Below the pieces are notes generated by a model. The model did not search any database, had not been told where the DNA came from, and saw only the letters and a list, made by a program, of their open reading frames with translations. From the NCBI GenBank assembly GCA_003152105.1, contig PLZJ01000002.1, positions 597,682-661,681 on the forward strand: a DNA stretch of 64,000 nt, in the 5' to 3' direction. Shown here piece by piece: positions 1 through 64,000 of the stretch. Numbering within the stretch: the stretch's first letter is position 1; each line of letters opens with the position of its first letter. This DNA comes from Candidatus Levyibacteriota bacterium (lineage in GTDB: Bacteria > Patescibacteriota > Microgenomatia > Levybacterales > UBA12049). The position numbers were made by a program, and so were the translations under genes.

Positions 1-2
1 TT

Positions 3-617
3 GAAATAGGGGCTCTACACACTCCACTAGCACTGTTTAATAAAGCAAAAGCTATTTATATCGATCGATTAGACAATAAAGGGCTTCGTAATCATTATCC
101 AGAACTTAATAAATTTTCTTTTGTACCTGTTGGTTTTGTTGAGGATGGTGAAGTGCTTAAAAGTATAAAATCAAATAGTCAGGACTTTTTAATAGCTAAT
201 CATTTTATTGAGCATTGCGAAAATCCTATTGCAACGATTAAAAATCATTTGCGGGTATTAAAAATTGGTGGGATCCTATATTATGCCGTACCTGACAAAA
301 GATATACTTTTGACACAGTGCGAGAACTTACAACATTTATTCATTTAAAACATGATTATGAAAAAGGAATTATACAATCAAGGAAGAATCATTATAATGA
401 ATGGGCAAAAGAAATATTACAACTTACTGGTCAAGATGCGCTTCAAAAAGCGCGCGTTTTACAAAAAACTAAATATAGTATTCATTTTCATGTTTGGACT
501 ATGGATTCATTTAAATCAATGCTCAAAAATATAAAATCTACCTATCATTTTCCATTTGAAATTGTTACAATTATTCCTAATATTAATGAATTTATTGTAA
601 TATTAAAAAAAGTCTAG
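3..617 (+). CDS. class I SAM-dependent methyltransferase, 5' end outside window
   Basis: Reading frame open from window start (no stop before 617); Methyltransf_11-like motifs FLIANHFIEHCENP and LRVLKIGGILYYAVPD. Confidence 0.6.
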   Translation, partial: EIGALHTPLALFNKAKAIYIDRLDNKGLRNHYPELNKFSFVPVGFVEDGEVLKSIKSNSQDFLIANHFIEHCENPIATIKNHLRVLKIGGILYYAVPDKRYTFDTVRELTTFIHLKHDYEKGIIQSRKNHYNEWAKEILQLTGQDALQKARVLQKTKYSIHFHVWTMDSFKSMLKNIKSTYHFPFEIVTIIPNINEFIVILKKV

Positions 618-641
618 TAGAGCGCAATTTAGGCAAAAAAT

Positions 642-1658
642 ATGAAGTATAAACGAGTATTAGTAACTGGCGGAGCAGGTTTTATAGGATCACATATTGT
701 TGATAAATTAGTTTTGGACAATTATCAAGTCCACGTAATAGATGATTATTCCGGAGGAAGCACAAGAAATACTAACAAAAAAGCGCACTATTATACATGT
801 GATCTAAGAAATGAAAAAAAGGCTGATAAAATTATATCTTTGATTAAACCCGAGCTTGTATTTCACTTAGCAGCAAACGCAGCAGAAAATAAAGCGCAAT
901 TCTCTCCTATTGATATTACATCGAGAAATTATAGTACATTTATTAATACGCTTGTTCCTTCAGTTAGAAATGGTATGAAACGCATAGTGGTAACCTCAAG
1001 TATTGCGGTGTATGGAAAACTTCAAACTCCATTTAAAGAAAATGACAAACCTGAACCAGAAGATCTTTACGGAATAAGCAAGTTAATGATGGAAGAGTCC
1101 CTAAAGGTACTAAGCGAAGTGCATGGTTTTGAATATGTAGTGACAAGGCCTCATAATTGCTATGGCCCAAGACAGAATATGACAGACCCCTATAGAAATG
1201 TAGTAACAATTTTTATGAACTCTCTTATGAAAAATAAACCTTATTATATTTATGGAGATGGTAAGCAGAGAAGATGTTTTTCCTATATTGATGATGTGGT
1301 AGATGCATTATATAAATGCGGTTTTGCAAACGTACACGGTAAAATATTTAATATAGGTGCTGATAAAGATTACAGTTTAAATGAGCTATCTGATGCAATC
1401 CAAAATGTAACTAGCATTACCATACCGCCTATTCATATCGCTGATAGGCCACAAGAAGTTAAAATTGCAATATCTGATCATAAACAATCTAAAAAATATT
1501 TAGGGTATAAAGATAAAACATCGCTTAAAGATGGGTTGTTGAAAACGTGGAAATATGCAAAAAAACTAGGACCTCAAAATGAAATATTTACAAAAATTGA
1601 GCTAGATAATAGTAAACTGCCCGCAAATTGGAGGAATGGATTTGCAAACAAAAAATAA
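642..1658 (+). CDS. NAD-dependent epimerase/dehydratase (UDP-sugar 4-epimerase / 4,6-dehydratase family)
   Basis: N-terminal Rossmann motif VTGGAGFIGSH, catalytic YGISK region, 338 aa. Confidence 0.8.
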   Translation: MKYKRVLVTGGAGFIGSHIVDKLVLDNYQVHVIDDYSGGSTRNTNKKAHYYTCDLRNEKKADKIISLIKPELVFHLAANAAENKAQFSPIDITSRNYSTFINTLVPSVRNGMKRIVVTSSIAVYGKLQTPFKENDKPEPEDLYGISKLMMEESLKVLSEVHGFEYVVTRPHNCYGPRQNMTDPYRNVVTIFMNSLMKNKPYYIYGDGKQRRCFSYIDDVVDALYKCGFANVHGKIFNIGADKDYSLNELSDAIQNVTSITIPPIHIADRPQEVKIAISDHKQSKKYLGYKDKTSLKDGLLKTWKYAKKLGPQNEIFTKIELDNSKLPANWRNGFANKK

Positions 1659-2673
1659 AAAGACCCCCAAAGTTTCAGTTGTAATGTCAAATTACAATGG
1701 ACACACGCTAAAACTAATTGACAATTCACTCAGTTCCATTTTAAAAAACAATTACAAAAATTTAGAAGTAATAGTTATAGATAACGCTTCTACGGATGAT
1801 AGCGTGTCATTTATTAAGAAAAAATATGGTAAAAACAAACGCTTAAAATTAATAGAAAATAAAATAAATATGTATAGTTTGGGACTTAATTTGGGCATTA
1901 AAAATGCTAATGGCAAATATATAGCTTTTTTTAACAATGATGCAACAGTAGATAATGGATATTTTCAAACATTTATATCATTTTTAGAAAAAAATAAACA
2001 CATTGGACTTGCTCAGGGTAAGTTATTAGCTGCTAATAATCATGCTTTGATAGATTGTGTTGGAGAGACTATGGATATATTTGGAAACCCAACAAGTATT
2101 GGTCATGGAGAAAAAGCCTTGGGAAATTTTACTACCCAAACAGATATTCTTTCAGTAAGCGGCTCTTGTTCGATGCTTCGAAAATCAATAGTTGATGATA
2201 TCGGATATTTTGATGAAGACTTTGGAATAGGATATGAAGATATGGATTTATCTCTACGAGCAAGGAAATTTGGTTATGATATTGTATATTTCCCAAACAT
2301 CTACGTATATCATAAACGAGGAGCTACTGATTTGGCAGATATTGTTAGAATAAAAGTAAGATGGCATTTTAATAAAAATAGAATTATGACTATTATTAAA
2401 AACTATCCTCTTCATTTAATTATTACAACCCTTCCGGTAGTAGTGCTCATTTATTCGCTTGCTGGGTTTTGGGAAATTATGTTTCAAAATAAAATATCAC
2501 TTGGCTTAACTCGTTTTACATCAATGTTTTGGGTACTTACGCATCTATCAATTATTTTACAAAAACGAAAACAAATAGAACAAATACCCACAAAAAATAA
2601 TTGGAGTACCATTTATCAGTTAATGTATAAAACACAAATGCTTCAAAAAGCAAAAGAGTCACTCCATATATGA
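1636..2673 (+). CDS. glycosyltransferase family 2 with C-terminal membrane segments
   Basis: VSVVMSNYNG, IVIDNASTDDS, FFNNDAT (DxD-like) and ED acceptor motif; hydrophobic C-terminus; 23-nt overlap with upstream gene. Confidence 0.75.
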   Translation: MDLQTKNKKTPKVSVVMSNYNGHTLKLIDNSLSSILKNNYKNLEVIVIDNASTDDSVSFIKKKYGKNKRLKLIENKINMYSLGLNLGIKNANGKYIAFFNNDATVDNGYFQTFISFLEKNKHIGLAQGKLLAANNHALIDCVGETMDIFGNPTSIGHGEKALGNFTTQTDILSVSGSCSMLRKSIVDDIGYFDEDFGIGYEDMDLSLRARKFGYDIVYFPNIYVYHKRGATDLADIVRIKVRWHFNKNRIMTIIKNYPLHLIITTLPVVVLIYSLAGFWEIMFQNKISLGLTRFTSMFWVLTHLSIILQKRKQIEQIPTKNNWSTIYQLMYKTQMLQKAKESLHI

Positions 2674-3335
2674 ATGCAATTCGTTATATACCATTTACCT
2701 ATCCGTGGATTTTAGATCGTGCAATTGGAAATAATATAGCCACTATTTTGGACATAGGTTGTGGAAATGGTGAATTAATGAAGAAATTAAGCATCGGTAA
2801 AGAGTGGGATATTACGGGTGTTGATATTTATAAACCCACAATTAAAGAGGCAGAAAAAACTAAAGCTTATAAAAACTTATATGTATCAAATATCGTAAAG
2901 CTGCCAAAAAGTATTAAAAAAAACAAATATGACTTAGTTTTTAGTTCACAGGTTATTGAACATTTATCCAAAAAAGATGCAAGACTGCTTATTGCACAAA
3001 TGGAGAAGCTAGCTGTAAAACGGATTGTTGTGACAACGACAGTTGGTTTTATGCGTTTCTCGCCGCTTGAACAAGTACATCATCATAAGCACGACGATAA
3101 TCCATATCAAGAACATAGATCGTCATGGGATCCTAAGGAATTTATTAAAAAAGGATATACTTCTAGAGGACAAGGCTTATATCTAATTTATAGAGAAGGA
3201 TATTTGGCACATTCATTGCATCATATTTTTCATCCGATTCTTTTTATGATTTCATTACTTTTTTCACCGATTGTATATTTTCGACCTTCAATTGGCACTT
3301 ACCAAATTAATTGGAAAAATAGTAAAAGAAAGTAG
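2670..3335 (+). CDS. class I SAM-dependent methyltransferase
   Basis: ILDIGCGNGE glycine-rich SAM motif; ATGA overlap with preceding GT2. Confidence 0.7.
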   Translation: MNAIRYIPFTYPWILDRAIGNNIATILDIGCGNGELMKKLSIGKEWDITGVDIYKPTIKEAEKTKAYKNLYVSNIVKLPKSIKKNKYDLVFSSQVIEHLSKKDARLLIAQMEKLAVKRIVVTTTVGFMRFSPLEQVHHHKHDDNPYQEHRSSWDPKEFIKKGYTSRGQGLYLIYREGYLAHSLHHIFHPILFMISLLFSPIVYFRPSIGTYQINWKNSKRK

Positions 3336-3338
3336 TAT

Positions 3339-6300
3339 ATGAAAAAATATTTCTTGTTTGGCATTCTTTCTATTATTCTCACTACAATTTGGTTTCATAA
3401 AGGATTACTGATTGGACTTGGTGAATCTGGAGTTTCTTTTTATAATGTCAAAAATCAGTTAGCTATCACATCACATACATGGTCTCCTTTTGCTCTTGGC
3501 ATATTTCCAGGATTAACTATTTGTACTTTGCCATTATTTTATTTTGCAAATTTACTTTCACAAATAGGCATATCTGATGTGGGGACACAAGCTATTATAT
3601 TTGGATTATGTTTATTTTCGTCATTTATCGGCACAACGCTTTTGACGAATTATTTATTTGTCAAATCTAAAAATAAAGAAGTTATTAGTATATTTACTGG
3701 TTTATTTTATGGTTTAAATTTAGTATCTTTAGTTACAGCATGGAATAGATTGCAATATCCTTTCCTTTTTTTCTATATAGTAATTCCCTTTGCGCTCTAC
3801 ACGTTTATAAAAGCATGTGATCAAAAAAAATATGCTTATGCAATTCTCCTCAATGTAATCTTTTTAGTATTTTCTTCAGCATTCGCAGCCATTCCTTTTA
3901 TTGAACTAATATGGGGATTACTGCTGGCTTACTCTTTTTTTATTGTTTTAGTTAATTGGAAAAAAGATCCTTCAAAAGCGTTGTTTGCAATACTATTTTA
4001 TATACTTTCAGTTACTATCTGGGCATTATTTAATTCCTGGTGGTTACTTCAGATGATCAAAGCCATAGAAAGTGTTCTTGGTGAAAATGTGTACAGTATC
4101 AAAGGAGATATTGGAACACTGAATATTTTAAGTCAAGAACAAGGCAATTTATCTTTTGTATATAGATTAATGAATCAACAATTTTTTGATTCAATGAAAA
4201 CTGTATGGGGTAATTTTTATAATACGCCTCCATTTATAGTGATAAGTTATATTATTCCGTTTTTAGCATTTTCCCCCTTAATTATAAAAAAAAAGCCAGG
4301 TTTTATATATTTTTTCTTAGGACTTTCTCTTCTCGTAATTTATTTTATTAAAGGTTCAAATCCACCCTTTGGAGGAATATATCTATTTCTATTTTCACAT
4401 TTAAAAATATTTGAAGTGTTCTGTTCTTCATTTGAAAAATATGGCTTGGTTCTTCCGCTTGCATACGCTCCCTTAATTGGGTTTACGTTGTTACTACTAT
4501 TTACCACTTTAAAAAATAGTATTTCTGTTAGAAAGACTTATTTTATTTTTACATCTCTTGGTCTTTTACTTTTCGTAGTACTTGTTTACCCCTTTTGGAA
4601 TAATTTAATATTTACGTACAACTTACCGCCTGAAAATAACCCTTCAATAGGGGACTATGTTTCGGTTCCTATAGATTATCAAAGTGCAAATACTTTTTTA
4701 CACAAAGATACTGATATTTACCGGGGTATGGCATTACCAATAGATGGTGAAGGCATGACATATGAATGGAAATATGGATTTAATGGTGTTGAATATTTAA
4801 ATGATATGTTTGGTATACCTTTTCTTTCTTTAGGAACAAGTACAATTCCTAATCTACAAAATATTACCGATCAATTTAATTACACACTATTTAAGTACCC
4901 CTTCTCGTTTACAAAAATGATGACATTATTAAATGTAAAATATTTATTAGTTAGATCTGATATTGATTACAAAAATAGAAATACTACAAATCCACATATT
5001 CTTACCGACTATATTAATGGCAGGTCGATAGCTAACTTATCTTTTGAAAAGCAGTTTGGAAAACTCGCATTTTATAAAAATATGTCATTTATACCCAAAA
5101 TATATACTGCTAAAAATTTATTTGCAGCACCACAATCACTTTACTTTACCGATATATTTACATTAAATAACTTTCAAAACAAAGATGTTGTTGTAAATAC
5201 GAATGAAAATGAGTTTGGAGACAAATTGGCACAAAGTGCTTTATCTGAAACTATTTTACCCAAGAACGTTATAAATTCTGATCAAGTTCCAAAAATTACC
5301 CTAACACAAGCTGAACTTCAAATTCCCATGTCGAGGTATGGTGCTGATTCTCGATTTTTTCCACTAATTAGATTTAAAGAAAATCTCAGTAGATGGGGTA
5401 TTGTAGACAGCCAAGACAAATTATTATATGACATTAATATTTCATATAAGAGACTAGGAGAATTACAACGAATTGCATTAGCAAATAATCTAGTTGGAAT
5501 AGGTCCTGCTGAAAATGAATATATTTCCAGTTTAGGAATAATCGAAAAAACTATTAATTCTCAAGATAGTGCTACCTTGAGTGAAAACATCGACTCAATT
5601 AGAGCGCAATTTCTTGCTGAACAGGTTATATTAAATAATTTAATAAATTCTCTACATCCTGGAGGCATTAGATCTTCTTTGCAATCTACAAGAAGTGTAT
5701 TTACGGAATTTGAAAAACATATATATGTTATTTCTTTATACCCATCACAAATTAAAAATTCTATACAAAGTGAAAATATCTATCGGTTTATGGCCCCTTT
5801 GGATGGTAATTATCAAGTCTTACTAAGACAACTCAACTACCAGCAGTATTACAAAACGCAAAACCAAGTTACTATTCAAATTAACAACAAGATTATTATC
5901 GTTACTCCAACGTATAAGAACGGATTCATTTCATATGGGACATTTATGCTTGACAAAGGATTAAATGAATTCCATATTTTAACTCCGATAACACTAAATT
6001 TAATAAAGGAAAATTCTTCTTTGCCTCTTACACTTATTGCAACTTCCCAAAAAACTGAAATTAGAAAAACCTTTCATCTAAAAAATTTTGATCCATACTC
6101 ACAGTATGTTGCTTCGTTTGATTATAAAATCACAAACGGCGGAGGTGCAACAATCGAGGCAGAAAGCGATGTAGATGCGGTAAAAGATGGAAAAAATGTT
6201 CCCGAATGGAGTCAAGGAATAAGTGGTTCAGTTGGAAATTTTAATTGGCAACATGTCGCTTATAGAGTTTATCCATATCACACAGCCACAACGCAATCAA

Positions 6301-6839
6301 TCTCATTTGTTGTTAATGCAACTAACTCTTGCATTGCAGATAATCAACAAGATATGCGTTTGGTTAAAATGTGTAGTACAAATAAATCATTTTATACCAA
6401 ATATACTCATAATACTGAATTTATATTTAAAAATGTCAAACTTGAAAAAATCTTCCCATCTGACTTAATGCTTTTTAAACAAAATATGAAAACTACTGTA
6501 ATAAAAAACCCGACAATTACGTTTAATGAAATTAATGGTTCAACATATATAGTGCATATTAAAAATGCAATAAATCCTTATAATCTTGTTTTTTCAGAAA
6601 ATTTCAATCCAGATTGGCAAGTTATTTATAATAATGCGCAAATAGCCACCTCAAAACATTTCATGGTTAATTCATTTGCGAATGCATGGCAAATTGATAA
6701 AACTGGCACGTATAATATAACAGTTAGATTTCAAGATGAAAATCTATTTTTGTTTGGAAAGGTACTATCATTACTTTCTATAATTTGTTCAGTTAGCATT
6801 TTTACAGTCTATAAAATTTGGAAAAAGAAAAAAACATAA
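3339..6839 (+). CDS. YfhO-like polytopic membrane protein (GT-C-like architecture), 1166 aa
   Basis: About 12 N-terminal TM helices, roughly 700-aa extracytoplasmic region, C-terminal module FSENFNPDWQVIYNN...GTYNITVRF followed by a terminal TM helix. This topology and C-terminal motif are typical of the YfhO family. Confidence 0.45.
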   Translation: MKKYFLFGILSIILTTIWFHKGLLIGLGESGVSFYNVKNQLAITSHTWSPFALGIFPGLTICTLPLFYFANLLSQIGISDVGTQAIIFGLCLFSSFIGTTLLTNYLFVKSKNKEVISIFTGLFYGLNLVSLVTAWNRLQYPFLFFYIVIPFALYTFIKACDQKKYAYAILLNVIFLVFSSAFAAIPFIELIWGLLLAYSFFIVLVNWKKDPSKALFAILFYILSVTIWALFNSWWLLQMIKAIESVLGENVYSIKGDIGTLNILSQEQGNLSFVYRLMNQQFFDSMKTVWGNFYNTPPFIVISYIIPFLAFSPLIIKKKPGFIYFFLGLSLLVIYFIKGSNPPFGGIYLFLFSHLKIFEVFCSSFEKYGLVLPLAYAPLIGFTLLLLFTTLKNSISVRKTYFIFTSLGLLLFVVLVYPFWNNLIFTYNLPPENNPSIGDYVSVPIDYQSANTFLHKDTDIYRGMALPIDGEGMTYEWKYGFNGVEYLNDMFGIPFLSLGTSTIPNLQNITDQFNYTLFKYPFSFTKMMTLLNVKYLLVRSDIDYKNRNTTNPHILTDYINGRSIANLSFEKQFGKLAFYKNMSFIPKIYTAKNLFAAPQSLYFTDIFTLNNFQNKDVVVNTNENEFGDKLAQSALSETILPKNVINSDQVPKITLTQAELQIPMSRYGADSRFFPLIRFKENLSRWGIVDSQDKLLYDINISYKRLGELQRIALANNLVGIGPAENEYISSLGIIEKTINSQDSATLSENIDSIRAQFLAEQVILNNLINSLHPGGIRSSLQSTRSVFTEFEKHIYVISLYPSQIKNSIQSENIYRFMAPLDGNYQVLLRQLNYQQYYKTQNQVTIQINNKIIIVTPTYKNGFISYGTFMLDKGLNEFHILTPITLNLIKENSSLPLTLIATSQKTEIRKTFHLKNFDPYSQYVASFDYKITNGGGATIEAESDVDAVKDGKNVPEWSQGISGSVGNFNWQHVAYRVYPYHTATTQSISFVVNATNSCIADNQQDMRLVKMCSTNKSFYTKYTHNTEFIFKNVKLEKIFPSDLMLFKQNMKTTVIKNPTITFNEINGSTYIVHIKNAINPYNLVFSENFNPDWQVIYNNAQIATSKHFMVNSFANAWQIDKTGTYNITVRFQDENLFLFGKVLSLLSIICSVSIFTVYKIWKKKKT

Positions 6840-6841
6840 AC

Positions 6842-7183
6842 ATGAATTTTACAAACACATTTGGATCTGTTTTAGAAAAAATACATAGCAAGCTCTTAAT
6901 ATTTCTTTATAAATATGTATTTTTCTATACGTATCTGCAATATTTTTCCAATGATATTTTTCAACTTGTAATTTTAGCACTATATGTTTTTGCGATTTTT
7001 AAATTACATATTTCAGGGAAAACCACTGCGATTATTGGATTTGTATTATTAATTGTGACAATGATGTTAAATATTTTTGGAGAAGATGATTATGCTGGAA
7101 TTGTATCGCAATATGTATTTTTGTTCTTTGTCATTGCATTTTTGCAACAATTCTACCATTATATTAAGTATGAAAATAAATAA
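6842..7183 (+). CDS. small hypothetical membrane protein
   Basis: About 3 hydrophobic segments. ATG 6842 is preferred over track ATG 6818, which overlaps the upstream gene; no recognisable domain. Confidence 0.3.
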   Translation: MNFTNTFGSVLEKIHSKLLIFLYKYVFFYTYLQYFSNDIFQLVILALYVFAIFKLHISGKTTAIIGFVLLIVTMMLNIFGEDDYAGIVSQYVFLFFVIAFLQQFYHYIKYENK

Positions 7184-8360
7184 GTACTTTTTTATTTTCA
7201 TACTATTATTTCTCATTGTAACCGTATTTAATATACTACTTAGTTCTTCTTTATTGCAGGGTGGTGATTATAATCCTCCTATTCCACAAATAGTGACTAT
7301 AGGTACGAGTATGTTTGGGTGGTGTGATTATCTCAATCTAGGTAACAATTGCGTTGCAATTAATCTTCATGCACTTCCGATGTGGAATATAATGGCGTTT
7401 ACGAGCACATTTTTCTTTTTCTCACCAGTTATTTTAGAAAGATTATTTTGGTGGTTTCCTTTTATCGTTTTAGCTTATTTTTCATCAGCATATTTGTTTA
7501 TAAAAATATTTCCAAATAATCAGTATTATGTATTAAGTTCAGTGCTTTACACGGTGAATACATATATATTAATGGTTATAGGAGGGGGACAGATAGCGGG
7601 GATTGGATTAGCGTATGCATTATTGCCTTTACTTTTAGTTTCTGTTCTTCAAGCATTTGAAAAAAGAACAATACTCTCATCATTAAATGTAGGAATTTTA
7701 TTCTCAATCTGCGTATTGCTTGATCTTCGTATTGCCTACATCAGCGCAGTTGTATGTTTTTGTTTATTTCTATGGAAATGTTTGTTTATTAAACAGAAAA
7801 TGCAAATATTAAAACATGGAATAGTACTATGTATAACCATATTCACTGTTGTATTTTTAATGCATGCTTATTGGATTCTTCCAGCATTACTATTACATAA
7901 AGACCCCATTACGCAACTTGGCGCTGCTTATAGTTCCACAAATGCCGTTTCCTATTATAGCTTTGCAACTTTCGAAAATACAATTAGTTTACTACACCCA
8001 AATTGGCCGGAAAATATTTTTGGAAAAACGTATTTTATGAAACCTGAATTCTTACTATTACCATTTTTTGCCTTTCTTTCTCTCATTTTTGCAAATAAAT
8101 CGCAATCTGAAAATAATAACAGAAAATCTACGATGTATATATTATTTTTTGCACTACTTGCGTTACTTGGTGCATTTTTAAGTAAAGGAACTAATGAGCC
8201 TTTTGGACAGATATATTCTTGGATGTTTTCCCATTTTCCAGGTTTTAATGCCTTTCGAGATAGCACTAAGTGGTATGTATTAATATCCTTAAGTTACGCT
8301 ATGTTAATTCCTTACACTATTTCGCAGTTATGTGAAAAGATTATGGGTAAGTTAAAATAA
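7170..8360 (+). CDS. polytopic membrane protein, paralog of the N-terminal TM domain of the 3339..6839 protein
   Basis: 10-12 TM helices. PFGQIYSWMFSHFPGFNAFRDSTKWYVLISLSYAMLIPYT aligns with PFGGIYLFLFSHLKIFEVFCSSFEKYGLVLPLAYAPLIGFT of the 1166-aa protein. Start taken at in-frame ATG 7170 (MKINKYFF) rather than 7077. Confidence 0.5.
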   Translation: MKINKYFFIFILLFLIVTVFNILLSSSLLQGGDYNPPIPQIVTIGTSMFGWCDYLNLGNNCVAINLHALPMWNIMAFTSTFFFFSPVILERLFWWFPFIVLAYFSSAYLFIKIFPNNQYYVLSSVLYTVNTYILMVIGGGQIAGIGLAYALLPLLLVSVLQAFEKRTILSSLNVGILFSICVLLDLRIAYISAVVCFCLFLWKCLFIKQKMQILKHGIVLCITIFTVVFLMHAYWILPALLLHKDPITQLGAAYSSTNAVSYYSFATFENTISLLHPNWPENIFGKTYFMKPEFLLLPFFAFLSLIFANKSQSENNNRKSTMYILFFALLALLGAFLSKGTNEPFGQIYSWMFSHFPGFNAFRDSTKWYVLISLSYAMLIPYTISQLCEKIMGKLK

Positions 8361-8368
8361 AATAAATT

Positions 8369-9268
8369 ATGAAAACAACACCAATTATTATATTGCATGG
8401 ACTTGGAGATAATTTGCTTCTATTTCCTGTACTTCTTGATTATTCATTGCAACATAAATCAAAACTAAATTTAGTAGTAGCGAAAAATTATGGATCAAAA
8501 TCATTTTGGGAAAATATACGTTTTGTAAATTCAGTAAGAGAAATAACTTTGGATGCACACCCAAGATTTTGGAATATTTTTTATTTTTATCTTATTGATT
8601 ATGCTAAAAATATACAAAAAGCTAAAAAGATAACTCATGATCAGCATTTTATATTTTTGAAAATATCAGTGCTACCACTATTTGTAGAAAATATATTATC
8701 TTCAATTTTTAATCGTCATAAGTTAACCCTTGCATATAATGAGTTGCATATAACTCCTAAAAATACAATAAATACAATTAGTCTTGAAGATTATTTTAAA
8801 ATTCCAAAATTCAGTACAGTTCTCCGATGGCTAAAGGCAAGAGAATTAAAAAAATTTGAGTATATTTGTATACATTACAAAACTTTTTCAGAAAGTAAAT
8901 CTATTGACAAACAACTTATTAATTTATTTATTGCAACATATCCTAAAATAAGCTTTATCATAATAATGACAAAGCAAATGCAAGATAATGAGGAAAATAA
9001 TGGTGGATTAATAGAGCAAAAAAATGCCTATTATGCAACAGAGTTTGATGTCGTGGAATTATATTATGTATTAAAGTTTGCCAAAAAAAATATTGTGATC
9101 GATTCTTCTATTATGCATCTTGCTTGTTATACGAAAACTCCTACTTTAGCCATTTTTAAAGTAAAGAAAATTAAACCAAAGCTTATACTACCAGAGGCAA
9201 AAAATATCACCGTTAAACAAATGTATACAAGTCATGGTATCAAACAAGCGATGAGTGCATTTATATAA
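8369..9268 (+). CDS. glycosyltransferase family 9-like (heptosyltransferase fold)
   Basis: N-terminus IILHGLGDNLLLFPVL resembles GT9 RLSSLGDVILTTPVL; C-terminal IVIDSSIMHLACYTKTPTLAIF resembles GNDSGxMHLAAAxGxPxVALFG. Confidence 0.5.
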   Translation: MKTTPIIILHGLGDNLLLFPVLLDYSLQHKSKLNLVVAKNYGSKSFWENIRFVNSVREITLDAHPRFWNIFYFYLIDYAKNIQKAKKITHDQHFIFLKISVLPLFVENILSSIFNRHKLTLAYNELHITPKNTINTISLEDYFKIPKFSTVLRWLKARELKKFEYICIHYKTFSESKSIDKQLINLFIATYPKISFIIIMTKQMQDNEENNGGLIEQKNAYYATEFDVVELYYVLKFAKKNIVIDSSIMHLACYTKTPTLAIFKVKKIKPKLILPEAKNITVKQMYTSHGIKQAMSAFI

Positions 9269-9271
9269 TAT

Positions 9272-10120
9272 ATGAGACAACTAATAAACCGAATATATAG
9301 ATATATTAAAATTGATCTAGATTATTTATTCTTACCATATCCGTTACAGACAAAAATAGTAACTATTTGTCGTACAAACATAGCTGTAATCAAAAACATT
9401 ATAACCAAAAAAGATCAAGGGAATATTACTATACATAATCAAGTAATTACATATGAAACTGTGTTTGCTACAAAAACTTTTCTTGCCGCATGCTATGATT
9501 TTTATGTCACAACACAAAAGTTAACAATTTTTTCCAAAAATCCGGTAATATTGGATATTGGAGCAAATATTGGACAATTTGCATTTGCAGTAAAGTCATT
9601 TTATCCAGACGCTTCTCTTTACTCTGTAGAACCAGATGTGGATATATTTGCCATTCTTAAGAAAAACTTTTCTCATAGTAAAAATATGAAGTTATTTAAT
9701 GTTGCGATAGCTAGTAATAATAATTCCAGGACATTTTACAAAAGTAAAAAGTTTTCAGAATGGTCCACACTCGAGACCCCGAAAGACCATGAAAACTATA
9801 TTACTACAAAGGTAGATACTACTACAGGTGATACCCTTTTTAAGGAGCTTTTGAATATCGATTTATTAAAAATTGACGTTGAAGGAGCTGAACGAGAAGC
9901 AATTGTTGGAATGAGTAAAACGCTTTCGAAGGCAAAATATGTGCTTATTGAAGTTTCTCTTCAGCGTGACCCAATTGATAAGAACACGAGTTTATTATTG
10001 AAACATTTATTACAGAGCGGATTTTCATTATTTAGAATAGGTAGGATATTTACATATGCATCGGGGCAAGAGCAGGGAGCAGCAGATTTATTATTTAAAA
10101 ATAAATTGCTAAAAAAGTAA
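9272..10120 (+). CDS. FkbM family methyltransferase
   Basis: ILDIGANIGQFAF motif typical of Methyltransf_21 / FkbM. Confidence 0.7.
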   Translation: MRQLINRIYRYIKIDLDYLFLPYPLQTKIVTICRTNIAVIKNIITKKDQGNITIHNQVITYETVFATKTFLAACYDFYVTTQKLTIFSKNPVILDIGANIGQFAFAVKSFYPDASLYSVEPDVDIFAILKKNFSHSKNMKLFNVAIASNNNSRTFYKSKKFSEWSTLETPKDHENYITTKVDTTTGDTLFKELLNIDLLKIDVEGAEREAIVGMSKTLSKAKYVLIEVSLQRDPIDKNTSLLLKHLLQSGFSLFRIGRIFTYASGQEQGAADLLFKNKLLKK

Positions 10121-10121
10121 T

Positions 10122-10982
10122 ATGAAAAACATCATCAGATATTTTTGCATCACAGTCTTTTTACTTTATTTTTTTTGGCTTATTCGTTCTGCAATCTTAG
10201 GTCAATTAACTGGCATTTTTGTATCTCGTCCCGTACCTCGGGATTATACAGATTTAAATAATTATTTGATTTCTCAACATGTATTTTATAGAACCTTATG
10301 GATACCAACAATTCAACGATTTGCCTACTATTCTTCAGACCACCCAGCAATAGATGGGTATACTTTTTTTCAAGCTTATGATCCAATAAGTGAAGTCAGA
10401 AAATTACAACTTTCAAATTCAGAAAATGCTTTGAGAAATGCTTCAGTTAAATATGTTATTGTCCCAGTAGATACTGAAGGTGAACTATTTTTACAAAATA
10501 GAAAATATTCAAGCGCACTTTATAGTAAAACCAAAAATGCAGTATCTACTATTTCATATTTAGTGCCAGTACAAAGATTTGGTTCTTTAGGTGTGTTTGA
10601 AGTAAAAAACTACCATAATCATTTTTGGTCTACTAACAAAAAGTTACTCGTCTCATTTACGCAGTTTAATCCAACAAAATATACTGTTTCACTAACTAAT
10701 GCACATGTTGGAGACAGGATTATATTCTCTGAAGCATTTGACCAAAATTGGATTGCAAATATAGGTAACACATCTATCAGCCCTATAAAATATCAGGGAT
10801 TATATAATGAGTATGTTCTACCAAAAGGGGGTAATTTTCACTTTACAGTTGTATATAAAATACAACAATGGGTACAAATAGGGCAAGTTGTATCTATGAG
10901 CACAGTTTTTGTTTTATTATTGTTTTATCTCTATATACTCAGATTTAAAATAGGTACGTTTATAAGATATATTAGAAAATAA
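10122..10982 (+). CDS. membrane protein carrying a YfhO-like C-terminal module
   Basis: N-terminal TM helix. C-terminal IFSEAFDQNWIANIGN...GGNFHFTVVYK plus a terminal TM helix matches the C-terminus of the 3339..6839 protein (VFSENFNPDWQVIYNN...GTYNITVRF + TM). Confidence 0.45.
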   Translation: MKNIIRYFCITVFLLYFFWLIRSAILGQLTGIFVSRPVPRDYTDLNNYLISQHVFYRTLWIPTIQRFAYYSSDHPAIDGYTFFQAYDPISEVRKLQLSNSENALRNASVKYVIVPVDTEGELFLQNRKYSSALYSKTKNAVSTISYLVPVQRFGSLGVFEVKNYHNHFWSTNKKLLVSFTQFNPTKYTVSLTNAHVGDRIIFSEAFDQNWIANIGNTSISPIKYQGLYNEYVLPKGGNFHFTVVYKIQQWVQIGQVVSMSTVFVLLLFYLYILRFKIGTFIRYIRK

Positions 10983-11009
10983 AAATAAGCAGAGGTTATA
11001 CCCATAGTC

Positions 11010-11039
11010 TTGTAATGAATTTGTTTGAAATGATACAAT
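11010..11039 (+). promoter_or_regulatory. sigma70-like promoter TTGTAA-18-TACAAT upstream of GT2 gene at 11065
   Basis: Hexamers read at 11010-11015 and 11034-11039 in the only sizeable intergenic gap of the locus. Confidence 0.35.
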
Positions 11040-11064
11040 ACGGAGATACTACTGCCCCAACTAT

Positions 11065-12006
11065 ATGATTAGTTACGTAATCCCAGTTATGAATGAAGAA
11101 GAAAGCATAGATGCTTTTTATGCTGAATTATATAAAGTAATTTTACAAATAATAGAAAAGTATGAAATTATCTTTATAGATGATGGATCTACAGACAATT
11201 CATTGGTACTACTTAAAAAACTTGTAAAATCCAACAAATCAGTTCGAGTATTTTCGTTCCGCAGAAATTTAGGAAAAGCTGAGGCATTAACATTTGGATT
11301 CGCAAAAGCTAGTGGCGATTATATTGTGACACTTGACGCAGATTTACAAGATATACCTTCTGAAATTCCAAAACTTTTAGCACTTGGCAAAACAGGCGTA
11401 GAGGTTGTAACGGGATGGCGTAAAAAGAGAAAAGATAAAAAATATATGGTATATATTTCTCGATTATTTAATTTATTTGTAAATAAATTATTTAATACTG
11501 GAATTCATGATTATAATTGTGGTTTAAAATTATACACACGTGATGCGGCAAAGAGTTTACAATTATACGGTGGTTTATATAGATTTATCCCCTTTTTAGT
11601 TTACCAACAAGGATTTACCATTGGAGAAGTAGCAGTTGAGCACCAGCCAAGAAAATTTGGAAAATCAAAATACGGTTTTTACAAATGGAGAGATTTACCA
11701 GATATTATCACTATATTATTTTTAGCTAAATATAGTAAGCGACCTTTACATTTTTTTGGCATAATTGGGATCTTTATGAGTAGTATTGGTGTAATTGTTC
11801 TATTATATTTAACATACGTTCATTATTTTATGCATCAACCAGTTGGAACAAGGCCTTTACTTTTTATGGGTATTTTGTTTGTAATTGCAGGACTACAAAT
11901 ACTTTTTACTGGGTTTCTTGCAGATTTAATGCTTAACATTGCACAAGGGCCAAAATATTTAGATGAATCCAAAATGCATTTTCCTCTAAAATTTTCGACT
12001 GATTAA
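11065..12006 (+). CDS. GT2 polyprenol-phosphate glycosyltransferase (DPM-synthase / GtrB / ArnC-like)
   Basis: VIPVMNEEESI, DDGSTDNS and DADLQD motifs plus two C-terminal TM helices. Confidence 0.8.
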   Translation: MISYVIPVMNEEESIDAFYAELYKVILQIIEKYEIIFIDDGSTDNSLVLLKKLVKSNKSVRVFSFRRNLGKAEALTFGFAKASGDYIVTLDADLQDIPSEIPKLLALGKTGVEVVTGWRKKRKDKKYMVYISRLFNLFVNKLFNTGIHDYNCGLKLYTRDAAKSLQLYGGLYRFIPFLVYQQGFTIGEVAVEHQPRKFGKSKYGFYKWRDLPDIITILFLAKYSKRPLHFFGIIGIFMSSIGVIVLLYLTYVHYFMHQPVGTRPLLFMGILFVIAGLQILFTGFLADLMLNIAQGPKYLDESKMHFPLKFSTD

Positions 12007-12007
12007 G

Positions 12008-12235
12008 ATGAAAATTCAGGATATTGGTTTTTTTCTTATATTAATTATAATAGTTTGGAAAAGAAATAGTACGTCTGCAGTCATCCTTGGTTTGTTTTCT
12101 TTATTAATTGCAGTTCCTCTTTTTGAAGAAAAGATTTTTTTTACTGCTGAAAGATTAACGTGGTATGCTGCTGGGTTTTTCTTATTGGCTATTATAGTAA
12201 TTTTGTATACACTAATAAGAGATAAGAAAAATTAA
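12008..12235 (+). CDS. small membrane protein (75 aa)
   Basis: 2-3 TM segments, immediately downstream of the GtrB-like GT2, a position typical of small membrane partners such as DUF2304/GtrA-like proteins. Confidence 0.35.
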   Translation: MKIQDIGFFLILIIIVWKRNSTSAVILGLFSLLIAVPLFEEKIFFTAERLTWYAAGFFLLAIIVILYTLIRDKKN

Positions 12236-12778
12236 ATGAAAATTGGAATAGATATTTCCCAAACAGCATATCAAAATACTGGAGTAGCCAACTATTTATC
12301 AAAATTAATTCATTCTCTGCTCGAAACAGATAAATCTAATGACTATGTATTCTTTTTTTCTTCCTTACGAAAAAAAATACCAAAACAGCTAAGAGAATTT
12401 ATAGTAACTACAGGGGGTAACCGAGTAACTATTAAGTCATATCCATTTCCTCCGCTTTTTTATGAATTTTTCTGGAACAAATTACACATTTTAAGCATAG
12501 AACGATTTATCGGAAATACAGATATATTCATTACTTCTGATTGGAGTGAGCCCCCGGTTCTAAAAACTAAAAAAGCTACTATAATATATGATTTAATAGT
12601 TTATAAATATCCCCATGAAACAGATCAAAGAATTGTTAAAGCACAAAGAAGAAAACTTTACTGGGTAAAAAAAGAAAGCGATCTAATATTTTGTATATCC
12701 AAATCTACTATGCAGGATGTTATTAAGCTGCTCCATATAGATAATAATAAGCTAAAAGTTATTTATCCCGGATTATGA
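12236..12778 (+). CDS. GT4 N-terminal (Glyco_trans_4-like) domain only, possible remnant of a tandem duplicate
   Basis: MKIGIDISQTAYQNTGVANY... parallels the N-terminus MIIGIDGNEANVTNRVGIGEY of the next gene. It stops after the linker (VIYPGL*) with no Glycos_transf_1 catalytic domain. Confidence 0.4.
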   Translation: MKIGIDISQTAYQNTGVANYLSKLIHSLLETDKSNDYVFFFSSLRKKIPKQLREFIVTTGGNRVTIKSYPFPPLFYEFFWNKLHILSIERFIGNTDIFITSDWSEPPVLKTKKATIIYDLIVYKYPHETDQRIVKAQRRKLYWVKKESDLIFCISKSTMQDVIKLLHIDNNKLKVIYPGL

Positions 12779-13908
12779 TTATTGGTATAGATGGAAATGA
12801 AGCAAATGTTACAAATAGAGTGGGTATTGGTGAATATGCATACCAATTACTCCTTTCTTTTTATGAGAAGGCAACCAAAGATATAAGTTTTCGGATATAT
12901 CTTAAAAATAAGCCTGAGTTTGACATGCCGAAACAAACAGATTTTTTTAAGTATGAAATAGTGGGACCTTCTAAAGCATGGACACAAATTGCTTTACCAA
13001 TCGCACTATATTTTTCTAAAAACCGACCAGATATTATCTTTACTCCTGGTCATTATGCTCCACGTTTTTCTCCTGTTCCGAGAGTTATTTCAATTATGGA
13101 TGTAGCATATCTTCGATTTCCTGATTTATACAATAAGGATGATTTGTATCAATTGAAGCATTGGACAAAGTACTCTGCTTTAAAAGCAAAAAGGATATTT
13201 ACTATTTCTCAGTCGAGCAAAAATGATATAATTAAGTACTACAATGTTGTGCCAAAAAACGTGGATGTAACGTTTTTAGGAATTAATGAAAACAAGCACA
13301 CAATAACTACCACTATGAAAGAAATTGAACAAAAATTTGGAATAAGCGGGAAATATATTTTATTTGTTGGCACGCTTCAGCCAAGGAAAAATATCGTCAA
13401 GCTAATTGAAGCATTTTCACTTGTTAAAAAAAATAAAGAAGCAGAGAGAGTAATTGATAATGTAAATATGGTTATTGTTGGCAAAAAAGGATGGAAGTAT
13501 GAGGAAATTTTAGAGGCTCCAAGCGTTTATGGAGTTAAAGAATGTGTATCCTTTTTAGAATTTGTTGATGATGATGAACTGACTACATTGTATAAAAATG
13601 CGTTGTGTTTTATTTTACCAAGTTTATATGAAGGATTTGGGCTTCCCATTCTTGAAGCAATGCGAAATGATTGTCCTGTAATAACAAGCAATATAAGTTC
13701 TTTGCCAGAAGCGGGAGGAGATGCAGCATTATATGTTGACCCAAATAGTAGCGAGGACATTGCAAAAACGCTAACTCGTGTTATTTCAGACGAAAAACTC
13801 AGAAAAAGCATGATAGAAAAAGGGAAAACGCAAGTTAAAAAATTTAGTTGGAATAAAACAGCAAGTGAAACACTAGAAGGATTAGAGGAGGTAGTTCATG
13901 CGAGATAA
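12775..13908 (+). CDS. glycosyltransferase family 4 (Glycos_transf_1)
   Basis: Full two-domain GT-B; C-terminal EGFGLPILEAM motif. Confidence 0.8.
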   Translation: MIIGIDGNEANVTNRVGIGEYAYQLLLSFYEKATKDISFRIYLKNKPEFDMPKQTDFFKYEIVGPSKAWTQIALPIALYFSKNRPDIIFTPGHYAPRFSPVPRVISIMDVAYLRFPDLYNKDDLYQLKHWTKYSALKAKRIFTISQSSKNDIIKYYNVVPKNVDVTFLGINENKHTITTTMKEIEQKFGISGKYILFVGTLQPRKNIVKLIEAFSLVKKNKEAERVIDNVNMVIVGKKGWKYEEILEAPSVYGVKECVSFLEFVDDDELTTLYKNALCFILPSLYEGFGLPILEAMRNDCPVITSNISSLPEAGGDAALYVDPNSSEDIAKTLTRVISDEKLRKSMIEKGKTQVKKFSWNKTASETLEGLEEVVHAR

Positions 13909-14491
13909 GTCAGGTAAAAAACTCAGTTCAAAAGAAATTACGTCAAAATCAATACTAAGAGTAGGAAATATTGCTTTGGAATTTCATATTATGTTGCTTC
14001 GCTGGGTTGGTCATATCCCATTTCATAGAATCAGGAGATTCTTTTATCGATTGAGTGGCATTAAAATTGGAAAAGGATCAACAATTCATATGTTTGCTAA
14101 TTTTTTTGATCCAGAACACATTTCGATAGGTATTGATTCAATTATTGGAGAAAATGTAATGCTCGATGGACGAGAGAAATTAACTATTGGAGATCATGTA
14201 GATATCGCTTCAGAAGTTATGATTTACAATTCAGAACATGATGTTTACAGTAGTAATTTTACACCGCTTACTGCACCTGTTGTTATTGAAGATTATGTAT
14301 TCATAGGCCCAAGAGTTATAATTTTGCCCGGAGTAATAATTGGAAAAGGAGCTGTAATTGGTGCAGGAGCAGTTGTGACAAAAAATGTAGAAACATTAAC
14401 TATTGTTGGTGGTGTTCCTGCAAAAGAAATAGGAAAGAGAAGCGTTGAAGATCTTCACTATACGTTAGGACGAGCTAGATGGTTTCGATAA
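13898..14491 (+). CDS. hexapeptide-repeat sugar O-acetyltransferase (WcaF / maltose acetyltransferase-like)
   Basis: Left-handed beta-helix repeats IGENVMLDG...IGPRVIILPGVIIGKGAVIGAGAVV. Confidence 0.7.
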   Translation: MRDKSGKKLSSKEITSKSILRVGNIALEFHIMLLRWVGHIPFHRIRRFFYRLSGIKIGKGSTIHMFANFFDPEHISIGIDSIIGENVMLDGREKLTIGDHVDIASEVMIYNSEHDVYSSNFTPLTAPVVIEDYVFIGPRVIILPGVIIGKGAVIGAGAVVTKNVETLTIVGGVPAKEIGKRSVEDLHYTLGRARWFR

Positions 14492-15330
14492 TAATACTTT
14501 CATATAACACAAAAGACTTGCTAACATCATGTCTTGACTCAATTAAAAATCATTTACATAAAGGTGATTTTGAAATAATTGTAGTAGATAATGCATCTTC
14601 AGACGATACTTCGTTAATGATCAAAAAAGAGTTTAAAGAAGTAATGTTAATTGAAAGTAAGGAAAATTTAGGCTACGCAAAAGGCATGAACTTAGGAGTC
14701 TCAAAAGCAAAAGGAGAATATTTACTACTTCTAAATTCAGACACGAAATTAAAAGATGATATTTTACCTCTTTTTTTGAATAACTATTCAACTTTTGAAA
14801 AACTTGCCGTAATTGGTCCAAGACTTGAGAATAGCTTAGGAAATAACGACGGTTCATATGGTAGCTTTTATACGATTTTTTCTGTATTTTATTTGTTATT
14901 TGGATCTCATTTTGTATCAAATAAAAATGAAGCAAGTCATAAGGCAAGATATGTTGATTGGGTCAGTGGTGGGTGTATGTTTATAAAAAGAGAATTGTAT
15001 GATCAAAATAATGGATTTGATCCACGTTTATTTATGTATGGCGAGGATGTCGAATTTTGTTACCGTTTGCATAAAAAAGGATTTAACGTTCTTTATGACC
15101 CATCGATTGTAGTATTTCATGTTGGCCAAGGAAGTTCAAATAGATCCTTTGCCATAATACAGATCTACAAAGGCATATTGTATTTCTTTAGAAAACATAA
15201 ACCAAAATGGCAATATGCGCTAATTTATTTCATGTTGAAATCAAAAGCAATTATACTTTTATCTATAGGAAAAATGTATAATAATGAATATCTCATACAT
15301 ACATATGGGCAAGCTCTTGCGATATCTTGA
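14479..15330 (+). CDS. glycosyltransferase family 2
   Basis: VSIIILSYNTKDLL...IIVVDNASSDDT, LLLNSDT (DxD). Confidence 0.75.
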   Translation: MVSIIILSYNTKDLLTSCLDSIKNHLHKGDFEIIVVDNASSDDTSLMIKKEFKEVMLIESKENLGYAKGMNLGVSKAKGEYLLLLNSDTKLKDDILPLFLNNYSTFEKLAVIGPRLENSLGNNDGSYGSFYTIFSVFYLLFGSHFVSNKNEASHKARYVDWVSGGCMFIKRELYDQNNGFDPRLFMYGEDVEFCYRLHKKGFNVLYDPSIVVFHVGQGSSNRSFAIIQIYKGILYFFRKHKPKWQYALIYFMLKSKAIILLSIGKMYNNEYLIHTYGQALAIS

Positions 15331-18300
15331 CAATAACATTGTTAAAATTGGAATTTGCTTTCTAATTCTTTTTGTCGCGCTTTATCCAAAGCTACCTAGC
15401 GTTCATATTATTCGTACGTATGTATATATTCGACTTGAAGATTTTGGAATAGCTGCGGTTGCTATAATTTGGTTCATTCAACTTCTTAGAAGAAAAGTTG
15501 GGCTGCCTCCAAAGTTGCTGGCTTTTCCTATAGTTTTATATTGGATAATTGGACTTGCATCCCTTATTGCCTCACTTTTATATTTCGGACCTCCCACGTT
15601 AAATTTTTTCCCACACATAGCATTTCTTGAATATCTAAGAAGAATAGAGTACATGATTTTATTTTTTATCGCGTTTTCAACAATTAAGAACAAAAAAGAT
15701 GTTAGAGATTATTTTTTTATTCTATGCACTACAGTACTTTTTGTTTGCCTATATGGAATTGGGCAAAAGTTCTATGGAATATTATGGTTACATTTCCCCG
15801 CGTTAAAGAGTGCAAATTTTTGTTTTCCTTCCTTTCAAACAGGTAACGAGCAATTTGCAAAAGGATATGCGCTTTGTTTGCCATCTGATGGAAGAATGAC
15901 TTCAACATTTGGAGGCCATTACGATTTAGCAGCATATATGGTATTTATTATTCCTATTTTAATCACTGTATTTCTTGTTGTTAAAAAAAGGAGAACACAA
16001 ATATTACTTGCTATTTTATCAGTACTATCTTTAACAATGTTAATTTTTACTTCTTCCCGCGTGTCGTTTATTGCTTATTTAGTTGGTGTTGTATCAGCGC
16101 TTATTTTCTTTAAGAAAAAATGGTTTATATTACCTGTTTGTATTGTAAGCATTGTTCTTCTTTTTGTGTTTAGTAGTTCTACGATAAAACGATTTGAACA
16201 AACAATCAGGTTTACCTCTGTTGTAACTGATAGTGAAGGAGACATTGTAGGGGAAGTTTCTAATGTGAATACAAATGGTAAAAAAGTGGTAAAAGGAAAT
16301 ATTCCATCGCAAGCACTTCCAGAAGGTTCAGTTATAATTGGACTTCCTACTAAATCTATATCTACTTCGTCTGCAACGGTACAAAATAGTCTTACTCCTG
16401 AGCAGGCAAGATTGCTTAGGCTACAAAATGGAGGCTATCAACTTTCCTCAGTTAAAGGAAGCTTCCTTATACAAAAAGTATTAACGCTTGATATTTCATT
16501 TACAACACGCTTCCAAGCTGAATGGCCTAGGGCTTGGAATTCATTTTTGACTGATCCGCCTCTTGGAACAGGGTTTTCAACATTAACTCTGGCAACTGAC
16601 GGTGATTATTTACGAATGCTTGGTGAATCAGGATTCTTAGGCGCAATTTCTTATTTGTTTGTATTTTTAATGTTAGGAATTGCACTTGCTTCTATATATA
16701 AAGATATTTCGTCTCCATTTAATAAATCGTTTATTATTGGAATTGCAGGAGGAATGATTGGGATATTTATAAATGCAATATTTATTGATGTTTTTGAAGC
16801 GTCAAAAGTTGCTGAAAGTATGTGGATGATTTTGGGAATTGGACTAGGTACACTACTTCTGTATCAGAAAAAGCCTATTCCATATGCGCTGCAGCTTAAA
16901 AATGTGTTGCTTACAAAAACTTTCTACTGCGTATATCTTCTAGCAATCGTTGCTGTAGTTTTTTCATCTTATATCTCCTCTTTCTTTGTTGCGGATGATT
17001 TTACATGGTTACATTGGGTAGCGACTTCTTCTTCATCAGATATTCTTCGTTTCTTTACTAACTCAAGCGGATTTTTTTACAGACCACTTGATAAAACTAT
17101 TATGTATTTTCTCTATACCTTATTTTCATTTAATCCTCAAGGATATCACCTATTTACACTCATTAGTCATCTTATTGCAGCAATAGGGGTATTTTTCCTT
17201 GCTCGAAAATTCTTGAAATATACATTTTTTAGTTTTATTGCAGGTGCTATATTTATACTTTTACCATCACAATCTGAAAATATCTATTGGATTTCAACTA
17301 TTTCAACTACAATTGCTACCTGTTTTATTTTTTACGGGTTATTAGCATGGATTAATTACTTAGAGAGTGAGAAGCAGAAATTTTACATACTATCCTTATT
17401 TCTTGGAATATGTTCATTTTTCTCTTATGAAATTGCAATTACTTATCCATTCCTGATCATATTAGTAACCCTATTTTTCAAAGGTAAGTCAATTCGTAAA
17501 AATGCTTACGCAGTATTTATTCCATTTGTAGCTCTTATTCCAATTTATTATATTATTAGAATCGTTACTCACGCTTTTTCTGGAGGAGGAGATTACTCTT
17601 ATAGTGTTATCCATTTATTGCCAAATATCATTGGAAATTATATAGGGTATCTTGGATTATATATTGTTGGAGAGCGCTTTATTTCACTATACAATCCACT
17701 TCGGTTGGTCTTTAAGAGTCAAATGCCACTTGTTATGATCCTGATTGTATTATTTATTCTTTTAATTGCATACGTTTGGTACTTTTATAAGAAACAAATT
17801 CAAAAAATTGTAGTTACGCAAACTGGTAAATTGTTTATTTTTGGCATGCTATTTATTGCAATTTCTTTACTATTATATTTAGGTCTTGGAAATATATCGC
17901 AACGATATGGATATTTAGGAGCATTTGGTTATTCACTTATAATAGCCTTATTTTTACAAAAAATTAGTCTGTTATTAAAAAATCCTTGGAAAATAATTAT
18001 TATGGCAATACTTCTCATATCTTTATTTACCTTTTATTACAATGAACAAAAAAGCGTTGAAGCTGAATGGTTAAAGGCAGCAAGTATTACAGAAGATACA
18101 TTAGCATTTTTCAGACTTGATTATTTCACTTTAAACAATTCTGACTCCGTTTATTTAGTGAATGTTCCAATTAAATATCAAAATGCCTGGGTGTTTCCAC
18201 TGGGCGTTTCAGATGCACTCTGGTTTTTATACAAAGATAACGAACCTAAATTAATAGAAGTAACTACAATTGCACAAGCGCAAAAAGATGCTAAAAACTT

Positions 18301-18373
18301 TTATAATACAAAATTATCTAAAGCATATATTTTCAGTTTTGGTGATGACGGCTATATCTACAAAGTCAAATAA
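15284..18373 (+). CDS. fusion membrane protein: O-antigen ligase/polymerase-like (Wzy_C) N-terminal half + GT-C-like polytopic C-terminal half, 1029 aa
   Basis: Wzy_C signature NSFLTDPPLGTGFSTLTLATDGDYLRMLGESGFLGAISYLFVFL at about aa 430-480. The second half has more than 10 TM helices with an ADDFTWLHW loop motif reminiscent of GT-C enzymes. Confidence 0.55.
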   Translation: MNISYIHMGKLLRYLDNNIVKIGICFLILFVALYPKLPSVHIIRTYVYIRLEDFGIAAVAIIWFIQLLRRKVGLPPKLLAFPIVLYWIIGLASLIASLLYFGPPTLNFFPHIAFLEYLRRIEYMILFFIAFSTIKNKKDVRDYFFILCTTVLFVCLYGIGQKFYGILWLHFPALKSANFCFPSFQTGNEQFAKGYALCLPSDGRMTSTFGGHYDLAAYMVFIIPILITVFLVVKKRRTQILLAILSVLSLTMLIFTSSRVSFIAYLVGVVSALIFFKKKWFILPVCIVSIVLLFVFSSSTIKRFEQTIRFTSVVTDSEGDIVGEVSNVNTNGKKVVKGNIPSQALPEGSVIIGLPTKSISTSSATVQNSLTPEQARLLRLQNGGYQLSSVKGSFLIQKVLTLDISFTTRFQAEWPRAWNSFLTDPPLGTGFSTLTLATDGDYLRMLGESGFLGAISYLFVFLMLGIALASIYKDISSPFNKSFIIGIAGGMIGIFINAIFIDVFEASKVAESMWMILGIGLGTLLLYQKKPIPYALQLKNVLLTKTFYCVYLLAIVAVVFSSYISSFFVADDFTWLHWVATSSSSDILRFFTNSSGFFYRPLDKTIMYFLYTLFSFNPQGYHLFTLISHLIAAIGVFFLARKFLKYTFFSFIAGAIFILLPSQSENIYWISTISTTIATCFIFYGLLAWINYLESEKQKFYILSLFLGICSFFSYEIAITYPFLIILVTLFFKGKSIRKNAYAVFIPFVALIPIYYIIRIVTHAFSGGGDYSYSVIHLLPNIIGNYIGYLGLYIVGERFISLYNPLRLVFKSQMPLVMILIVLFILLIAYVWYFYKKQIQKIVVTQTGKLFIFGMLFIAISLLLYLGLGNISQRYGYLGAFGYSLIIALFLQKISLLLKNPWKIIIMAILLISLFTFYYNEQKSVEAEWLKAASITEDTLAFFRLDYFTLNNSDSVYLVNVPIKYQNAWVFPLGVSDALWFLYKDNEPKLIEVTTIAQAQKDAKNFYNTKLSKAYIFSFGDDGYIYKVK

Positions 18374-19820
18374 AATTACAACTGTACTTCTAATTGCAAT
18401 TCTTTTAGGAGGTTTTTTAGCTCGTTTATATCGATTTAACGGTCCAGTTGCTGATTGGCATTCATGGCGACAAGCAGACACGTCTGCGGTTTCGCGTAAC
18501 TTTGTTGCTCATGGATTTGATGTGTTGCATCCAAAATTTGAAGACTTATCAAATGTACCTTCTGGGCTTGACAATCCACAAGGATACAGATTTGTAGAAT
18601 TTCCTATATATAATGTTGCACAAGCAGGACTCTATGATCTGTTCCATATATTAACACTTGAAGAATGGGGAAGGATTGTTAGTATTATTTCTTCACTTTT
18701 TGCCTCACTCTTTTTATTTTTATTATTAAAAAGTAGAGCCAGTACTCGTATTGCATTATTTGCAGCATTTTTTAATACGTTTATACCATTTAATATTTAT
18801 TATAGTAGAACGATTTTACCTGATCCCTCTATGATAATGGCAGTACTTGGAAGTATTTATTTTTTTAATAAATTTCTGCTAATAAAGCAAAAAAAATCTG
18901 ATAAGGTTTTACCATATGTATGGTATCTGCTTGCCATTCTTTTTTCAATAACTTCTCTGCTGTTAAAACCATATGCAATATTTTTTATCTTGCCAATCGT
19001 TGTACTTGTGTATTATGAATATAAGCTCAAGATGTTTTGGAATTGGCAACTTTGGGTATATGGCATTGTTTCGGTCATACCGCTACTACTATGGAGACAT
19101 TATATTGCGAGTTATCCAGAAGGAATACCTGCGAATGCATGGTTGTTAAATGGTAATGGTATACGTTTTCGACCATCTTTCTTTCGGTGGATGTTATATG
19201 AAAGATTGACGCGACTGATATCGGGATATATTGGTATAGCGCTTTTTGGATTAGGGGTATTTATTGGGAAAAAGCAAAAAAATAAATTATTTTTATATTC
19301 ATTTCTTGTTTCTTCAATAATATATATTTGTGTTTTTGCAACGGGAAACGTACAGCATGATTATTATCAAATATTGATTATTCCCTCCATTGCCATATTT
19401 TACGGGATTGGTGCAAATTACTTATATGAATTACCTTGGAAAAAATCTTCCCTTCCCGTATTTAAAATACTTCTTCTACTTATTACTATTTTAATGCTAT
19501 ATTTTGGTTGGGCGATTGTTAAGGATTATTTCAATATAAATAACCCTTCAATAATAGTTGCAGGAAAAGCTGTAGATGAGTTAACTCCGAAAAACGCTAA
19601 GGTCATCGCAAATTATAATGGGGATACGTCATTTTTATATCAAACAAATCGAAATGGGTGGGCCAGTTATGAACGTGACTTACCTGGCATGATCAAATTA
19701 GGTGCTGATTACCTAGTAATAGCAAATCCACTGCCATCTGATTTTTCATTTGCGAGAGCATATAGAATTGTTAAGAGAACAAACCAGTATGTTATATTTA
19801 ACTTACGAGCATCACCATGA
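18270..19820 (+). CDS. GT-C fold glycosyltransferase, PMT_2 / ArnT-like (GT39/GT83-type)
   Basis: LLGGFLARLYRFNG...WHSWRQADTSAVSRNF first-loop motif and more than 10 TM helices. The true start may be a downstream in-frame ATG (18288 or 18342) because 18270 overlaps the upstream gene by 104 nt. Confidence 0.6.
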   Translation: MHKRKKMLKTFIIQNYLKHIFSVLVMTAISTKSNKITTVLLIAILLGGFLARLYRFNGPVADWHSWRQADTSAVSRNFVAHGFDVLHPKFEDLSNVPSGLDNPQGYRFVEFPIYNVAQAGLYDLFHILTLEEWGRIVSIISSLFASLFLFLLLKSRASTRIALFAAFFNTFIPFNIYYSRTILPDPSMIMAVLGSIYFFNKFLLIKQKKSDKVLPYVWYLLAILFSITSLLLKPYAIFFILPIVVLVYYEYKLKMFWNWQLWVYGIVSVIPLLLWRHYIASYPEGIPANAWLLNGNGIRFRPSFFRWMLYERLTRLISGYIGIALFGLGVFIGKKQKNKLFLYSFLVSSIIYICVFATGNVQHDYYQILIIPSIAIFYGIGANYLYELPWKKSSLPVFKILLLLITILMLYFGWAIVKDYFNINNPSIIVAGKAVDELTPKNAKVIANYNGDTSFLYQTNRNGWASYERDLPGMIKLGADYLVIANPLPSDFSFARAYRIVKRTNQYVIFNLRASP

Positions 19821-20998
19821 AAATATTACTCGTTTCATCCTACCTTCCATATCCACTTTATTCTGGGGGACATATACGTCTTTATAACTTATTGCAAGAA
19901 CTATCAAAAAACAATGAAATTACCCTCGTTTGCGAAGCAAGAAAAGATCAAACCGCAAGCGACATTGAAGTAGTTAAAAAACTAGTCAAGGAACTACATG
20001 TTTTTCCAAGAAAAAAGCAATGGTCATTAGAAACAATTACTAAAACAGGAATAAGTGAAAACGCTTTTTTAATTACTGGACACAATTTACCAGAAATGAA
20101 GGCATTAGTAACTCGTTTACTTATCAAAGAAGCATTTGATGTAATACATGTTGAAACTTCATATGTCTTACAAAATGTCCCAAAAACGAATATTCCTATA
20201 ATATTAACTGAACATAACCTTGAGTATAAAGTATATGAAAAATATGTAAATGCTGCACCGTTTATAATTCGTCCAATTTTACGAATTGATGTAAAAAAGC
20301 TAAAAAAACAAGAAGAAATATATTGGAAGCAAGTAAGTTTTGTTGTGGCAGTTTCAGAACATGAGAAAAATAGTATTGCGCAATTTACAAATAAAGTTGG
20401 TGTTGTGCCAAACGGGGTAGATATACATGCATTTAAATTAAAAAAGTATAAAGATACAGGAAATCATAAACAAGTACTTTTTATCGGAGATTTTAGGTGG
20501 ATACAAAATAGAGATACAGCAGTATATATTCTTGAACATATATGGCCAAAAATTATTCAAAAAATACCAAGTGCTACACTTCGCATAGTTGGAAAGAATA
20601 TTCCTGATGCGTTAATCAGATTGCATAATAAAAGTAGCGTTATATTTTCTAAAAATACAAACGAAAATACCCAGGATATATTTTCCGGTGCAAATATGTT
20701 GCTTTCCCCAATTAGAGTTGGAGGAGGAACGCAGTATAAAATTTTAGAAGCAATGGCAGTTGGAACTCCGGTTGTGACAAACACTTTAGGATCTGTGGGA
20801 CTATTGGTTTCTCATAACAAGAACATTCTAATTGGAAATACAACAGAAGAGCTTGCAAATTTAACTGCAGAAGTTTTAGAAAGTAATGCACTTGCCATGA
20901 AAATTGGAGTAAACTCTCGAAAACTAATTGAAAAGGAATACAGCTGGAAAACAATTGCAAAATCGCTTGAGCAAATATACAAAAACGTACGACTATAA
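19817..20998 (+). CDS. glycosyltransferase family 4
   Basis: GT-B fold with GGGTQYKILEAMAVGTPVV C-terminal motif. Confidence 0.8.
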   Translation: MKILLVSSYLPYPLYSGGHIRLYNLLQELSKNNEITLVCEARKDQTASDIEVVKKLVKELHVFPRKKQWSLETITKTGISENAFLITGHNLPEMKALVTRLLIKEAFDVIHVETSYVLQNVPKTNIPIILTEHNLEYKVYEKYVNAAPFIIRPILRIDVKKLKKQEEIYWKQVSFVVAVSEHEKNSIAQFTNKVGVVPNGVDIHAFKLKKYKDTGNHKQVLFIGDFRWIQNRDTAVYILEHIWPKIIQKIPSATLRIVGKNIPDALIRLHNKSSVIFSKNTNENTQDIFSGANMLLSPIRVGGGTQYKILEAMAVGTPVVTNTLGSVGLLVSHNKNILIGNTTEELANLTAEVLESNALAMKIGVNSRKLIEKEYSWKTIAKSLEQIYKNVRL

Positions 20999-20999
20999 T

Positions 21000-21890
21000 A
21001 TGAAATTATCAATAATAATAGTGAGTTTTAATGCCAAAAAATATTTGCAGGAATGCTTAGAATCAATTAATAAAAATGTTTCAAGTAGTATTTCGTACGA
21101 GATAATTGTTGTAGATAATGCCTCATCTGATGGAAGTGCAGAAATGGTGAAAAAAGTTTTTCCAAAAATCACCCTTGTTGAAAACGAAAATGAAGGATTT
21201 GCAAAAGCCAATAATAAAGGTGTTTCTATTGCAAAAGGAGAATATCTATTATTCTTAAATCCAGATACAATCGTATATAAAAAAACCATTGAGGGAATGT
21301 ATGATTTTATGCAAGATCATAAAGATTGTGGTGCAGCAACTTGTAGGGTAGTAATGGCAAATGGACAATTAGATTATGCATCACATCGTGGTTTCCCAAC
21401 GCCATGGAATTCTTTTTGTTACTTTAGTGGTCTTACTAAGTTGTTTCCACATACCCGTTTTTTTAGTGGCTATACAATGGGATATAAAGACGTGCATACT
21501 ATTCATAAAATTGATGCCTTGGCAGGCGCTTTTATGTTTACCAGAAGAGAAGCAGGAGAAGCGGTTAACTGGTGGGATGCGGATTATTTTTTTAATGGAG
21601 AAGATATTGATTTCTGTTATAGATTAACAGAAAAAAAGTGGAGGATTTATTATGTTCCAACATATAGTATATTACATTATGCAGGCATTTCTGGCGGTAC
21701 AAAGGAACATAGTCAAGAATTAACAACTGCCAATAGAGAGACCAAAATACGAACACAAAAAACAAGGTTTAATGCAATGAGATTATTTTATACAAAGCAC
21801 TATAAGAAAAAATATCCATTATTTTTAACATGGCTTGTTTTTAAAGCAATCGATTATAAAGAAAAAAAAGTACTACAACAGTTTATATAA
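21000..21890 (+). CDS. glycosyltransferase family 2
   Basis: MKLSIIIVSFN...IVVDNASSDGS, LFLNPDT; start moved to in-frame ATG 21000 (track 20928 overlaps the upstream gene). Confidence 0.75.
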   Translation: MKLSIIIVSFNAKKYLQECLESINKNVSSSISYEIIVVDNASSDGSAEMVKKVFPKITLVENENEGFAKANNKGVSIAKGEYLLFLNPDTIVYKKTIEGMYDFMQDHKDCGAATCRVVMANGQLDYASHRGFPTPWNSFCYFSGLTKLFPHTRFFSGYTMGYKDVHTIHKIDALAGAFMFTRREAGEAVNWWDADYFFNGEDIDFCYRLTEKKWRIYYVPTYSILHYAGISGGTKEHSQELTTANRETKIRTQKTRFNAMRLFYTKHYKKKYPLFLTWLVFKAIDYKEKKVLQQFI

Positions 21891-21897
21891 CAAAATT

Positions 21898-23022
21898 ATG
21901 AAAATAGGAATTGATGCAAGATTGTGGAATGAATCGGGAGTAGGAAGATATATTAGAAATTTAGTTTTTGAGCTAAGCGTAATTGACAAAGACAACGATT
22001 ATGTTTTGTTTTTTAGAAAAGAAGAATTTAATCAAGTTGAAATCCGAGCTAAAAACTTTACTAAAAAATTAGCAGATATACCATGGCATACGCTAAGTGA
22101 GCAGTTAAAATTTCCTGCAGTGATTGCAGAAGAGGAAGTTGATATAATGCATTTCCCCTATTTCTCTGTACCAATTTTTTACAATAGACCATTTATCGTT
22201 ACCATTCATGATCTTATTTTACATCATTTTCCAACCGGTAAAGCATCAACGCTTCCTCGATTTGTCTATAGTGCCAAATATTTTGGCTATAAACTTATAT
22301 TACAAGCAGCGGCAGACAAATCTAGCAAAATAATAACTGTATCCAGTGCTACAAAATCAGAAATACGTGACCATCTACAAATCAGAGATGAAAAAATTGT
22401 TGTTATCCACGAAGGTATTGCAAAGCTTAAGGCAAGTCAAAAATTGGAAAACAACATTAAAAAATTTTCTTCATTTGAAAATGGACAATATATATTATAT
22501 GTGGGGAATGCATATCCTCATAAAAATTTACAACTTTTAATTCATGCTTTTTTGGAAGCTCGAAAAACTAATGAAACCTCTCAGCTAATATTAGTTGGTA
22601 CAAGAGATTATTTTTATGCAAGACTTGAAAAATCATTTAAAGATGCAGTAGATGCCAATGCAATAGTTTTTTTTGGTAAAGCGACTGATGATGAACTGGC
22701 ATTATTATATGAAAATGCTAAGGCCACGATTGTTCCTTCTTTAATGGAGGGCTTTGGTCTTCCAGTACTTGAAGCAATGTCTTGTGGAAGTTTGGTAATC
22801 GCATCAAATATACCTGCCTTAAAAGAAATCGGTGGAGATGTGCCTATTTATTTCAACTCAAATAGTCTTGACGAATTAGAAACCATAATACAAGAGGTGC
22901 TAGGGAAAAGTAGTGCTACTTATAAAGAAAGAATTGAAAAAGGAAAAGCATTAGTTAAAAAATACTCATGGCAAAAGATGGCAAAGGAAACATTAAAAAT
23001 ATACACACAAGCTGCGTACTAA
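21898..23022 (+). CDS. glycosyltransferase family 4
   Basis: MKIGIDARLW N-terminus, EGFGLPVLEAMSCG motif; start moved to in-frame ATG 21898. Confidence 0.8.
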   Translation: MKIGIDARLWNESGVGRYIRNLVFELSVIDKDNDYVLFFRKEEFNQVEIRAKNFTKKLADIPWHTLSEQLKFPAVIAEEEVDIMHFPYFSVPIFYNRPFIVTIHDLILHHFPTGKASTLPRFVYSAKYFGYKLILQAAADKSSKIITVSSATKSEIRDHLQIRDEKIVVIHEGIAKLKASQKLENNIKKFSSFENGQYILYVGNAYPHKNLQLLIHAFLEARKTNETSQLILVGTRDYFYARLEKSFKDAVDANAIVFFGKATDDELALLYENAKATIVPSLMEGFGLPVLEAMSCGSLVIASNIPALKEIGGDVPIYFNSNSLDELETIIQEVLGKSSATYKERIEKGKALVKKYSWQKMAKETLKIYTQAAY

Positions 23023-23052
23023 ACACGACTGCACTCTGATATAATCTGATGA

Positions 23053-24138
23053 GTGAAAGTAGCAATCGTTTATGATAGAGTGAATAAATGGGGAGGCGCA
23101 GAAAGAGTATTGCTTGCCTTACATAAACTATTTCCAAATGCCCCTCTTTACACATCTGTTCATAACAATACTAGCGCACCCTGGTCAAAAGTATTTACAG
23201 TAATTCCTTCTTTTTTACAAAACTTCCCTTTTGCAAAAAATAGTCATGAATTATATCCGCTGCTTATGCCAATAGCTTTTGAATCTTTTTCATTTGATAA
23301 ATATGATCTTGTGATATCTGTAACAAGTGAATCAGCAAAAGGTATAATAACAAAACCTCACACAAAACATATTTGCTACTTACTAACCCCAACAAGATAT
23401 TTGTGGAGTGGCTATAAAAACTATTTTAAAAATGAGTATGTAAGATTTCTTAGTTACCCATTGATATGGTATTTAAGAACGTGGGATATTATTGCATCTA
23501 AAAGACCAGATGCATATATTGCTATTTCAAAAGAAGTACAAAAGCGTATTAAAAAATATTACAATGAAGAATCATTGCTCTTGTATCCTCCAGTCTATTC
23601 AAATTTAGCAAAAATGAAAAACAAAATAAAAGGAGTAGAAAGTCAAAAGCCTTATTTTTTAATTGTATCAAGACTTGTGGATTATAAAAGAATAGATATT
23701 GCAATAGAAGCATGCAATGAACTTGCTCTTCCTCTTAAAATAGTAGGGATTGGTAGTTCTGAACAAGCACTTAGAAATATAGCTGGCTCAACAATAGAAT
23801 TTTTAGGTAGCTTGACTGACGATGAGCTTATTAGGTATTATAAGGGGTGCAAAGCACTGTTATTTCCTGGACATGAAGATTTTGGATTAACAGTAATTGA
23901 GGCTCATTTATTTGGAAAGCCAGTTATAGCATACAAAAAAGGTGGAGCTCTTGAAACCATCAATGAGGGTAAAACAGGAGAATTTTTTTACCCGCAGACA
24001 AAATCAGCTCTTATTGATACAATAAGATACTTTATGAGCAAGACTTACGATGCTCAAAGTTGCAAAAAACAAGCATCGCTATTTAATGAAAAAAAATTTA
24101 ATTCAGAACTTTTGCGCATAATTGGAGAATTTATATGA
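23053..24138 (+). CDS. glycosyltransferase family 4
   Basis: GTG start immediately after an in-frame TGA; KVAIVYDRVNKWGGAERVLLALHKLFPNAPLYT N-terminus; EDFGLTVIEAHLFG motif. Confidence 0.75.
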   Translation: MKVAIVYDRVNKWGGAERVLLALHKLFPNAPLYTSVHNNTSAPWSKVFTVIPSFLQNFPFAKNSHELYPLLMPIAFESFSFDKYDLVISVTSESAKGIITKPHTKHICYLLTPTRYLWSGYKNYFKNEYVRFLSYPLIWYLRTWDIIASKRPDAYIAISKEVQKRIKKYYNEESLLLYPPVYSNLAKMKNKIKGVESQKPYFLIVSRLVDYKRIDIAIEACNELALPLKIVGIGSSEQALRNIAGSTIEFLGSLTDDELIRYYKGCKALLFPGHEDFGLTVIEAHLFGKPVIAYKKGGALETINEGKTGEFFYPQTKSALIDTIRYFMSKTYDAQSCKKQASLFNEKKFNSELLRIIGEFI

Positions 24139-25217
24139 AAATAATTGTATTTGCAGGTGGTGTCGGAACAAGACTTTGGCCATTATCTAGAAAAAATACA
24201 CCAAAACAGTTTGAGAAAATTATTGGAGAAAGATCAACACTTCAAGAAGCGGTCTTTCGTCTTCAACCTACGTTTAAACCTGATGAAATTATTGTCGCAA
24301 CGGGAATAAGATATAAAGATATAGTCGAACGACAACTTCCAGAACTTCCAAAAGAAAACTTTTTATACGAACCTGAAATGAGAGACGTGGGTCCTGCAAT
24401 TGGAATGGCGACAATGATACTAAATAAAATGGATCCAGATGAACCAATGGCAATTATATGGAGTGATCATATGGTCAAAAATGTTGAAGCATTTCAAAAG
24501 GCGCTGGAATTAGCAAAGGAAAAAGTATTAGACAGTACAGCTAAGTTTATATTTATCGGTCAAAAGCCTAGATTTGCAAATCAAAATATTGGTTGGATTC
24601 ATTGTGGTGATAAAGTAGAGGAAGAAAATAATATTGCTTTATATAAATTTAAAAAACTAAAATACAGGCCAAAACTCTCACAGGCAGAAGATTTCTTCAA
24701 AGATGAAAGTTATGTTTGGAATTTTGGTTATTTTGTCACCACGCCTCGTTTTTTGAGTGAACTATATGAAGTGTATGTTCCAGAAATGTACGCTAAATTA
24801 TCTAAAATTCAAAGCGCCTATGATACTCCTTCGTTTGAAGAAACAGTTGCAAAAATATATCCAACGCTTGAAAAATTAAGTTTTGATGACGCAATTTTGG
24901 AAAAGCTTACTCCGAAGAATATTTACGTAATCTCTGTCGATGTAGGATGGAGTGATATAGGTGCTTGGGAAGCTTTAAAGGAAGCATTAAGTACCTCATC
25001 TGATGAAAATGTAACAAAAGGAAAAGTTATGGTTGAAGATAGTAAAGATACATTAGTATTTAATTATACTAATCAACTTCTGGTTGGCATTGATCTTTCT
25101 GAAATGCTTGTTATTGCAACTGATGATGTAGTACTTGTTTGCCCAAAAACTGCAGTACCAAAAATTAAAAAATTAGTTGAAAGTTTATCCGGTACCGAAA
25201 ATGAACATTTAACTTAG
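24135..25217 (+). CDS. mannose-1-phosphate guanylyltransferase (GDP-mannose pyrophosphorylase)
   Basis: MKIIVFAGGVGTRLWPLSRKNTPKQF nucleotidyltransferase N-terminus, 360 aa. Confidence 0.8.
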   Translation: MKIIVFAGGVGTRLWPLSRKNTPKQFEKIIGERSTLQEAVFRLQPTFKPDEIIVATGIRYKDIVERQLPELPKENFLYEPEMRDVGPAIGMATMILNKMDPDEPMAIIWSDHMVKNVEAFQKALELAKEKVLDSTAKFIFIGQKPRFANQNIGWIHCGDKVEEENNIALYKFKKLKYRPKLSQAEDFFKDESYVWNFGYFVTTPRFLSELYEVYVPEMYAKLSKIQSAYDTPSFEETVAKIYPTLEKLSFDDAILEKLTPKNIYVISVDVGWSDIGAWEALKEALSTSSDENVTKGKVMVEDSKDTLVFNYTNQLLVGIDLSEMLVIATDDVVLVCPKTAVPKIKKLVESLSGTENEHLT

Positions 25218-25230
25218 ATCTCTACTTTTT

Positions 25231-25896
25231 ATGCCCAACACTGACGTTAAAAAAAGCTTACCTTACGAATTAGCTAAGCGATTGTTTGATATTATTGCTT
25301 CAATTATTTTACTCATTATTTTTTTTCCAATAATTTTAGTTGTGGCAATACTTATAAAACTTGATTCACCAGGCCCTGTTTTTGCAGATACACCTGAAAG
25401 AGTTGGCAATAAAGGGGAACTGTTTAAAATGTATAAATTCCGATCAATGATACAAAATGCACATCAATTACTTCGCGAAGATCCACAATTTTCAACTCTT
25501 TATTCTGATTATAAAACGGGTAGCTACAAATTAAAAGAAGACCCACGTATTACAAAAGTGGGTAGCTTTTTGCGAAAACATTCACTCGATGAAGTGCCGC
25601 AGTTTATAAATGTGCTATTTGGTGATATGAGTTTAGTGGGCCCAAGAGCATATTATCCTGATGAGCTTCGAGATCAACAAAAAAAATACCCAAACACCAA
25701 GGAAGCAGTCAAAATTGTGTTATCAGTCAGGCCAGGAATAACAGGATACTGGCAAGTTAATGGAAGAAGTCAAATTAATTTTGATAAAAGAATTGAAATG
25801 GATGCAACGTATGTGAGAAAACGATCAATGATTTATGACTTGTATATTATCTTACAAACACCGTGGGCTATGATATCTGGCAAAGGGGCACTTTAA
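25231..25896 (+). CDS. initiating polyprenyl-phosphate hexose-1-phosphate transferase (bacterial sugar transferase domain, WbaP/PssY type)
   Basis: Single TM helix then LFKMYKFRSM and DEVPQFINVLFGDMSLVGPR motifs. Confidence 0.85.
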   Translation: MPNTDVKKSLPYELAKRLFDIIASIILLIIFFPIILVVAILIKLDSPGPVFADTPERVGNKGELFKMYKFRSMIQNAHQLLREDPQFSTLYSDYKTGSYKLKEDPRITKVGSFLRKHSLDEVPQFINVLFGDMSLVGPRAYYPDELRDQQKKYPNTKEAVKIVLSVRPGITGYWQVNGRSQINFDKRIEMDATYVRKRSMIYDLYIILQTPWAMISGKGAL

Positions 25897-25906
25897 GGTC
25901 TTTTAT

Positions 25907-25936
25907 TTGACAAAATATATATACTTTAGCTATTAT
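25907..25936 (+). promoter_or_regulatory. promoter TTGACA-18-TATTAT ending 6 nt before ATG 25943
   Basis: Consensus -35 at 25907-25912, -10 at 25931-25936; no SD; implies a leaderless transcript. Confidence 0.4.
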
Positions 25937-25942
25937 TATTTC

Positions 25943-27925
25943 ATGTCAACTTTTGAAAAAATCGATTTTGCAAATTATGTAGGTAAAGAAAAAGCCCAAC
26001 CAACAGAAACAATGACTATGTCCAGAAGAAGATCAAAAAGAAAATTTGAAATACTAAAATCCAAAAAACTAGGAATTGCTCTTGGTATATTTCTTGTCAT
26101 TGTTGTGATTTTAGTTTTTGCGATCGTACTTCCTGCTAAAAAACTGTACAGCTCAGTAAAAGTCACTGAAGCTGATGCTAAACTCGCTGCATCTGCAATG
26201 AAGATGGAAAACATTGAACTTGCATCAACGTATCTTGGTACTACAAGAACAGATCTTATGCAAACGCAAGCAGATTTACATAAGATGTCATATTTACACT
26301 TTATACCAATTGCAAGTTGGTATTATAGTGATGGAGATCATTTAGTGAATGCAGGGTTTGATGGTTTAGATGCTGTTGATACTATTGTAAATGCAATTAA
26401 ACCAAATGCGGATCTTCTTGGATTAAAAGGAAAAGGAAGTTTTGTAGGTGGATCTGCTGAGCAGCGAATTTCTACAGCTGTTGCAACACTTGGAACAGTC
26501 ACACCCAAAATAGATGATATAGCTAAATCTCTTGAAGCAGCTAAAGTTGAAATAGATGCCGTAGACCTAGGGCATTACCCAACAATCTTAGGTGGAGGGA
26601 AAATAAATACACAGCTTACGAGCGCAAAGAAACTATTAGACGAAGGATCTGTATTTATATCAGATGCACAACCACTTATTAAAGTTTTGCCTTCTCTTCT
26701 TGGTGAACCTGATCAAAAAAAGTATTTAGTTATATTCCAAAACGACAAAGAACTTAGACCTACTGGAGGTTTTATTACTGCTTACGCAGTGTTTGATATA
26801 AATAAGGGAGTTATAAGCGTTGAGCAATCAAGTGATATTTATGAACTTGATGCCACAATTTCAAATAAACCTCAGGCACCTACGCCAATATTAAAATATT
26901 TACCAAATGTATATGTATGGAATTTAAGAGATACAAACCTATCTCCTGATTTTATAGTTTCAATGCAAGAATTTAAGAAATTATATGCATTAAGTAGTGG
27001 TCCAAAAGTGGATGGAATTATTGCTCTTGATACGAGTATGCTCGTCTCAACAATGGATATTTTAGGCGATATTCAAACAGAAGGAACTACCTTTACTACC
27101 CAAACTGATGCAAGATGTGAATGTCCACAAGTAATTTATGCACTTGAGCAGGCAGACCAGCCAGTAAATTATATTAAGTCAAATAGAAAAGGATTAATAG
27201 GAGATTTAATGTACTCCATTTTGCACAAAGCGCTTTCATCTTCTCCAAAGTTATATTGGGGACCATTATTTCAAAGTGCAATTGCACAAATTGGACAAAA
27301 ACATTTATTATTTGATTTAAACGATCCAAACGCGCAACAAGGGCTTGAAGCACTAAACACAGCTGGTCAAATAATACCATTTAATGGTGATTATCTACAC
27401 GTAAATGATACAAATTTTGCCAGTGGTAAAGCAAACTTATATGTCCAAGAAGCAGTTACGCAAGATTATCAGTTACAAAGTGATGGATCAATTAACAAAA
27501 CAATTACGATTAAATATACAAATAATCATCCACCTTCAGATTGTAGTTTGGCATCAGGCGGTTTATGTTTAAATACTACGTATCGGGATTGGAATAGAAT
27601 ATATGTTCCAGAAGGAAGTCAACTACTCAGTAGTACTGGATCAGAAGTAAAAGTTACCTCTTATAATGATCTTGGTAAAACTGTTTTCGAGAGTTTTTTC
27701 TCTGTAAGACCTCTTGGAGAAAAAACATTTACAGTTTCATATAAATTACCATTTAAATTAAAAGACAAATCAGACTTGCCACTACTTATTCAAAAACAGC
27801 CGGGAACAAATGGTAATATTAATGCCATAACAATAAATGGAAGTCCATTTACTGCCGGAGTAAATAATCAGAACGTACAAACTTTTCCTCTTCAAACCGA
27901 TCAACAAATTCAAGTTAAATTCTAA
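25943..27925 (+). CDS. DUF4012 domain membrane-anchored protein
   Basis: N-terminal TM helix. Core YLVIFQNDKELRPTGGFITAYAVFDINKG resembles DUF4012. Start taken at ATG 25943 (track uses TTG 25907, which lies in the promoter). Confidence 0.55.
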   Translation: MSTFEKIDFANYVGKEKAQPTETMTMSRRRSKRKFEILKSKKLGIALGIFLVIVVILVFAIVLPAKKLYSSVKVTEADAKLAASAMKMENIELASTYLGTTRTDLMQTQADLHKMSYLHFIPIASWYYSDGDHLVNAGFDGLDAVDTIVNAIKPNADLLGLKGKGSFVGGSAEQRISTAVATLGTVTPKIDDIAKSLEAAKVEIDAVDLGHYPTILGGGKINTQLTSAKKLLDEGSVFISDAQPLIKVLPSLLGEPDQKKYLVIFQNDKELRPTGGFITAYAVFDINKGVISVEQSSDIYELDATISNKPQAPTPILKYLPNVYVWNLRDTNLSPDFIVSMQEFKKLYALSSGPKVDGIIALDTSMLVSTMDILGDIQTEGTTFTTQTDARCECPQVIYALEQADQPVNYIKSNRKGLIGDLMYSILHKALSSSPKLYWGPLFQSAIAQIGQKHLLFDLNDPNAQQGLEALNTAGQIIPFNGDYLHVNDTNFASGKANLYVQEAVTQDYQLQSDGSINKTITIKYTNNHPPSDCSLASGGLCLNTTYRDWNRIYVPEGSQLLSSTGSEVKVTSYNDLGKTVFESFFSVRPLGEKTFTVSYKLPFKLKDKSDLPLLIQKQPGTNGNINAITINGSPFTAGVNNQNVQTFPLQTDQQIQVKF

Positions 27926-27928
27926 TTT

Positions 27929-27957
27929 TTGTAACTTACCCATAAATTGTATATACT
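27929..27957 (+). promoter_or_regulatory. promoter TTGTAA-17-TATACT ending 6 nt before recO ATG
   Basis: Hexamers at 27929-27934 and 27952-27957. Confidence 0.45.
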
Positions 27958-27963
27958 AATACT

Positions 27964-28533
27964 ATGCGTTCTGTCAAAACTGAAGGAATTGTTATAAAAC
28001 GCAAAAACTACGGAGAAGCTGATAGATTAGTAACTGTTTTTACAAAAGATTTTGGCAAAATTACGGTTAAGGCAGGTGGAGTAAGACGAATAACAAGCAG
28101 AAGGTCCTCACATATTGAACTTCTTAATTTATCTGAAATTTATTTATATAAAGGTCGATCATATTTTACTTTAACAGAAGCGATTGTAATGAAAAACTTC
28201 TTAGCTATTAAAGATAACTTAGTAACTATTGGTTTTGCATATCATATTTGTGAGCTTATTGACGGATTATGCGCAGAGAACCAAGAAAATGAAAAAGTAT
28301 TTCATCTGCTAAAGAATACGCTTTCAAAACTCGTTGCAATAACTGAAAGTGGAAAAGAAGACGATTTAGTTTCGACAGTTCATGCATTCGAAGTAGATTT
28401 ATTAATAATGCTTGGATTTTGGCATGTACCGGAAGGGATTCCAACGAAGCGTGTAAATATACACTCAATTATCGAAAATTTATTAGAAAGAAAATTAAAA
28501 AGCAAACAAATAATTCTACAAATAAAAAATTAA
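27964..28533 (+). CDS. recO: DNA repair protein RecO (short form, 189 aa)
   Basis: N-terminus MRSVKTEGIVIKRKNYGEADRLVTVFTKDFGKI typical of the RecO OB-fold domain. Confidence 0.6.
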   Translation: MRSVKTEGIVIKRKNYGEADRLVTVFTKDFGKITVKAGGVRRITSRRSSHIELLNLSEIYLYKGRSYFTLTEAIVMKNFLAIKDNLVTIGFAYHICELIDGLCAENQENEKVFHLLKNTLSKLVAITESGKEDDLVSTVHAFEVDLLIMLGFWHVPEGIPTKRVNIHSIIENLLERKLKSKQIILQIKN

Positions 28534-28578
28534 ACCCAACTTTTTTAGAAATTTGCGTTGTGTAGTATACTATAGTCT

Positions 28579-29826
28579 ATGAAAAATAAACGAATTGCAG
28601 TTATTGCGTACCATACCTGTCCGCTTTCTGATGAAGGTCAAGAAATTGGTGGGATGAATATTTATGTCTTAGAAATGTCTAAAATGCTCGCCAAAAAAGG
28701 CTTTATCATTGATATTTTTACAAGATGTCAGGACAATAAGAGTGAAAAAATAGTTGAAGTTTGTCCAAATCTTCGTGTTATTCATCTTGTTGCAGGAAAG
28801 TCCGCACCAATTGAGAAACGTAAATTACGTCCTTTGATTCCTGCATTTATTGTAAGTTTTGATAAATTTGTAAATGAGGAAAAACTTCATTACGATATTG
28901 TTGATTGTCACTATTACCTTTCGGGTATTATAGGGCTTGCTATCAAAGCTACATATAAAATACCACTTTTTATGAAATATCATACGCTTGGCATTATGAA
29001 GAATTTAGTGGCAAGAGATGAAGATGAGACTGAAGATATTTATCGAATTAAAACTGAAATGCATCTTGCAAGACAATCTGATAAGATTTTTGCAAATAGT
29101 CGAACTGAAGAAGCATATATTGAGTCACTTTATGGGGCACGTAAAGATGCGATTATTATTCTATCCCCAGGAGTGAATGTTGAATTATTTCATCCATATG
29201 ATAAGGTTACTGCAAAAAAAGAAGTAGGGGCACCACTAGAGAAGAAAATGATTTTATTCGTAGGACGACCTGAGCCATTAAAAGGAATTGATACGCTGAT
29301 GTATGCAGTAAAGATACTTATTGAAAAAGATCCTTTGCTCTCATTATCTCTTTGGATCGTTGGTGGAATTGTGGGTAAGAATATCGATACTTGGTCAAAA
29401 GAACTTAAAAAACTTGAGAGTTTACGCAGAACATTGTCAATTAGCTCGAACGTGCATTTTATAGGTAGAAAAAGTCAGGAAGAATTGCCAAGTTTTTATA
29501 ATGCAGCTGATATTGTTGTGTTGCCTTCACACTATGAATCCTTTGGTATTACTGCGCTTGAAGCAATGGCATGCGGTACACCTGTTGTAACAACTGATGT
29601 AACGGGAGTAGCTGATTTATTTGATAAAAAACACTCTCCACTTATCACTTCTGCACACAATCCTATTCGACTTGCGCAAAAACTACATAATTTGTTAACT
29701 GACAAAAAGATGTATGAAAAATCTAGTAAAGAGGTTTTTGAAAAAGTACAAGATTTAAGTTGGAGTAAAATTGCGGACAAATATATATCGGTTGTAAATA
29801 AATGTACAACGCGTAGTGTTTTGTAG
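28579..29826 (+). CDS. glycosyltransferase family 4 (MshA / glycogen-synthase-like)
   Basis: MKNKRIAVIAYHTCPLSDEGQEIGGMNIYV N-terminus; ESFGITALEAMACGTPVV motif. Confidence 0.75.
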   Translation: MKNKRIAVIAYHTCPLSDEGQEIGGMNIYVLEMSKMLAKKGFIIDIFTRCQDNKSEKIVEVCPNLRVIHLVAGKSAPIEKRKLRPLIPAFIVSFDKFVNEEKLHYDIVDCHYYLSGIIGLAIKATYKIPLFMKYHTLGIMKNLVARDEDETEDIYRIKTEMHLARQSDKIFANSRTEEAYIESLYGARKDAIIILSPGVNVELFHPYDKVTAKKEVGAPLEKKMILFVGRPEPLKGIDTLMYAVKILIEKDPLLSLSLWIVGGIVGKNIDTWSKELKKLESLRRTLSISSNVHFIGRKSQEELPSFYNAADIVVLPSHYESFGITALEAMACGTPVVTTDVTGVADLFDKKHSPLITSAHNPIRLAQKLHNLLTDKKMYEKSSKEVFEKVQDLSWSKIADKYISVVNKCTTRSVL

Positions 29827-29847
29827 TTACACAAAGGCTATATAGGA

Positions 29848-30015
29848 TTATTTCCTCATTTTATCAGCAACTACGGCAATTACCATTATTAAAACGCCAA
29901 GCCACCATATCGTTAGAGCTGGAATTAAATAAGCGAGAAAGAGTCCAAGTCCTAAACCAAATAAGCTGTGCATGAAGACATGGCCAGTAAAGCAAGCTTT
30001 CATTTTACTATTCAT
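29848..30015 (-). CDS. small membrane protein (55 aa), not in ORF track
   Basis: ATG at 30015-30013 preceded by a strong SD GGAGGTGAT 7 nt upstream. Product MNSKMKACFTGHVFMHSLFGLGLGLFLAYLIPALTIWWLGVLIMVIAVVADKMRK is hydrophobic. Confidence 0.4.
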   Translation of the reverse strand: MNSKMKACFTGHVFMHSLFGLGLGLFLAYLIPALTIWWLGVLIMVIAVVADKMRK

Positions 30016-30127
30016 TGATTATCACCTCCTTTCATTTTTAGCATGACACGTACAGTTTATCTATGCAAGAGGTATTTGGATTCTAATACCCATGCGTATT
30101 TGCTTTCATTTTTGCTATAATACTTTT

Positions 30128-31498
30128 ATGAACGAAGATGCTAATTTATTAGATAAAGTTGTTGCACTTGCGAAGCGAAGAGGTTTTGCTTACCCTTCCT
30201 CAGAAATTTACGGCGGCCTTGCAAATTCATGGGATTTTGGTCCGTTAGGAACGCTTCTTAAAAATAATATTCGAGATGCATGGTGGAATGATTTTGTGCT
30301 TAAAAGAGATGATATGGTTGGTATTGATGCATCAATTTTTTTAAGTCCTGACGTGTGGAATGCATCAGGTCATGTGGCAGGGTTTACAGATGCGCTTATT
30401 GAATGTAAACAGTGCCATACTCGTACTAGAGCAGATCATCTAATTGAAGATGCTTTGCCAGATATTAAAGTTGAAGGTTTAGAAGTAGATGAGCTTGAAA
30501 AAATTATCAATGAGAAGGAAATTCATTGTCCGAATTGTGGCAAGTTTGATTGGACAACAATTAGAAAATTTAACTTATTATTTGAAACAAGTATTGGCAT
30601 TGTAGAAGAAAATAAATCAAAAGCATATTTGAGGGGTGAAATTGCACAAGGTATTTTTCTTAATTTTAAAAATGTATTAAATACTACTCGTGTTAAAATT
30701 CCTTTTGGTATAGCACAGCAAGGGAAAGCATTTAGAAACGAAATTACGATGGGACAATTTGTTCACAGGACGCTTGAGTTTGATTTAATGGAATTTGAAT
30801 ATTTTATACACCCTGATAATTGGGAAAAGGTGTATGCGTATTGGAAAGAAGAAATGATGCAATGGGCGCTGTCTCTTGGTGTAAAAAAAGAACATTTGCG
30901 ATGGAGAGAACATGAAGAACATGAAAGATCTCATTATTCGAAAAAAACAATGGATATTGAATATAAATATTCCTTTGGGTGGAAAGAAATTTTTGGTTTG
31001 GCATATAGAACGGACTTTGATTTAGCTAATCATTCAAAACATTCGGGCAAAGACTTGAAATATTCAGACCTACTCACGGGAGAAACATATATGCCACACG
31101 TTATTGAGCCAACATTTGGATTATCTCGATTAGTAGGTATAGTGCTCATGGATGCCTATAATGAAGAAGAAAACAGAACTGTTCTTAAGATTTCTCCGAA
31201 ACTTGCGCCTTATAAAGTTGCTGTATTTCCTCTGCTTTCAAATAAGGAAGAATTGGTAAGTAAAGCAAAAAGTGTGTACGAGCAAATAAGACAAGAATTT
31301 GTTAGTTATTATGATGATAGAGGCAATATTGGAAAGCGATATTTATATCAAGATGAAATAGGAACACCATATTGTGTGACAGTAGATTTCCAAACACTAG
31401 AAGATAATTGCGTTACGATAAGAGATAGAGATACGACACAACAAGAAAGAGTCCCAATTGATCAGCTAATAAATATAATCAAAAAGAAACTGCTATAG
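30128..31498 (+). CDS. glyQS: glycine--tRNA ligase, alpha2 (dimeric) type
   Basis: VVALAKRRGFAYPSSEIYGGLANSWDFGPLG and class II synthetase motifs. Start at ATG 30128, 6 nt after TATAAT 30116-30121. Confidence 0.85.
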   Translation: MNEDANLLDKVVALAKRRGFAYPSSEIYGGLANSWDFGPLGTLLKNNIRDAWWNDFVLKRDDMVGIDASIFLSPDVWNASGHVAGFTDALIECKQCHTRTRADHLIEDALPDIKVEGLEVDELEKIINEKEIHCPNCGKFDWTTIRKFNLLFETSIGIVEENKSKAYLRGEIAQGIFLNFKNVLNTTRVKIPFGIAQQGKAFRNEITMGQFVHRTLEFDLMEFEYFIHPDNWEKVYAYWKEEMMQWALSLGVKKEHLRWREHEEHERSHYSKKTMDIEYKYSFGWKEIFGLAYRTDFDLANHSKHSGKDLKYSDLLTGETYMPHVIEPTFGLSRLVGIVLMDAYNEEENRTVLKISPKLAPYKVAVFPLLSNKEELVSKAKSVYEQIRQEFVSYYDDRGNIGKRYLYQDEIGTPYCVTVDFQTLEDNCVTIRDRDTTQQERVPIDQLINIIKKKLL

Positions 31499-31540
31499 AT
31501 TCTTGACAAAGCATACCTCTATATGAGTATAATTTAGCCA

Positions 31541-32095
31541 GTGAATAAATTATTACAAGACAAGAAGCTTTTAGGATTAGTTGGCGTAGCAGTTGTCTTA
31601 ATTTTAGGAGGCGCATATTTTATTATCGCAAATGGAAAAGCGAAGCAAGAAGAATCTTCACCATCAGCGCAAATCGAAGTAATTCATAATCTTAATCCTT
31701 CAGATCTTGGGCTTTCAATAACACCTCATATTGGCAATAAATGTAGTACGACTCCAACACCGTATAATGAAGTAAAGTTTAGTATGGCAAAAACACAAGA
31801 TATTAAACATGTGTCATGGCAATTTACGTATAATGCAGACATTCCTGCAACTGAGCAGATTGCTGACAGTGGTAATGGTCAAGTTACTCAACAATTAGGA
31901 TCCGATGAAGGTCAGGATGTTAGTAGTGGGAAGCCATATGACTCACGATATGAGTTTTTAGGAACATGCTCAAAAAATGTGTGTCGATGTGATACGGGGG
32001 TCAAAGCAATTGATCTTGTATTAAAAATAACAAAGAATGACAATTCAGTTTATGAAGCGAAAGATTCTGTAGATCTAAGCACTTACACTCAATAA
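31541..32095 (+). CDS. hypothetical membrane-anchored / secreted protein
   Basis: GTG start 7 nt after TATAAT (31528-31533, with TTGACA at 31503-31508); N-terminal TM helix; Cys-containing C-terminal region; no recognisable domain. Confidence 0.4.
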   Translation: MNKLLQDKKLLGLVGVAVVLILGGAYFIIANGKAKQEESSPSAQIEVIHNLNPSDLGLSITPHIGNKCSTTPTPYNEVKFSMAKTQDIKHVSWQFTYNADIPATEQIADSGNGQVTQQLGSDEGQDVSSGKPYDSRYEFLGTCSKNVCRCDTGVKAIDLVLKITKNDNSVYEAKDSVDLSTYTQ

Positions 32096-32135
32096 TCTCC
32101 ACCCATTTTTCTAAAAAAAATCGAAATTCTACCTA

Positions 32136-32164
32136 TTGACACATTGTGAAATTTCTGTGAAAAT
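32136..32164 (+). promoter_or_regulatory. mraZ promoter TTGACA-17-(TGt)GAAAAT
   Basis: Consensus -35 at 32136-32141 and an extended but weak -10 at 32156-32164. Confidence 0.45.
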
Positions 32165-32170
32165 ACTATC

Positions 32171-32200
32171 ACGTGGTTTAAAGTGGTGAAAAGTGGTGAA
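32171..32200 (+). promoter_or_regulatory. MraZ operator-like direct repeats (3 x GTGGT at 10-bp spacing)
   Basis: acGTGGTtta / aaGTGGTgaa / aaGTGGTgaa lie immediately downstream of the -10 and upstream of mraZ, which has SD GGAG. Confidence 0.55.
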
Positions 32201-32220
32201 AACAAATAAACGGAGATATT

Positions 32221-32658
32221 ATGCTACTTGGGCAATACGAAGGAAGAATAGAGCAAAAACATAGAATTGCGTTTCCTAAGAAATTCAGACAATTTATCGG
32301 AAAAGAGCTGCTAATTACAAAGGGAATTGATCAACATTTATTAATACTATCTGCACATGATTCGAATACGTTACTTGAAGGAACGGAAGGTAAGCCATTT
32401 ACTGATAAATCAACTAGAGAAGTACAAAGATATTTATTTGGAAACGCAAGCTCAGTAAGTTTAGATTCGCAGGGGCGATTTCTTTTGCCTGATTATTTGC
32501 GTCAATACGCTAAATTAGAAAAAGAAGTCATGTTTGTTGGGGTTCGTTCATATATTGAAGTGTGGGATAAAAAACTTTGGGAAGCACATCAAAAAAACTT
32601 ATCAGAGCATATTGTAACAATTACTGAAACATTACAAGGGAGAAATGGAAACGAATAG
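32221..32658 (+). CDS. mraZ: transcriptional regulator MraZ
   Basis: First gene of the dcw cluster. 145 aa, duplicated MraZ half-domains (MLLGQYEGRIEQKHRIAFPKKFRQ... / ...GRFLLPDYLRQYAKLEKEVMFVG). Confidence 0.85.
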   Translation: MLLGQYEGRIEQKHRIAFPKKFRQFIGKELLITKGIDQHLLILSAHDSNTLLEGTEGKPFTDKSTREVQRYLFGNASSVSLDSQGRFLLPDYLRQYAKLEKEVMFVGVRSYIEVWDKKLWEAHQKNLSEHIVTITETLQGRNGNE

Positions 32659-33529
32659 GTACCACGAACCTGTCTTAAAACAAGAAGTGAATACGCTACT
32701 TGGTGTGGAAACAGGACAGGTTTATATAGACGCAACACTTGGAGGCGGAGGTCATACTAAAGAAATACTTGCAAAAGGCGGAAAAGTACTAGGAATCGAT
32801 CAAGACAATGATTCGGTGCAGTTTGTATCGAATGAGTTTAAACTTGATATTGAAAGAGGAAACTTGATCGTTTCACTAGGTAATTTTAGAAACATAAAAA
32901 CAATAGCACATTTACATGATTATTCAAGAGTTGATGGAATATTATTTGACTTAGGTGTCTCAAGTCATCAATTAGATGCAGGGGAAAAAGGACTGAGTTT
33001 TCAGAGAAATGCTGATCTTGATATGCGTTTAGATGAAGAGCTTGGAGTTAAAGCTTCTGATCTAATAAATGGATTAGGATTAAAAGAATTGACATTGTTG
33101 TTTACAAAATATGGAGAAGAACCATTCGCATATAAGATAGCAAAGAAAATTGTTGAAGTACGAAAAACTAGATCACTTGTAACAACATACGATTTATCAG
33201 ATCTTATCCTACACACCGTTCGAACAAAAGGACACATGCATCCTGCTACTCGAGTATTTCAAGCACTTCGAATTGCAGTAAATGATGAGTTAGTGAATTT
33301 GGAAAGAGCATTACCGGATGCCTTAAGTTTATTAAAGCCAAAAGGAAGATTGGTTGTTATTTCGTTTCATTCTCTTGAAGATCGAATTGTAAAACAAACA
33401 TTTGCTAAATTTAAAGAAAGAAAACTCGGAGAAATAATAACAAAAAAGCCTTTGCAAGCAACAGAAAAAGAAGTACTTACTAATATAAGAAGCAGAAGTG
33501 CAAAGCTTCGAGCTTTTGAGAAACTATGA
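32645..33529 (+). CDS. rsmH: 16S rRNA (cytosine1402-N4)-methyltransferase RsmH (MraW)
   Basis: YHEPVLKQEVNTLL...YIDATLGGGGHTKEIL. Confidence 0.85.
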   Translation: METNRYHEPVLKQEVNTLLGVETGQVYIDATLGGGGHTKEILAKGGKVLGIDQDNDSVQFVSNEFKLDIERGNLIVSLGNFRNIKTIAHLHDYSRVDGILFDLGVSSHQLDAGEKGLSFQRNADLDMRLDEELGVKASDLINGLGLKELTLLFTKYGEEPFAYKIAKKIVEVRKTRSLVTTYDLSDLILHTVRTKGHMHPATRVFQALRIAVNDELVNLERALPDALSLLKPKGRLVVISFHSLEDRIVKQTFAKFKERKLGEIITKKPLQATEKEVLTNIRSRSAKLRAFEKL

Positions 33530-33810
33530 AAAGACCAGTGCATTTATTACTATTTTTATTTATACTAATTATTGTGCTTGCTGTTTTGAAAATAGCGATA
33601 ACAAATACTATTGCAACAACCGGTATTACGCTTGGTCAAATGCAAAAACAAATAAGCGTACTTAATACTCAAAATTATATAATTGCTCAGAAATATTTAG
33701 CTGCAGCATCTCTTGTGACTATTTCTCAAAAAGCACAAAAGCTTGGATTTCAAAGTAATACCAATGATTATTTTGTAACGCAGGTAGAACAAACAGCTAC
33801 CACACAATGA
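33526..33810 (+). CDS. ftsL: cell division protein FtsL-like
   Basis: 94 aa, single N-terminal TM helix then coiled region; between rsmH and ftsI as in canonical dcw clusters. Confidence 0.45.
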   Translation: MKRPVHLLLFLFILIIVLAVLKIAITNTIATTGITLGQMQKQISVLNTQNYIIAQKYLAAASLVTISQKAQKLGFQSNTNDYFVTQVEQTATTQ

Positions 33811-35498
33811 ATTGGAGGTATAGATTTACATTAGGTACTCTTGTTATTCTGTTTTGTTTTGTAATTGTTAGATTATTATATTGGCAAGTAGTAAAAGCAG
33901 CAGAATTAACAACGCTTGGTAAGTCGCAATACGGTGCATTAATAACTGTTTCCCCTAAACGTGGCGAAATACTCGCAAATGACGGTTTTCCACTTGTCGC
34001 AAATAAAGTCTCTTATTTAGTATTTGCAAATCCAAAAGAAATTGAAAACAAAGATGAGATTTCAAAAATACTTGGAAACGATTTGCAAGTTGATCCAGCA
34101 TCTATTAGTGCTCAGTTATCCTTAAATCGATTTTGGGTACCACTGTATTATAACGCCGATTTTTCCATTAAAGCAAAAATCGATCAAGAAAAAGTAAACG
34201 GTATTGGTTATGAAGAACAATATTCTCGTTTTTACCCAGAAGCATCAATGGCTGCGCAATTAATTGGTTTTTTAGGTAAAGATGAACTTGGACAGGATAA
34301 AGGATATTTTGGATTAGAAGGGTATTATGACAGATTATTAAAAGGGAAAGCTGGACAATCAGTTGAAATACATGATGCGTTTGGCAGACCAATACTTGCA
34401 CAAGCAACAACGCAAACTGGTGTACAAAATGGTCAGACTATTAAACTTAGTATTGATCGTGCTATTCAATACGATGTAGAAAGTAAATTAAAAGACGGAG
34501 TTGAGAAATACGGTGCTAAACAAGGCATGGCAATTATTATGGATCCTAAGACAGGGAGTATTCTTGCAATGGCTGTCTACCCTAAATTTGATCCACAAAC
34601 ATTTTGGCAATATCCTCCTCAAACATACATTAACCCTATTATTTCGGATTTTTATGAGCCTGGTTCAACCTTTAAGTCAATAGTTATGGCCTCAGCAATT
34701 GATGCAGGCGTCGTCACTCCTGATACAAAATGTGATATTTGCTCTGGTCCTGTTTCACTTGGTGGCTTTGATATTAGAACGTGGGATAATAATTATTTTC
34801 CAAATACCTCAATGACAGATGTAATTATTCATTCAGATAATACTGGAATGGTTTTTGTGTCTAAAAAAATGGGTTTAAATAGATTATATTCTTATTTAAA
34901 TGCGTTTGGCATAGGTCATCAAACTGATATTGATTTACAAGGCGAAGCAGTGCCGGAGCTTAGATCTGTAGATCAATGGAGATCCATAGACGTTGCAACG
35001 GCAAGTTTTGGTCAAGGAATTGATGTTACCCCAATTGAGCTTTTGGAAGCCTTCTCTGCACTTGCAAATGGTGGCAAGCGAATGCAGCCTCATGTTGTTT
35101 CACAAATTCAGTCTGATGATGGAGAGGTAGTGACAATACCACCAAGAGAAATAAATCAACCAATTTCGGCTGAGACAGCACAAGTTATCACTGAAATTTT
35201 AGTTGATGCAGTTAATAAAGGAGAAGCGCAATTTGCAAGATTACATGGATATAGAATAGCGGGAAAAACAGGTACTGCTCAAATTCCAATTTCAGGACAC
35301 TATGATCCTAGTAAAACGGTTGCTTCTTTTATTGGTTTTGCCCCTGCTGATAACCCAAAATTCTCAATGCTTGTTATTTATGATGAGCCTTCAAGCTCAA
35401 TTTATGGTTCTGAAACAGCAGCACCAACTTTTTTTACAATTGCGAAAGATTTGTTAAATTACTACAATATTCCACCCTCAGTTCCAAATGACCCATAA
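33807..35498 (+). CDS. ftsI: penicillin-binding protein 2 / FtsI (peptidoglycan D,D-transpeptidase)
   Basis: N-terminal TM helix; STFK, HSDN and KTGT active-site motifs. Confidence 0.85.
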   Translation: MNWRYRFTLGTLVILFCFVIVRLLYWQVVKAAELTTLGKSQYGALITVSPKRGEILANDGFPLVANKVSYLVFANPKEIENKDEISKILGNDLQVDPASISAQLSLNRFWVPLYYNADFSIKAKIDQEKVNGIGYEEQYSRFYPEASMAAQLIGFLGKDELGQDKGYFGLEGYYDRLLKGKAGQSVEIHDAFGRPILAQATTQTGVQNGQTIKLSIDRAIQYDVESKLKDGVEKYGAKQGMAIIMDPKTGSILAMAVYPKFDPQTFWQYPPQTYINPIISDFYEPGSTFKSIVMASAIDAGVVTPDTKCDICSGPVSLGGFDIRTWDNNYFPNTSMTDVIIHSDNTGMVFVSKKMGLNRLYSYLNAFGIGHQTDIDLQGEAVPELRSVDQWRSIDVATASFGQGIDVTPIELLEAFSALANGGKRMQPHVVSQIQSDDGEVVTIPPREINQPISAETAQVITEILVDAVNKGEAQFARLHGYRIAGKTGTAQIPISGHYDPSKTVASFIGFAPADNPKFSMLVIYDEPSSSIYGSETAAPTFFTIAKDLLNYYNIPPSVPNDP

Positions 35499-35499
35499 T

Positions 35500-35829
35500 T
35501 TATCTAATAGAAGACCCGTTAGGAACAGAAGACGCGGGTATTAGAGGAATAGGTAATGATTCACCATCAACAGCAAGCATCATTCCTTGTGATTCCTCAT
35601 CCATCATTTTCCGTGTTTTTAAATTGAAGAGAAAAACGAGTTGTTTATGTAAAAAAAATGAAGGTTCATAGAGTGGGTATAGAGCAGTAAAAATTGTTCT
35701 TTTTTCAATACCGAAATCAACCGTTAATCGTATGAGTTTTTCAGAATTTTCCTTACGAATACTTTCAATTACCGTTCCAATCCTAATGTCTAGCTTTGCG
35801 AAGTCATCAATTGAAATTTCCTCTTTCAT
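35500..35829 (-). CDS. tRNA-binding domain protein (CsaA / Myf-type)
   Basis: KLDIRIGTVIES...KLIRLTVDFGIEKRTIFT...QGMMLAVDGE pattern of tRNA_bind OB-fold proteins. Confidence 0.6.
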   Translation of the reverse strand: MKEEISIDDFAKLDIRIGTVIESIRKENSEKLIRLTVDFGIEKRTIFTALYPLYEPSFFLHKQLVFLFNLKTRKMMDEESQGMMLAVDGESLPIPLIPASSVPNGSSIR

Positions 35830-36161
35830 ATAATCGTAATTATATCATTTATGGTAGTTTTTGATAATGTTATTGCTTTGTTTGGAAGTTCTATTACCTG
35901 CTTATATTTGGGATTCCACATAAAAATTCTATTTGGATGTAATGCTTTTTTAAGCACAACAACTTCATTTTTATTATTTAATATAATCACATCTATTGGG
36001 AATCGTAAACCAAATGTATGAATGCCAAAACGTGTTGTTAATACAATGGCTTTTGCCTTCTTCTGCCCTATGAGACCGACAGATTTTGCAAGCAGTGAAT
36101 ATGAATAAGAAGCATGTTTATTAAGAACAGTTTTTTTGCTTTTATTTTTAATTATCATCAA
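35826..36161 (-). CDS. DUF192 domain protein
   Basis: LTTRFGIHTFGLRFPIDVIILNNKNEVVVL resembles the DUF192 core (HTFWMxNTxIPLDIIFID). Confidence 0.5.
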   Translation of the reverse strand: MMIIKNKSKKTVLNKHASYSYSLLAKSVGLIGQKKAKAIVLTTRFGIHTFGLRFPIDVIILNNKNEVVVLKKALHPNRIFMWNPKYKQVIELPNKAITLSKTTINDIITII

Positions 36162-36163
36162 AA

Positions 36164-36607
36164 TTAGGATAGTGTTTCTTTATTAATTTTTTGCTTTAGC
36201 AGTTGTAGATCATAGTCTGTGACAATAGTTAGTCGTAATTTTTCAGCGTCTTCAATTGAAAACCATCCTATTTCTTTACATTTTTCTGGTTCTAAGATGC
36301 GAGGCGTCCCTTTTACGATCCTGCAAATATACGTTGGTGATACCCAATGTTGTTTTTCGTTTGGAATAATATGGTCACAAATACCAAGTAGTGTAATGAT
36401 TTTTATATCTACCCCATGTTCTTCTTTAATTTCGCGTTTTAACGCACGTTCAATAGTTTCTCCAAACTCCACAGTTCCTCCAGGAAGCTCCCATTTATTT
36501 TGCTCGTTTTTGGCTTTCTCTCCACGTAAAGTAAGAAAAATCTGTCCTTGTTCATTTAATATGGCAGCACCAACGCCTACTCCTATATAATCTTTGCCTA
36601 TTCGCAT
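36164..36607 (-). CDS. NUDIX hydrolase
   Basis: Nudix box GGTVEFGETIERALKREIKEEHGV; ATG preceded by TATAAT (36620-36615, minus strand) 7 nt upstream. Confidence 0.8.
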   Translation of the reverse strand: MRIGKDYIGVGVGAAILNEQGQIFLTLRGEKAKNEQNKWELPGGTVEFGETIERALKREIKEEHGVDIKIITLLGICDHIIPNEKQHWVSPTYICRIVKGTPRILEPEKCKEIGWFSIEDAEKLRLTIVTDYDLQLLKQKINKETLS

Positions 36608-36665
36608 AAAGTGTATTATATATCATTTGTAGAGAAAACGTAGGAAAAACGGTATAATACGTTGT

Positions 36666-37859
36666 ATGCAGAGAGTAAAAAATTACTACCATTTACTCCG
36701 GGCAATTGTTGCAAATTTATCTCATGGGTTTCCATCGAAAAAGTTAACGGTTATAGGCGTGACAGGTTCAGATGGCAAGACTACTACAACTTCTCTTATT
36801 TATCACATTTTAAATACTGCACAAAAAAAAGTGTCTATGGTTTCAACAGTTGGTGCGATAATAAATGGCACAACCTATGATGTTGGATTTCACGTTACTA
36901 ATCCAGCCCCATCACAACTACAAAAATTTATAAAAAAAGCATTAGTAAGTGGCAATGATACTGAAAAAAAATATATGGTCATTGAAGCGACATCTCATGG
37001 AATTGATCAATATAGAGTATGGGGAATTCCTTTTACAATTGGTGTAATAACAAATGTATCAGATGAGCATTTGGATTATCACAAAACCTACGAAAAATAT
37101 GTTACGACAAAAGCTAAGCTTCTCCTATCATCGAAACAAAGTATTATCAACAAAGACGATCGATCTTATTCATATATTAGTGCATTTTTAACCAAAAAAA
37201 AATACAAAGGTAACATTCTGACTTACGGACTTTCTGATGCTGATATAACGCCTGAGCTTTTTCCATTTAAAACGACACTTCTTGGAAACTATAATACGTA
37301 TAATGTACTTGCAGGAATAAGTACTTGCTTACAACTTGGTATTGAAAAAGAAACCATACTTTCAGCAATTGATTCGTTTCAAGCGCCTATTGGTAGAGCA
37401 CAAATTGTATATCAAAAAGACTTTCGTGTAATGATTGATTTTGCACATACGTCAAATTCATTTGAACAAATACTTTCTTCAGTTCGTCCACAAGTAAAAG
37501 GTAGAATTATCCATGTGTTCGGTAGTGCAGGAAAAAGAGATGTAGCAAAGCGAAAAGTTATGGGTGAAAATTCATCAAAGTATGCAGATGTTATTATTCT
37601 AACGGCTGAAGATCCTCGATCAGAAGATGTAAATCATATCATTGATCAAATTGCGCAAGGTATATCCAAAAAAAGAAAAATTGAAGTGCTTAAAATTCCT
37701 GATAGAACTAGGGCAATTACTACTGCAATTGCCATGGCAAAACGAAATGATATGGTTATCTGTACAGGAAAAGCGCATGAAAAATCTATGAATCTAGGAC
37801 ATGGTGAGGAGTCATGGGATGAGTTTGCGGTTGTCAAAAAAGCGCTCGAGCAACGCTAG
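36666..37859 (+). CDS. murE: UDP-N-acetylmuramoyl-L-alanyl-D-glutamate--2,6-diaminopimelate (or L-Lys) ligase MurE, short form lacking N-terminal domain
   Basis: VIGVTGSDGKTTTTSLIYHIL P-loop, DFAHTSNSFEQIL, TAEDPRSEDVNHII (TSDNPRxE-like, MurE-specific). TATAAT 36653-36658 lies 7 nt before the ATG. Confidence 0.7.
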   Translation: MQRVKNYYHLLRAIVANLSHGFPSKKLTVIGVTGSDGKTTTTSLIYHILNTAQKKVSMVSTVGAIINGTTYDVGFHVTNPAPSQLQKFIKKALVSGNDTEKKYMVIEATSHGIDQYRVWGIPFTIGVITNVSDEHLDYHKTYEKYVTTKAKLLLSSKQSIINKDDRSYSYISAFLTKKKYKGNILTYGLSDADITPELFPFKTTLLGNYNTYNVLAGISTCLQLGIEKETILSAIDSFQAPIGRAQIVYQKDFRVMIDFAHTSNSFEQILSSVRPQVKGRIIHVFGSAGKRDVAKRKVMGENSSKYADVIILTAEDPRSEDVNHIIDQIAQGISKKRKIEVLKIPDRTRAITTAIAMAKRNDMVICTGKAHEKSMNLGHGEESWDEFAVVKKALEQR

Positions 37860-37867
37860 AATAATAT

Positions 37868-39292
37868 ATGAATATATATAAACACATTCATTTTGTTGGC
37901 ATAAAAGGAGTTGGTATGACACCACTTGCCATTATTGCAAAAGAAAGTGGCGCTAAAGTTACTGGTTCTGATCTTGACCAGTCATTTATTACAGACGAAC
38001 CTTTAGCAAAAGCAGGCATCGAAATTTTTAACGGTTTTTTAAAAGATAATGTTATTGGTGCAAATCTAATCATTTTTACAGGAGCGCATGGTGGAGCGGA
38101 TAATATCGAAGTTATAGAAGGAAAGAAAATAGGTACTCCTGTTTTAACCCAAGGTCAAGCGGTAGGAGTATTTATGAAAGGGGATTTATTTAAAAGAAAA
38201 TTTAAAGGGATAGCAGTTTCGGGAACTCACGGCAAAACGACAACAACAGCGATTATTGCAACTATTTTGTCTCAAAACAAACTAGACCCGAGTTATATTA
38301 TTGGAACAAGCATGATTTCTTCATTGCCATTTCCTGGTCATTTTGGAAAAGGTGAATACTTTATTGCAGAAGCTGATGAGTATGTCTCAGACCCAAGACA
38401 TGATAAAACACCAAAGCTTTTATTGCAAAGCCCACAAATTGCAGTAATTGCAAATATTGAACTTGATCACACGGATATATATAGTTCAATTGATGAGATT
38501 AGAACGGTATTTTTACAGTTTGCAAATAAGTTGCCAAAAGAGGGGACTTTGGTAGCAAATTTTGATGATGAACAGACAAAGATGCTACTAAAAGAATATA
38601 CCGGAAACGTAATAACTTTTGGACAATCTGCGCAAAGTGATGTGGTAATTACAAGAATTACTCCTTCTTCTGAAAAAACTTTTTTTACACTCGAAAGAGG
38701 GGGTATATCGCTTGGAGACTTTTCTATTCCACTTTTTGGTACCCATAATATTTCAAATGCAACAGCAGCATATATTGTTGCAACAGAGGCTGGACTTTCA
38801 AGCGAGCAAATTAAACTAGCTTTGAGTACGTTTAAAGGAAGCAAAAGAAGACTTGAATATTTAGGAAATCTTCCAAGTGGCGCGAAGTGGTATGATGATT
38901 ACGCTCATCATCCAACTGAAATCCAAAAATCCTTAAAAGCATTAAAAGACGCTAATTCCTCGTCTCATATAGTTTGTATATTTCAACCTCATACCTATTC
39001 TCGAACAAAAGATCTTTTTACCAAATTTTCTACGTGTTTTTCTAAGGCTGACACGGTTATTTTTACTGAAATATTTCCTTCAGAACGAGAAGACATAGAC
39101 ACATCATTTTCTGCAAGTCATTTAGCTTCAGAGGTGAGAAAAACACATAAAAGTGTCATTTTCTTAAAATCAAGTGCTGATGTGGTAGAATATATATCCA
39201 AACAGGACTATAGTTATAGTACAATAGTCGTCACTATGGGTGCAGGAGATGTATATAAAATAGCAGAACAGTTTTCATTACATAAAACATGA
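37868..39292 (+). CDS. murC: UDP-N-acetylmuramate--L-alanine ligase MurC
   Basis: HIHFVGIKGVGMTPLAIIAKESGAKVTGSD N-terminus, GTHGKTTTTAIIATIL P-loop. Confidence 0.85.
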   Translation: MNIYKHIHFVGIKGVGMTPLAIIAKESGAKVTGSDLDQSFITDEPLAKAGIEIFNGFLKDNVIGANLIIFTGAHGGADNIEVIEGKKIGTPVLTQGQAVGVFMKGDLFKRKFKGIAVSGTHGKTTTTAIIATILSQNKLDPSYIIGTSMISSLPFPGHFGKGEYFIAEADEYVSDPRHDKTPKLLLQSPQIAVIANIELDHTDIYSSIDEIRTVFLQFANKLPKEGTLVANFDDEQTKMLLKEYTGNVITFGQSAQSDVVITRITPSSEKTFFTLERGGISLGDFSIPLFGTHNISNATAAYIVATEAGLSSEQIKLALSTFKGSKRRLEYLGNLPSGAKWYDDYAHHPTEIQKSLKALKDANSSSHIVCIFQPHTYSRTKDLFTKFSTCFSKADTVIFTEIFPSEREDIDTSFSASHLASEVRKTHKSVIFLKSSADVVEYISKQDYSYSTIVVTMGAGDVYKIAEQFSLHKT

Positions 39293-40281
39293 AGCAAGAT
39301 TCAATACTAAAAGAATTAAAGCAAGAACTTGGTGCTCATAGAGTTAAAAGTAACGAGCCAATGAGAAATCACACCTCATGTAAAATTGGTGGAATGGCTA
39401 TTTATTATTTTGAAGCCGAAACTGCTACTGATCTAATGAAGGCATTCTTACTTTCCTATAAACTACATATTCCAGTTTATATATTAGGCGGAGGATCTAC
39501 CGTCTTATTTTCAGATAAAGGTTTCAACGGCTTTGTTATAAAAAATAATACAAGAAAATTTGATATTTTCGGCATGAGTGGAAAAATTGCAAACAGAAAA
39601 CTTAGTGTTGATAAAACAATTTTATATGCTGAATCAGGAGTTTTAACAAATCAGGTAGTACGTTTTAGCATTGAACATGGATTTTCAGGGCTTGAATATC
39701 AGCTAGGTTTACCTGGTACAATTGGAGGAGCAATAGTTATGAACGCAGGGTACTTCCCAAGAAATGTTTACTTAAAAGATGCATTATTTAAAATAAAAAT
39801 ACTTAATTGTCAGGGTGAACTTAAGGAGGTTGATACTACTTATTTAGCAACCACAATTGGCAAAAGTAAGCTTGCAAGTTGTGAGGAAATTATTGTTTCA
39901 GTAACGTTTATACTTGAGGCAAAAGATAAAGCACAACTATGGGAAAGAGGCAATGAGGCAAGTGCATATAGAGCAACATATTATCCAAATGGTATGTCAT
40001 TGGGACTTGCTTTTGGAGATATTTCAATTGCAGATGCTATGAAAATTCCAACTCCTCAAAGTATTACATCAGCAGATTTTTTAATAAAAAATGCCGGAAT
40101 TAAAAAGAAGCAGATTGGGGATGCGATGATATCATCTCTTCATAGCAATTTTATTACAAACAACGGAAATGCAACTGCTTTAGATGTCATGAATTTATTT
40201 GAAGAAATAAAACAAAGTGTCAAAACAAAGTTTGGAGTTTCGTTACCGATTCAAAGTAACGTAATAGGATTTAATGAATAA
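39289..40281 (+). CDS. murB: UDP-N-acetylenolpyruvoylglucosamine reductase MurB
   Basis: FAD-binding N-terminal region with IPVYILGGGSTVLFSDKGFNGFVIK. Confidence 0.8.
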   Translation: MKQDSILKELKQELGAHRVKSNEPMRNHTSCKIGGMAIYYFEAETATDLMKAFLLSYKLHIPVYILGGGSTVLFSDKGFNGFVIKNNTRKFDIFGMSGKIANRKLSVDKTILYAESGVLTNQVVRFSIEHGFSGLEYQLGLPGTIGGAIVMNAGYFPRNVYLKDALFKIKILNCQGELKEVDTTYLATTIGKSKLASCEEIIVSVTFILEAKDKAQLWERGNEASAYRATYYPNGMSLGLAFGDISIADAMKIPTPQSITSADFLIKNAGIKKKQIGDAMISSLHSNFITNNGNATALDVMNLFEEIKQSVKTKFGVSLPIQSNVIGFNE

Positions 40282-41608
40282 ATTTATTGTTCAAGGTGGT
40301 AAAGTATTAAATGGAACAACAAATGTATCCGGTGCTAAAAACGTGGCATTAAAAACTCTTGTTGCAGCATGTCTTACCTCTGAAAAGGTAACTATTGAAA
40401 ACATTCCTCTTATTTCAGATTTTTTTGTAATGGTAGATATTATGAAAGATTTGGGAATATCTGTTGTAATAACTGATCATGGGGTTGAAATAGAGGCAAA
40501 AGAAATAAAGAAACATCAAATTCCATTAGATAAAGCAGCGCTTGCTAGAACATCTTCTATGTTTATTTCTCCACTACTTGCGCGAGTTGGCGAAGCGATT
40601 ATACCTAATCCAGGTGGTTGTAGACTTGGTGCACGTCCAATAGATAGAACAATAGAAGGAGTAAAACAACTCTCTGCTACAATTTCATATTTTAGTGATG
40701 ATGGGTATTTCCATGCAAAAACGACTGGATTAAAAGGTGCCACCTACAGATTTGAGAAAAACACACATACTGGTACAGAAACACTTATCCTAACTGCGGT
40801 TTTGGCAAAAGGTACGACAATTTTAGAAAACGCAGCTGAAGAACCGGAAATTGATGAATTAATAGATTTATTAAACAAAATGGGAGCAAAAGTAAAAAGA
40901 ACAAGTAAAAGAAAAATAGAAATTATTGGTGTAGATAAACTTCATGGAACACACTTTCGTATACAACCAGATAGAAATGAAATAATAACATTTGCCATTG
41001 CAGCTATCATCACCAAAGGCGATGTTTTTATAAAAGATGCAAACCCGCTTGCGATAAAAGATTTTCTTGAACAGCTAGACCAAGCGCATGGAGGATATGA
41101 AGTTAAAAAAGACGGAATACGTTTTTATTATAAAGATCAGTTAGTTGCAACTGATACTACTACAAGTATTTTTCCTGGATTTATGACTGATTGGCAAGCT
41201 CCATGGGCAGTATTAATGACACAAGCTACAGGAGTGTCACTTGTCCATGAAACGGTATTTGAAAATAAGTTTGGCTATGTTAAAGATTTAAAGAGAATGG
41301 GAGCAAAAATTGAACTATTTAATCCTTCTGTTGAAAAACCAGAAGAACTGTATAATTTTAACTTAGCAGATGATAAAAAAACGTATTTTCATGCAATTCG
41401 CGTATATGGACCAACACAGCTTCATGATGCAGTTGTTTCGACAATTGACATACGAGCAGGAGCTGCAATAGTACTTGCAGCGCTGGTTGCAAAAGGAAGA
41501 ACAACAATATTTGGCATTGAGAAGTTAGATCGTGGATATGAAGATTTCGAAAAGAGATTAACTAATATTGGAGCTAGTATAAAGCGTTTAAAGGAGGAAG
41601 ATGAATAA
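40274..41608 (+). CDS. murA: UDP-N-acetylglucosamine 1-carboxyvinyltransferase MurA
   Basis: MNKFIVQGGKVLNGTTNVSGAKNVALKTLVAACL; EPSP-synthase-like fold, 444 aa. Confidence 0.9.
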   Translation: MNKFIVQGGKVLNGTTNVSGAKNVALKTLVAACLTSEKVTIENIPLISDFFVMVDIMKDLGISVVITDHGVEIEAKEIKKHQIPLDKAALARTSSMFISPLLARVGEAIIPNPGGCRLGARPIDRTIEGVKQLSATISYFSDDGYFHAKTTGLKGATYRFEKNTHTGTETLILTAVLAKGTTILENAAEEPEIDELIDLLNKMGAKVKRTSKRKIEIIGVDKLHGTHFRIQPDRNEIITFAIAAIITKGDVFIKDANPLAIKDFLEQLDQAHGGYEVKKDGIRFYYKDQLVATDTTTSIFPGFMTDWQAPWAVLMTQATGVSLVHETVFENKFGYVKDLKRMGAKIELFNPSVEKPEELYNFNLADDKKTYFHAIRVYGPTQLHDAVVSTIDIRAGAAIVLAALVAKGRTTIFGIEKLDRGYEDFEKRLTNIGASIKRLKEEDE

Positions 41609-42359
41609 CAAAAATCAGGTATTTGGTTCAATTATACTTGCTGCTGGAAAAGGGAGACGAATGCAATCTGAGACATTTAACAAGGTAAGTTTGCATTTAG
41701 CAAATAAGCCAATGATTTTACATATTATTCATTTTATGCAAAAACTACCTATCCAAAGCATAGTCGTAGTAGTCGGGTATGCGAAAGAATCAGTCATGAA
41801 TGCGTTAAAAAATGAAAACGTATTATTTGCAGAACAAGAAGAACAATTGGGTACCTCACATGCGGTAAGAGTTGGGCTTGGTAAATTACCAAAAACAATT
41901 ACTGACGTTTTAATTGTGTATGGTGATGACGCTGTTTTATATATTGAGAAGCAATTACATCTTATTCAAAAGCTCTTTTCAACACATCAGGAAAGTGATG
42001 CTGTCGTAACATTTCTAACTATTGATCAAGAAAATCCGTTTGGTTTAGGAAGAATTATTCGAAATAATGAAGGAGAAGCTGTAGCAATAATTGAAGAAAA
42101 AGATGCTACTGAAGAACAAAAGAAAATTAAAGAAATTAATCCAGGCTGCTACTTATTTCAAGTAGATTTTTTAAATGAATATTTACCAATAGTAAAAAAA
42201 AGTCCAGTTACTGGAGAATATTATTTAACTGATTTGGTTGACATAGCAATAGAAAATAATAAGATTGTTAAAACCGTTCAGGGAGGAATGGTGCTCTGGA
42301 GGGGCGTAAATACACCAGAAGAGTTAGAAGAAGCGCATAAATTAATGGAGCTACAGTAA
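41601..42359 (+). CDS. GlmU-like sugar-1-phosphate uridylyltransferase, N-terminal domain only (no LbH acetyltransferase domain)
   Basis: IILAAGKGRRMQSETFNKVSLHLANKPMILHII matches the GlmU N-terminus (ILAAGKGTRMKSxLPKVLHPLAGKPM); 252 aa. Confidence 0.65.
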   Translation: MNNKNQVFGSIILAAGKGRRMQSETFNKVSLHLANKPMILHIIHFMQKLPIQSIVVVVGYAKESVMNALKNENVLFAEQEEQLGTSHAVRVGLGKLPKTITDVLIVYGDDAVLYIEKQLHLIQKLFSTHQESDAVVTFLTIDQENPFGLGRIIRNNEGEAVAIIEEKDATEEQKKIKEINPGCYLFQVDFLNEYLPIVKKSPVTGEYYLTDLVDIAIENNKIVKTVQGGMVLWRGVNTPEELEEAHKLMELQ

Positions 42360-42360
42360 T

Positions 42361-42816
42361 ATGGATCAAGAAATATATGTTAAAGAAGTAAAAAATGTTA
42401 CCGAAGAAGTCGTTTCCTCAATCTCATCACTAATCAAAGAACTTGGAACGACCTTTGAACCATTTACAAAAGAAACACTTGAAAAGATACTTCGCAGTGA
42501 AAATACCTTTTTGTATATTGCCATAGATCAAATGACAAATAAAATTGCAGGCATGATTACGCTTTGTGTATTTACCATACCATACAGAACCAAAGGTTGG
42601 TTGGAGGATTTAGTAGTAGATAAATCTTTTAGAGGTAGAGGTGTGGGTTCAATGCTTTTAGAACACGCTATTGAAAAAGCCAAAAGCCAAAAAGTTACTT
42701 CACTTAATTTAAGTTCTTCAATTTCTCGAAATCAAGCCTCCAAACATTTATACGAAAAACACGGATTTGTTATAAGAGATTCTCATATTTATCGCTTGCT
42801 TCTTTCCTATGAATAA
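42361..42816 (+). CDS. GNAT family N-acetyltransferase
   Basis: Acetyl-CoA motif LVVDKSFRGRGVGSMLLEHAIEKAK, 151 aa. Confidence 0.75.
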   Translation: MDQEIYVKEVKNVTEEVVSSISSLIKELGTTFEPFTKETLEKILRSENTFLYIAIDQMTNKIAGMITLCVFTIPYRTKGWLEDLVVDKSFRGRGVGSMLLEHAIEKAKSQKVTSLNLSSSISRNQASKHLYEKHGFVIRDSHIYRLLLSYE

Positions 42817-43468
42817 TTGGTTTGATACAGTTATTCTGCTCGATATTGACGGTACGTTATTTCATACGGAAATTTTTAGAAATAATATTTTTAATAAACT
42901 CTACTCTTATCATACATCTGGTTCAAAAGAAGCATTTTTACAACAAGTAAGGAGTATATATAAAAACGAAAGAGATAAAAAAATTACAAATCCCAAGACA
43001 ATACTTAAAACAATTAATACACAATTGCAACTTAACATTCCTGAGGAAAAATTAATGGAATTGATAATTGAAGGAGATAACTTTTTCGATGGTATGTATG
43101 ATGAAGTGGAGAAAACGATCCAAGACCTTTCAAAAAAAGGGATAACGCTTGGTATTTTATCAACGGGAGAAACACAAATTCAAAAAACAAAGATTTCATC
43201 TATTCAAAACTTTATTAATGAAGAAAATATTCATATCTATAATTTAAAAGATACAGAAATAGACCAAGTATTTGCCAAATATAAAGACATGCGTATATAT
43301 GTAATTGATGATTTCTTAGATTTCTTACTCCTCATTAAGAAAAAAAACAATGTGGTAAAAACTGTTTGGATTAACAGAAAAAATAGTGCTTTACCAAATG
43401 ATATAGAAGATGATTATTTACCAGATTATCAAATAAAAACACTTGATGAGCTATTAACGATTATATAA
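42809..43468 (+). CDS. HAD superfamily hydrolase / phosphomutase-like
   Basis: Motif I VILLDIDGTLF (DxDGT), motif IV YVIDDFLDF. Confidence 0.6.
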   Translation: MNNWFDTVILLDIDGTLFHTEIFRNNIFNKLYSYHTSGSKEAFLQQVRSIYKNERDKKITNPKTILKTINTQLQLNIPEEKLMELIIEGDNFFDGMYDEVEKTIQDLSKKGITLGILSTGETQIQKTKISSIQNFINEENIHIYNLKDTEIDQVFAKYKDMRIYVIDDFLDFLLLIKKKNNVVKTVWINRKNSALPNDIEDDYLPDYQIKTLDELLTII

Positions 43469-43471
43469 CAT

Positions 43472-45235
43472 ATGTGCGGAATTTTTGGATATATTGGTAA
43501 AAAAGATACTGCTGCACCAATTATTCTTGAAGGATTGAAATTACTTGAATATAGAGGATATGATTCGTGGGGAATTGCTGTTGTTACAAATGGTCACATA
43601 GAAATCCAGAAACAAATTGGCAAAATTGAAGGAGTGCAAACATCCCTTCCTAAAAGTAGTATTGGTATAGGTCATACAAGATGGGCAACGCATGGGGGAA
43701 TTACAAAAATAAACGCGCATCCTCATTTTGATTGTACAAAGCAAATAGCCTTACTCCATAACGGTATAATAGAAAATTTTCTAGATCTTAAAAAGGAATT
43801 ATTAAAAAAGGGTCATGTCTTTCTATCAGAAACAGATACAGAAGTCGCTGTGCATTTAATTGAAGAATATGCAAAAACTACCTCACTTTCAAATGCAGTT
43901 GAGAAGTGTTTCAAAAGGTTAAAAGGATTAAATGCACTTGTTGTACTCTCACTTCTTACAAATGAAATTATTGCAATTAAAGTTGGCTCACCACTCATTG
44001 TAGGAATTGGAAAAGAAGAATATTTTATTTCGTCTGATCCAATAGGAATTGCAAGTCACACAAAAAATGTATATTTTGTACAAGATAATCAATTAATACA
44101 GCTTGGAAAGACATTTGAAATAAGAGATTGTAGTTCAGGGCTATATATTACTCCAACTATAACAGTTATTGACTGGGATTATAAATCTTCATTAAAAGGA
44201 AAATATAAACACTTTGTACTAAAGGAAATATATGAACAACCAGTAATTATTACTCAAATTGCAAAGTATGGGAAAGAAGATGTGCAAAAATTAACAAATG
44301 AAATTGAACGTGCCTACGGTACTTTTATTGTTGGATGTGGTAGTGCTTCTTACGCAGCATTATATGGTACTTATTTATTTTCAAAAGTTGCGAAAAAACA
44401 CATAAACTTTTCAATTGGTTCAGAATTTAATTACTTAGAAGATTATTTAACTAAGAAATCATTGGTAATTGGAATTTCTCAAAGTGGTGAAACAATTGAT
44501 GTAGTTGAGCCACTTTCTAAAGCGCTTAAAAAAGGTTCACAAATTGCCGTAATTACCAATGGTCTTGGTTCGACTATGTACCGGTTAGCTGATACGAAAC
44601 TATTTCTTAATGCAGGAGTAGAAAAAGCAGTTATGTCCACAAAAGCATTAATCGCAATGCTGTCGGTTCTACTTCTTTGTGCATATTCATTTGAAAAAAA
44701 ACAAAATGAAGGAAGTCTATTACTAGAAGCGGCTGCAAAAGATGTGAAGCGAATTCTATCAGTAACTGAAGTTAATAAGATAAAAAAATTAGCAAAGAAA
44801 TTAGCACCGCGTCAACATATTTATTTAATCGGAAGAGGTCTTTCTTATGCCGCAGTACTTGAAATAACATTAAAGTTAAAAGAAGCGGCGTATATACACG
44901 CAGAAGGATTTGCCGGGGGAGAACTCAAGCATGGAAGCTTAGCCTTAATTGAGAAAGGTTCGGTTTGTATTGTTGTTGCACCAAATGACGAGACATATGC
45001 CTCAATTATTTCAAATGCCCAAGAAGTTAAAGCAAGAGGTGGATATATTATCGGATTCTCACCAATCGATAATCAAGTATTTGACTACTTTTTAAAAACA
45101 GCAGATCTAAAAGAAGCAACTATTATTCCACAAGTCGTCATAGGACAGCTTCTTGCATATTATCTTGCAATAGAAAAAGGAGTAAAAGATCCTGATAAGC
45201 CAAGAAATCTTGCAAAAAGCGTCACGGTGAAGTAA
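43472..45235 (+). CDS. glmS: glutamine--fructose-6-phosphate aminotransferase GlmS
   Basis: MCGIFGYIG Ntn amidotransferase start, two SIS domains, 587 aa. Confidence 0.9.
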   Translation: MCGIFGYIGKKDTAAPIILEGLKLLEYRGYDSWGIAVVTNGHIEIQKQIGKIEGVQTSLPKSSIGIGHTRWATHGGITKINAHPHFDCTKQIALLHNGIIENFLDLKKELLKKGHVFLSETDTEVAVHLIEEYAKTTSLSNAVEKCFKRLKGLNALVVLSLLTNEIIAIKVGSPLIVGIGKEEYFISSDPIGIASHTKNVYFVQDNQLIQLGKTFEIRDCSSGLYITPTITVIDWDYKSSLKGKYKHFVLKEIYEQPVIITQIAKYGKEDVQKLTNEIERAYGTFIVGCGSASYAALYGTYLFSKVAKKHINFSIGSEFNYLEDYLTKKSLVIGISQSGETIDVVEPLSKALKKGSQIAVITNGLGSTMYRLADTKLFLNAGVEKAVMSTKALIAMLSVLLLCAYSFEKKQNEGSLLLEAAAKDVKRILSVTEVNKIKKLAKKLAPRQHIYLIGRGLSYAAVLEITLKLKEAAYIHAEGFAGGELKHGSLALIEKGSVCIVVAPNDETYASIISNAQEVKARGGYIIGFSPIDNQVFDYFLKTADLKEATIIPQVVIGQLLAYYLAIEKGVKDPDKPRNLAKSVTVK

Positions 45236-45260
45236 AGTATACATCACTGAAAATAATGTT

Positions 45261-46859
45261 TTGTTTATGAGTATTTTATATCTTGTTGTTAGTACAGGAT
45301 TTTTTTTATGGATTACTAGAAATATATTTTTCTGGGTTTATTTGTGGCAACATAATGACTATAGCTATACGAGAATGTATACACATTTAAAGGAAACGAC
45401 GCAGGGAAGATATATTCTATTTTCTCCTGTGGCATTTCTTAAGTTACTCCTTATCTTTCTTTTTGCATATATTGTCTTAAATCCAGATTTTTTAGCAGGC
45501 TATCAATTTTTAATAGGTGTTTTATTTGTTGTGCAAGGGTTTTCAGTTATAAAAGAATATTATTTACACACACTTTATTTGCCAAAATTTACTATTAAAG
45601 CTATGGTGTTTTGTATAAGTGCACTTTTTATTGCAGTTGCTCTTTACACAATTCCGTTGACACAAGACAGATATTTTTGGTTATTAATCATTGATAAAGG
45701 TGTCTTATTTTTTATAACGTTTCTCGTATTTATTTTAAGTTTACCAACAAATTTATACAAAGATTGGTATACAGATGCGGCAATGAGAAAATTAAATAAA
45801 AATAAAAATATTACTGTTATTGGTGTTACGGGGAGTTATGGGAAAACTACTACCAAAGAATTTATTGCACAAATTTTAAAAAATAAATTCAATGTAGTTA
45901 AAACACAAAATCAACATAACACTTCTTTTGGCATAGCAAAAACAATTACTGATAAAGTTAATCCTAAGACACAAATTATTGTTGCTGAAATGGCAATGCA
46001 TAAAAGAGGAGATGTGAGGGAAATGGCTGAAATTGTATCACCAAAATTTGGTGTAATAACAGGTATTAGTTCACAGCACGCTTCATTGTCAGGTGATATA
46101 TCAAAAACAATGGACGCAAAGTATGAGCTTATTCAATCACTACCAAAAGATGGGTTGGGTTTATTTAATGGAAATAATGAAAATGTCTATAAATTATATA
46201 AAAAAACTAAGAAAAGAAAAGTATTATATGGGTATCAAAACGGATTTCCATATGATGTGAAAGCAACAAATATCCATATCCAAAAATCTTATATTGAATT
46301 TGAAGTTGAGCTGCGTGGCAAAAAAATGCACTTTAAATCACCACTTATTGGACCTCAGAATATTGAAAACATATTGCCGGGAATAATACTTGCAGACACA
46401 CTTGGTATGAAACCTGAAGAAATCAAAAAGGCAGTACTTTCACTTTCCTCATTACCAAAAACTATGCGAAAAAGAAATACGGTTTCAGGAGCCACTATTA
46501 TTGATGACACGATTAATACAGATACACATGCGGTGCTTGCTGCTTTGGAATATATGAAACTTTTTAAAAATAAACGCATCTTTGTACTTCAGCCAATGAT
46601 TGAACTAGGTAAAAGGGCAAGTAGTGAGCACTATGAAATCGCAAAAAAGATATCAGTTGTATGTGATTATCTTTTTTTAACTAATAAAAATTTCTATAAA
46701 TCAATACTTAAAGGTATAGTAGATGGTGATGGGGAATGTTTTGTAAAAGTAGATAGTAGTAAAAATATTGCCAAATTTTTAAGAGAAAATTGTTCTTCCC
46801 ATGATGTCGTTGTTTTCGAAGGAAAAGAAGCAGAAATTGTACTCGAGGAAATTTTGTGA
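45261..46859 (+). CDS. murF: Mur ligase, MurF-like (UDP-MurNAc-tripeptide--D-Ala-D-Ala ligase) with a roughly 170-aa N-terminal multi-TM extension
   Basis: ITVIGVTGSYGKTTTKEFIAQIL P-loop and TIIDDTINTDTHAVLAALEYM (DDSYNANP-like). The first 170 aa form 4-5 hydrophobic helices. Confidence 0.65.
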   Translation: MFMSILYLVVSTGFFLWITRNIFFWVYLWQHNDYSYTRMYTHLKETTQGRYILFSPVAFLKLLLIFLFAYIVLNPDFLAGYQFLIGVLFVVQGFSVIKEYYLHTLYLPKFTIKAMVFCISALFIAVALYTIPLTQDRYFWLLIIDKGVLFFITFLVFILSLPTNLYKDWYTDAAMRKLNKNKNITVIGVTGSYGKTTTKEFIAQILKNKFNVVKTQNQHNTSFGIAKTITDKVNPKTQIIVAEMAMHKRGDVREMAEIVSPKFGVITGISSQHASLSGDISKTMDAKYELIQSLPKDGLGLFNGNNENVYKLYKKTKKRKVLYGYQNGFPYDVKATNIHIQKSYIEFEVELRGKKMHFKSPLIGPQNIENILPGIILADTLGMKPEEIKKAVLSLSSLPKTMRKRNTVSGATIIDDTINTDTHAVLAALEYMKLFKNKRIFVLQPMIELGKRASSEHYEIAKKISVVCDYLFLTNKNFYKSILKGIVDGDGECFVKVDSSKNIAKFLRENCSSHDVVVFEGKEAEIVLEEIL

Positions 46860-46890
46860 TCATTTAAGCTTGCCTCTTGCATAAAATTGG

Positions 46891-46919
46891 TTGAACTTAT
46901 ACGATCATAAAGGTATAAT
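46891..46919 (+). promoter_or_regulatory. promoter TTGAAC-17-TATAAT ending 8 nt before mraY ATG
   Basis: Hexamers at 46891-46896 and 46914-46919. Confidence 0.45.
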
Positions 46920-46927
46920 AAAAAAAT

Positions 46928-47938
46928 ATGGCGCAACTCTTAGGACTTATAATTTTATCTGCATTTATTACGATAATACTGCTTATTCCCTTTATTGATT
47001 TTCTTTATAGAATAAAACTTCGTCGAAAACATCAATTAACAAAAGATTTTCAAAATAACCGTACACATATATTTGATAAATTTAATACGTGGAAAGTTGG
47101 AACCCCTTTTGGAGGAGGAATTTTAATAATCTTAGTGGTTGTCGCAATAACGCTTTGGTCGTATGTAATGCTTGGTATTGTCACCAATCCGTGGGAAAAT
47201 TTTGTCATTATTTTTACGTTCGTTGGGTTTGGTTTACTTGGACTTTATGACGATATAAAGAAGTTAACAAATGTAAAAACAGGGTTTTTTGGACTTCGAA
47301 TAAGATATAAATTAATATTACAATTTATCATAGCGCTTATTGTCTCAGTAGTTTTATTTTATCAACTCGGCTATTCAACAATTTATATTCACGGTATACG
47401 TTCAATTAATTTAAGTTATGTATACATTCCATTTGCAGCGCTTATTATTGTTTCGTTCGCAAATGCTTTTAATATTACCGATGGGTTAGATGGATTGGCT
47501 CCAGGATTATTTTTAATTTGCTTGTTAGCATTTTTGGCAATTACTTCCTCTTCATATTTAGATAAATCACTAGGTATATTTATTGCAGTGCTTATTGGAT
47601 CTGTTGCTGCATTTTTATATTTTAACGTTTATCGAGCAAGAATTTGGTTAGGAGATGTCGGATCAATGTCTCTTGGAGCCTCTCTTGCAATTATAGGGCT
47701 ACTTACTGATAAAACGCTTGCCTTAGCGGTAATTGGAGGGTTTTTCGTATTTGAAGTTGCATCTTCGTTGCTACAGCTACTTTCAAAACGCTTTTTAAAG
47801 AAAAAACTTTTTACTGTTGCCCCTTTACATCTTTATTTATTGCATAGGGGATGGGAGGAACCAAAAATTGTTATGCGAGCTTGGCTCATTGGCTTCTTCT
47901 TTGCAGTACTTGGTTTATATCTTGCTCTTGGTAAATAA
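46928..47938 (+). CDS. mraY: phospho-N-acetylmuramoyl-pentapeptide transferase MraY
   Basis: NAFNITDGLDGLA motif, 10 TM helices. Confidence 0.9.
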   Translation: MAQLLGLIILSAFITIILLIPFIDFLYRIKLRRKHQLTKDFQNNRTHIFDKFNTWKVGTPFGGGILIILVVVAITLWSYVMLGIVTNPWENFVIIFTFVGFGLLGLYDDIKKLTNVKTGFFGLRIRYKLILQFIIALIVSVVLFYQLGYSTIYIHGIRSINLSYVYIPFAALIIVSFANAFNITDGLDGLAPGLFLICLLAFLAITSSSYLDKSLGIFIAVLIGSVAAFLYFNVYRARIWLGDVGSMSLGASLAIIGLLTDKTLALAVIGGFFVFEVASSLLQLLSKRFLKKKLFTVAPLHLYLLHRGWEEPKIVMRAWLIGFFFAVLGLYLALGK

Positions 47939-47988
47939 TCTCCTCATTTTCTATACAAAAACCTCGAATACTGATACTATATTCATAT

Positions 47989-49065
47989 ATGAAAATCAAA
48001 AAAGCTGATTTTTTTCTCCTTGCTCTTGTATTTGGATTAACCCTATTTGGACTACTAATTATTTATGATGCTTCATCATATATTGCATTTAGAGATTTTG
48101 GTGATAAGTATCATTATATTAAAGATCAAGGTATTTGGGTGTGTATTGGTGTAATCGCATTTTTTATTTGCTCAATTATTGATTATCATAAATTTTATAC
48201 GTTTGCACTTCCGCTTCTTATGATTGCGATAGCCTTACTGCTTGCTGTTTTTTTACCTGGTATTGGTACTGGACCTGTTAACGGAGCGCATAGGTGGATA
48301 AATTTAAGAGCATTTATTTTGCAACCTGCAGAGTTTGTAAAATTAACACTTGGTATTTATCTGGCCGCTTGGTTTTCTCATAAAGAAAAACATAGATTTT
48401 TTGCATTCCTGTTACTTATGGGTCTTATATTACTGCTTGTTATCGCAGAGCCTGATTTAGGAACGGCAATTATTATTCTTCTTGAAGCACTTATTGTATA
48501 TTTTTTATCAGGAGGAAATGTTCAGTATCTTCTTGGAAGTATCCCAATTATTGGTATTATTGGGTTTATTCTTGTAAAAATAGAGCCCTACCGCGCAAGT
48601 AGATTAACAACATTCTTAAATCCTAATCAAGCAGCGGTTGGTTCATCATATCAGGTACGCCAAATATTAATAGCGCTTGGAAGTGGTGGGTTAACAGGAG
48701 TTGGGATTGGTAATTCATTGCAAAAATATGGTTTTTTACCAGAAAATACAACAGATTCAATTTTTGCAATAATTGCTGAAGAACTTGGATTTATAGGCGC
48801 ATCGCTTCTTATTTTGTGTTACATATTGTTACTTTGGCGAGGATTTGTGATTGCGTTTCGGGCAAAGGATAATTTTGGAAGATTACTCGCTGCATCTCTT
48901 ACTTCATTTCTGGCAGTACAAGCATTTGTTAATCTAGCCGCACAAACAGCTCTGCTTCCGTTAACCGGAGTTCCTCTTCCCTTTATTTCATATGGAGGAT
49001 CTGCACTTGTTATTGATCTGTGTTCTGTCGGAATTCTATTTAACATCTCAAAACAGAGCAAATAA
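47989..49065 (+). CDS. ftsW: SEDS family peptidoglycan glycosyltransferase FtsW/RodA
   Basis: 10-TM SEDS topology, NGAHRWINL, TDSIFAIIAEELGFIG motifs; position between mraY and murG. Confidence 0.8.
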   Translation: MKIKKADFFLLALVFGLTLFGLLIIYDASSYIAFRDFGDKYHYIKDQGIWVCIGVIAFFICSIIDYHKFYTFALPLLMIAIALLLAVFLPGIGTGPVNGAHRWINLRAFILQPAEFVKLTLGIYLAAWFSHKEKHRFFAFLLLMGLILLLVIAEPDLGTAIIILLEALIVYFLSGGNVQYLLGSIPIIGIIGFILVKIEPYRASRLTTFLNPNQAAVGSSYQVRQILIALGSGGLTGVGIGNSLQKYGFLPENTTDSIFAIIAEELGFIGASLLILCYILLLWRGFVIAFRAKDNFGRLLAASLTSFLAVQAFVNLAAQTALLPLTGVPLPFISYGGSALVIDLCSVGILFNISKQSK

Positions 49066-49091
49066 ATGATACAATATGAAGATAAAAGTCT

Positions 49092-50195
49092 ATGAAAGTG
49101 GCATTAATCGGTGGACATTTTACTCCAGCTTTGGCAGTTATTGAAAAACTACAAGGTAAAGCAGATATTGTTTTTATTGGCAGAAAAAACGCTCTTGAAG
49201 GGGATAAAACTGTATCCTTAGAACACACAACGATTACTGGACTTGGTATTCCATTTTTATCCCTTACAACAGGAAGATTACAGCGACGATTTACAAAGCA
49301 CACCATACCATCACTTCTTAAGCTTCCTTATGGTGTTTCTCAAGCACTTCGCATGTTACATAAAGAAAAAGTAGATGTTGTGCTTGGATTTGGTAGCTAT
49401 TTATCTGTACCTGTTTGTTTTGCTGCAAAACTACTTGGCATTCCAATCGTTATTCACGAACAGACTTTAGAAGCAGGTGCTGCGAATCATACAATTGCAA
49501 AAATTGCTTCAAAAATTTGTATATCTTTTGAAACGTCTCTTAAGTATTTTCCAAAAGAAAAGACAATTGTAACGGGTAATCCAATTAGAGATGCTATTTT
49601 ACATCCCCAAACAAATATGAAACTTCCTTTTTCTGATTCGTTACCTATTGTATTTATAACTGGAGGAAGTTCAGGTTCCCATGCAATAAATGTTTTGATT
49701 AAAGAATCATTGTCATTATTACTTCAGAAATATAATGTTATTCATCAAACAGGGGATGCGAAAGAATTTCATGATTTTTCAGACCTAGAACAGCTCCGAG
49801 ATTCATTTTCCGGAGAGAAGAAAAAGAGATATTGGGTAACCAAATTTATCGCACCACATGAAATAGGATTTTATTTTTCAAAAGCAGACATTTGCATTTC
49901 TCGATCAGGAATCAATACAATAACCGAACTTTTATATTTTGAGAAAAGAGCTATACTTATTCCGCTTCCTTACTCAAGTAAGCAAGAACAATTAAAAAAC
50001 GCAAGATATTTAGCTCATAAATTTGATGGCATAGTGCTAGAACAGCATCTCGCAACAAGATCGACGCTTCTTGATGCGTTGAAAACGCTTTCTAAATTAA
50101 AGGTGCATGAAAGCAATAAACAAAAAGAACTTCATTTGCATGCTGCAGAACATATTACAGATGTAGTAATCGAAGTAGTAAAGCGTCAAAAATGA
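49092..50195 (+). CDS. murG: undecaprenyldiphospho-muramoylpentapeptide beta-N-acetylglucosaminyltransferase MurG
   Basis: MKVALIGGHFTPALAV GT28 N-terminus, GT-B fold, 367 aa. Confidence 0.8.
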   Translation: MKVALIGGHFTPALAVIEKLQGKADIVFIGRKNALEGDKTVSLEHTTITGLGIPFLSLTTGRLQRRFTKHTIPSLLKLPYGVSQALRMLHKEKVDVVLGFGSYLSVPVCFAAKLLGIPIVIHEQTLEAGAANHTIAKIASKICISFETSLKYFPKEKTIVTGNPIRDAILHPQTNMKLPFSDSLPIVFITGGSSGSHAINVLIKESLSLLLQKYNVIHQTGDAKEFHDFSDLEQLRDSFSGEKKKRYWVTKFIAPHEIGFYFSKADICISRSGINTITELLYFEKRAILIPLPYSSKQEQLKNARYLAHKFDGIVLEQHLATRSTLLDALKTLSKLKVHESNKQKELHLHAAEHITDVVIEVVKRQK

Positions 50196-50231
50196 TGCAT
50201 CCCTCATTTAAACAATTTCGTTTTTGATTAT

Positions 50232-50702
50232 ATGGCAAGAAGTAAAAAAGTAAAGGCAATACAAAGCAAAAGAGCAAAAGGAAGATATAAAAAAATCGGA
50301 AAATTTTTTCTTTATTTGGGAAGCTTTTGTATAATAATTTCAGGCATATTATACCCACTTTATGTGTTTGGCGTCATATTTAAAGAGCCCCCCTATACAT
50401 CGCCAATACCATTTGGTGGATCAATAGCAAGTGGGAGTGATGTGTTTAATCCATTGCAGGCATTAAAAAGTTCATTACAAAAATCAGGAGTTAGATATAA
50501 GTCAATAACCTATACTGGAGGTGAATATGTTACAATCCTATCAACTGGTCAAGAGGTTGATTTTGCTGCAAATAAAAATATAGTAGATCAAATAGCCTCT
50601 TTACAACTGATTACAACACGTCTTACAATAGAAGGTAAGCGTTTTTCACGCTTGGATTTTCGTTATGATAAGCCAGTTATGGAAGTTGAAAACACACGAT
50701 GA
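50232..50702 (+). CDS. FtsQ/DivIB-like small membrane-anchored protein (tentative)
   Basis: Basic N-terminus, one TM helix, short extracytoplasmic domain; occupies the ftsQ position between murG and ftsA but is only 156 aa. Confidence 0.3.
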   Translation: MARSKKVKAIQSKRAKGRYKKIGKFFLYLGSFCIIISGILYPLYVFGVIFKEPPYTSPIPFGGSIASGSDVFNPLQALKSSLQKSGVRYKSITYTGGEYVTILSTGQEVDFAANKNIVDQIASLQLITTRLTIEGKRFSRLDFRYDKPVMEVENTR

Positions 50703-52018
50703 ATGATGCGAAAATAGTTGTTGGAATAGATATTGGGACCTCAAAAATTGTAACTCTGATTGCAAAAGTTGATGAGTTTGTAAATGTACTTGGTGTCTCT
50801 GAAGTAAAAGCATCTGGAATAAGAAAAGGGCAAATTGTTGATATAGAAGATGCTGTTATTGCTGTTAATAGTTCCTTAGAGGGAGCTGAAAGAATGGCAG
50901 GTTATTCTGCGTCAAAAGTTATTGTTTCAATTGGCGGCTCACAAATAGAAAGTTTAAACTCAAAAGGAGTTGTCGCTGTTTCAAATCCTGATAAAGAAAT
51001 TTCTGAAACTGATGTAGTTCGGGTTATCGATGCAGCAAAAGCAATATCACTTCCGTCTTCTCGAGAAATTCTCCATGTATTACCAAGAAACTATACTGTT
51101 GATGGGCAGGAAGGAATTAGAGACCCTATAGGAATGACGGGAGTAAGACTAGAAGTCGACACACACATAGTTTCAGCATTAACGACCTCAATAAAGAATT
51201 TAGAAAAAGCTATTTCTGAAGTTGGAGTTGAAGCACAAGGTATTGTTTTTTCAGGGTATGCAAGCTCAATGTCAGTACTCACTGATACAGAAAAGGAGCT
51301 CGGAGTAGTGCTAGTTGATATAGGCTCAGGAACAACAGATATATCAATTTTTGTTGAGGGGTCTGTGGCATATTCCTCAGTGCTTCCTATAGGTGCAAGA
51401 CACATTACAAACGATCTAGCAATTGGACTACGCATATCCCTTGAAAGTGCTGAAAAAATAAAATTATTTCTTTCAAAGGCACCTAGGGATAAGTTTTTAT
51501 CAAGTGTTGAAGAGGAATTAGCAGCAGAAGAAAGACATGAGAGCAGAGAAAAGAAAACAGACGCAATACGTGCTGATGAAATAGATCTTTCAACGCTTGC
51601 ACTTCCAGAAGAGCTTCGTAAAGTTTCCAAAAAAACGCTTGTTGAAGGAATAATTAGGCCAAGACTTAATGAAATTTTTACTATGATCGGACTTGAAATT
51701 AAAAAAAGTGGATTTGGCGGACTTACGCCAGCAGGTATTGTTGTGACCGGTGGAGGTGCAAGAACTGTTGGTACACAAGAATCTGCAAAGAGAATGCTTG
51801 CTATGCCGGTTCGCATAGGCATTCCAACTGGCATGAAGGGAATAATAGACGAAATACAAGACACACCATATGCCACAGCCGTAGGATTATTATTATATGG
51901 TGCAAAAACAGAAAATATTTCCCAAAGCACTCCTTTTGGTTTTTCCGCAATGCCAAAGCTTCCACTTGGTAAGCTGCCTAAAAAAATATTTTCAATTATC
52001 CGTTCCTTTATTCCATAA
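50699..52018 (+). CDS. ftsA: cell division protein FtsA
   Basis: Actin-like ATPase IVVGIDIGTSKIV...LVDIGSGTTDI. Confidence 0.85.
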   Translation: MNDAKIVVGIDIGTSKIVTLIAKVDEFVNVLGVSEVKASGIRKGQIVDIEDAVIAVNSSLEGAERMAGYSASKVIVSIGGSQIESLNSKGVVAVSNPDKEISETDVVRVIDAAKAISLPSSREILHVLPRNYTVDGQEGIRDPIGMTGVRLEVDTHIVSALTTSIKNLEKAISEVGVEAQGIVFSGYASSMSVLTDTEKELGVVLVDIGSGTTDISIFVEGSVAYSSVLPIGARHITNDLAIGLRISLESAEKIKLFLSKAPRDKFLSSVEEELAAEERHESREKKTDAIRADEIDLSTLALPEELRKVSKKTLVEGIIRPRLNEIFTMIGLEIKKSGFGGLTPAGIVVTGGGARTVGTQESAKRMLAMPVRIGIPTGMKGIIDEIQDTPYATAVGLLLYGAKTENISQSTPFGFSAMPKLPLGKLPKKIFSIIRSFIP

Positions 52019-52084
52019 AATCCTATATAATTATGCCTATGAGCTTGCAAAATTACCCATTTTTTGATAGCATACCAAAGCTAT

Positions 52085-53191
52085 ATGTTAATTAGACCAC
52101 AAAGTACAAATTTTGCAAAAATCCGTGTCCTAGGAATAGGGGGAGGCGGAAACAATGCTATTGCCTCAATGATAAATGGAAGCTCTATCCAAGGAGTAGA
52201 TTTTGTTGCAGTTAACACTGACGCACAATCACTGTTATTAAATCCTGCACCTACAAAAATCCAAATCGGAGAAAATTTTACTAAAGGTCTAGGTAGTGGT
52301 GGTAATCCTGAAGTTGGTTCAACTGCTGCTGAGGAAAGTTATGAAAAAATAAAGGATTTGATAGAGGGGTCAGATATGATCTTTTTAACAGCTGGTATGG
52401 GCGGTGGAACAGGTACAGGAGCAACACCAGTTATTGCTAGGGCAGCAAAAGAAGTTGGCGCATTAACTGTTGCTGTTGTTACAAAACCATTTACTTTTGA
52501 AGGAACAAGAAGAACAGTTGCCGGTGAAGAAGGAATTGAAAATTTAAAAGATAAAGTTGATACGCTTATTGTTATACCAAATCAACGAATACTCGATGTA
52601 GTTGATCGAAAATTATCATTACTTGAAGCATTTAAAGTTGCTGATTCAGTGTTAACTCAAGGTGTTCAAGGCATTTCAGATTTAATCACCCTTCCCGGCC
52701 TTATTAATGTCGACTTTGCTGATGTACGAACAATTATGACAAATGCTGGTTCAGCGCTCATGGGAATTGGAACAGGTATTGGTGAAAACAGAGCGCAAAC
52801 TGCAGCAAGAGCAGCAATTGCATCTCCTCTTCTTGAAATTGATATGAACGGAGCTCGTGGTGTGTTGTTTAATATTACCGGAGGGTCAGATTTAACTATG
52901 TCAGAAGTAGATGAAGCAGCAAAAATAATTTCTCAAGCTGCAGATCCTGATGCGAATATTATATTTGGAGCAACCATAGATGAATCAATGCATGACCAAA
53001 TGAAGATTTCTGTCATTGCAACTGGATTTGATCAAAATAGAGCAAGAATGCAACAATTTATAAACACTGCTCCATCAATTGCAAAAATTGAAGAAGAAAA
53101 TAGACACATTGCCGTAACTCCTACTGAAGACAAAAATGAAGAAGATGAATCAGTGTGGGATATTCCCGCATTCCTCAGACAAAAGAATTAA
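52085..53191 (+). CDS. ftsZ: cell division protein FtsZ
   Basis: [15 protein letters not shown] and [11 protein letters not shown] tubulin motifs. Start placed at first in-frame ATG 52085 (track start 52064 is TTG). Confidence 0.9.
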
Positions 53192-53282
53192 TACAGTTTC
53201 TATATACATTTAAACCCTGCAAAATAAATAGGAGTTGCTTTATATAACAAATCTATTTCGTAAATTTTGATATACTTATACT

Positions 53283-54371
53283 ATGGCAGAATCTAAAAGT
53301 GAACAAGGAAGAAGTCCAAGAATAGATATTGTTGGCGGTGGAGTATCAGGATTAAACACAGGTATTGAAGCATTAAAAAGTGGAAAACAAGTAAGAATAT
53401 TTGAAGCTGAACCATACAATCCGACTTTAGCTCAAAATCCCGAGCAACAGAGAATCATCCGTAGGGCATCTGATGCTGGATCTGCACAGTGGTATCCATA
53501 CGTTGAAGGAGGTCTTAATAAAGGAGAGCAAGAAGATCAACTTCAGTGGATGGAGGATGCATTAGATAGTTATTTAGAAAGAGAAATTGTTGAAGGATAC
53601 AGTTCAGCAATGGCAAGACGAAGAAATTTTGAATTAATGAGGGATGCAGAGCCTATGCCAGATTATTTAAGAGGGATGCTCGAAAAGTTTGGCCCTGTAA
53701 AAGAATTTGGAGATGTTCCTAAGAATCCTCTTGAGTATTCTTATGGATATGATTTTACAACTCTTGCAATTAATTCACCTGCTATGCTAACAGCTTTAAG
53801 ACAGGAATTCAATGAGTTAGGAGGAAATTTTGTATCCAAAAAAATAGAATCTGCTGATGAATTTTATGAATTGCCTGGAGATGTATTAGTAAATTGTACA
53901 GGCCTTGGTTCATCTGAATTATTCCCCGATACAGGCTAAGAGGCTGTAAAGGGACATATGCTATTTTATAAAAATCCTGGAATAGATACTATTGTAAGCG
54001 CTGAGGATTTAATAGTTCTTCCTAGATCAGATAATTTGCTAGTTGTAGGAGCTTTATATCTTCATGAAGGAGACTATAGTACTGATGATCCAACTATTCC
54101 AGAAAGACAAGATATTCTTAAACGAATTAATCATATGATAGGAATTGATTTAAAGGAATTTGATCAACTAAAAGAGCAATTAAAAAAAGCAGAATATATG
54201 GGAGAAACTTCTGGTTTTCGTCCGTACAGAAAAGCAGGGACTTTAGTCACTGCAACTTCAGGACCAAATGACAAGATAGTTGTACACAATGTAGGACATG
54301 GGGGAATGGGATGGACACTAGCTGGAACCGGAAAAGCAGCACTTAGAGAGATTAATAAAGCATTGAAATAA
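53283..54371 (+). pseudogene. FAD-dependent oxidoreductase, DAO family (glycine / D-amino-acid oxidase-like), interrupted by in-frame TAA at 53937-53939
   Basis: IDIVGGGVSGLNTG dinucleotide-binding N-terminus in ORF 53283..53939; the C-terminal GHGGMGWTLAGTGKA motif is in the same frame after the stop (53958..54371). Read-through gives PDTG*EAVKGHMLF, matching the conserved PxKGQxL region. Confidence 0.5.
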
Positions 54372-54452
54372 TCTATTAAATACTTCTAATACTTCAATAA
54401 AATATGTAATTATTAGGCAACTCGAAACTGTTGAGTGTATAAATTTATCATA

Positions 54453-54481
54453 TTGACTTTACTTTGATAAAGTAATATAAT
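54453..54481 (+). promoter_or_regulatory. consensus sigma70 promoter TTGACT-17-TATAAT
   Basis: Hexamers at 54453-54458 and 54476-54481, 25 nt upstream of the YerC-like gene. Confidence 0.55.
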
Positions 54482-54506
54482 AAAACGTACTTTATCTAAC
54501 TAAAGT

Positions 54507-54827
54507 ATGAAATATAATAAAAATATAAGTCAACTATATAAAGCAATACTTTCATTAAAAAACGAAGACGAATCAAGGAGATTCTTTCGTGACTTACTTA
54601 CTGAACCTGAAATCAAAGAATTTGCATCCAGATGGCAAGTTGCTAATATGCTTGAAAATAATATTAATTACGATATTATTACTAAAAAAACTGGTATGAG
54701 TTCAACAACGATTGCAAGAATAAGTAAATGGTTAAATAAAGGTTATGGAGGATATAAGCTTATGATAAAGAGATTAAATGAAGAAAAAAATAATCATCAT
54801 AACACCACTAATATGGCGGTGTTTTAA
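54507..54827 (+). CDS. YerC/YecD family TrpR-like DNA-binding protein
   Basis: LLTEPEIKEFASRWQVANMLENNINYDIITKKTGMSSTTIARISKWLNKG matches the YerC/YecD pattern. Confidence 0.55.
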   Translation: MKYNKNISQLYKAILSLKNEDESRRFFRDLLTEPEIKEFASRWQVANMLENNINYDIITKKTGMSSTTIARISKWLNKGYGGYKLMIKRLNEEKNNHHNTTNMAVF

Positions 54828-54853
54828 TTTGTTTACATAGTACATTATTAATA

Positions 54854-54874
54854 CCGCCAATAGGCGGTTTTTTT
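54854..54874 (+). terminator. rho-independent terminator
   Basis: CCGCC-AATA-GGCGG hairpin followed by TTTTTTT immediately after the YerC-like gene. Confidence 0.55.
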
Positions 54875-54891
54875 GTGGCTTAAAAAATAGT

Positions 54892-55707
54892 ATGGAAAAT
54901 ATACAAAATAAATTAACAGTATTAGAACAGGATTTTGATCAGCGGCTATTACAAGACTATCCTGGACTTTATAGAAACAAGTTTGTGCTTGTTGATAACA
55001 AGCAGACAAGACTTGCGATAGATGATGTGTCTTGTAAAACAAGCACTTCTTTATCAGATGGGATTGAGCTCTTGCTTATGTCATGTAAAGGGTGGGTTGA
55101 GGTATATGATGCGGGTCAATTAACACAAACGCTAAGCTTAAAAATGCAATCTTTCTTAAAAGCACTTGATAGGAAAAAAACATTACTAGTTTTTCCTGGA
55201 AATGGTGCAAAGATTGTTGAGGATTTATTACTTGAGGAAATTGATTTAGAAGGTTTTTCTAGAGTTAGTGTTGATGTGCAAAGGAAAGTTTCCGCAAATG
55301 GAAATGTATCTAGAGTTGAAGTATTAGATAAAGTTCCTATAAGAGAAAAAATAAAAGAAATGAAACCTAATATGATAATTGTAATAGATGACGTAATAAT
55401 GAGTGGATCTACTCTAATGTCGCTTAAGGAAGCATTTCCTATCAGGGGTGCAGAATGGTTTGGAGCTTCACTTATGGCACTGTCGCCTACGCAAAATAAA
55501 AAAAACGGAAAACCAAGTGGAGTTGAAGGATATAAATCAATAATAACTCCAATTGTTTATCAAGGTATAAGTGGCATTCCTTCATTGAATAGTATTTCAA
55601 CCCTTATAGGAAATACTGAAAAGTCACAACAAGTTAGAGACACATACTGTCAGAAGTATGTGCAGGATAGAGACGCTTTTTATCAAGCAATAAGATCATT
55701 ACAATAA
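54892..55707 (+). CDS. phosphoribosyltransferase (type I PRTase) domain protein
   Basis: PRPP-binding loop MIIVIDDVIMSGSTLMSL (cf. VLIVDDVLTTGGT); 271 aa with an unassigned N-terminal region. Confidence 0.5.
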   Translation: MENIQNKLTVLEQDFDQRLLQDYPGLYRNKFVLVDNKQTRLAIDDVSCKTSTSLSDGIELLLMSCKGWVEVYDAGQLTQTLSLKMQSFLKALDRKKTLLVFPGNGAKIVEDLLLEEIDLEGFSRVSVDVQRKVSANGNVSRVEVLDKVPIREKIKEMKPNMIIVIDDVIMSGSTLMSLKEAFPIRGAEWFGASLMALSPTQNKKNGKPSGVEGYKSIITPIVYQGISGIPSLNSISTLIGNTEKSQQVRDTYCQKYVQDRDAFYQAIRSLQ

Positions 55708-55723
55708 AATGTATAATACGAGT

Positions 55724-56245
55724 ATGAAAAAGTTACAAATAGGCATAATAGGTTCAGCAGGTGTTGAAGAATATCCATTTTCTAAGCCAAGCAATAAACT
55801 TTATGAACTTGCATATGAAATAGGCACATTAATCGCAAAAAATGGATCTATATTAATTTGTGGAGGAAAAGGGGGAATTATGGAGGAGGCTTGTCGTGGA
55901 GCTAAAGAAAATGGAGGAATTACTGTTGGGGTAATAGGAGGAAATAATAGAGGAGAATCTAATAAGTATGTTGATGTTGAAGTGGTAAGTGGTATAACTA
56001 ATTATGCAGAAGAAGGGTTAATAATATCTATGTCTGACGGCATAATTGCACTTGGTGGTGGAGCCGGTACTTTACAAGAATTAGCCATGGCATACAGGAG
56101 TAATAAAAAAGTAGCAACAATTAAAAATACGAAAGGGTGGTCAATGAATCTTTCAAATCAGTTTTTGGATGAAAGGAATATAACAAAAATTAAATTGTGT
56201 GATTCTCCGAAATCTGCTGTATCATATATCCTAAAAAATATTTGA
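55724..56245 (+). CDS. LOG / TIGR00725 (SLOG) family Rossmann-fold nucleotide-binding protein
   Basis: KKLQIGIIGSAG, GGKGGIMEEACRGA and ALGGGAGTLQELA motifs of LOG-like phosphoribohydrolases. Start placed at ATG 55724, 6 nt after TATAAT 55712-55717. Confidence 0.65.
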   Translation: MKKLQIGIIGSAGVEEYPFSKPSNKLYELAYEIGTLIAKNGSILICGGKGGIMEEACRGAKENGGITVGVIGGNNRGESNKYVDVEVVSGITNYAEEGLIISMSDGIIALGGGAGTLQELAMAYRSNKKVATIKNTKGWSMNLSNQFLDERNITKIKLCDSPKSAVSYILKNI

Positions 56246-56252
56246 TAATTCA

Positions 56253-57482
56253 TTAAATATTAGAGCTGATTTCTTTACTAATGGATATGGCTGTTACCGG
56301 AGACTGTGTAAATCCTCCTGCTGAATGTCCAACAGCAATGATAATTGGTAATTTATTTTTGTGATTCACCACTAGCGTGGGAACTCCTGTTGGAGTAGCT
56401 GGTCTTATGCAATAAGATGTTGCTTTTATCGTTGAATCGGGAAGCCATTGTTTTACTTCTTTAAGCATATCGTCCATTATTGGTTTTGCAAGTAACGAAG
56501 CTTCATTATGAGGTCTACTTCCAACAAATCCATACCCTCCACTAAGAAGAAGACTTGTTTTACTTGGAGTAATATTGATGTAATTAACTGGTTCAGGTCC
56601 ATATATTTTACATGCTACTTTTATACCAGGATTATCCACTTCAACCCAACAACCAATAACACCTGCAAGTAGTACGTTAAACTTGCTTAAAAGTTGAGTA
56701 GTATCCAAAGATACACCACTACAACAAACAAGAGCATCTGCTTTTAGATTCTCGAAGTAATAATCAGAACTTAGCAAGTGTTTATCTGAAATTGTTGTAT
56801 CCCAAATAAAAGTCGTACCCAATTTACTCAAATATTCAACAATGTTATGACATATTGATTTAGCATAATAAGCACTACCAAACAAAGTAAAATATCCAAA
56901 ACCTCCAAGCATTGAGAGCCTATTATTAAATGGTAAAAGTGTGTCTGGTAAAACTTGGTTTTCACATAATCTTACTCTTTTATCAAGAGAATGTTCATAT
57001 GTAAATTCTGAAAGTAAATCATCTTTGCTCCTGCAAATTATCGGCATTACAGTGTCGTGTTTAAAAGGTTGTAGAAAGTCATATTTATTTCCTAATAGTT
57101 CCCACATTCGAATCCCTTCTTTATTTAAATTTATTACTACGGAAGTATTAAGATCATGTGATTTTGTGTCTTGTGATGTTTCCTTAAATTTTGAAATCCA
57201 TTCCACTTCTAGCTTATTTAGTTTGTTTTTTGGTATGCAAAGCCAGCCTTTTTCTGAAGAATTTTTCGTAATTAGTTCGAAGCGGTGACTCGACGTCCAG
57301 GGGGCTGTTTCAGTATAAGAAATGTGTCTTGCATCAAAACCACTATATGTTGCACCGTGTGTATGACTATTATGTTTTGGGTTTGGACCAGCATCAATGA
57401 CCGTAATTTTATATTTTTTTGAGAGTTCTAAGGCTGTCATTAGTCCTGTTATACCTGCTCCAATAATTGCAATGTGTTTCAT
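56253..57482 (-). CDS. FAD-dependent oxidoreductase, DAO family
   Basis: MKHIAIIGAGITGLMTALEL N-terminus and C-terminal IIIAVGHSAGGFTQSPVTA. ATG preceded by TGaTATAAT (57497-57489, minus strand) 6 nt upstream. Confidence 0.6.
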   Translation of the reverse strand: MKHIAIIGAGITGLMTALELSKKYKITVIDAGPNPKHNSHTHGATYSGFDARHISYTETAPWTSSHRFELITKNSSEKGWLCIPKNKLNKLEVEWISKFKETSQDTKSHDLNTSVVINLNKEGIRMWELLGNKYDFLQPFKHDTVMPIICRSKDDLLSEFTYEHSLDKRVRLCENQVLPDTLLPFNNRLSMLGGFGYFTLFGSAYYAKSICHNIVEYLSKLGTTFIWDTTISDKHLLSSDYYFENLKADALVCCSGVSLDTTQLLSKFNVLLAGVIGCWVEVDNPGIKVACKIYGPEPVNYINITPSKTSLLLSGGYGFVGSRPHNEASLLAKPIMDDMLKEVKQWLPDSTIKATSYCIRPATPTGVPTLVVNHKNKLPIIIAVGHSAGGFTQSPVTAISISKEISSNI

Positions 57483-57589
57483 AGTGAGATTATATCAAAT
57501 AACCAATATTTTCCTTTCGTACAATAGTTCTAATTGTCTCGAAAAGCACAGAATAGATCTCCGTACTTTGTTACGATATAATGCAATGT

Positions 57590-58228
57590 ATGGATATAAC
57601 TGAAAAAACAGCAATTCTTAGAAAGTTCTCAATATTTGGATCGTTATCAGATCAAGCCTTTTTAGATGTTGGAAGTAAGACGCACGAGATTGCAATAGAT
57701 GAGGGAAAAGTATTTATTAGACAAGGAGATACTGTAGGTCCTATTTATTTTATTTATAATGGCTTAGCAAAGATTTATAGATTAAATGAAAATGGAATGG
57801 TTGCTAATTTGGGATTTGCAGGAGAATTTGAAATAGTTGGAGATATGGCCTTTATTACTAGCCAAAACAGATCTGCATCGGTTGAGGCAATGCGTAAAGT
57901 TGACGCACTTGTCCTCTCTCCAGAAGATTTTAAAAATATATTATATGCTTATCCGGAAATCTCGATACAATTAATGCAAATTTTTTCTCAAAGACTTCGC
58001 AAAAGTAATGCTTCCTCTGAAGAAATGATGTTTCAAAACCTTACCCATAGAACCTGGATAGCGCTTGAAACATTAAGTAAATATTTTCCAGAAAAAAGCA
58101 TAACGCTTTCTCATGAAGAATTAGCAGAAATAGTCGGAGCAACAAGAGCACGAACAACAGAGGCGCTACATCAGTTACAAAAAGAGAAAAAAATACAGCT
58201 TTCTCATAGAAATATCCACATATTATAA
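57590..58228 (+). CDS. Crp/Fnr family transcriptional regulator
   Basis: cNMP-binding domain (FIRQGDTVGPIYFIYNGLAKIYR) plus C-terminal HTH (LSHEELAEIVGATRARTTEALHQL). Start at ATG 57590, 7 nt after TATAAT 57577-57582. Confidence 0.75.
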   Translation: MDITEKTAILRKFSIFGSLSDQAFLDVGSKTHEIAIDEGKVFIRQGDTVGPIYFIYNGLAKIYRLNENGMVANLGFAGEFEIVGDMAFITSQNRSASVEAMRKVDALVLSPEDFKNILYAYPEISIQLMQIFSQRLRKSNASSEEMMFQNLTHRTWIALETLSKYFPEKSITLSHEELAEIVGATRARTTEALHQLQKEKKIQLSHRNIHIL

Positions 58229-58230
58229 GT

Positions 58231-58244
58231 GTTCTTTAAAGAAC
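58231..58244. promoter_or_regulatory. perfect 14-bp palindrome GTTCTTTAAAGAAC upstream of the HD-domain gene promoter
   Basis: Read directly. Centre about 41.5 nt upstream of the predicted start of transcription (TATACT at 58267-58272). Confidence 0.3.
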
Positions 58245-58280
58245 TGAATAATATCTTTACTCCATTTATACTCTTCTTGT

Positions 58281-59204
58281 ATGATAAGCGAACAATATTT
58301 TTCAACTGAACGAAGTGGAGAAAGTCAACTATATGTTGAGATTGGAATAAACAATGCATTAGCGCATATAGCGGAAAACTTTGAACATAGCTCTAAGGGG
58401 TTAGAAAACTTACCTTTTCATAACACAGATCACACAAGGCAAGTTATGAGAAGAACCCAATTAATTCTCTCAACTATAAGTTCAGCTGATCCTACGCTTG
58501 TTTCTTCACAGGATATGCTTCTTGGTCAACTTGCAGCAGCTTTTCATGATTCAGAACAAAAATGGAAAAATAAAAAAGTGAAAACAGGAAATCAAGATAC
58601 ATTAATAAGAGAGCGCTATGGTGTAGGAAATGAAGTCATAAGCTGTGCTAATGCGGTAAACTATATGGTACATGTAAATGAAACAGAAGGTAAAGATATA
58701 TTTTCAAAAGATGATATTGAAACGGTTGTTGAGGCAATACTGGTTACAATACCTGTATTTGATCTAAGACATCAAACAGTTGCGCAACCAAATTTAAGCA
58801 ATAGGACCTCACTTGTAGCAAGGGCAGTAGCCTTAGCTGATCTTGGGTCTGCTGGGCTTGACGGGCTAGAAATGGTAAAGGAAGATAGTAAAAAATTATT
58901 TCGAGAAGAAAACTTAGATATTACCATACGACTTTCTGAAGATATTCCTTTAACAAAAGATGAGGAAAGCTTCTATAAAGATAGATATCTTAAATGGGTA
59001 AGTACGCAATATCCATTCGCAAAAGGAAGAAAAGACCTCTTAACTACTGAATTGGATGGAATTCCTCAACACGTCTTGCCTTATGTAGAAAGGCTTTTTA
59101 ATAAATTTGATGAAACTCTAGCTGGTTTAGAAAATATAACTGCTTCATATGCAGCACTCGAACCAAAAGAATTACTTGTTGAAGTGGGATATCATTTACA
59201 ATAA
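58281..59204 (+). CDS. putative HD-domain metal-dependent phosphohydrolase
   Basis: FHNTDHTRQV and AAAFHDSEQ His/Asp motifs; weak assignment. Confidence 0.35.
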   Translation: MISEQYFSTERSGESQLYVEIGINNALAHIAENFEHSSKGLENLPFHNTDHTRQVMRRTQLILSTISSADPTLVSSQDMLLGQLAAAFHDSEQKWKNKKVKTGNQDTLIRERYGVGNEVISCANAVNYMVHVNETEGKDIFSKDDIETVVEAILVTIPVFDLRHQTVAQPNLSNRTSLVARAVALADLGSAGLDGLEMVKEDSKKLFREENLDITIRLSEDIPLTKDEESFYKDRYLKWVSTQYPFAKGRKDLLTTELDGIPQHVLPYVERLFNKFDETLAGLENITASYAALEPKELLVEVGYHLQ

Positions 59205-61181
59205 TTTTCTATTTCGCAGTAACAACATCAAGCCACCCCAGATATATTCTGACAACACTACAGGAATTATTAGAAGTGCAATGAAAGTTGAAGGAGTAGT
59301 CAGAAGCAGAAAAATTCTGTTTAACAAGAGTTGTATTATTCCAAGCGGTGAATCATCTTTAATAGCATACGTAATAAAATTAGGTGAAGTACTACTCAGC
59401 AAAACTTGGTCATTACTGCTATCTTTACGCATAGAAAATTCCGTAATATATTCTTTGCCAGCTGACTGTGAAAGCGGAGGAAAATTAAATGTAAATTCTG
59501 GATCCTTAACATTTTCTACCATAACTGCTGAAGTCAAAGAGGTATAAATAATATGATGAGCATTATCGAGTAATTGAAATACTATGACTGCGTGACGACC
59601 ATTATTGCTTTGAATCTTATTGTTATCATACTGCAAGTGAAGCGCAATTGTATTTATATTATTGTTTTTGCCTGTAAAAGGGAATTCAATGGGATTTTTA
59701 CCAAGTGCGTATATTGAAGAAGGAGGAATATGATTTGGTTGAATCGAATACGTATCAACTAGTAATGACGCTGGATAATGCAGTGTATAAATACAAATAA
59801 TTAGCAATAAATAAACAGTCATTGTGAATGCCAGAAATGTAAAGCTTGGTGGTCTTGGTGTTGTGTCAATTTTTTGCTTACTACTTAACATTGTTTCTTT
59901 TGGTAAGCGTTTGTGATATGTAAAGTACAACTTATCGACAATATGATAGAGAAACCATGCAAGAAGAATTGAAAGTACTGTTGCAATGATAATTGTTAAA
60001 CAGAGATAAATTCCAAGAGGAAGATGGATAAGGGATAAGATCGAACTTGTCCAGTTTATTGCCTGCTCATGTGTTAAATATAATGTATAACTAATTACTC
60101 CTAAAAATACAAAAAGTTTTCTGTCAAATATTTTTTGTATAATACTTTTTGGAGTGATTGCCCCAATAATTGTCAATGCAATCACCCAGCTCGCAAACAG
60201 GAAATAATAATTATTTGCAATCTTATCTCCGGCATAAGGAAGGGAAACGTTTGCCCACTGGGTAAAAATAAGGAGTACAAGAGTAATAATTCCAATAATA
60301 TTGTTTTGTGCAAGCTTTTCTAATCTATTCCATAGTTTTCCTTGTTGCTGATAAATTGTGCCAATAGTAACTCCTGCAATAAAGCCACTTGAGTGGGCAA
60401 TATTTAAAACTATTAATGGGCTTTTAAACATTATAAATGCATTGTCTAAATCAAAAACAATTTTTGTAGTAAGCATTATAAGCAGTAGTCCAACAACCCA
60501 TCCCCATTTTTTTCCTACATATATAAGTGGGATTACAAAAAACGGATAAACTATATAAAAAAGTACTTCAACAGGTAAACTCCAGAATACATCATTTACA
60601 TTGAGTATAAATCCTGAAATAGGCCTTGTTACTGTAATATTTGCAAGAAGTGTTAAGACATTATGAAACTGTGTGCCTTCAGGATGTTGTGGCGCAATAG
60701 ATGGAAAAATAAAAACTAAATAGAAAAATACAGTGAGTTGTAGAATAACAAAACCCCAAAAAAGAATTTTCCCTATTTGTTCGTTTTTATCTGAGACTTT
60801 AATATATTGCCAAATAAAACGTATACCAAATGCTAAAACAAGTATTAGTATTATTTGTATTATCCAAGAATTTGCACGGTGTTCGAAGAAGAGAACCCAA
60901 AAAAAGATATTTGCTAATATAAGCATTGGAAATATTCTTGTATATCTTTTTTTAATAAATGATACAGGACTTTTAAGTGTTGGATAGAGAAAAGCCATCA
61001 GAAATCCTGTAAGTACAAAGAGGATTTGTACTGCATTTGAACCCGCAAAAGCAACACCATAAATGCTATAGATAATAGGACCAAATGCAAGAAGTACGAG
61101 GTTGTTATGAAGATGAGATAGCATTACGGAAATTGCTGCTAAGCCTCTTAACCCATCAAGTGCCGAAAGTCTTTTCTTCAT
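59196..61181 (-). CDS. acyltransferase family 3 (AT3, OafA/YrhL-like) membrane protein with a roughly 250-aa C-terminal extracytoplasmic domain and terminal TM helix
   Basis: LDGLRGLAAISVMLSHL AT3 start and 10-TM core. The C-terminal domain has no SGNH (GDS) motif and is unassigned. Confidence 0.7.
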   Translation of the reverse strand: MKKRLSALDGLRGLAAISVMLSHLHNNLVLLAFGPIIYSIYGVAFAGSNAVQILFVLTGFLMAFLYPTLKSPVSFIKKRYTRIFPMLILANIFFWVLFFEHRANSWIIQIILILVLAFGIRFIWQYIKVSDKNEQIGKILFWGFVILQLTVFFYLVFIFPSIAPQHPEGTQFHNVLTLLANITVTRPISGFILNVNDVFWSLPVEVLFYIVYPFFVIPLIYVGKKWGWVVGLLLIMLTTKIVFDLDNAFIMFKSPLIVLNIAHSSGFIAGVTIGTIYQQQGKLWNRLEKLAQNNIIGIITLVLLIFTQWANVSLPYAGDKIANNYYFLFASWVIALTIIGAITPKSIIQKIFDRKLFVFLGVISYTLYLTHEQAINWTSSILSLIHLPLGIYLCLTIIIATVLSILLAWFLYHIVDKLYFTYHKRLPKETMLSSKQKIDTTPRPPSFTFLAFTMTVYLLLIICIYTLHYPASLLVDTYSIQPNHIPPSSIYALGKNPIEFPFTGKNNNINTIALHLQYDNNKIQSNNGRHAVIVFQLLDNAHHIIYTSLTSAVMVENVKDPEFTFNFPPLSQSAGKEYITEFSMRKDSSNDQVLLSSTSPNFITYAIKDDSPLGIIQLLLNRIFLLLTTPSTFIALLIIPVVLSEYIWGGLMLLLRNRKLL

Positions 61182-61270
61182 AAAAACATCACACTATCGT
61201 AACATTCTAGTTTGGATAAATAAATATGCAATATAACTTTCTTTTTTGAAACCAATAAATTGTAGTAACC

Positions 61271-61299
61271 TTGACAATAGTCTCATTTGAGCCTACAAT
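61271..61299 (+). promoter_or_regulatory. consensus promoter TTGACA-17-TACAAT for the hexokinase-CYTH gene
   Basis: Hexamers at 61271-61276 and 61294-61299, 10 nt before ATG 61310 (the track start 61271 is the TTG inside the -35). Confidence 0.5.
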
Positions 61300-61309
61300 A
61301 AGCTCTTCT

Positions 61310-63007
61310 ATGTCTGCACTTCTCGAAAATGAAGCAAGTAGTAGTAGCATGGAGAAATTAGCCCCAGTTCCTTCTTCGTTGTTGTATTCAATAGATGATC
61401 TTAAGCGCTTTTCAGGTAATTTCCGAAATGAATTAGCAAGAGCTTGTAATGGTCAAGAAAGTAGTCTTTCAAATAACGCACATGACATCCCTTCGTTTTC
61501 TCATGTTAAAGAGGGTGAATATTTTCAGGCTTTTGTGGTTGGAGGAACAAATTATAAAACCGCCTTAATGCAAAGAACTGGTGAAGGTGCTAATTTGCTT
61601 GATGTAAGTAGATGTGTAATAGGACCTTCGGCAACTGATGTTGATATTATTACACTTATTACAGCTAGTATTGATCCAAGGTCAACAGTAGTAGGTTTAA
61701 ATTTTGCATTTCCTATGAAGCCGGTTGATAGAGACGGTGTATTAGATGGCATACTACTTGGTGCTACTAAGGAACGAAAGTTTAAAAAATATATTGGCCA
61801 AGAGATAGGAAAAGTAATTGAAGATGAAATAGTTAGGATTCATGGTCGTAAAATCAAAGTTACGGTTGCAAATGATACAGCTTGCCTTGCGATTGCTGGA
61901 ATAGAAGGAGATAATGCGAATAAAATTGCCGCTGGAGTTGTTGGAACTGGTTTAAATTTTGCAATTAGCCATCAAGGTAAAATCATAAATCTTGAATCAG
62001 CAAATTTTGATAAATTTGAACAAACTGAAACGGGTAGGCAAATAAACAGAGAATCAAAAGCAAAAAATAAAGCTCTCTTTGAAAAAGAAGTATCAGCTGG
62101 TTATCTTTATTTACATCTTAAAAAGATCTTAGAATCAGAAGGAGAGGACGCCTCGCATATCACAAGTACTGAAGATGTAAGTATCATCGCCTCAGCGAAT
62201 GATGGAAGTAAGGCATCTGAATACGCAAATACACTTCTTGAGAGATCTGCATCACTTGTTGCTGTTCAGATTGTTGCAATTTACGAATTCATGGAGCAAC
62301 CACAAATAACAATGGTTATGGAAGGCAGTTTATTTACAAAGTCTCCTCGATATAGAAGTCATGTTGAAAGATATCTTAAAGAACTTGGAGTACCAGAAAA
62401 TGGAGTTATGTTCCAAAGTTATCAAGAAAGTGATCTATTAGGTGCTGCCAAACTTGCCGCAATTGAAGAAACTACCATGTCTTTTCCAGAAACAGTTCCA
62501 ATGGAAGAAATTGAGAGTCGATTCTTACTTTCAGATATTCCCGAAGATTTACAAAGTGCAATACGATGTGGAAAAATAGAACAAATGCAGCAAGGATATT
62601 TATCAAGTTCAGAAAGAATTAGAAAAGTAATATATGAAGGGGGATTAACGCTTTACACGATTGTTGATAAAAAACCAGTACCGGGAAAACCAGATTATGT
62701 TAAGGATGATGAACCAATGGTGATTGGAAGAGATGAGTTTATGAGAAAATGGAAATTAATTAAAGGGTATCCAATTTTCAAAACCAGATTTCTTCTCGAT
62801 AATTCCGCGGTTGAGCCTCATAAGGGAAAAATTGTTATTGATAGTTTTGAAGGAAAATTTAATGATATAAATCTAATTGAAGTAGAGTTCGAATCATTAG
62901 AAGATTGTGACAGTTTTGTTCCATTGTCATGGTTTGGACCAGAAGTAACGCAAACTGTCTCAAGTAGTAAACTAGCGCATAACAATGCTCGAGTACCTCA
63001 ATTGTAA
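61310..63007 (+). CDS. eukaryote-type hexokinase (PF00349/PF03727-like) fused to a C-terminal CYTH triphosphate-tunnel domain
   Basis: Hexokinase motifs in order: AFVVGGTNYK, LNFAFPM, AAGVVGTGLNFAI, INLESANFDKF, VMEGSLFTKSPRYRSHVERYL, LLGAAKLAA. C-terminal EEIESRFLL (ExExK/R) and IVIDSFEGKFNDINLIEVEFES are CYTH hallmarks. Confidence 0.75.
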   Translation: MSALLENEASSSSMEKLAPVPSSLLYSIDDLKRFSGNFRNELARACNGQESSLSNNAHDIPSFSHVKEGEYFQAFVVGGTNYKTALMQRTGEGANLLDVSRCVIGPSATDVDIITLITASIDPRSTVVGLNFAFPMKPVDRDGVLDGILLGATKERKFKKYIGQEIGKVIEDEIVRIHGRKIKVTVANDTACLAIAGIEGDNANKIAAGVVGTGLNFAISHQGKIINLESANFDKFEQTETGRQINRESKAKNKALFEKEVSAGYLYLHLKKILESEGEDASHITSTEDVSIIASANDGSKASEYANTLLERSASLVAVQIVAIYEFMEQPQITMVMEGSLFTKSPRYRSHVERYLKELGVPENGVMFQSYQESDLLGAAKLAAIEETTMSFPETVPMEEIESRFLLSDIPEDLQSAIRCGKIEQMQQGYLSSSERIRKVIYEGGLTLYTIVDKKPVPGKPDYVKDDEPMVIGRDEFMRKWKLIKGYPIFKTRFLLDNSAVEPHKGKIVIDSFEGKFNDINLIEVEFESLEDCDSFVPLSWFGPEVTQTVSSSKLAHNNARVPQL

Positions 63008-63103
63008 TGTAATCAAATTGACAATTTCTTGATTAAATTCTAGTGTATAATTAGAATGTATTGATGAGTTCTTATAGATTTTTTATCGTTGTAATATAAG
63101 AAA

Positions 63104-64000
63104 ATGGAACAAAATGCAAAAATACCTCGACTTAAAATGCTTGACGGGATTCGAGGCATTGCAATTTTGCTTGTCGTCTTAACTCATGTAAATCCAACGT
63201 TTATCCTATCTTCTCTACCTTTGTTTATAAAGCCATATGTTGCGTTAGTTTTTACAAGTGGCGTTACAGGAGTTAGTTTACTTTTTATTTTATCTGGATT
63301 TTTTATGGGATATATTTACCCAAATCCAGTAAGTACATTACATTTTCTCCAAAAAAGATACACAAGAATTTTTCCTCTTTTTTTAACAATGTGTGTATTT
63401 ATGTTACTAATTCGTAATTTGCCAAATTTAGCTTGGTACTTGCAGATTAGCTACATTCTTATACTTGCATTAATAACAAATATATTCTGGGTATTTATCA
63501 TTAAGAGAGTTATACAATCAGCTAAGTTTTCTAAAGGTATTTTTATTTCATTTTTAATTATTCAAGCACTCGTTGCTTGTTTCTACGCTATATGGATTAT
63601 GAGACATACACCACTTTACTTTAATCAACAGTTGCCAGTCTATATTCGAGAAGGTACGATCGGACTAGTAAATGCAACGCTTACTCTTGGTTTGGGTAAT
63701 TATGTTCCAATGTTAGATGGGGTTTATTGGAGTTTGGCATCGGAAGTATTGTTTTATATTTTATATCCAATTGTCGCAGTGCCATTAATTGCTCTAACTT
63801 TAACAAAAGGAAAATTTACAAAGCTATTATTTATTGCAACATTTATACCACTTTTTGTAGGAATATATTTAATTTCTCATAGGCTAGCGGTTTTGAGTAT
63901 ATTCCAATTTGAATTATTCTTTTATTTTGTAACGGGAATTAGTCTTGCATATTTTTATCGACTACACACTACTAAATTTGAAAAAGTTACAAGTTTTTTT
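63104..64000 (+). CDS. acyltransferase family 3 (AT3) membrane protein, 3' end outside window
   Basis: MLDGIRGIAILLVVLTHV start, YWSLASEVLFYILYP motif, multiple TM helices; open to window end. Confidence 0.65.
   Translation, partial: MEQNAKIPRLKMLDGIRGIAILLVVLTHVNPTFILSSLPLFIKPYVALVFTSGVTGVSLLFILSGFFMGYIYPNPVSTLHFLQKRYTRIFPLFLTMCVFMLLIRNLPNLAWYLQISYILILALITNIFWVFIIKRVIQSAKFSKGIFISFLIIQALVACFYAIWIMRHTPLYFNQQLPVYIREGTIGLVNATLTLGLGNYVPMLDGVYWSLASEVLFYILYPIVAVPLIALTLTKGKFTKLLFIATFIPLFVGIYLISHRLAVLSIFQFELFFYFVTGISLAYFYRLHTTKFEKVTSFF

Follow-up and report, generated by a model that had tools for sequence, protein, structure and literature searches.

Glycosyltransferases of the GT-C class build or decorate cell envelopes across all domains of life, and to our knowledge their catalytic units have been described as single polypeptides, in agreement with a full-text literature search. 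Can such an enzyme also be encoded in two separate pieces? The question is raised by a locus in the window, the 64,000-nucleotide stretch of a Candidatus Levyibacteriota genome analyzed here, in which two small membrane proteins, encoded at 7170..8360 (the N-half, 396 aa) and 10122..10982 (the C-half, 286 aa), resemble parts of a 1166-aa protein encoded at 3339..6839 (+ strand). An earlier note on this DNA had offered two explanations, a natural two-piece enzyme or a duplicated gene split by insertion or deletion.

We verified four ORFs in this interval, all on the + strand: the N-half, a GT9-like gene (8369..9268), an FkbM gene (9272..10120), and the C-half, with intergenic gaps of 8, 3, and 1 nt. 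The two genes between the halves are indeed unrelated to them, as had been proposed. Just upstream, a small conserved membrane ORF (6818..7183, + strand; ~95-120 aa, predicted to span the membrane three times), whose true start probably lies downstream of 6818, overlaps the start of the N-half by 14 nt; the same overlap occurs in the related locus L001, and homologs occupy the same position in L001 (46%), L090 (43%), and L083. Because the sequence comes from a scaffold assembled from a metagenome, the split might be only apparent, caused by contig chimerism or by a stop codon called in error. Such an artefact is, however, extremely unlikely, given that the identical C-half protein is present on three assembled contigs of >0.2 Mb each, that the halves are separated by 1.76 kb holding two complete genes, that the N-half stop and the C-half start are positioned as in other split loci, and that the same kind of arrangement appears in independent metagenomes (L001 and L086). 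The split arrangement itself was found in three assemblies.

Comparison with homologs established that the two ORFs correspond, in colinear order, to the N- and C-terminal portions of a single gene. A search with the N-half yielded 622 homologs. The length distribution is bimodal, either 380-416 or 626-693 aa and nothing in between, and the summed length of the window halves (396 + 286 = 682 aa) falls within the range of the long forms (n = 101). Both parts stand back to back in 101/101 long homologs, and the reading of the small ORFs as two parts of a single membrane glycosyltransferase of GT-C type is supported: residues 1-396 of the N-half map to residues 1 to ~400 and residues 1-286 of the C-half to ~400 to 680, without overlap or loss, the C-half beginning at residue ~397-410. 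A word-indexed protein search with the C-half as query returned the C-half itself as the sole match, and its homology was shown by BLASTP against the long matches from the N-half search, where it aligned with the last ~280 aa of each of the 101 fused proteins at ~40% identity (E 1e-45 to 1e-72). The unsplit version sought in related genomes is thus the usual one: this ~680-aa architecture is widespread in Patescibacteria (Levybacteria, Gottesmanbacteria, and relatives), is encoded by one ORF in about 85-95% of relatives, and represents the norm in >100 genomes. The N-half carries the family motifs GD (32-33), D185/R187, HPNWPEN (276-282), KGxNxPFGxxY (339-349), and PGFxxFRDxTKW (357-368). Pfam and NCBIfam assigned no family to the N-half, the C-half, or the 1166-aa protein, and Pfam gave no match for the ~680-aa family, represented by both halves and 20 N-half homologs. 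Profiles of the N-half and of the full family likewise returned nothing useful against PDB sequences. A previously unannotated AftD-like family beyond the reach of Pfam is hereby defined, in a phylum whose envelopes are almost unstudied, and we recommend that annotation link both ORFs as one enzyme rather than list two hypothetical proteins or a pseudogene.

The similarity of both halves to the 1166-aa protein that first drew attention to them is real. By BLASTP, the N-half matches it at E 5e-9 (38% identity over 86 aa, around the PFGxIY...F motif) and the C-half at E 1e-6 (25% over 93 aa at the C-terminus), with an additional weak match between C-half residues 31-62 and residues 438-467 of the large protein. 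Aligning the ~680-aa and ~1150-aa families with hhalign gave a probability of 100 and an E of 4e-53 over 583 columns at 18% identity, leaving no doubt about their homology, and placed C-half residues ~30-200 against ~440-632 of the 1166-aa protein. The central region lacking a counterpart in the halves hence amounts to ~420 aa (roughly 633-1055) instead of the ~700 aa initially estimated. An origin of the halves by deletion from the 1166-aa gene was rejected because the profile identity is only ~18% and the ~680-aa form is the norm in >100 genomes; rather than a duplicate minus its middle, we are dealing with a distinct family that never had that middle. Relative to the split gene, the 1166-aa gene is a large and old paralog and not the parent copy.

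To which enzymes do the two families belong? Modeling the concatenated halves as a single chain with AF2 gave a confident structure (pLDDT 91.6, pTM 0.91) with a polytopic N-terminal domain of ~11 TM helices in GT-C arrangement. The N-half contributes TM1-TM10 (H5-24 through H365-392), and the C-half contributes TM11 (H398-421), a mixed and beta region (436-641) comprising a periplasmic alpha/beta 'soluble GT-C' domain and a beta-sandwich, and a terminal TM12 (H644-681). Foldseek retrieved 18 PDB matches at E<=1e-3, with AftD of Mycobacterium abscessus on top (6w98, E 1.8e-8), followed by STT3, AglB, PglB, DPY19, and ArnT. The model of the 1166-aa protein, built with database homologs (pLDDT 88.6), also had AftD structures as its top PDB matches (6wby/6w98, E 1e-14), and the profile of its ~1150-aa family matched the AftD sequence (6w98, E 1.3e-5). 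PF11847 (GT-C_AftD/DUF3367) was found in 24/39 homologs of the 1166-aa protein and in 7/18 large paralogs of another set, whereas at E<=0.1 it did not match the N-half, the C-half, the 1166-aa protein (which alone gave no Pfam match at all), or 20 N-half homologs. The hhalign comparison (E 4e-53) ties the ~680-aa family to these PF11847-matching relatives. Judged by the models and by the PF11847 matches, both families are AftD-like GT-C enzymes. The label 'YfhO-like' had to be abandoned: PF09586 showed no match at E<=0.1 in the 1166-aa protein, either half, 20 N-half homologs, or 18 large paralogs, is absent from the precomputed Pfam entries of 159 homologs, and is replaced as nearest neighbor, by fold and HMM, by AftD/PF11847.

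The likeness to AftD, whose first 11 TM helices form the GT-C fold, extends from the 11-TM core, the periplasmic alpha/beta domain, the beta-sandwich, and the return TM helix to single residues, namely an acidic one following TM1 and a conserved Lys preceding the PFG loop. G32-D33, directly after TM1 in the first extracytoplasmic loop where GT-C enzymes carry an acidic residue, is shared by at least 90% of 102 sequences and invariant in 20 N-halves, and we infer that its acidic residue is equivalent to AftD D41. In contrast to AftD, to which identity is ~11%, the N+C protein lacks the three CBMs and TM13-16, so that its layout is a minimal AftD-like one rather than the full architecture; it is encoded in two pieces, and its host is a patescibacterium instead of an actinobacterium. 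The likeness does not imply arabinofuranosyl transfer from DPA. STT3, AglB, and PglB (Foldseek E 1e-5 to 5e-3) likewise combine the GT-C fold with a periplasmic domain at the C-terminus that completes the active site, but the split enzyme has no WWDYG-type motif and only remote sequence similarity to them, while those enzymes use polyprenyl-diphosphate oligosaccharide donors and have a catalytic subunit that is a single polypeptide.

The break falls in the cytoplasmic linker that joins TM10 to TM11, a short and basic stretch of variable length, and the short forms all terminate at a single position of the alignment. Eleven other split loci that we inspected share this break site. In eight of them the halves are adjacent or overlapping (overlaps of 4-11 nt or a spacing of 1 nt in L002, L008, L029, L032, L077, L084, and L085), in one, L083, they are 78 nt apart, and in the remaining two, L001 and L086, a Methyltransf_11 gene lies between them. 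In a bootstrapped NJ tree, split forms were nested among fused ones, with L002 and L032 joining three fused members in a clade of bootstrap 100. The deep nodes lacked resolution (a common origin of the window split and the L001 split received a bootstrap of 48), so that it is uncertain how many fissions and fusions took place and in which direction. Since the same break occurs in many divergent lineages and is kept between relatives 57-88% identical, the split state is both recurrent and stable. The suggestion of recent remodelling is partly right, the identity of the inserted genes being the one feature particular to the window's lineage.

These observations bear on whether the split gene is dead, that is, a fused GT-C gene disrupted by insertion of the GT9 and FkbM genes, with two decaying ORFs as functionless remnants. 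In L090, the locus most closely related, the gene is fused and the homolog of the window GT9 lies elsewhere (~6 kb downstream). In mean identity to the family, the window halves rank 6th and 8th from the bottom among 102, possibly a sign of somewhat relaxed constraint. Yet both ORFs are full length, have their own ATG starts (that of the N-half, at 7170, agrees with the N-termini of homologs), and lack internal stops, and the break falls exactly where the eleven other split loci break, most of them without any insert. The window halves retain the positions shared by at least 90% of the fused members at the rate of those members themselves, 74/77 in the N-half (fused mean 74.5) and 36/39 in the C-half (fused mean 37.0). 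Moreover, homologous methyltransferases (48.5% identity) lie between the halves in L001 and L086, and the order N-half, methyltransferase, C-half persists in L001 and its relative P0003 (88% N-half identity), although the 2.4-kb contig of P0003 is too short to show the locus. A dead gene is hence very unlikely.

Could the halves instead work independently of each other? The N-half alone might be a minimal GT-C or lipid-handling protein, and the C-half a separate anchored glycan-binding protein or the partner of another GT-C such as the 1166-aa paralog. A precedent for the former is MmpA/Rv0226c/NCgl2761 of Corynebacterineae, a stand-alone membrane protein resembling only the N-terminal TM part of AftD (PMC8698533), and the N-half carries the KG..PFG...FRD..K loop region of the NCBIfam MmpA model; the match is weak (E 2e-7), and its 30 bits fall far short of the cutoff of 210, which excludes the N-half from membership. 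In a review, Rismondo and Grundling further raised, as speculation, the possibility that small GT-C enzymes might rely on another protein to bind the acceptor (PMC8035078). MmpA has no partner C-half gene and acts in trehalose-lipid transport. In 12/12 split loci, however, the C-half gene lies on the same strand, 0-2 genes downstream of the N-half. In addition, TM11, part of the 11-TM GT-C core of AftD, is encoded with the C-half, and the essential D474 of AftD resides in the periplasmic domain, suggesting that the active site needs both parts. We thus regard functional independence as unlikely. The pair, by contrast, has the marks of a split gene, namely colinear coverage of the fused homolog and two parts that are constrained and kept together.

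Because the split state recurs in other Patescibacteria, we favor a working enzyme over a broken gene, and of the two explanations originally offered the natural two-piece enzyme is the better one. The halves probably form a two-subunit GT-C enzyme that arose by gene fission and receives its donor via an adjacent GT2. Fission of the ~680-aa gene in the TM10-TM11 linker would have yielded two products, with all four genes presumably co-transcribed, as their short spacing suggests. No direct or inverted repeats were found flanking the insert at 8361-10121, and promoter-like and terminator-like sites were no more frequent than in shuffles, so that neither a mobile element nor a division into several transcription units is indicated. 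Each polypeptide would enter the membrane on its own and keep its split end on the cytoplasmic side. The N-half would bring TM1-10, including the conserved periplasmic loops and the acidic residue that follows TM1, and the C-half would bring TM11, the alpha/beta domain predicted to cap the active site as in AftD-type enzymes, the beta-sandwich, and the last TM helix. Reassembly in the membrane via TM11 and the periplasmic cap would then restore one active enzyme. A recurrent natural split between TM10 and TM11 shows that separate synthesis of the TM core and of the periplasmic cap plus TM11 is possible, making the split enzyme a ready test system for which part binds the donor and which the acceptor, a division of labor that Rismondo and Grundling (PMC8035078) put forward as speculation.

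The putative donor-forming enzyme is an ArnC/GtrB-like GT2 with C-terminal TM helices encoded at 11065..12006 (+ strand), which matched ArnC (9hwj_A, E 4e-38), GtrB (5ekp, E 2.5e-26), and DPMS (5mlz, E 2e-13) in the PDB, and whose homologs (71 ORFs in 82 related loci) usually lie just downstream of the ~680-aa gene. It probably makes a lipid-linked sugar donor. In a known scheme, a membrane GT2 makes a polyprenyl-phosphate sugar that a GT-C uses extracytoplasmically (PMC8035078). Like CsbB/GtcA/YfhO, GtrA/GtrB/GtrC, and ArnC/ArnT, the window thus pairs a polyprenyl-phosphate-sugar GT2 with a GT-C predicted to use that sugar outside the membrane. Unlike in the three-component systems, the GT-C here falls outside the YfhO and PMT_2 families and is split, and Pfam recognized no GtrA-family flippase. 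The enzyme may accordingly take a sugar from a polyprenyl-phosphate donor and attach it to a glycan or protein outside the cytoplasm, donor and acceptor being guessed from gene context.

The genes in the gap look like tailoring enzymes that would have settled there as operon cargo instead of causing gene death. The FkbM assignment is firm, with PF05050 at 62 bits (cutoff 22.7, E 1e-16) and TIGR01444 at 98.7 bits (cutoff 37.7, E 3.8e-28), characterizing a SAM methyltransferase; comparison with the inter-half methyltransferase of L001 showed the two to be unrelated. The GT9 label stands for the family but not for the protein alone, which remained below the PF01075 cutoff (17.6 bits versus 22, E 0.0025). 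In an alignment with its relatives, 22/24 sequences reached PF01075 at E<=0.01 (best E 3.7e-21), and the family profile matched 3TOV (3tov_A, 3e-18), WaaF (1e-13), and WaaC (8e-8), as befits a divergent, heptosyltransferase-like GT-B enzyme. This GT9 has no homolog within the 82 related loci, and none of its three closest relatives is located between GT-C halves. As a tentative and rather doubtful extension, the TM core and the acceptor-facing ectodomain may be naturally separable subunits, with their cytoplasmic junction a recurrent slot for glycan-tailoring genes; if true, this would offer a modular route to diversify surface glycans in Patescibacteria, and the inserted cytoplasmic enzymes might dock on both cytoplasmic split ends. 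What lies at the junction differs between loci, with Methyltransf_11 in L001 and L086 and GT9 plus FkbM in the window.

A search with the 396-aa N-terminal half (N-half; 7170-8360, + strand) retrieved 622 relatives, which belonged to the Patescibacteria (Levybacteria, Gottesmanbacteria, Saccharimonadales, and unclassified members). Among the 120 matches listed, 101 were 626-693 aa long and 19 were 380-416 aa long, with no intermediate lengths; one of the short homologs, P0070, is a truncated fragment. A region ~40% identical to the 286-aa C-terminal half (C-half; 10122-10982, +) was present in 101 of the 101 long proteins (E 1e-45 to 1e-72), beginning exactly at the end of the N-half homology. 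As 396 + 286 = 682, the two ORFs of the window are one member of a ~680-aa family, cut in two, instead of a split duplicate of the gene for the 1166-aa membrane protein (3339-6839, +), one of two readings offered in the earlier note, whose ORF coordinates proved correct. Descent from the gene for the 1166-aa protein by loss of its middle was ruled out, because the long homologs hold both parts. The similarity of both halves to the 1166-aa protein is real: BLASTP aligned the N-half at E 5e-9 (38% over 86 aa) and the C-half with the C-terminus at E 1e-6, and a profile-profile comparison of the ~680-aa and large-paralog families spanned 583 columns with E 4e-53 and a probability of 100. Since this comparison aligned residues 1-601 of the concatenated halves (N+C) to residues 3-632 of the large protein, its unmatched middle comprises ~420 aa and not the ~700 aa first estimated.

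The ~680-aa family is unannotated. The N-half, the C-half, and the 1166-aa protein had no Pfam or NCBIfam match at useful levels, and the previous label "YfhO-like" has to be dropped, as PF09586 never matched in HMM searches of the halves, the 1166-aa protein, or their relatives. An AlphaFold2 model of N+C, built with 101 homologs (pLDDT 91.6, pTM 0.91), placed ten TM helices in the N-half, followed by the break, TM11, an alpha/beta domain (436-545), a beta-sandwich (553-641), and a final TM (644-681). Foldseek against the PDB ranked mycobacterial AftD first (6w98, E 1.8e-8), followed by STT3, AglB, PglB, DPY19, and ArnT. Of 39 homologs of the large paralog, 24 matched PF11847 (GT-C_AftD); the paralog's family profile matched the AftD sequence at E 1.3e-5, and its model (pLDDT 88.6) matched AftD at E 1e-14. 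By profile and predicted fold, both proteins are thus AftD-like GT-C enzymes, of which the ~680-aa family is a minimal version. In AftD, TM1-TM11 make up the GT-C fold, and K39, D41, E251, K361, and D474 are essential (bioRxiv 10.1101/2019.12.22.885152). By inference from this enzyme, we liken GD33, D185, and K339 of the N-half and conserved C-half residues in the cap to its active site; with putative active-site residues in both halves, the active site would need both polypeptides, which TM11 would tie together. The extra region of the 1166-aa protein (residues ~655-993) was modeled with an extended bundle of helices ahead of jelly-roll beta-sandwiches and gave weak Foldseek matches to GH101 and Cry-toxin sandwich domains; relatives of the large paralog showed DUF5667 matches in 11 of 18 cases and CBM_4_9 in one.

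The break recurs at one place. All short homologs end at a single alignment position, 12-16 residues past the conserved LIPY of TM10, where fused proteins have a basic linker of 0 to ~20 residues, and the C-half of each split locus opens with MK(K/N), immediately ahead of TM11. Scanning GTDB species representatives, we found a relative encoded at 221 loci. Unsplit versions do exist in related genomes: among the best 80 of the 221, 76 carried a single ORF (mostly the usual ~680-aa form, alongside shorter and longer variants and ORFs truncated where a contig ends) and four were split (L008, L029, L032, L077); assemblies yielded seven further split loci, L001, L002, and L083-L086 among them. The halves are 1 nt apart or overlap by 4-11 nt in seven split loci and lie 78 nt apart in one. 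At L001 and L086, a Methyltransf_11 gene stands between them (7203-8030 and 6143-6967 of the respective locus, 48.5% identical to each other), and the window is a third split locus with cargo, of a different kind: a GT9-like gene (299 aa, 8369-9268, +) and an FkbM methyltransferase gene (282 aa, 9272-10120, +), the latter unrelated to the L001 methyltransferase. The L001 and L086 halves (41.5% identical for N, 39% for C) do not pair as sisters in the tree, and a 38% Methyltransf_11 homolog lies ~5 kb upstream in L033, which is fused and the sister of L086; the cargo may stem from double recruitment, from an old arrangement, or from transfer of a cassette. The family also includes length variants of ~1050 aa (L053, L066) and 514-592 aa (L028, L061, L067, L069, L075, L079, L080), some with ~370 aa added at the C-terminus, others stopping after the alpha/beta domain without the terminal beta-sandwich and TM. 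At the split loci L085 and L086, the large upstream membrane protein likewise appears as two ORFs (179-3485, 739+367 aa, and 1688-5004, 766+339 aa), so a related GT-C gene may have undergone a second fission.

We consider it likely that the halves in the window form a two-subunit GT-C enzyme, as predicted here. Both ORFs are intact, the break lies at the canonical point, and conservation is normal: of the positions with at least 90% conservation across fused proteins, the N-half keeps 74 of 77 (fused mean 74.5) and the C-half 36 of 39 (fused mean 37.0). A dead, interrupted gene is therefore improbable. Split pairs were both still split at 88, 75, 70, 67, and 57% identity. Functional independence of the halves, for which one may cite stand-alone AftD-N-like proteins such as MmpA (PMC8698533), whose model the N-half weakly matches, is only slightly less doubtful, given that both halves always travel together. 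Three large contigs carry an identical C-half, which rules out a single misassembly as the source of the arrangement, and we regard an artefact as extremely unlikely.

In a bootstrapped NJ tree of N+C, whose deep nodes lack resolution, split forms were nested among fused ones, indicating that fission, or re-fusion, occurred several times. L002 and L032 fell within a bootstrap-100 clade together with three fused members, L008 grouped with fused P0061 (bootstrap 70), and L086 with fused L033 (bootstrap 74). The window grouped weakly (bootstrap 48) with L001, split by a methyltransferase, and fused L090/P0001, P0002, and P0009. The upstream gene order of L090 is exactly that of the window (identities: epimerase 78%, GT2 59%, MT 63%, large GT-C 37%, small ORF 43%); its ~680-aa family gene is fused (645 aa), and its GT9 homolog (52%) is part of a variable block, ~6 kb downstream.

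Around 3339-12006, the + strand genes of the window are tightly packed (~30% G+C), and gaps of 8, 3, and 1 nt flank the two middle genes. In the predicted two-subunit arrangement, the GT9 and FkbM tailoring genes would be lodged in the gap between the half genes and co-transcribed with both. The sequence clearly marks 9272-10120 as an FkbM methyltransferase gene, and by its profile 8369-9268 appears to be a rare, divergent GT9, with only 24 relatives among 1.84 billion representative proteins, PF01075 matches in 22 of 24 aligned sequences, and a family profile match to 3TOV at 3e-18. The following GT2 (313 aa, 11065-12006, +) resembles ArnC and GtrB along its whole length (E 4e-38 and 2.5e-26), and such a GT2 is conserved beside the ~680-aa gene in most related loci. 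To our knowledge, no naturally split GT-C catalytic subunit is known, and a full-text literature search found no description of one. A split GT-C should be relevant to work on GT-C mechanism and Patescibacteria envelopes; it is not a new principle. Multi-component transmembrane glycosylation systems have this layout of a GT-C gene with an adjacent GT2 (PMC8035078). A 1029-aa polytopic protein (15284-18373) weakly matches Wzy_C (O-antigen ligase/polymerase; E 7e-5), and many related loci encode it at 41-50% identity, so a surface polymer is the probable product of the cluster.

Several smaller features accompany these genes. A 75-aa ORF (12008-12235) separates the ArnC-like GT2 from the GT4 genes and has counterparts of 71-75 aa in L001, L090, and L091. 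A stand-alone 180-aa GT4 N-terminal domain ORF (12236-12778) precedes a complete 377-aa GT4 gene (12775-13908) and is kept as a separate gene across related loci (59 ORFs). Several loci share a small membrane ORF (~95 aa, three TM segments) that follows the large AftD-like gene and precedes the ~680-aa gene (window 6818-7183, +; L001 5718-6014; L090 9667-9975; L083 4733-5014); it had no Pfam match, overlaps the start of the next gene by 14 nt in the window and in L001, and could be a candidate accessory subunit or flippase. A near-perfect palindrome (7167-7204; 19-nt arms, 95% complementary, no spacer) covers the end of this ORF and the N-half ATG and may be relevant to translational coupling.

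Follow-up and report, generated by a model that had tools for sequence, protein, structure and literature searches.

Consensus -10 hexamers directly upstream of start codons suggest leaderless messages at operon-leading genes of a Patescibacteria genome

The window analyzed here, a 64-kb stretch of DNA taken at its full length, contains a series of operon-leading genes at which a TATAAT-like hexamer lies just before the start codon without an intervening Shine-Dalgarno (SD) sequence (Table 1). An initial annotation had listed 15 such cases and read them as probably leaderless. All 15 hexamers and all 15 start codons are found in the sequence at their listed positions, and GGAG, GAGG, and AGGA are absent from every one of the 6-10 nt spacers. 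The gap, defined as the number of nt from the 3' end of the hexamer to the start codon, had been described as 6-10 nt, a range whose upper end comes from a single gene (61310, gap 10), the others having gaps of 6 (six cases), 7 (six cases), or 8 (two cases). While the list itself proved real, it had missed two candidates, ftsW at 47989 and a minus-strand gene at 35829.

Table 1. Promoter-like and ribosome-binding elements of the window, with evidence bearing on the start codons.
Span	Strand	Element	Gap (nt), start	Gene or product	Start-codon evidence and remarks
23037..23055	+	Extended -10 TGaTATAAT 23037-23045	7, GTG 23053	GT4 glycosyltransferase	In-frame TGA directly before; next in-frame start 9 codons in; Pfam GT1; orthologs begin M[KR]xAIVYD at the equivalent position, with ATG
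25907..25945	+	-35 TTGACA 25907-12, 18-bp spacer, -10 TATTAT 25931-36; 11/12 match	6, ATG 25943	DUF4012 protein	ATG of L019 ortholog, itself preceded by an in-frame stop, aligns
27929..27966	+	-35-like TTGTAA, 17 bp, -10 TATACT 27952-57	6, ATG	recO	Pfam RecO_N, residues 1-79 = profile 1-80; alike in relatives (L001 TATACT, gap 7; L006 TATAAT, gap 6)
28544..28581	+	-35-like TTTAGA, 16 bp, -10 TATACT 28566-71	7, ATG 28579	GT4 glycosyltransferase	In-frame stop 6 nt upstream; Pfam support
30013..30029	-	Perfect SD GGAGGTGA	6, ATG	55-aa membrane ORF (29848-30015)	
30113..30130	+	Extended -10 TGcTATAAT 30113-21	6, ATG 30128	Glycyl-tRNA synthetase (glyS; glyQS in the initial annotation)	Upstream ATG 30092 probably spurious
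31503..31543	+	-35 TTGACA 31503-08, 19-bp spacer, -10 TATAAT 31528-33	7, GTG 31541	184-aa membrane-anchored protein	No other in-frame start from the TAG at -6 to codon 82; N-terminus MNRKLL of the L019 ortholog, which has TACAAT upstream, corresponds to (M)NKLL
32136..32223	+	Promoter TTGACA-17-TGtGAAAAT 32136-32164; SD GGAG 32212-15	ATG 32221	mraZ	Leader with three GTGGT repeats, 10-bp period (32173, 32183, 32193)
35827..35867	-	-35 TTATCA, 17 bp, TGaTATAAT	9, ATG 35829	109-aa protein	Additional candidate; promoter within 3' end of upstream gene
36605..36620	-	-10 TATAAT 36620-36615	7, ATG 36607	NUDIX hydrolase	Pfam places NUDIX from residue 10; one of two divergent promoters forming a 58-bp pair
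36630..36668	+	-35-like TAGAGA, 17 bp, -10 TATAAT 36653-58	7, ATG	Mur ligase (murE-like)	Orthologs align from residue 1-2; L019 has TATAAT, gap 8
46891..46930	+	-35 TTGAAC, 17 bp, -10 TATAAT 46914-19	8, ATG	mraY	In-frame stop 9 nt upstream; Pfam Glycos_transf_4
47972..47991	+	Extended -10 TGaTACTAT	8, ATG 47989	ftsW	Additional candidate; Pfam FTSW_RODA_SPOVE from residue 11
49067..49094	+	TGaTACAAT, no SD	16, ATG	murG (Pfam)	Short leader, ~10 nt
53268..53285	+	Extended -10 TGaTATACT	6, ATG 53283	FAD oxidoreductase (DAO family)	In-frame stop 15 nt upstream; Pfam DAO profile position 4 at residue 16
54453..54509	+	Strong promoter TTGACT-17-TATAAT, no SD	25, ATG	TrpR-family gene (Pfam)	Leadered
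55712..55726	+	-10 TATAAT directly after upstream gene's stop	6, ATG 55724	SLOG/LOG-family protein	Pfam LDcluster4 profile position 1 at residue 3; independent public gene call also 173 aa; ATG 55709, abutting the box, probably spurious
57480..57497	-	Extended -10 TGaTATAAT 57497-57489	6, ATG 57482	FAD oxidoreductase	Pfam DAO profile position 2 at residue 4; GxGxxG at residues 8-13
57577..57592	+	-10 TATAAT	7, ATG 57590	Crp/Fnr-family regulator	ATG 57581 overlaps the box
58231..58283	+	14-bp dyad GTTCTTTAAAGAAC 58231-44, 22 bp, -10 TATACT 58267-72	8, ATG 58281	Conserved 307-aa protein, encoded downstream of the Crp-like gene	No Pfam match; nearest in-frame stop 36 nt upstream
61271..61312	+	-35 TTGACA, 17 bp, -10 TACAAT 61294-99; 11/12 match	10, ATG 61310	Hexokinase-family protein	Public gene call also 565 aa

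The choice of start codon is supported by Pfam boundaries, ortholog N-termini, or in-frame stops in 14 of the 15 listed genes, both GTG starts included, and at 58281, the remaining gene, promoter geometry alone bears on the start. For the Crp/Fnr-family regulator, the start at 57590 agrees with several of nine homologs, which are 212 aa long and share the N-terminus M-x-I-x-[ED]-K, the aligned counterpart of MDITEK, while only the longer public gene call at 57581, which is probably wrong, has the 'MQC' extension.

The position of the box was assessed with a start rule blind to it, which takes the first ATG in every ORF of 100 aa or longer, and with a strict box defined as TATAAT with at most one mismatch, where T1, A2, and T6 are fixed. 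Such a box lies at a gap of 5-9 in 10/27 operon-leading genes of the window, where ~1.9 are expected (binomial p = 6.7e-6; other 5-nt offset windows have a mean of 1.9, and 500 dinucleotide shuffles a mean of 1.88 and a maximum of 7), compared with 3/25 internal genes, and the gap distribution has a sharp peak at 6, 7, and 8. The same is seen in 16 Microgenomates-like relatives (24/77 leading genes versus 5.1 expected; p = 1e-10), while Staphylococcus phage K, an SD-led control of 30% GC, has a strong SD peak and no box at gaps 3-12 in any of its 44 leading genes. Hence the comparison of -10/start-codon spacing with background, named in advance by the initial annotation as a way to refute its reading, gives enrichment in the window and the relatives and none in the negative control. 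An in-frame TAA within TATAAT was rejected as the cause of the peak, as it would give gaps of 2, 5, and 8, and TATACT has no stop codon. Strong -10-like hexamers are abundant in the 64 kb, with 1020 on the two strands together (~1 per 125 nt of strand), and generic promoter-like matches show no excess over shuffles (89 versus 85.6 and 77 versus 88.5), so the signal is purely positional; as a chance box at gap 5-9 is expected in ~7% of genes, roughly 2 of 16 cases may be accidental. Another stretch of the same genome (L083) has TATACT with a gap of 6 (16935) and TATAAT with a gap of 7 to a second ATG (18908), which appear to bear out the leaderless prediction on unseen DNA, and the same signal is seen in several other CPR clades.

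The boxes are accompanied by other promoter elements. A -35 match of at least 4/6 is present in 8/16 cases versus 15% at control spacings, with a perfect TTGACA in three cases at spacers of 17-19 bp, and a TGn extension is present in 5/16 versus a background of 5.3%. Four of the five cases with a poor -35 have TGn, a pattern in which the extensions compensate for weak -35 elements and the boxes behave, as judged by their motifs, like sigma-70 promoters. In 40 kb there are three 11-of-12 promoter matches, all of them directly upstream of gene starts. The good -35 boxes described at 17-18 bp do exist in several cases, with the one at 31541 being at 19 bp instead. Against a leaderless promoter, neither -35 nor TGn is found at 36607, 55724, and 57590, the promoter support for 36607 being the weakest of the set for this reason, and a pyrimidine at -1 is no commoner at these genes than at other start codons.

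Conservation of the spacing is clearest for glyS, where a strong box precedes the ortholog's own ATG by 5-9 nt in 11/16 cases, compared with 0/160 control positions, and where the ATG offset varies and the flanks diverge, yet the box-to-ATG distance is kept. Orthologs of the Crp-like gene have TATACT at gap 7 (L121) and TATTCT at gap 8 (L118), but in L117 and L120 TATAAT abuts ATGATG (gap 0 or 3), a misfit that speaks against the leaderless reading.

The promoter of the gene at 58281 has a more elaborate layout. The arrangement of dyad, 22 nt, xAxACT, 6-8 nt, and ATG is kept in L121, L118, and L117 while the remainder of these four loci, 58281 included, diverges. The dyad overlaps a poor -35 and its center is 41.5 bp upstream of G58279, the seventh nt after the -10 box and the predicted start. 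In class II Crp/Fnr-dependent promoters, as described by Busby and Ebright, the site is centered at -41.5. The predicted site at 58281 has this class II geometry relative to the predicted start and also adjoins a Crp-family gene, although its candidate half-site, GTTCT/AGAAC, differs from the CRP (TGTGA) and FNR (TTGAT) consensus. Transcription from this promoter would give an mRNA with no leader or one of 2 nt.

Not all genes in the window are of this type. Internal or leadered genes have the SDs GGAGG, AGGAGG, or GGAGGTGA, and such strong SDs imply that the ribosome still uses a canonical anti-SD. Canonical SDs had been ascribed to operon-internal genes, mraZ among them, and these SDs are present, but mraZ heads its transcription unit, having a leader and a promoter of its own. 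Transcription units are mostly 30-70 bp apart without a terminator, only one convincing terminator (54853-54868) being found in 40 kb, so box-led genes must also be part of read-through transcripts in which they have a leader and no SD.

These observations are quite probably explained if the hexamers are the -10 elements of sigma-70-type promoters that are placed to give leaderless mRNAs, where we infer both the transcription starts and the mode of translation from sequence. By our own tally, about 16/25 transcription-unit heads between 23 and 64 kb of the window would be of this type, and the leaderless interpretation given in the initial annotation is supported at this level. RNA polymerase would start on the first base (A or G) of the start codon, or 1-3 nt before this base, giving an mRNA with neither a 5' leader nor an SD site, and the ribosome and initiator tRNA would presumably bind the 5'-terminal AUG or GUG directly, as in Actinobacteria and Deinococcus. 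Other genes, either operon-internal or behind regulated leaders such as that of mraZ, would use canonical SD pairing or translational coupling. Across 49 bacterial species start sites center 7 bp downstream of the -10 element (PMC12641261), and the gap of 6-8 nt equals this measured distance, which supports the leaderless reading. The two GTG starts had been considered unusual for leaderless initiation, a concern that falls away as GTG is robust in mycobacteria and both ATG and GTG serve as 5'-terminal start codons in leaderless-rich bacteria (PMC4633059). For the hexokinase-family gene (61310), with a 10-nt gap and no purine at positions 4-10, a leader of 3-4 nt is as likely as none, and a leader of 0-4 nt is possible.

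The alternative that survives best, although unlikely, is that the promoters are real and the messages are not truly leaderless, having short leaders of 4-15 nt or being read-through polycistronic transcripts that are read independently of an SD. In the read-through version, initiation would rely on coupling, 70S scanning, or A/U-rich standby sites and the promoters would merely supplement expression. The 30-70 bp gaps with almost no terminators imply such read-through, and many operon-internal genes are also without an SD, so the organism must be capable of internal initiation without an SD; the SD-less leaders of 10-25 nt at some heads (49092, 54507, and 61181) and the 10-nt gap at 61310 also fit. 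However, the peak at 6-8 nt would put the start on the start codon, a distance that leaders would not select, the box tracks the ATG in orthologs, and, judging by the dyad at 58281, transcription is predicted to begin 0-2 nt ahead of the ATG.

Far less probable is that the TATAAT-like word acts in the translation of mRNAs that do have leaders, for example as an A/U-rich, S1-binding, or other non-SD ribosome-binding motif. A/U-rich elements are able to enhance initiation and the box does occupy the usual position of a ribosome-binding site. The 5-mers TATAA and ATATA are also enriched before internal genes of the relatives, but that enrichment is confounded by the TAA stops of upstream genes, and TATACT and ATACT, which have no stop codon, are enriched at leading genes only. 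The signal is a specific TAnnnT hexamer rather than general A/T richness, and TATAAT is the sole A3T3 permutation concentrated at gap 5-9 in the window, where counts are small, an effect that is weaker in the relatives. Moreover, -35 or TGn elements accompany the box at the correct spacings, and the box is seldom found at internal genes, where SDs are used instead, while motifs of the group B type precede first and internal genes alike (PMC6028130). Least credible of all is that AT-rich sequence yielded the boxes by chance and that the start codons were picked selectively, a reading rejected on the enrichment, the SD-led control, and the glyS orthologs. Although -10-like hexamers abound, generic promoter matches do not exceed shuffles, and a non-first ORF start was chosen in 5/15 cases (25943, 30128, 55724, 57590, and 61310), the excess under the blind first-ATG rule surpasses every shuffle, it is replicated in relatives and absent from the AT-rich control, and the non-first starts have independent support.

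Individual leaderless mRNAs, such as lambda cI transcribed from PRM and that of Tn1721 tetR, are found in SD-dominated bacteria, and the messages proposed here would resemble these in beginning at the A of AUG, in having no SD, and in 70S-type initiation. In E. coli, leaderless mRNAs are few and poorly translated, with GUG functioning at <10% (PMC4633059), whereas here the arrangement is predicted to be the majority mode for operon heads, with two GTG starts. In archaeal leaderless transcripts (GeneMarkS-2 group D) first genes are likewise leaderless and internal genes SD-led (PMC6028130), but the archaeal TATA/BRE box is ~26 nt upstream, whereas the element seen here is a bacterial -10 hexamer located near -10 and accompanied by -35 or TGn.

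The closest match is group C of GeneMarkS-2, in which operon-leading genes have a Pribnow box 6-8 nt away from the start codon and the leaderless share of operons is large, at 25-50% predicted and 167/262 mapped genes in D. deserti (PMC6028130). As in this group, which includes Actinobacteria (Mycobacterium and Streptomyces) and Deinococcus-Thermus (D. deserti), first genes have no SD and SD-type sites are found elsewhere. The differences are that the host is a 33% GC reduced-genome member of the Patescibacteria/CPR (Microgenomates-like) rather than a GC-rich actinobacterium or Deinococcus, that the -10, instead of being a loose TANNNT, is near full consensus (TATAAT/TATACT) and often carries a TGn extension, and that the local fraction of ~16/25 heads, here predicted from sequence, is as high as the highest values known from bacteria. 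We are aware of no report of a leaderless signature in this lineage. The predicted architecture thus matches the known leaderless type of group C, here in a 33% GC Patescibacteria genome, and in the flagged 41 kb of this small, AT-rich genome of an uncultured CPR bacterium roughly two in three operon-leading genes have the leaderless signature.

All 15 TATAAT-like −10 hexamers that the initial annotation listed directly before start codons are present in the window, as are the start codons themselves (13 ATG and two GTG), and the gap between the 3′ end of the hexamer and the start codon is 6 nt in six cases, 7 nt in six, 8 nt in two and 10 nt in one, with 14 of the 15 thus falling at 6–8 nt. 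The reported lack of a Shine-Dalgarno (SD) sequence also holds, with GGAG, GAGG and AGGA occurring in none of the spacers between box and start codon. Two additional candidates were found (see the table), and only one of 14 candidate TTG starts is preceded by a box. The window has a GC content of 29–36%, is densely coding and lies predominantly on the + strand, and searches for tRNA genes and Rfam families found none in it. Pfam matches agree with the gene names first assigned (recO, glycyl-tRNA synthetase or GlyRS, Mur ligases, NUDIX, mraY, SLOG/LOG, a Crp-family regulator and a hexokinase-family protein) and further identify ftsW, murG, ftsZ, a TrpR-family gene and a DUF4012 protein, and the nearest GlyRS loci (65–73% identity) are those of Levyibacteria/Roizmanbacteria-type Microgenomates metagenome-assembled genomes (MAGs). 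Positions 1–23000, together with 10 kb further upstream in the source contig (L081), form a single long glycosyltransferase/polysaccharide gene array, in which genes overlap or are tightly packed and start codons are nearly without promoter boxes, whereas many small transcription units follow after 23 kb.

Additional −10 box candidates and Shine-Dalgarno sequences in the window
Feature	Position	Strand	Signal	Gap (nt)
−10 box candidate, ftsW	start 47989	+	TGaTACTAT	8
−10 box candidate, gene starting 35829	start 35829	−	TTATCA-17-TGaTATAAT	9
SD	1636		GGAGGA	
SD	13898		GGAGG	
SD	24135		GGAG	
SD, mraZ	32221		GGAG	
SD	41601		AGGAGG	

Strong −10-like hexamers number 1020 in the window when both strands are counted, and a sigma-70 scan gave no overall excess of promoter-like matches over dinucleotide shuffles (89 vs 85.6; 77 vs 88.5), so that position relative to start codons is the sole informative test. 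ORFs were therefore called mechanically and the first ATG of each was taken as the start, which left the box without influence on the choice, operon-leading and internal genes were separated by the size of the upstream gap, and a box was defined as TATAAT with at most one mismatch, with T1, A2 and T6 fixed, at a gap of 5–9 nt. In this blind test a box precedes 10 of 27 leading genes in the window, compared with a mean of 1.9 at other 5-nt offsets (p = 6.7e-6) and with 3 of 25 internal genes, and the profile is maximal at gaps of 6, 7 and 8 nt. Across 500 dinucleotide shuffles of the window the mean was 1.88 leading genes with a box and the maximum was 7. The same blind test on the regions around the GlyRS gene (glyS) of 16 Microgenomates-like relatives gave 24/77 where 5.1 were expected (p = 1e-10). 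Enrichment of the −10/start codon spacing over background, the check that the initial annotation had proposed, is hence seen in the window and in its relatives alike.

When the same pipeline was applied to Staphylococcus phage K (50 kb, 30% GC, SD-led), it returned a clean SD peak and no box at gaps of 3–12 nt before any of 44 leading genes. The spacing could in principle be an artefact of ORF definition, created by the in-frame TAA within TATAAT, but this would favour gaps of 2, 5 and 8 nt only, while the observed peak is at 6–7 nt and is the same for TATACT, which contains no stop codon. An unbiased scan placed ATATA, ATACT, TATAC and TATAA as the top 5-mers before leading genes; TATAA and ATATA are enriched before internal genes too, where they are confounded by the TAA stops of upstream genes.

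The boxes also carry other features of sigma-70 promoters. A −35 match of at least 4/6 at 16–19 bp is present in 8 of the 16 window cases (50%, vs 15% at control spacings), with a perfect TTGACA in three (25943, 31541 and 61310), and a TGn extension, in which TG lies one nt 5′ of the hexamer, in 5 of 16 (31%, vs 5.3% background). Where the −35 is poor (five cases), TGn is present in four, which is classical compensation. Taken together, 12 of the 16 have such a −35 match or TGn, and the other four have neither. The 40 kb scanned contain three matches to 11 of the 12 bases of the combined −35 and −10 consensus, each directly 5′ of a gene start. The YR start rule was of no use as a discriminator, since T or C is found at −1 in 13/13 ATG cases but also in 73–85% of all starts. 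The 58-bp divergent intergenic region between the NUDIX and Mur ligase genes (36608–36665) consists of two back-to-back core promoters with crossing −35 regions, and would represent a bidirectional leaderless promoter of minimal size.

The start codons themselves are backed by homology or in-frame stops in 14 of the 15 listed cases. The RecO_N alignment begins at residue 1 of recO, the Pfam profiles of the two DAO oxidoreductases, LOG and NUDIX begin within the first 3–16 residues, and an in-frame stop lies 3–15 nt upstream of six starts. The ATG of the DUF4012 protein (25943) aligns with the start of its ortholog in the compared locus L019, the 12-residue extension of GlyRS from ATG 30092 is missing in orthologs, and the public gene calls, made independently, place the starts of LOG and hexokinase at the same codons. 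The Crp-like gene is publicly called from 57581 (215 aa), an ATG that overlaps the box, while several of nine homologs are 212 aa long with the N-terminus M-x-I-x-[ED]-K, which fits a start at 57590 (212 aa). The exception is 58281, which has no Pfam match and for which the first in-frame stop on the 5′ side is at a distance of 36 nt, so that its start depends on promoter geometry. Both GTG starts are forced: GTG 23053 has a TGA directly 5′ and its orthologs begin with M[KR]xAIVYD at the equivalent position, and for GTG 31541 no alternative start codon exists from a TAG at −6 up to codon 82, with the N-terminus MNRKLL of the L019 ortholog matching (M)NKLL. The initial view that GTG is unusual for leaderless initiation is too general, as mycobacteria use GTG at the 5′ end of a leaderless mRNA no less well than ATG, although it is poor in E. 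coli (PMC4633059). At 30092, 55709, 57581 and, in a compared locus, L083:18899, an in-frame ATG overlaps the −10 box or lies directly next to it (e.g., TATAATG). Such ATGs lengthen the ORF but would fall outside the predicted transcript, and they may constitute a systematic start-annotation error in genomes of this kind, giving wrong N-termini when genes are called in CPR MAGs.

Among 16 glyS orthologs, 11 have a strong box 5–9 nt before their own ATG, compared with 0/160 at control positions, even though the position of the ATG with respect to the start in the window (30128) takes three different values and the flanks have diverged. Two loci of 44% GC (L005:540–560 and L006:6560–6580) have AAGGAG 6–9 nt before the glyS ATG in place of the box, and glyS therefore seems to alternate between SD-led and leaderless modes among related genomes. 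In Saccharibacteria loci the orthologs of mraY, ftsW and murG were too distant to be informative, and a metagenome scan with the oxidoreductase at 56253–57482, intended to footprint the promoters of 53–63 kb, gave no orthologs, only matches to the N-terminal Rossmann motif.

Conservation of a different kind is found at 58281, which encodes the ~300-aa protein whose gene is next downstream of the Crp-like gene in other loci as well as in the window. The regions upstream of its homologs have in common only a 14-bp dyad, exactly 22 nt, xAxACT, 6 or 8 nt, and ATG. The dyad, GTTCTTTAAAGAAC, is identical in the window (58231–58244) and L121 (1959–1972), and its 22-nt spacing from the −10 box is fixed in four loci from different genomes (the window, L121, L118 and L117). 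The copy at 58231–58244, lying past the Crp-like gene and ahead of its downstream neighbour, is the only perfect one in the window, and its centre (58237.5) precedes G58279, the seventh nucleotide past the −10 box, by 41.5 bp. In class II Crp/Fnr promoters the activator site is centred at −41.5. At the level of sequence the 58281 promoter resembles this class in its dyad near −41.5 from the predicted start, the conserved geometry and the adjacent Crp-family gene, and GTTCTTTAAAGAAC is likely to be the binding site of that regulator in the class II position, with a predicted regulon of one target. The dyad geometry would be an independent indication that transcription at 58281 starts no more than 2 nt from the ATG.

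The claim that internal genes overlap or carry SDs was borne out, since they abut or overlap the upstream gene, as do many that have no SD, or have strong SDs such as those in the table. The perfect SD GGAGGTGA, the strongest in the window, lies 6 nt before the ATG at 30015 (− strand) of a 55-aa hydrophobic ORF (29848–30015), unannotated-looking and within the 265-bp gap upstream of glyS. The gene mraZ had been regarded as operon-internal, but it comes first behind a promoter of its own and has a leader: the region 32136–32223 comprises TTGACA-17-TGtGAAAAT, three GTGGT repeats with an exact 10-bp period (32173, 32183 and 32193), GGAG and ATG. MraZ operators in E. coli and Mollicutes are direct repeats at 10-bp spacing. 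The GTGGT repeats look like such an operator, which would account for mraZ retaining a leader. By our tally about 16 of 25 operon heads in 23–64 kb are of the leaderless type; SD-less leaders of about 10–20 nt precede murG, the TrpR-like gene and 61181 (−), and 45267, 50232, ftsZ and 54892 have no recognizable signal. Terminator-like matches in 23000–63000 were at shuffle level overall, with one convincing intrinsic terminator (54853–54868, ACCGCCAATAGGCGGT then T7), and most transcription units are spaced by 30–70 bp. Read-through is consequently likely, and leaderless-type genes must occur on read-through transcripts as well.

RNA polymerase containing the housekeeping sigma factor would begin at the first base (A or G) of the start codon or 1–2 nt ahead of it, given that transcription starts about 7 nt past the −10 box (PMC12641261). 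Such a start site would generate an mRNA without a leader, the 5′-terminal AUG or GUG of which would be bound directly by the ribosome with initiator tRNA, and internal genes and those with regulated leaders would retain SD pairing. Leaderless initiation, as originally proposed, was upheld in every computational test able to refute it and is the best-supported reading, although the start sites are inferred. The architecture is already known in kind and is found here in a CPR bacterium. In group C of GeneMarkS-2 a Pribnow box lies 6–8 nt from first-gene starts and the remaining genes use SDs, an arrangement that characterizes Actinobacteria (90%) and Deinococcus-Thermus (97%) but is seldom found in Proteobacteria or Firmicutes (PMC6028130). 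On sequence evidence the window shares every sequence-level defining feature of this group, namely box position, no SD in the spacer, SDs elsewhere and ATG/GTG starts. It does not conform to the Bacteroidetes-type group B, where one non-SD motif precedes first and internal genes, because the box is at 10/27 leading vs 3/25 internal genes and internal genes show SDs. In the literature searched, where the only CPR start-site set cited is that of Nanosynbacter lyticus (PMID 35975994), no work linking leaderless genes to CPR, Patescibacteria, Saccharibacteria, Microgenomates or Parcubacteria was found, and some CPR genome could already have been assigned to group C in tabulated or unpublished form. 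Three Logan contigs (L082, L084 and L085), treated as ordinary metagenome fragments, do not begin at predicted transcription starts and so carry no information on transcript ends.

The same blind test was extended to other CPR loci and to non-CPR loci, with small samples of about 20 kb per genome and with some MAG taxon labels being unreliable. Leading genes have a box in 28/120 cases in Saccharibacteria-labelled loci (background 7), 13/54 in Paceibacteria/Nomurabacteria (background 5) and 5/37 in Uhrbacteria (background 0.3), compared with 4/103 in Peregrinibacteria (background 7.1) and 1/25 in non-CPR loci (background 2). The positional −10 signal is seen in Microgenomates-, Saccharibacteria-, Paceibacteria- and Uhrbacteria-labelled loci and absent in Peregrinibacteria. 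In the Peregrinibacteria/Peribacteria-labelled loci (L020, L021, L023–L030 and L038) neither the −10 box nor a GGAG-type SD is enriched before first ATGs. These loci have C-rich CCTCC-like words 4–7 nt upstream of starts (e.g., caCCTCCCaaacATG and aaCCCTCCatcccATG), some of them in orthologous pairs, which correspond to the anti-SD sense rather than to an SD, and CCTC was counted 11 times near starts and 5 times at a distance from them, an enrichment of about 7-fold (uncorrected p = 1e-4).

We put at about even the chance that leaderless initiation is the default for operon-leading genes across much of Patescibacteria/CPR, beyond this genome. If so, CPR would be the third large bacterial lineage with a pervasively leaderless transcriptome, and the first that is AT-rich and genome-reduced. 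CPR ribosomes are themselves reduced, with a short bS1 and frequent loss of bS21 (PMC9297842), and the leaderless mode may be tied to these pared-down ribosomes or may be an ancestral Terrabacteria trait that CPR have in common with Actinobacteria and Deinococcus-Thermus. There are practical consequences for start-codon annotation and for promoter design in CPR bacteria, the latter because these are compact native promoters of 35–40 bp including the start codon, ready for the emerging genetic systems of Patescibacteria. If borne out by 5′-end mapping, pervasive leaderless translation would reach a deep, genome-reduced and AT-rich lineage, and its extension to CPR would bear both on the ancestry of this mode and on how reduced ribosomes initiate.

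Follow-up and report, generated by a model that had tools for sequence, protein, structure and literature searches.

A probable modular UDP-GlcNAc supply cassette with an exchangeable acetyltransferase gene in the division and cell-wall operon of a Levybacteria-like Patescibacterium

Introduction

Two activities are combined in the bifunctional GlmU, which is GlcN-1-P acetyltransferase and GlcNAc-1-P uridylyltransferase in one protein, and the first consumer of UDP-GlcNAc is the product of murA. In reviews, the bacterial enzyme is presented as bifunctional (PMC10087520). Besides GlmU, there are the archaeal-type bifunctional nucleotidylyltransferase/acetyltransferases (TIGR03992, ST0452-like) and the small GNAT enzymes of the GNA1 type. 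An independent origin of GNA1 activity has been described in Apicomplexa (PMC5838249), and in C. parvum GNA1 the variants Y127A and R141A are reported to be inactive (PMC7587441). Here we describe a locus in which these functions appear to be distributed differently. It lies in a window of 64,000 nucleotides (the whole stretch of DNA analysed) from the small genome, about 1.15 Mb, of a Levybacteria-like member of the Patescibacteria.

Results and Discussion

The genes at 41601-45235 lie within a tightly packed operon of division and cell-wall (dcw) genes that extends from murA to ftsZ. murA (40274..41608; UDP-GlcNAc enolpyruvyl transferase, EPSP_synthase domain) overlaps the start of a short glmU (41601..42359) by 8 nt with its 3' end. 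The short glmU is followed by genes for a GNAT acetyltransferase (42361..42816), a HAD-superfamily protein (42809..43468), GlmS (43472..45235) and a murF-like Mur ligase (45261..46859; Mur_ligase_M/C domains). All are encoded on the + strand, and the four ORFs from glmU to glmS were found where the first-pass annotation had placed them. The junctions between consecutive genes from murA to glmS measure -8, +1, -8 and +3 nt, which points to a single operon. Dozens of independent genomes and contigs from metagenomes show the same arrangement, which is therefore neither a chance juxtaposition nor an assembly artefact. In every related locus murA is located directly upstream of the short glmU. The proposed GlmS (glutamine--fructose-6-phosphate aminotransferase, 587 aa) is present and intact: it starts with MCGIFGY and thus has the N-terminal Cys, contains a GATase and two SIS domains, and reaches 591 bits with TIGR01135 (cutoff 418).

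The 252-aa GlmU matches only positions 4-236 of the 452 positions of TIGR01173 (209 bits, cutoff 367), and in solved GlmU structures it finds a counterpart only at residues ~5-250. Within this part the catalytic motifs are retained; LAAGKGxRM, QEEQLGT, YGD, GxGRI, EEKDAT, EINxG, GEYYLTD and GVN are conserved, and the motifs quoted in the first-pass annotation are present (ILAAGKGRRM...NKVSLHLANKPM). The proposal that this protein is the N-terminal pyrophosphorylase domain without the left-handed beta-helix (LbH) domain was thus borne out; judged by its sequence, the GlmU of this genome has lost its acetyltransferase half and is a predicted GlcNAc-1-P uridylyltransferase. The best 120 database matches are all short too (239-275 aa), and the reduction to the uridylyltransferase domain holds throughout the clade.

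Which gene follows the short glmU differs between relatives. In 78 related loci, which are phylogenetically related so that association counts here and below overstate independence, the slot directly after glmU contains a GNAT in 27, a stand-alone LbH protein in 9, an archaeal-type GlmU in 7 and no acetyltransferase in 35. Thus at least the genomes of the last group must have another acetyltransferase elsewhere. The acetyltransferase types never occur together in one of these loci, and the gene order of the variable cassette between glmU and mraY is invariably acetyltransferase-HAD-glmS-murF, with the murF-like gene as its last member. The stand-alone LbH proteins match positions 211-392 of TIGR03992 (1e-42), i.e. 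the acetyltransferase half of the archaeal-type GlmU, and the slot proteins of 413-421 aa match this model over its full length. In a neighbour-joining tree of MurA plus GlmU the types are interleaved among close relatives: the archaeal-type loci L016 and L018 cluster with the GNAT locus L017, and the LbH loci L022 and L028 are sisters to the GNAT loci L011/L012 and L079/L080, respectively. In some relatives the slot is also occupied by a gene of the CofD/YvcK family, to which the GlmS regulator GlmR belongs (PMC7525490).

Mutual exclusivity and interleaving at one slot argue that the GNAT is most likely a hexosamine-phosphate N-acetyltransferase gained by non-orthologous displacement. Since it is located where relatives carry the missing GlmU half as a separate gene, it very probably replaces this half. 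That the gene after glmU encodes a GNAT of 151 aa had been noted before and is confirmed by the Pfam domain Acetyltransf_1 (2.2e-18). When its structure model, which is of only moderate quality (pLDDT 71) with a poor C-terminus, was searched with Foldseek, T. brucei GNA1 was the top match and C. parvum GNA1 had the best TM-score (0.75/0.79); the GNA1 proteins of Arabidopsis, yeast, human and C. elegans were also among the top 50. With a profile of the GNAT family, C. parvum GNA1 was the only full-length match among the top ones (1.5e-13). Its residues T117, Y127 and R141 align with T/S118, the invariant Y131 and the near-invariant R145 of the family, whereas R73, H81 and R113 are not conserved according to our own mapping. 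The suggested relationship to GNA1 stands insofar as GNA1 proteins are among the nearest solved relatives; it is not exclusive, however, as GNATs of the RimI, streptothricin, polyamine and HPA2 types reach equal scores, and none of the curated thresholds of GNAT family models is reached. All close relatives of the GNAT in JGI metagenomes are found in a murA-glmU-GNAT-HAD context. Probably the GNAT works like GNA1 on GlcN-6-P, with GlcN-1-P as the alternative substrate.

The 219-aa protein encoded next gives a weak but real match to the HAD superfamily (PF00702, 5e-7). Its orthologues show no variation in the four HAD motifs D12-x-D14, S118, K147 and D168, Asp+2 included, and the protein is predicted to be catalytically competent, with a phosphatase or a phosphomutase reaction. 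The HAD family is small and lineage-specific (296 representatives), and it is functionally coupled to the acetyltransferase. HAD genes are present in 31 of the 43 loci with an acetyltransferase, compared with 2 of the 35 without, and three protein clusters (P0183, P0256, P0267) are fusions of the HAD to the nucleotidyltransferase and LbH domains of an archaeal-type GlmU. This indicates that the HAD protein acts in the UDP-GlcNAc pathway.

The first-pass annotation had suggested that the HAD protein could be a phosphomutase of the beta-phosphoglucomutase (beta-PGM) type, and this assignment found no support. The best matches of the family profile are the phosphatase-type HADs 2p11 (4e-17), PH1655 (1e-9) and N-acylneuraminate-9-phosphatase (NANP, 2e-7), whereas beta-PGM is matched with 1e-4 over the N-terminal half only. 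Among 29 family members, 27 match the NCBIfam model CTE7 and 19 the YjjG nucleotidase model (full length), compared with one for PGMB/YqaB and four for PpaX, all of these scores being far below the family cutoffs. In place of the beta-PGM distal-phosphate loop its members carry the NANP/CTE7-like motif (S/T)xGxxxxQxxK(I/L). A helical C1-type cap is indeed present in the copy of the window. Yet it is poorly conserved, with 22% identity where present versus 37% for the core, and it is missing in 18 of 35 orthologues. Both the resemblance of the family and the fact that the cap is dispensable speak for a phosphatase more than for a beta-PGM-like mutase.

A search of the window in all six frames gave no alpha-D-phosphohexomutase signature (S/T-x-S-H-N-P or DxDxDR), in agreement with the earlier statement that the window contains no GlmM, and a Pfam scan of 30 window ORFs outside the dcw cluster gave no such domain. 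The motif was likewise not found in the 86 loci L001-L086, which include 80 related genome loci, nor in 44 metagenome loci (L089-L132) except for a probably spurious 200-aa minus-strand ORF in L112/L113. There was no phosphohexomutase domain among the precomputed Pfam matches of the two 10-kb flanks; the inspection for glmM or a second full-length glmU thus covered about 84 kb of the genome. The window contains a ManC-like gene, from which the presence of some hexose-phosphate mutase would follow in any case, and GlmM activity can be a moonlighting function of general phosphoglucomutases (PMC6797236).

A probable interpretation of these results is that the dcw operon carries, directly after murA, a modular cassette for UDP-GlcNAc supply. 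GlmS would supply GlcN-6-P. The acetyltransferase step would be split off as a separate, exchangeable gene in the slot after the short glmU, here the GNAT, which would acetylate like GNA1, and the short GlmU would convert GlcNAc-1-P and UTP to UDP-GlcNAc. Domain content, synteny, the alternation at the slot, the fusions and the conserved residues are observed, whereas the order of reactions and the substrates assigned to the GNAT and to the HAD protein are inferred. The step from the 6-phosphate to the 1-phosphate may be catalysed by an alpha-D-phosphohexomutase encoded elsewhere in the genome. The HAD protein would be functionally coupled to the acetyltransferase, by resemblance more as a phosphatase than as a beta-PGM-like mutase.

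The first-pass annotation had instead proposed a complete pathway independent of GlmM, in which the GNAT acetylates the GlcN-6-P made by GlmS as GNA1 does and the HAD protein is the phosphoacetylglucosamine or phosphoglucosamine mutase that serves the short GlmU. Whatever the acetyltransferase type, its gene together with those for the HAD and GlmS gives exactly one gene for each of the three steps before GlmU. HAD-type mutases do exist (beta-PGM, eukaryotic PMM), and the intact catalytic motifs, the coupling and fusions of the HAD and the empty searches for a phosphohexomutase are consistent with this role. We nevertheless consider it rather unlikely. The HAD mutases known so far require a closing cap, and both the profile matches and the distal motif point away from beta-PGM. 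Moreover, the HAD is missing in 7 of the 34 loci with an acetyltransferase that extend through to mraY, six loci (two of which end before mraY) pair an acetyltransferase and glmS without a HAD, and the ManC-like gene implies a mutase elsewhere. Capless HADs such as GmhB act beside a nucleotidyltransferase in the heptose pathway, and by analogy the HAD protein could yield a sugar-1-phosphate without a mutase, either as a GmhB-like 6-phosphatase on GlcN(Ac)-1,6-bisphosphate or as an amino-sugar-6-phosphate phosphatase of the MupP type that supplies an anomeric kinase. The resemblance to NANP-type N-acyl-sugar-phosphate phosphatases and class III HADs, the fusion to a sugar-1-P nucleotidyltransferase/acetyltransferase and a cluster of the heptose type a short way upstream of the window (with a PfkB-kinase/cupin and a cytidylyltransferase-like/HAD fusion) would fit. 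This route appears improbable, however, as it spends extra ATP, none of the related loci has a kinase gene as part of the cassette, and the Pfam scan of the window found no APH, GHMP or PfkB kinase.

Equally improbable is an accessory hydrolase that removes a by-product, i.e. PPi from the uridylyltransferase or UMP and other nucleotides as NagD/YjjG do, next to a conventional mutase elsewhere. A nucleotidyltransferase fusion would suit a pyrophosphatase, and the HAD pyrophosphatase BT2127 is among the profile matches (1.5e-5) along with the PpaX and YjjG matches, albeit all supporting family matches are far below cutoffs. Small substrates normally need cap residues, yet here the cap is dispensable, and the HAD tracks the acetyltransferase and not GlmU, as 33 of the 35 loci without an acetyltransferase have the short glmU and no HAD. 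Finally, GNAT and HAD could be unrelated passengers of the operon, e.g. a RimI-like enzyme that acetylates proteins and a phosphatase with a housekeeping role, with hexosamine acetylation being done by another enzyme encoded elsewhere. Among the weak NCBIfam matches, RimI is the most consistent (28 of 28 GNAT members, best 1.9e-12), but with at most about 42 bits it stays far under the 86-bit cutoff. The relatives that manage without an acetyltransferase in the slot would agree with passengers; a passenger would not be expected to alternate repeatedly, and in mutual exclusion, with LbH acetyltransferases of the GlmU type at one position, nor the GNAT family to be confined to its conserved context, and we regard this explanation as very improbable.

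Comparison with known systems

With GlmM, the cassette proposed here has nothing in common except the pathway step that it leaves vacant. The HAD protein shares the DxD nucleophile/general-acid pair and, in the window, the helical C1-type cap with beta-PGM, but differs from it in family model and in the loss of the cap in half of the orthologues. It is closer to the CTE7/NANP/YjjG phosphatases, with which it has the four motifs, the signature and the best profile matches in common, and its capless orthologues resemble the class III HADs (GmhB, MDP-1). Unlike the former, it belongs to a separate, small family with a variable cap and a unique genomic context.

The archaeal-type proteins of TIGR03992 fill, whole or as the isolated LbH half, the slot of the GNAT in relatives, but none is present in the window, whose sole LbH protein (13898-14491) is a WcaF/WbbJ-type polysaccharide O-acetyltransferase. 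Compared with bacterial bifunctional GlmU, the N-terminal domain is of the same type (about 35-40% identity to solved GlmUs), whereas neither the linker helix nor the LbH acetyltransferase domain is present. The GNAT differs from eukaryotic and apicomplexan GNA1 in the lack of a specific family-level match, in several GlcN6P-binding residues and in being a bacterial gene in a dcw operon. With GNA1 it shares the size of a small GNAT, the close structural and sequence matches, counterparts of its catalytic Tyr and of its essential C-terminal Arg, and the context of the UDP-GlcNAc pathway.

Gene order and the short GlmU

All four genes of the cluster were found on the forward strand at the coordinates claimed for them in the first-pass annotation. 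The first (GlmU-N; 41601-42359) encodes a GlmU-type protein of 252 aa, the second (GNAT; 42361-42816) a 151-aa protein of the Acetyltransf_1 family, and the third (HAD; 42809-43468) a 219-aa protein with a weak yet genuine HAD match. They are followed by glmS (43472-45235), whose 587-aa product is full length and intact: it scores 591 bits against TIGR01135 (cutoff 418), carries at its N-terminus the MCGIFGY of the N-terminal Cys amidotransferase domain, and contains two SIS domains. The genes belong to a compact operon with the order murE-murC-murB-murA-[glmU-N, GNAT, HAD, glmS]-murF-mraY-ftsW-murG-ftsQ-ftsA-ftsZ. The junctions around the four genes measure -8, +1, -8 and +3 nt, the HAD start overlapping the GNAT stop by 8 nt. 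In the 64-kb window neither a glmS ribozyme nor any other Rfam family reached the gathering threshold, no tRNA genes were found, and promoter and terminator scans returned no more than chance level. Nearly all genes of the window lie on the forward strand, the cumulative GC skew is positive and the G+C content is about 32%.

GlmU-N aligns to positions 4-236 of the 452 positions of TIGR01173 with 209 bits, which is below the curated cutoff of 366.85, and its alignment to solved GlmU structures is confined to residues ~5-250. Its motifs for binding nucleotide and sugar are retained (LAAGKGxRM, QEEQLGT, YGD, GxGRI, EEKDAT, EINxG, GEYYLTD and GVN). No Hexapep domain was found in it with Pfam, and the protein ends at residue 252. 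Thus the proposal that this GlmU is reduced to the uridylyltransferase domain and lacks the C-terminal left-handed beta-helix (LbH) acetyltransferase domain holds. Among the best 120 of 7,910 GlmU-N homologues every one is 239-275 aa long, and a short glmU ORF directly after murA could be called in 78 of 80 related genome loci. Hence the short form is the rule in this clade and cannot be put down to a truncation artefact in the assembly.

The source genome (~1.15 Mb) is of the reduced CPR type. Identical proteins are encoded on the 1.139 Mb metagenome scaffold WOOD18-1 (ENA ERZ28653421) and on a 1.149 Mb NCBI contig, and the closest species-representative genomes are Levybacteria/Patescibacteria MAGs with a GlmU-N identity of at most 63%. 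Many MAGs with a Levybacteria-type dcw operon (L007, L010, L011 and others) bear the title 'uncultured Gammaproteobacteria bacterium' and a few carry the names Sulfotelmatobacter, Acidiferrales or Lysobacterales, almost certainly by mislabelling or mis-binning. The database names of the cassette proteins are likewise generic or wrong, and automatic annotation is misleading here: in JGI the short GlmU is called 'bifunctional GlmU' and the GNAT protein 'phosphinothricin acetyltransferase'.

An exchangeable acetyltransferase next to GlmU-N

The ORFs of the 80 loci were called and classified by BLAST against the window proteins and by HMMs built from the loci. Between glmU-N and mraY (78 loci), no acetyltransferase gene is present in 35; the others contain a cassette with the constant order acetyltransferase - HAD - glmS - murF, in which the presence of single members varies. 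The position directly after glmU-N is occupied by a GNAT protein of 144-159 aa in 27 loci, by a stand-alone hexapeptide (LbH) protein of ~212 aa in nine, and by a 413-421-aa protein in seven. The last of these matches TIGR03992, the model for archaeal-type GlmU (a bifunctional sugar-1-P nucleotidylyltransferase/acetyltransferase), over its full length. The ~212-aa proteins match TIGR03992 positions 211-392 (~1e-42), i.e. its C-terminal acetyltransferase half, and share 31-42% identity with the corresponding halves of the 413-421-aa proteins. A GNAT and an LbH-type protein never occur together in one of the 78 loci.

In a rough neighbor-joining tree of concatenated MurA and GlmU-N, calculated without support values, the three acetyltransferase types are interleaved among close relatives. 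Two loci of the archaeal type (L016 and L018) group with a GNAT locus (L017), and loci with a stand-alone LbH protein are sisters to GNAT loci in three places (L022 to L011/L012, L028 to L079/L080, and L073 to L084). In JGI metagenomes, which were scanned with a tighter subset of the GNAT alignment, close relatives of the GNAT protein were found solely in the context murA-glmUN-GNAT-HAD. The distant matches were judged unrelated: L112-L114 have a high-GC context, L119 has glmS nearby with sigma-factor and transketolase genes in between, and L120-L132 represent a 1013-aa gut protein.

This repeated, mutually exclusive replacement beside a uridylyltransferase that has no acetyltransferase domain is the main evidence on the function of the GNAT protein, and indicates that it is a hexosamine-phosphate N-acetyltransferase. 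Its suggested role as a stand-in for the missing GlmU domain is thereby supported, as it alternates at one and the same position with GlmU-type LbH proteins.

Resemblance of the GNAT protein to GNA1

The GNAT protein reached no curated family threshold; its commonest weak match was RimI, far under the cutoff of that family. When a profile of 28 orthologues was searched against the sequences of solved structures, C. parvum GNA1 (6yug) was the second-best match (1.5e-13) and the only top match aligned over the full length; the GlcN-6-P N-acetyltransferases (GNA1) of C. elegans, T. brucei, human and Arabidopsis were matched as well. The AlphaFold model of the GNAT protein was built from a shallow alignment (pLDDT 71) and is poor at the C-terminus. 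With this model, the top match in Foldseek was T. brucei GNA1 (3fb3) and the best TM-score was obtained for C. parvum GNA1 (0.75/0.79), with the Arabidopsis, yeast, human and C. elegans enzymes among the top 50. Among the Foldseek matches GNA1s hold ranks 1, 6 and 7, and among the profile matches rank 2. However, this likeness is not exclusive: streptothricin, polyamine and HPA2-type GNATs score about as well as the GNA1s in the profile search, and in Foldseek the E-values of other small GNATs are nearly equal. The resemblance to GNA1 suggested initially is supported insofar as GNA1s are prominent among the top matches and key residues are conserved.

For residue mapping, the HMM alignment was placed on the published numbering of C. 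parvum GNA1 (PMC7587441). T117, Y127 and R141 of that enzyme correspond to T/S118, the invariant Y131 and the near-invariant R145 of the GNAT family. Y127 is catalytic and the Y127A variant inactive; R141A is inactive too, and R141, which is conserved in human GNA1, is thought to touch the phosphate (PMC7587441). The GNAT protein thus has the GNAT fold, and of GNA1 it keeps the catalytic Tyr and the C-terminal Arg that lies near the phosphate. K78, R123 and R139 are also invariant or nearly so in the family and would suit an anionic substrate. R73, H81 and R113 of C. parvum GNA1 are not conserved in the mapped alignment. At the position of H81 the GNAT family has an Asp within an E-D pair, as do canonical GNA1s. 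The GNAT protein is predicted to work in a GNA1-type manner, on GlcN-6-P or GlcN-1-P. That GNA1 activity can arise independently among GNATs has a precedent in Apicomplexa (PMC5838249).

Neighboring genes in the window and in related loci

Some related loci deviate from the usual cassette. In L032, L049 and L059 a CofD/YvcK-family gene (~328-348 aa) is found at the cassette position, between glmU-N/HAD and mraY; the CofD domain was identified by Pfam for L049, to which the other two sequences are near-identical. GlmR of B. subtilis, a member of this family, binds UDP-GlcNAc and controls GlmS (PMC7525490), and the presence of such a gene fits a UDP-GlcNAc supply module. Six loci (L046, L062, L067, L070, L073 and L085) have, after glmS/murF, genes for an alpha/beta-hydrolase (~235 aa) and a DegT/DnrJ/EryC1 sugar aminotransferase (~406-416 aa). 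In L011 the usual HAD position is taken by a 232-aa gene of opposite orientation (11203-11901, reverse strand); its motifs WNIWGG...LQEV...GDFN...SDHLPL make the product look like a member of the endonuclease/exonuclease/phosphatase family. In L026 a 936-aa ORF (6690-9500) joins glmS (residues 1-566) to murF-like sequence, which is probably due to a frameshift or assembly read-through and was not accepted as a true fusion.

The first part of the window (1-29826, forward strand) is a large surface-glycan cluster with many GT2/GT4 glycosyltransferases, an epimerase/dehydratase, methyltransferases and a DUF4012 protein. It includes a ManC-like GDP-mannose pyrophosphorylase (24135-25217), a Bac_transf priming transferase (25231-25896) and four large ORFs without a family (3339-6839, 1166 aa; 7077-8360; 8369-9268; 10122-10982). 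The only other LbH protein of the window (13898-14491) is a polysaccharide O-acetyltransferase of the WcaF/WbbJ type inside this cluster and was ruled out as the missing GlmU acetyltransferase. The upstream flank on the same contig (L087, 2782-5075) codes for a heptose-type nucleotide-sugar pathway, here in a Patescibacteria genome: a PfkB kinase that carries a cupin/mannose-P-isomerase-like domain as a fusion, a second fusion protein that joins a cytidylyltransferase-like domain with a HAD phosphatase, and a glycosyltransferase of family 9 (heptosyl).

Downstream, a 578-aa ORF (61271-63007, forward) matches the eukaryote-type Hexokinase_2 family (2.9e-17), which is unusual in a CPR genome, and no NCBIfam model; the database version of the gene uses another start codon and has 565 aa. 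It could be relevant to hexosamine salvage. Two adjacent short ORFs (53283-53939 and 53958-54371), both of the FAD-dependent oxidoreductase (DAO) family, look like the two pieces of a single gene interrupted by a frameshift or stop; a whole DAO gene is located close by on the reverse strand (56253-57482).

The HAD family and its link to the pathway

D12, D14, S118, K147 and D168 are invariant in 29 HAD orthologues and T16 is nearly so; hence HAD motifs I (DxDxT), II (S/T), III (K) and IV (DD) are all present. With all four motifs kept, the protein is predicted to be catalytically competent.

The gene is closely linked to the acetyltransferase. It is found in 31 of the 43 loci with an acetyltransferase gene versus 2 of the 35 without (Fisher p ~1e-9, with loci that are not phylogenetically independent), and of the 19 metagenome loci that reach past GNAT, 18 have it directly after the GNAT gene. 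The exception is L111; L108 stops at GNAT and is outside this count. A word-indexed homologue search returned nothing beyond the HAD protein itself, and relatives were traced with HMMs run on the related loci and by an exhaustive search of representatives. The family is very small: among 1.84 billion sequences, 296 representatives were found at E<=1e-3 and 147 at E<=1e-10. In three of the representative clusters a full archaeal-type GlmU (NTP_transferase plus Hexapep) is fused to a C-terminal HAD domain, which is capped in P0183 (643 aa) and capless in P0256 (582 aa) and P0267 (579 aa); P0270 is a fragment of such a fusion. The linkage to the acetyltransferase and these fusions show that the HAD protein is part of the UDP-GlcNAc pathway.

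Possible reactions of the HAD protein

The first-pass annotation had suggested that the HAD protein could be a mutase of the beta-phosphoglucomutase (beta-PGM) type. The family comparisons and the state of the cap argue against this. The solved structures closest to the HAD profile are the uncharacterised HAD 2p11 (4e-17), PH1655 (1e-9) and N-acylneuraminate-9-phosphatase (2e-7), whereas beta-PGM structures were matched at 1e-4 and over the N-terminal half only. Among curated families, the 29 members matched CTE7 (27), class IIIC (20) and YjjG nucleotidase (19), all below the cutoffs; the PGMB/YqaB model TIGR02009 matched a single member, at 0.004. A closing cap is essential in the known HAD mutases. 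The window protein does have a helical insertion (residues ~20-109, four predicted helices in a low-confidence single-sequence AlphaFold model, pLDDT 50), but the insertion is not conserved in the orthologues. It is wholly absent (window residues ~27-95) in 18 of 35, which are about 155-162 aa long, and among the 17 capped forms identity is 22% in the cap, as opposed to 37% in the core, with not one cap residue invariant. In any case the cap type of the window protein is common to many phosphatases. A mutase function is therefore not supported, and we regard it as improbable.

The pathway context nevertheless counts for a role of some kind in the supply of 1-phosphate sugar. The claimed absence of a GlmM-type alpha-D-phosphohexomutase from the window was corroborated: the GlmM signatures (S/T-x-S-H-N-P and DxDxDR) had no match in its six frames nor in the ORFs of L001-L086. 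No alpha-D-phosphohexomutase domain was detected by Pfam in 30 scanned ORFs outside the dcw cluster, and no GlmM-type gene in the two 10-kb flanks of the window, which brings the region covered to ~84 kb of the ~1.15 Mb genome. Among all loci scanned, the motif occurred only in L112/L113, which are unrelated and high in GC; it lies there in a minus-strand ORF of 200 aa and is probably spurious. Together with the fusions to nucleotidyltransferase-LbH enzymes and with a cassette that offers one gene for each of the three steps before GlmU-N, the lack of a GlmM-type gene in ~120 loci and in 84 kb around the window would agree with a new kind of phosphohexosamine mutase, or another source of 1-phosphate sugar, in a four-gene GlmM-independent route to UDP-GlcNAc. 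Yet the ManC-like gene in the window implies the presence of some hexose-phosphate mutase in this genome, and general phosphoglucomutases can moonlight as GlmM (PMC6797236). In view of this and of the phosphatase-like profile matches, we consider the four-gene pathway unlikely, and the chance that the HAD protein is a phosphomutase in the strict sense is similarly small.

A 1-phosphate pool could also be fed by a bisphosphate or 6-phosphate phosphatase. In GmhB-style routes a kinase and a phosphatase acting on the remote phosphate yield the sugar-1-phosphate, and the heptose-type cluster just upstream, with its PfkB kinase/cupin and cytidylyltransferase-like/HAD fusions, is a precedent for a non-mutase route in the same genome. 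However, the hexosamine cassette contains no kinase, and we judge this function very unlikely. Hydrolysis of a by-product (PPi or a nucleotide) is just as much of an outside chance. The rest of the probability falls to a phosphatase role that is not defined further.

Comparison with known pathways

In reviews, bacterial UDP-GlcNAc synthesis proceeds through GlmS, GlmM and bifunctional GlmU; GNA1-type acetylation with separate enzymes is the eukaryotic arrangement, and bifunctional GlmU counts as a drug target specific to bacteria (PMC10087520). Nothing relevant came up when full texts were searched for GlmU, GlmM or UDP-GlcNAc synthesis in connection with Patescibacteria, CPR, Microgenomates or Levybacteria. 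Here a clade-wide split of GlmU goes together with an exchangeable acetyltransferase, including a GNA1-like GNAT, and an associated uncharacterised HAD family. A large uncultured bacterial clade has thus dismantled GlmU and fills the acetyltransferase step with a GNAT, an LbH or an archaeal-type enzyme, which gives a clear case, found in nature, of non-orthologous displacement that happened repeatedly, and the GNAT protein is a candidate for a third independent origin of a GNA1-like enzyme. The HAD family is tiny, unannotated in the sources examined and fused to pathway enzymes in some organisms; its activity bears on whether these reduced genomes lack GlmM altogether. If it were the 1-phosphate source, a eukaryote-like reaction order would have been built from non-orthologous bacterial parts.

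Compared with bifunctional GlmU, the window protein has the uridylyltransferase domain and its motifs without the C-terminal LbH domain. Like eukaryotic GNA1 the GNAT protein is small and keeps the equivalents of the Tyr and Arg, whereas those of R73, H81 and R113 differ. The HAD protein shares the catalytic motifs of beta-PGM, but the closing cap is not conserved in its orthologues. Taken together, this is a known pathway in an altered form and not a new kind of system.
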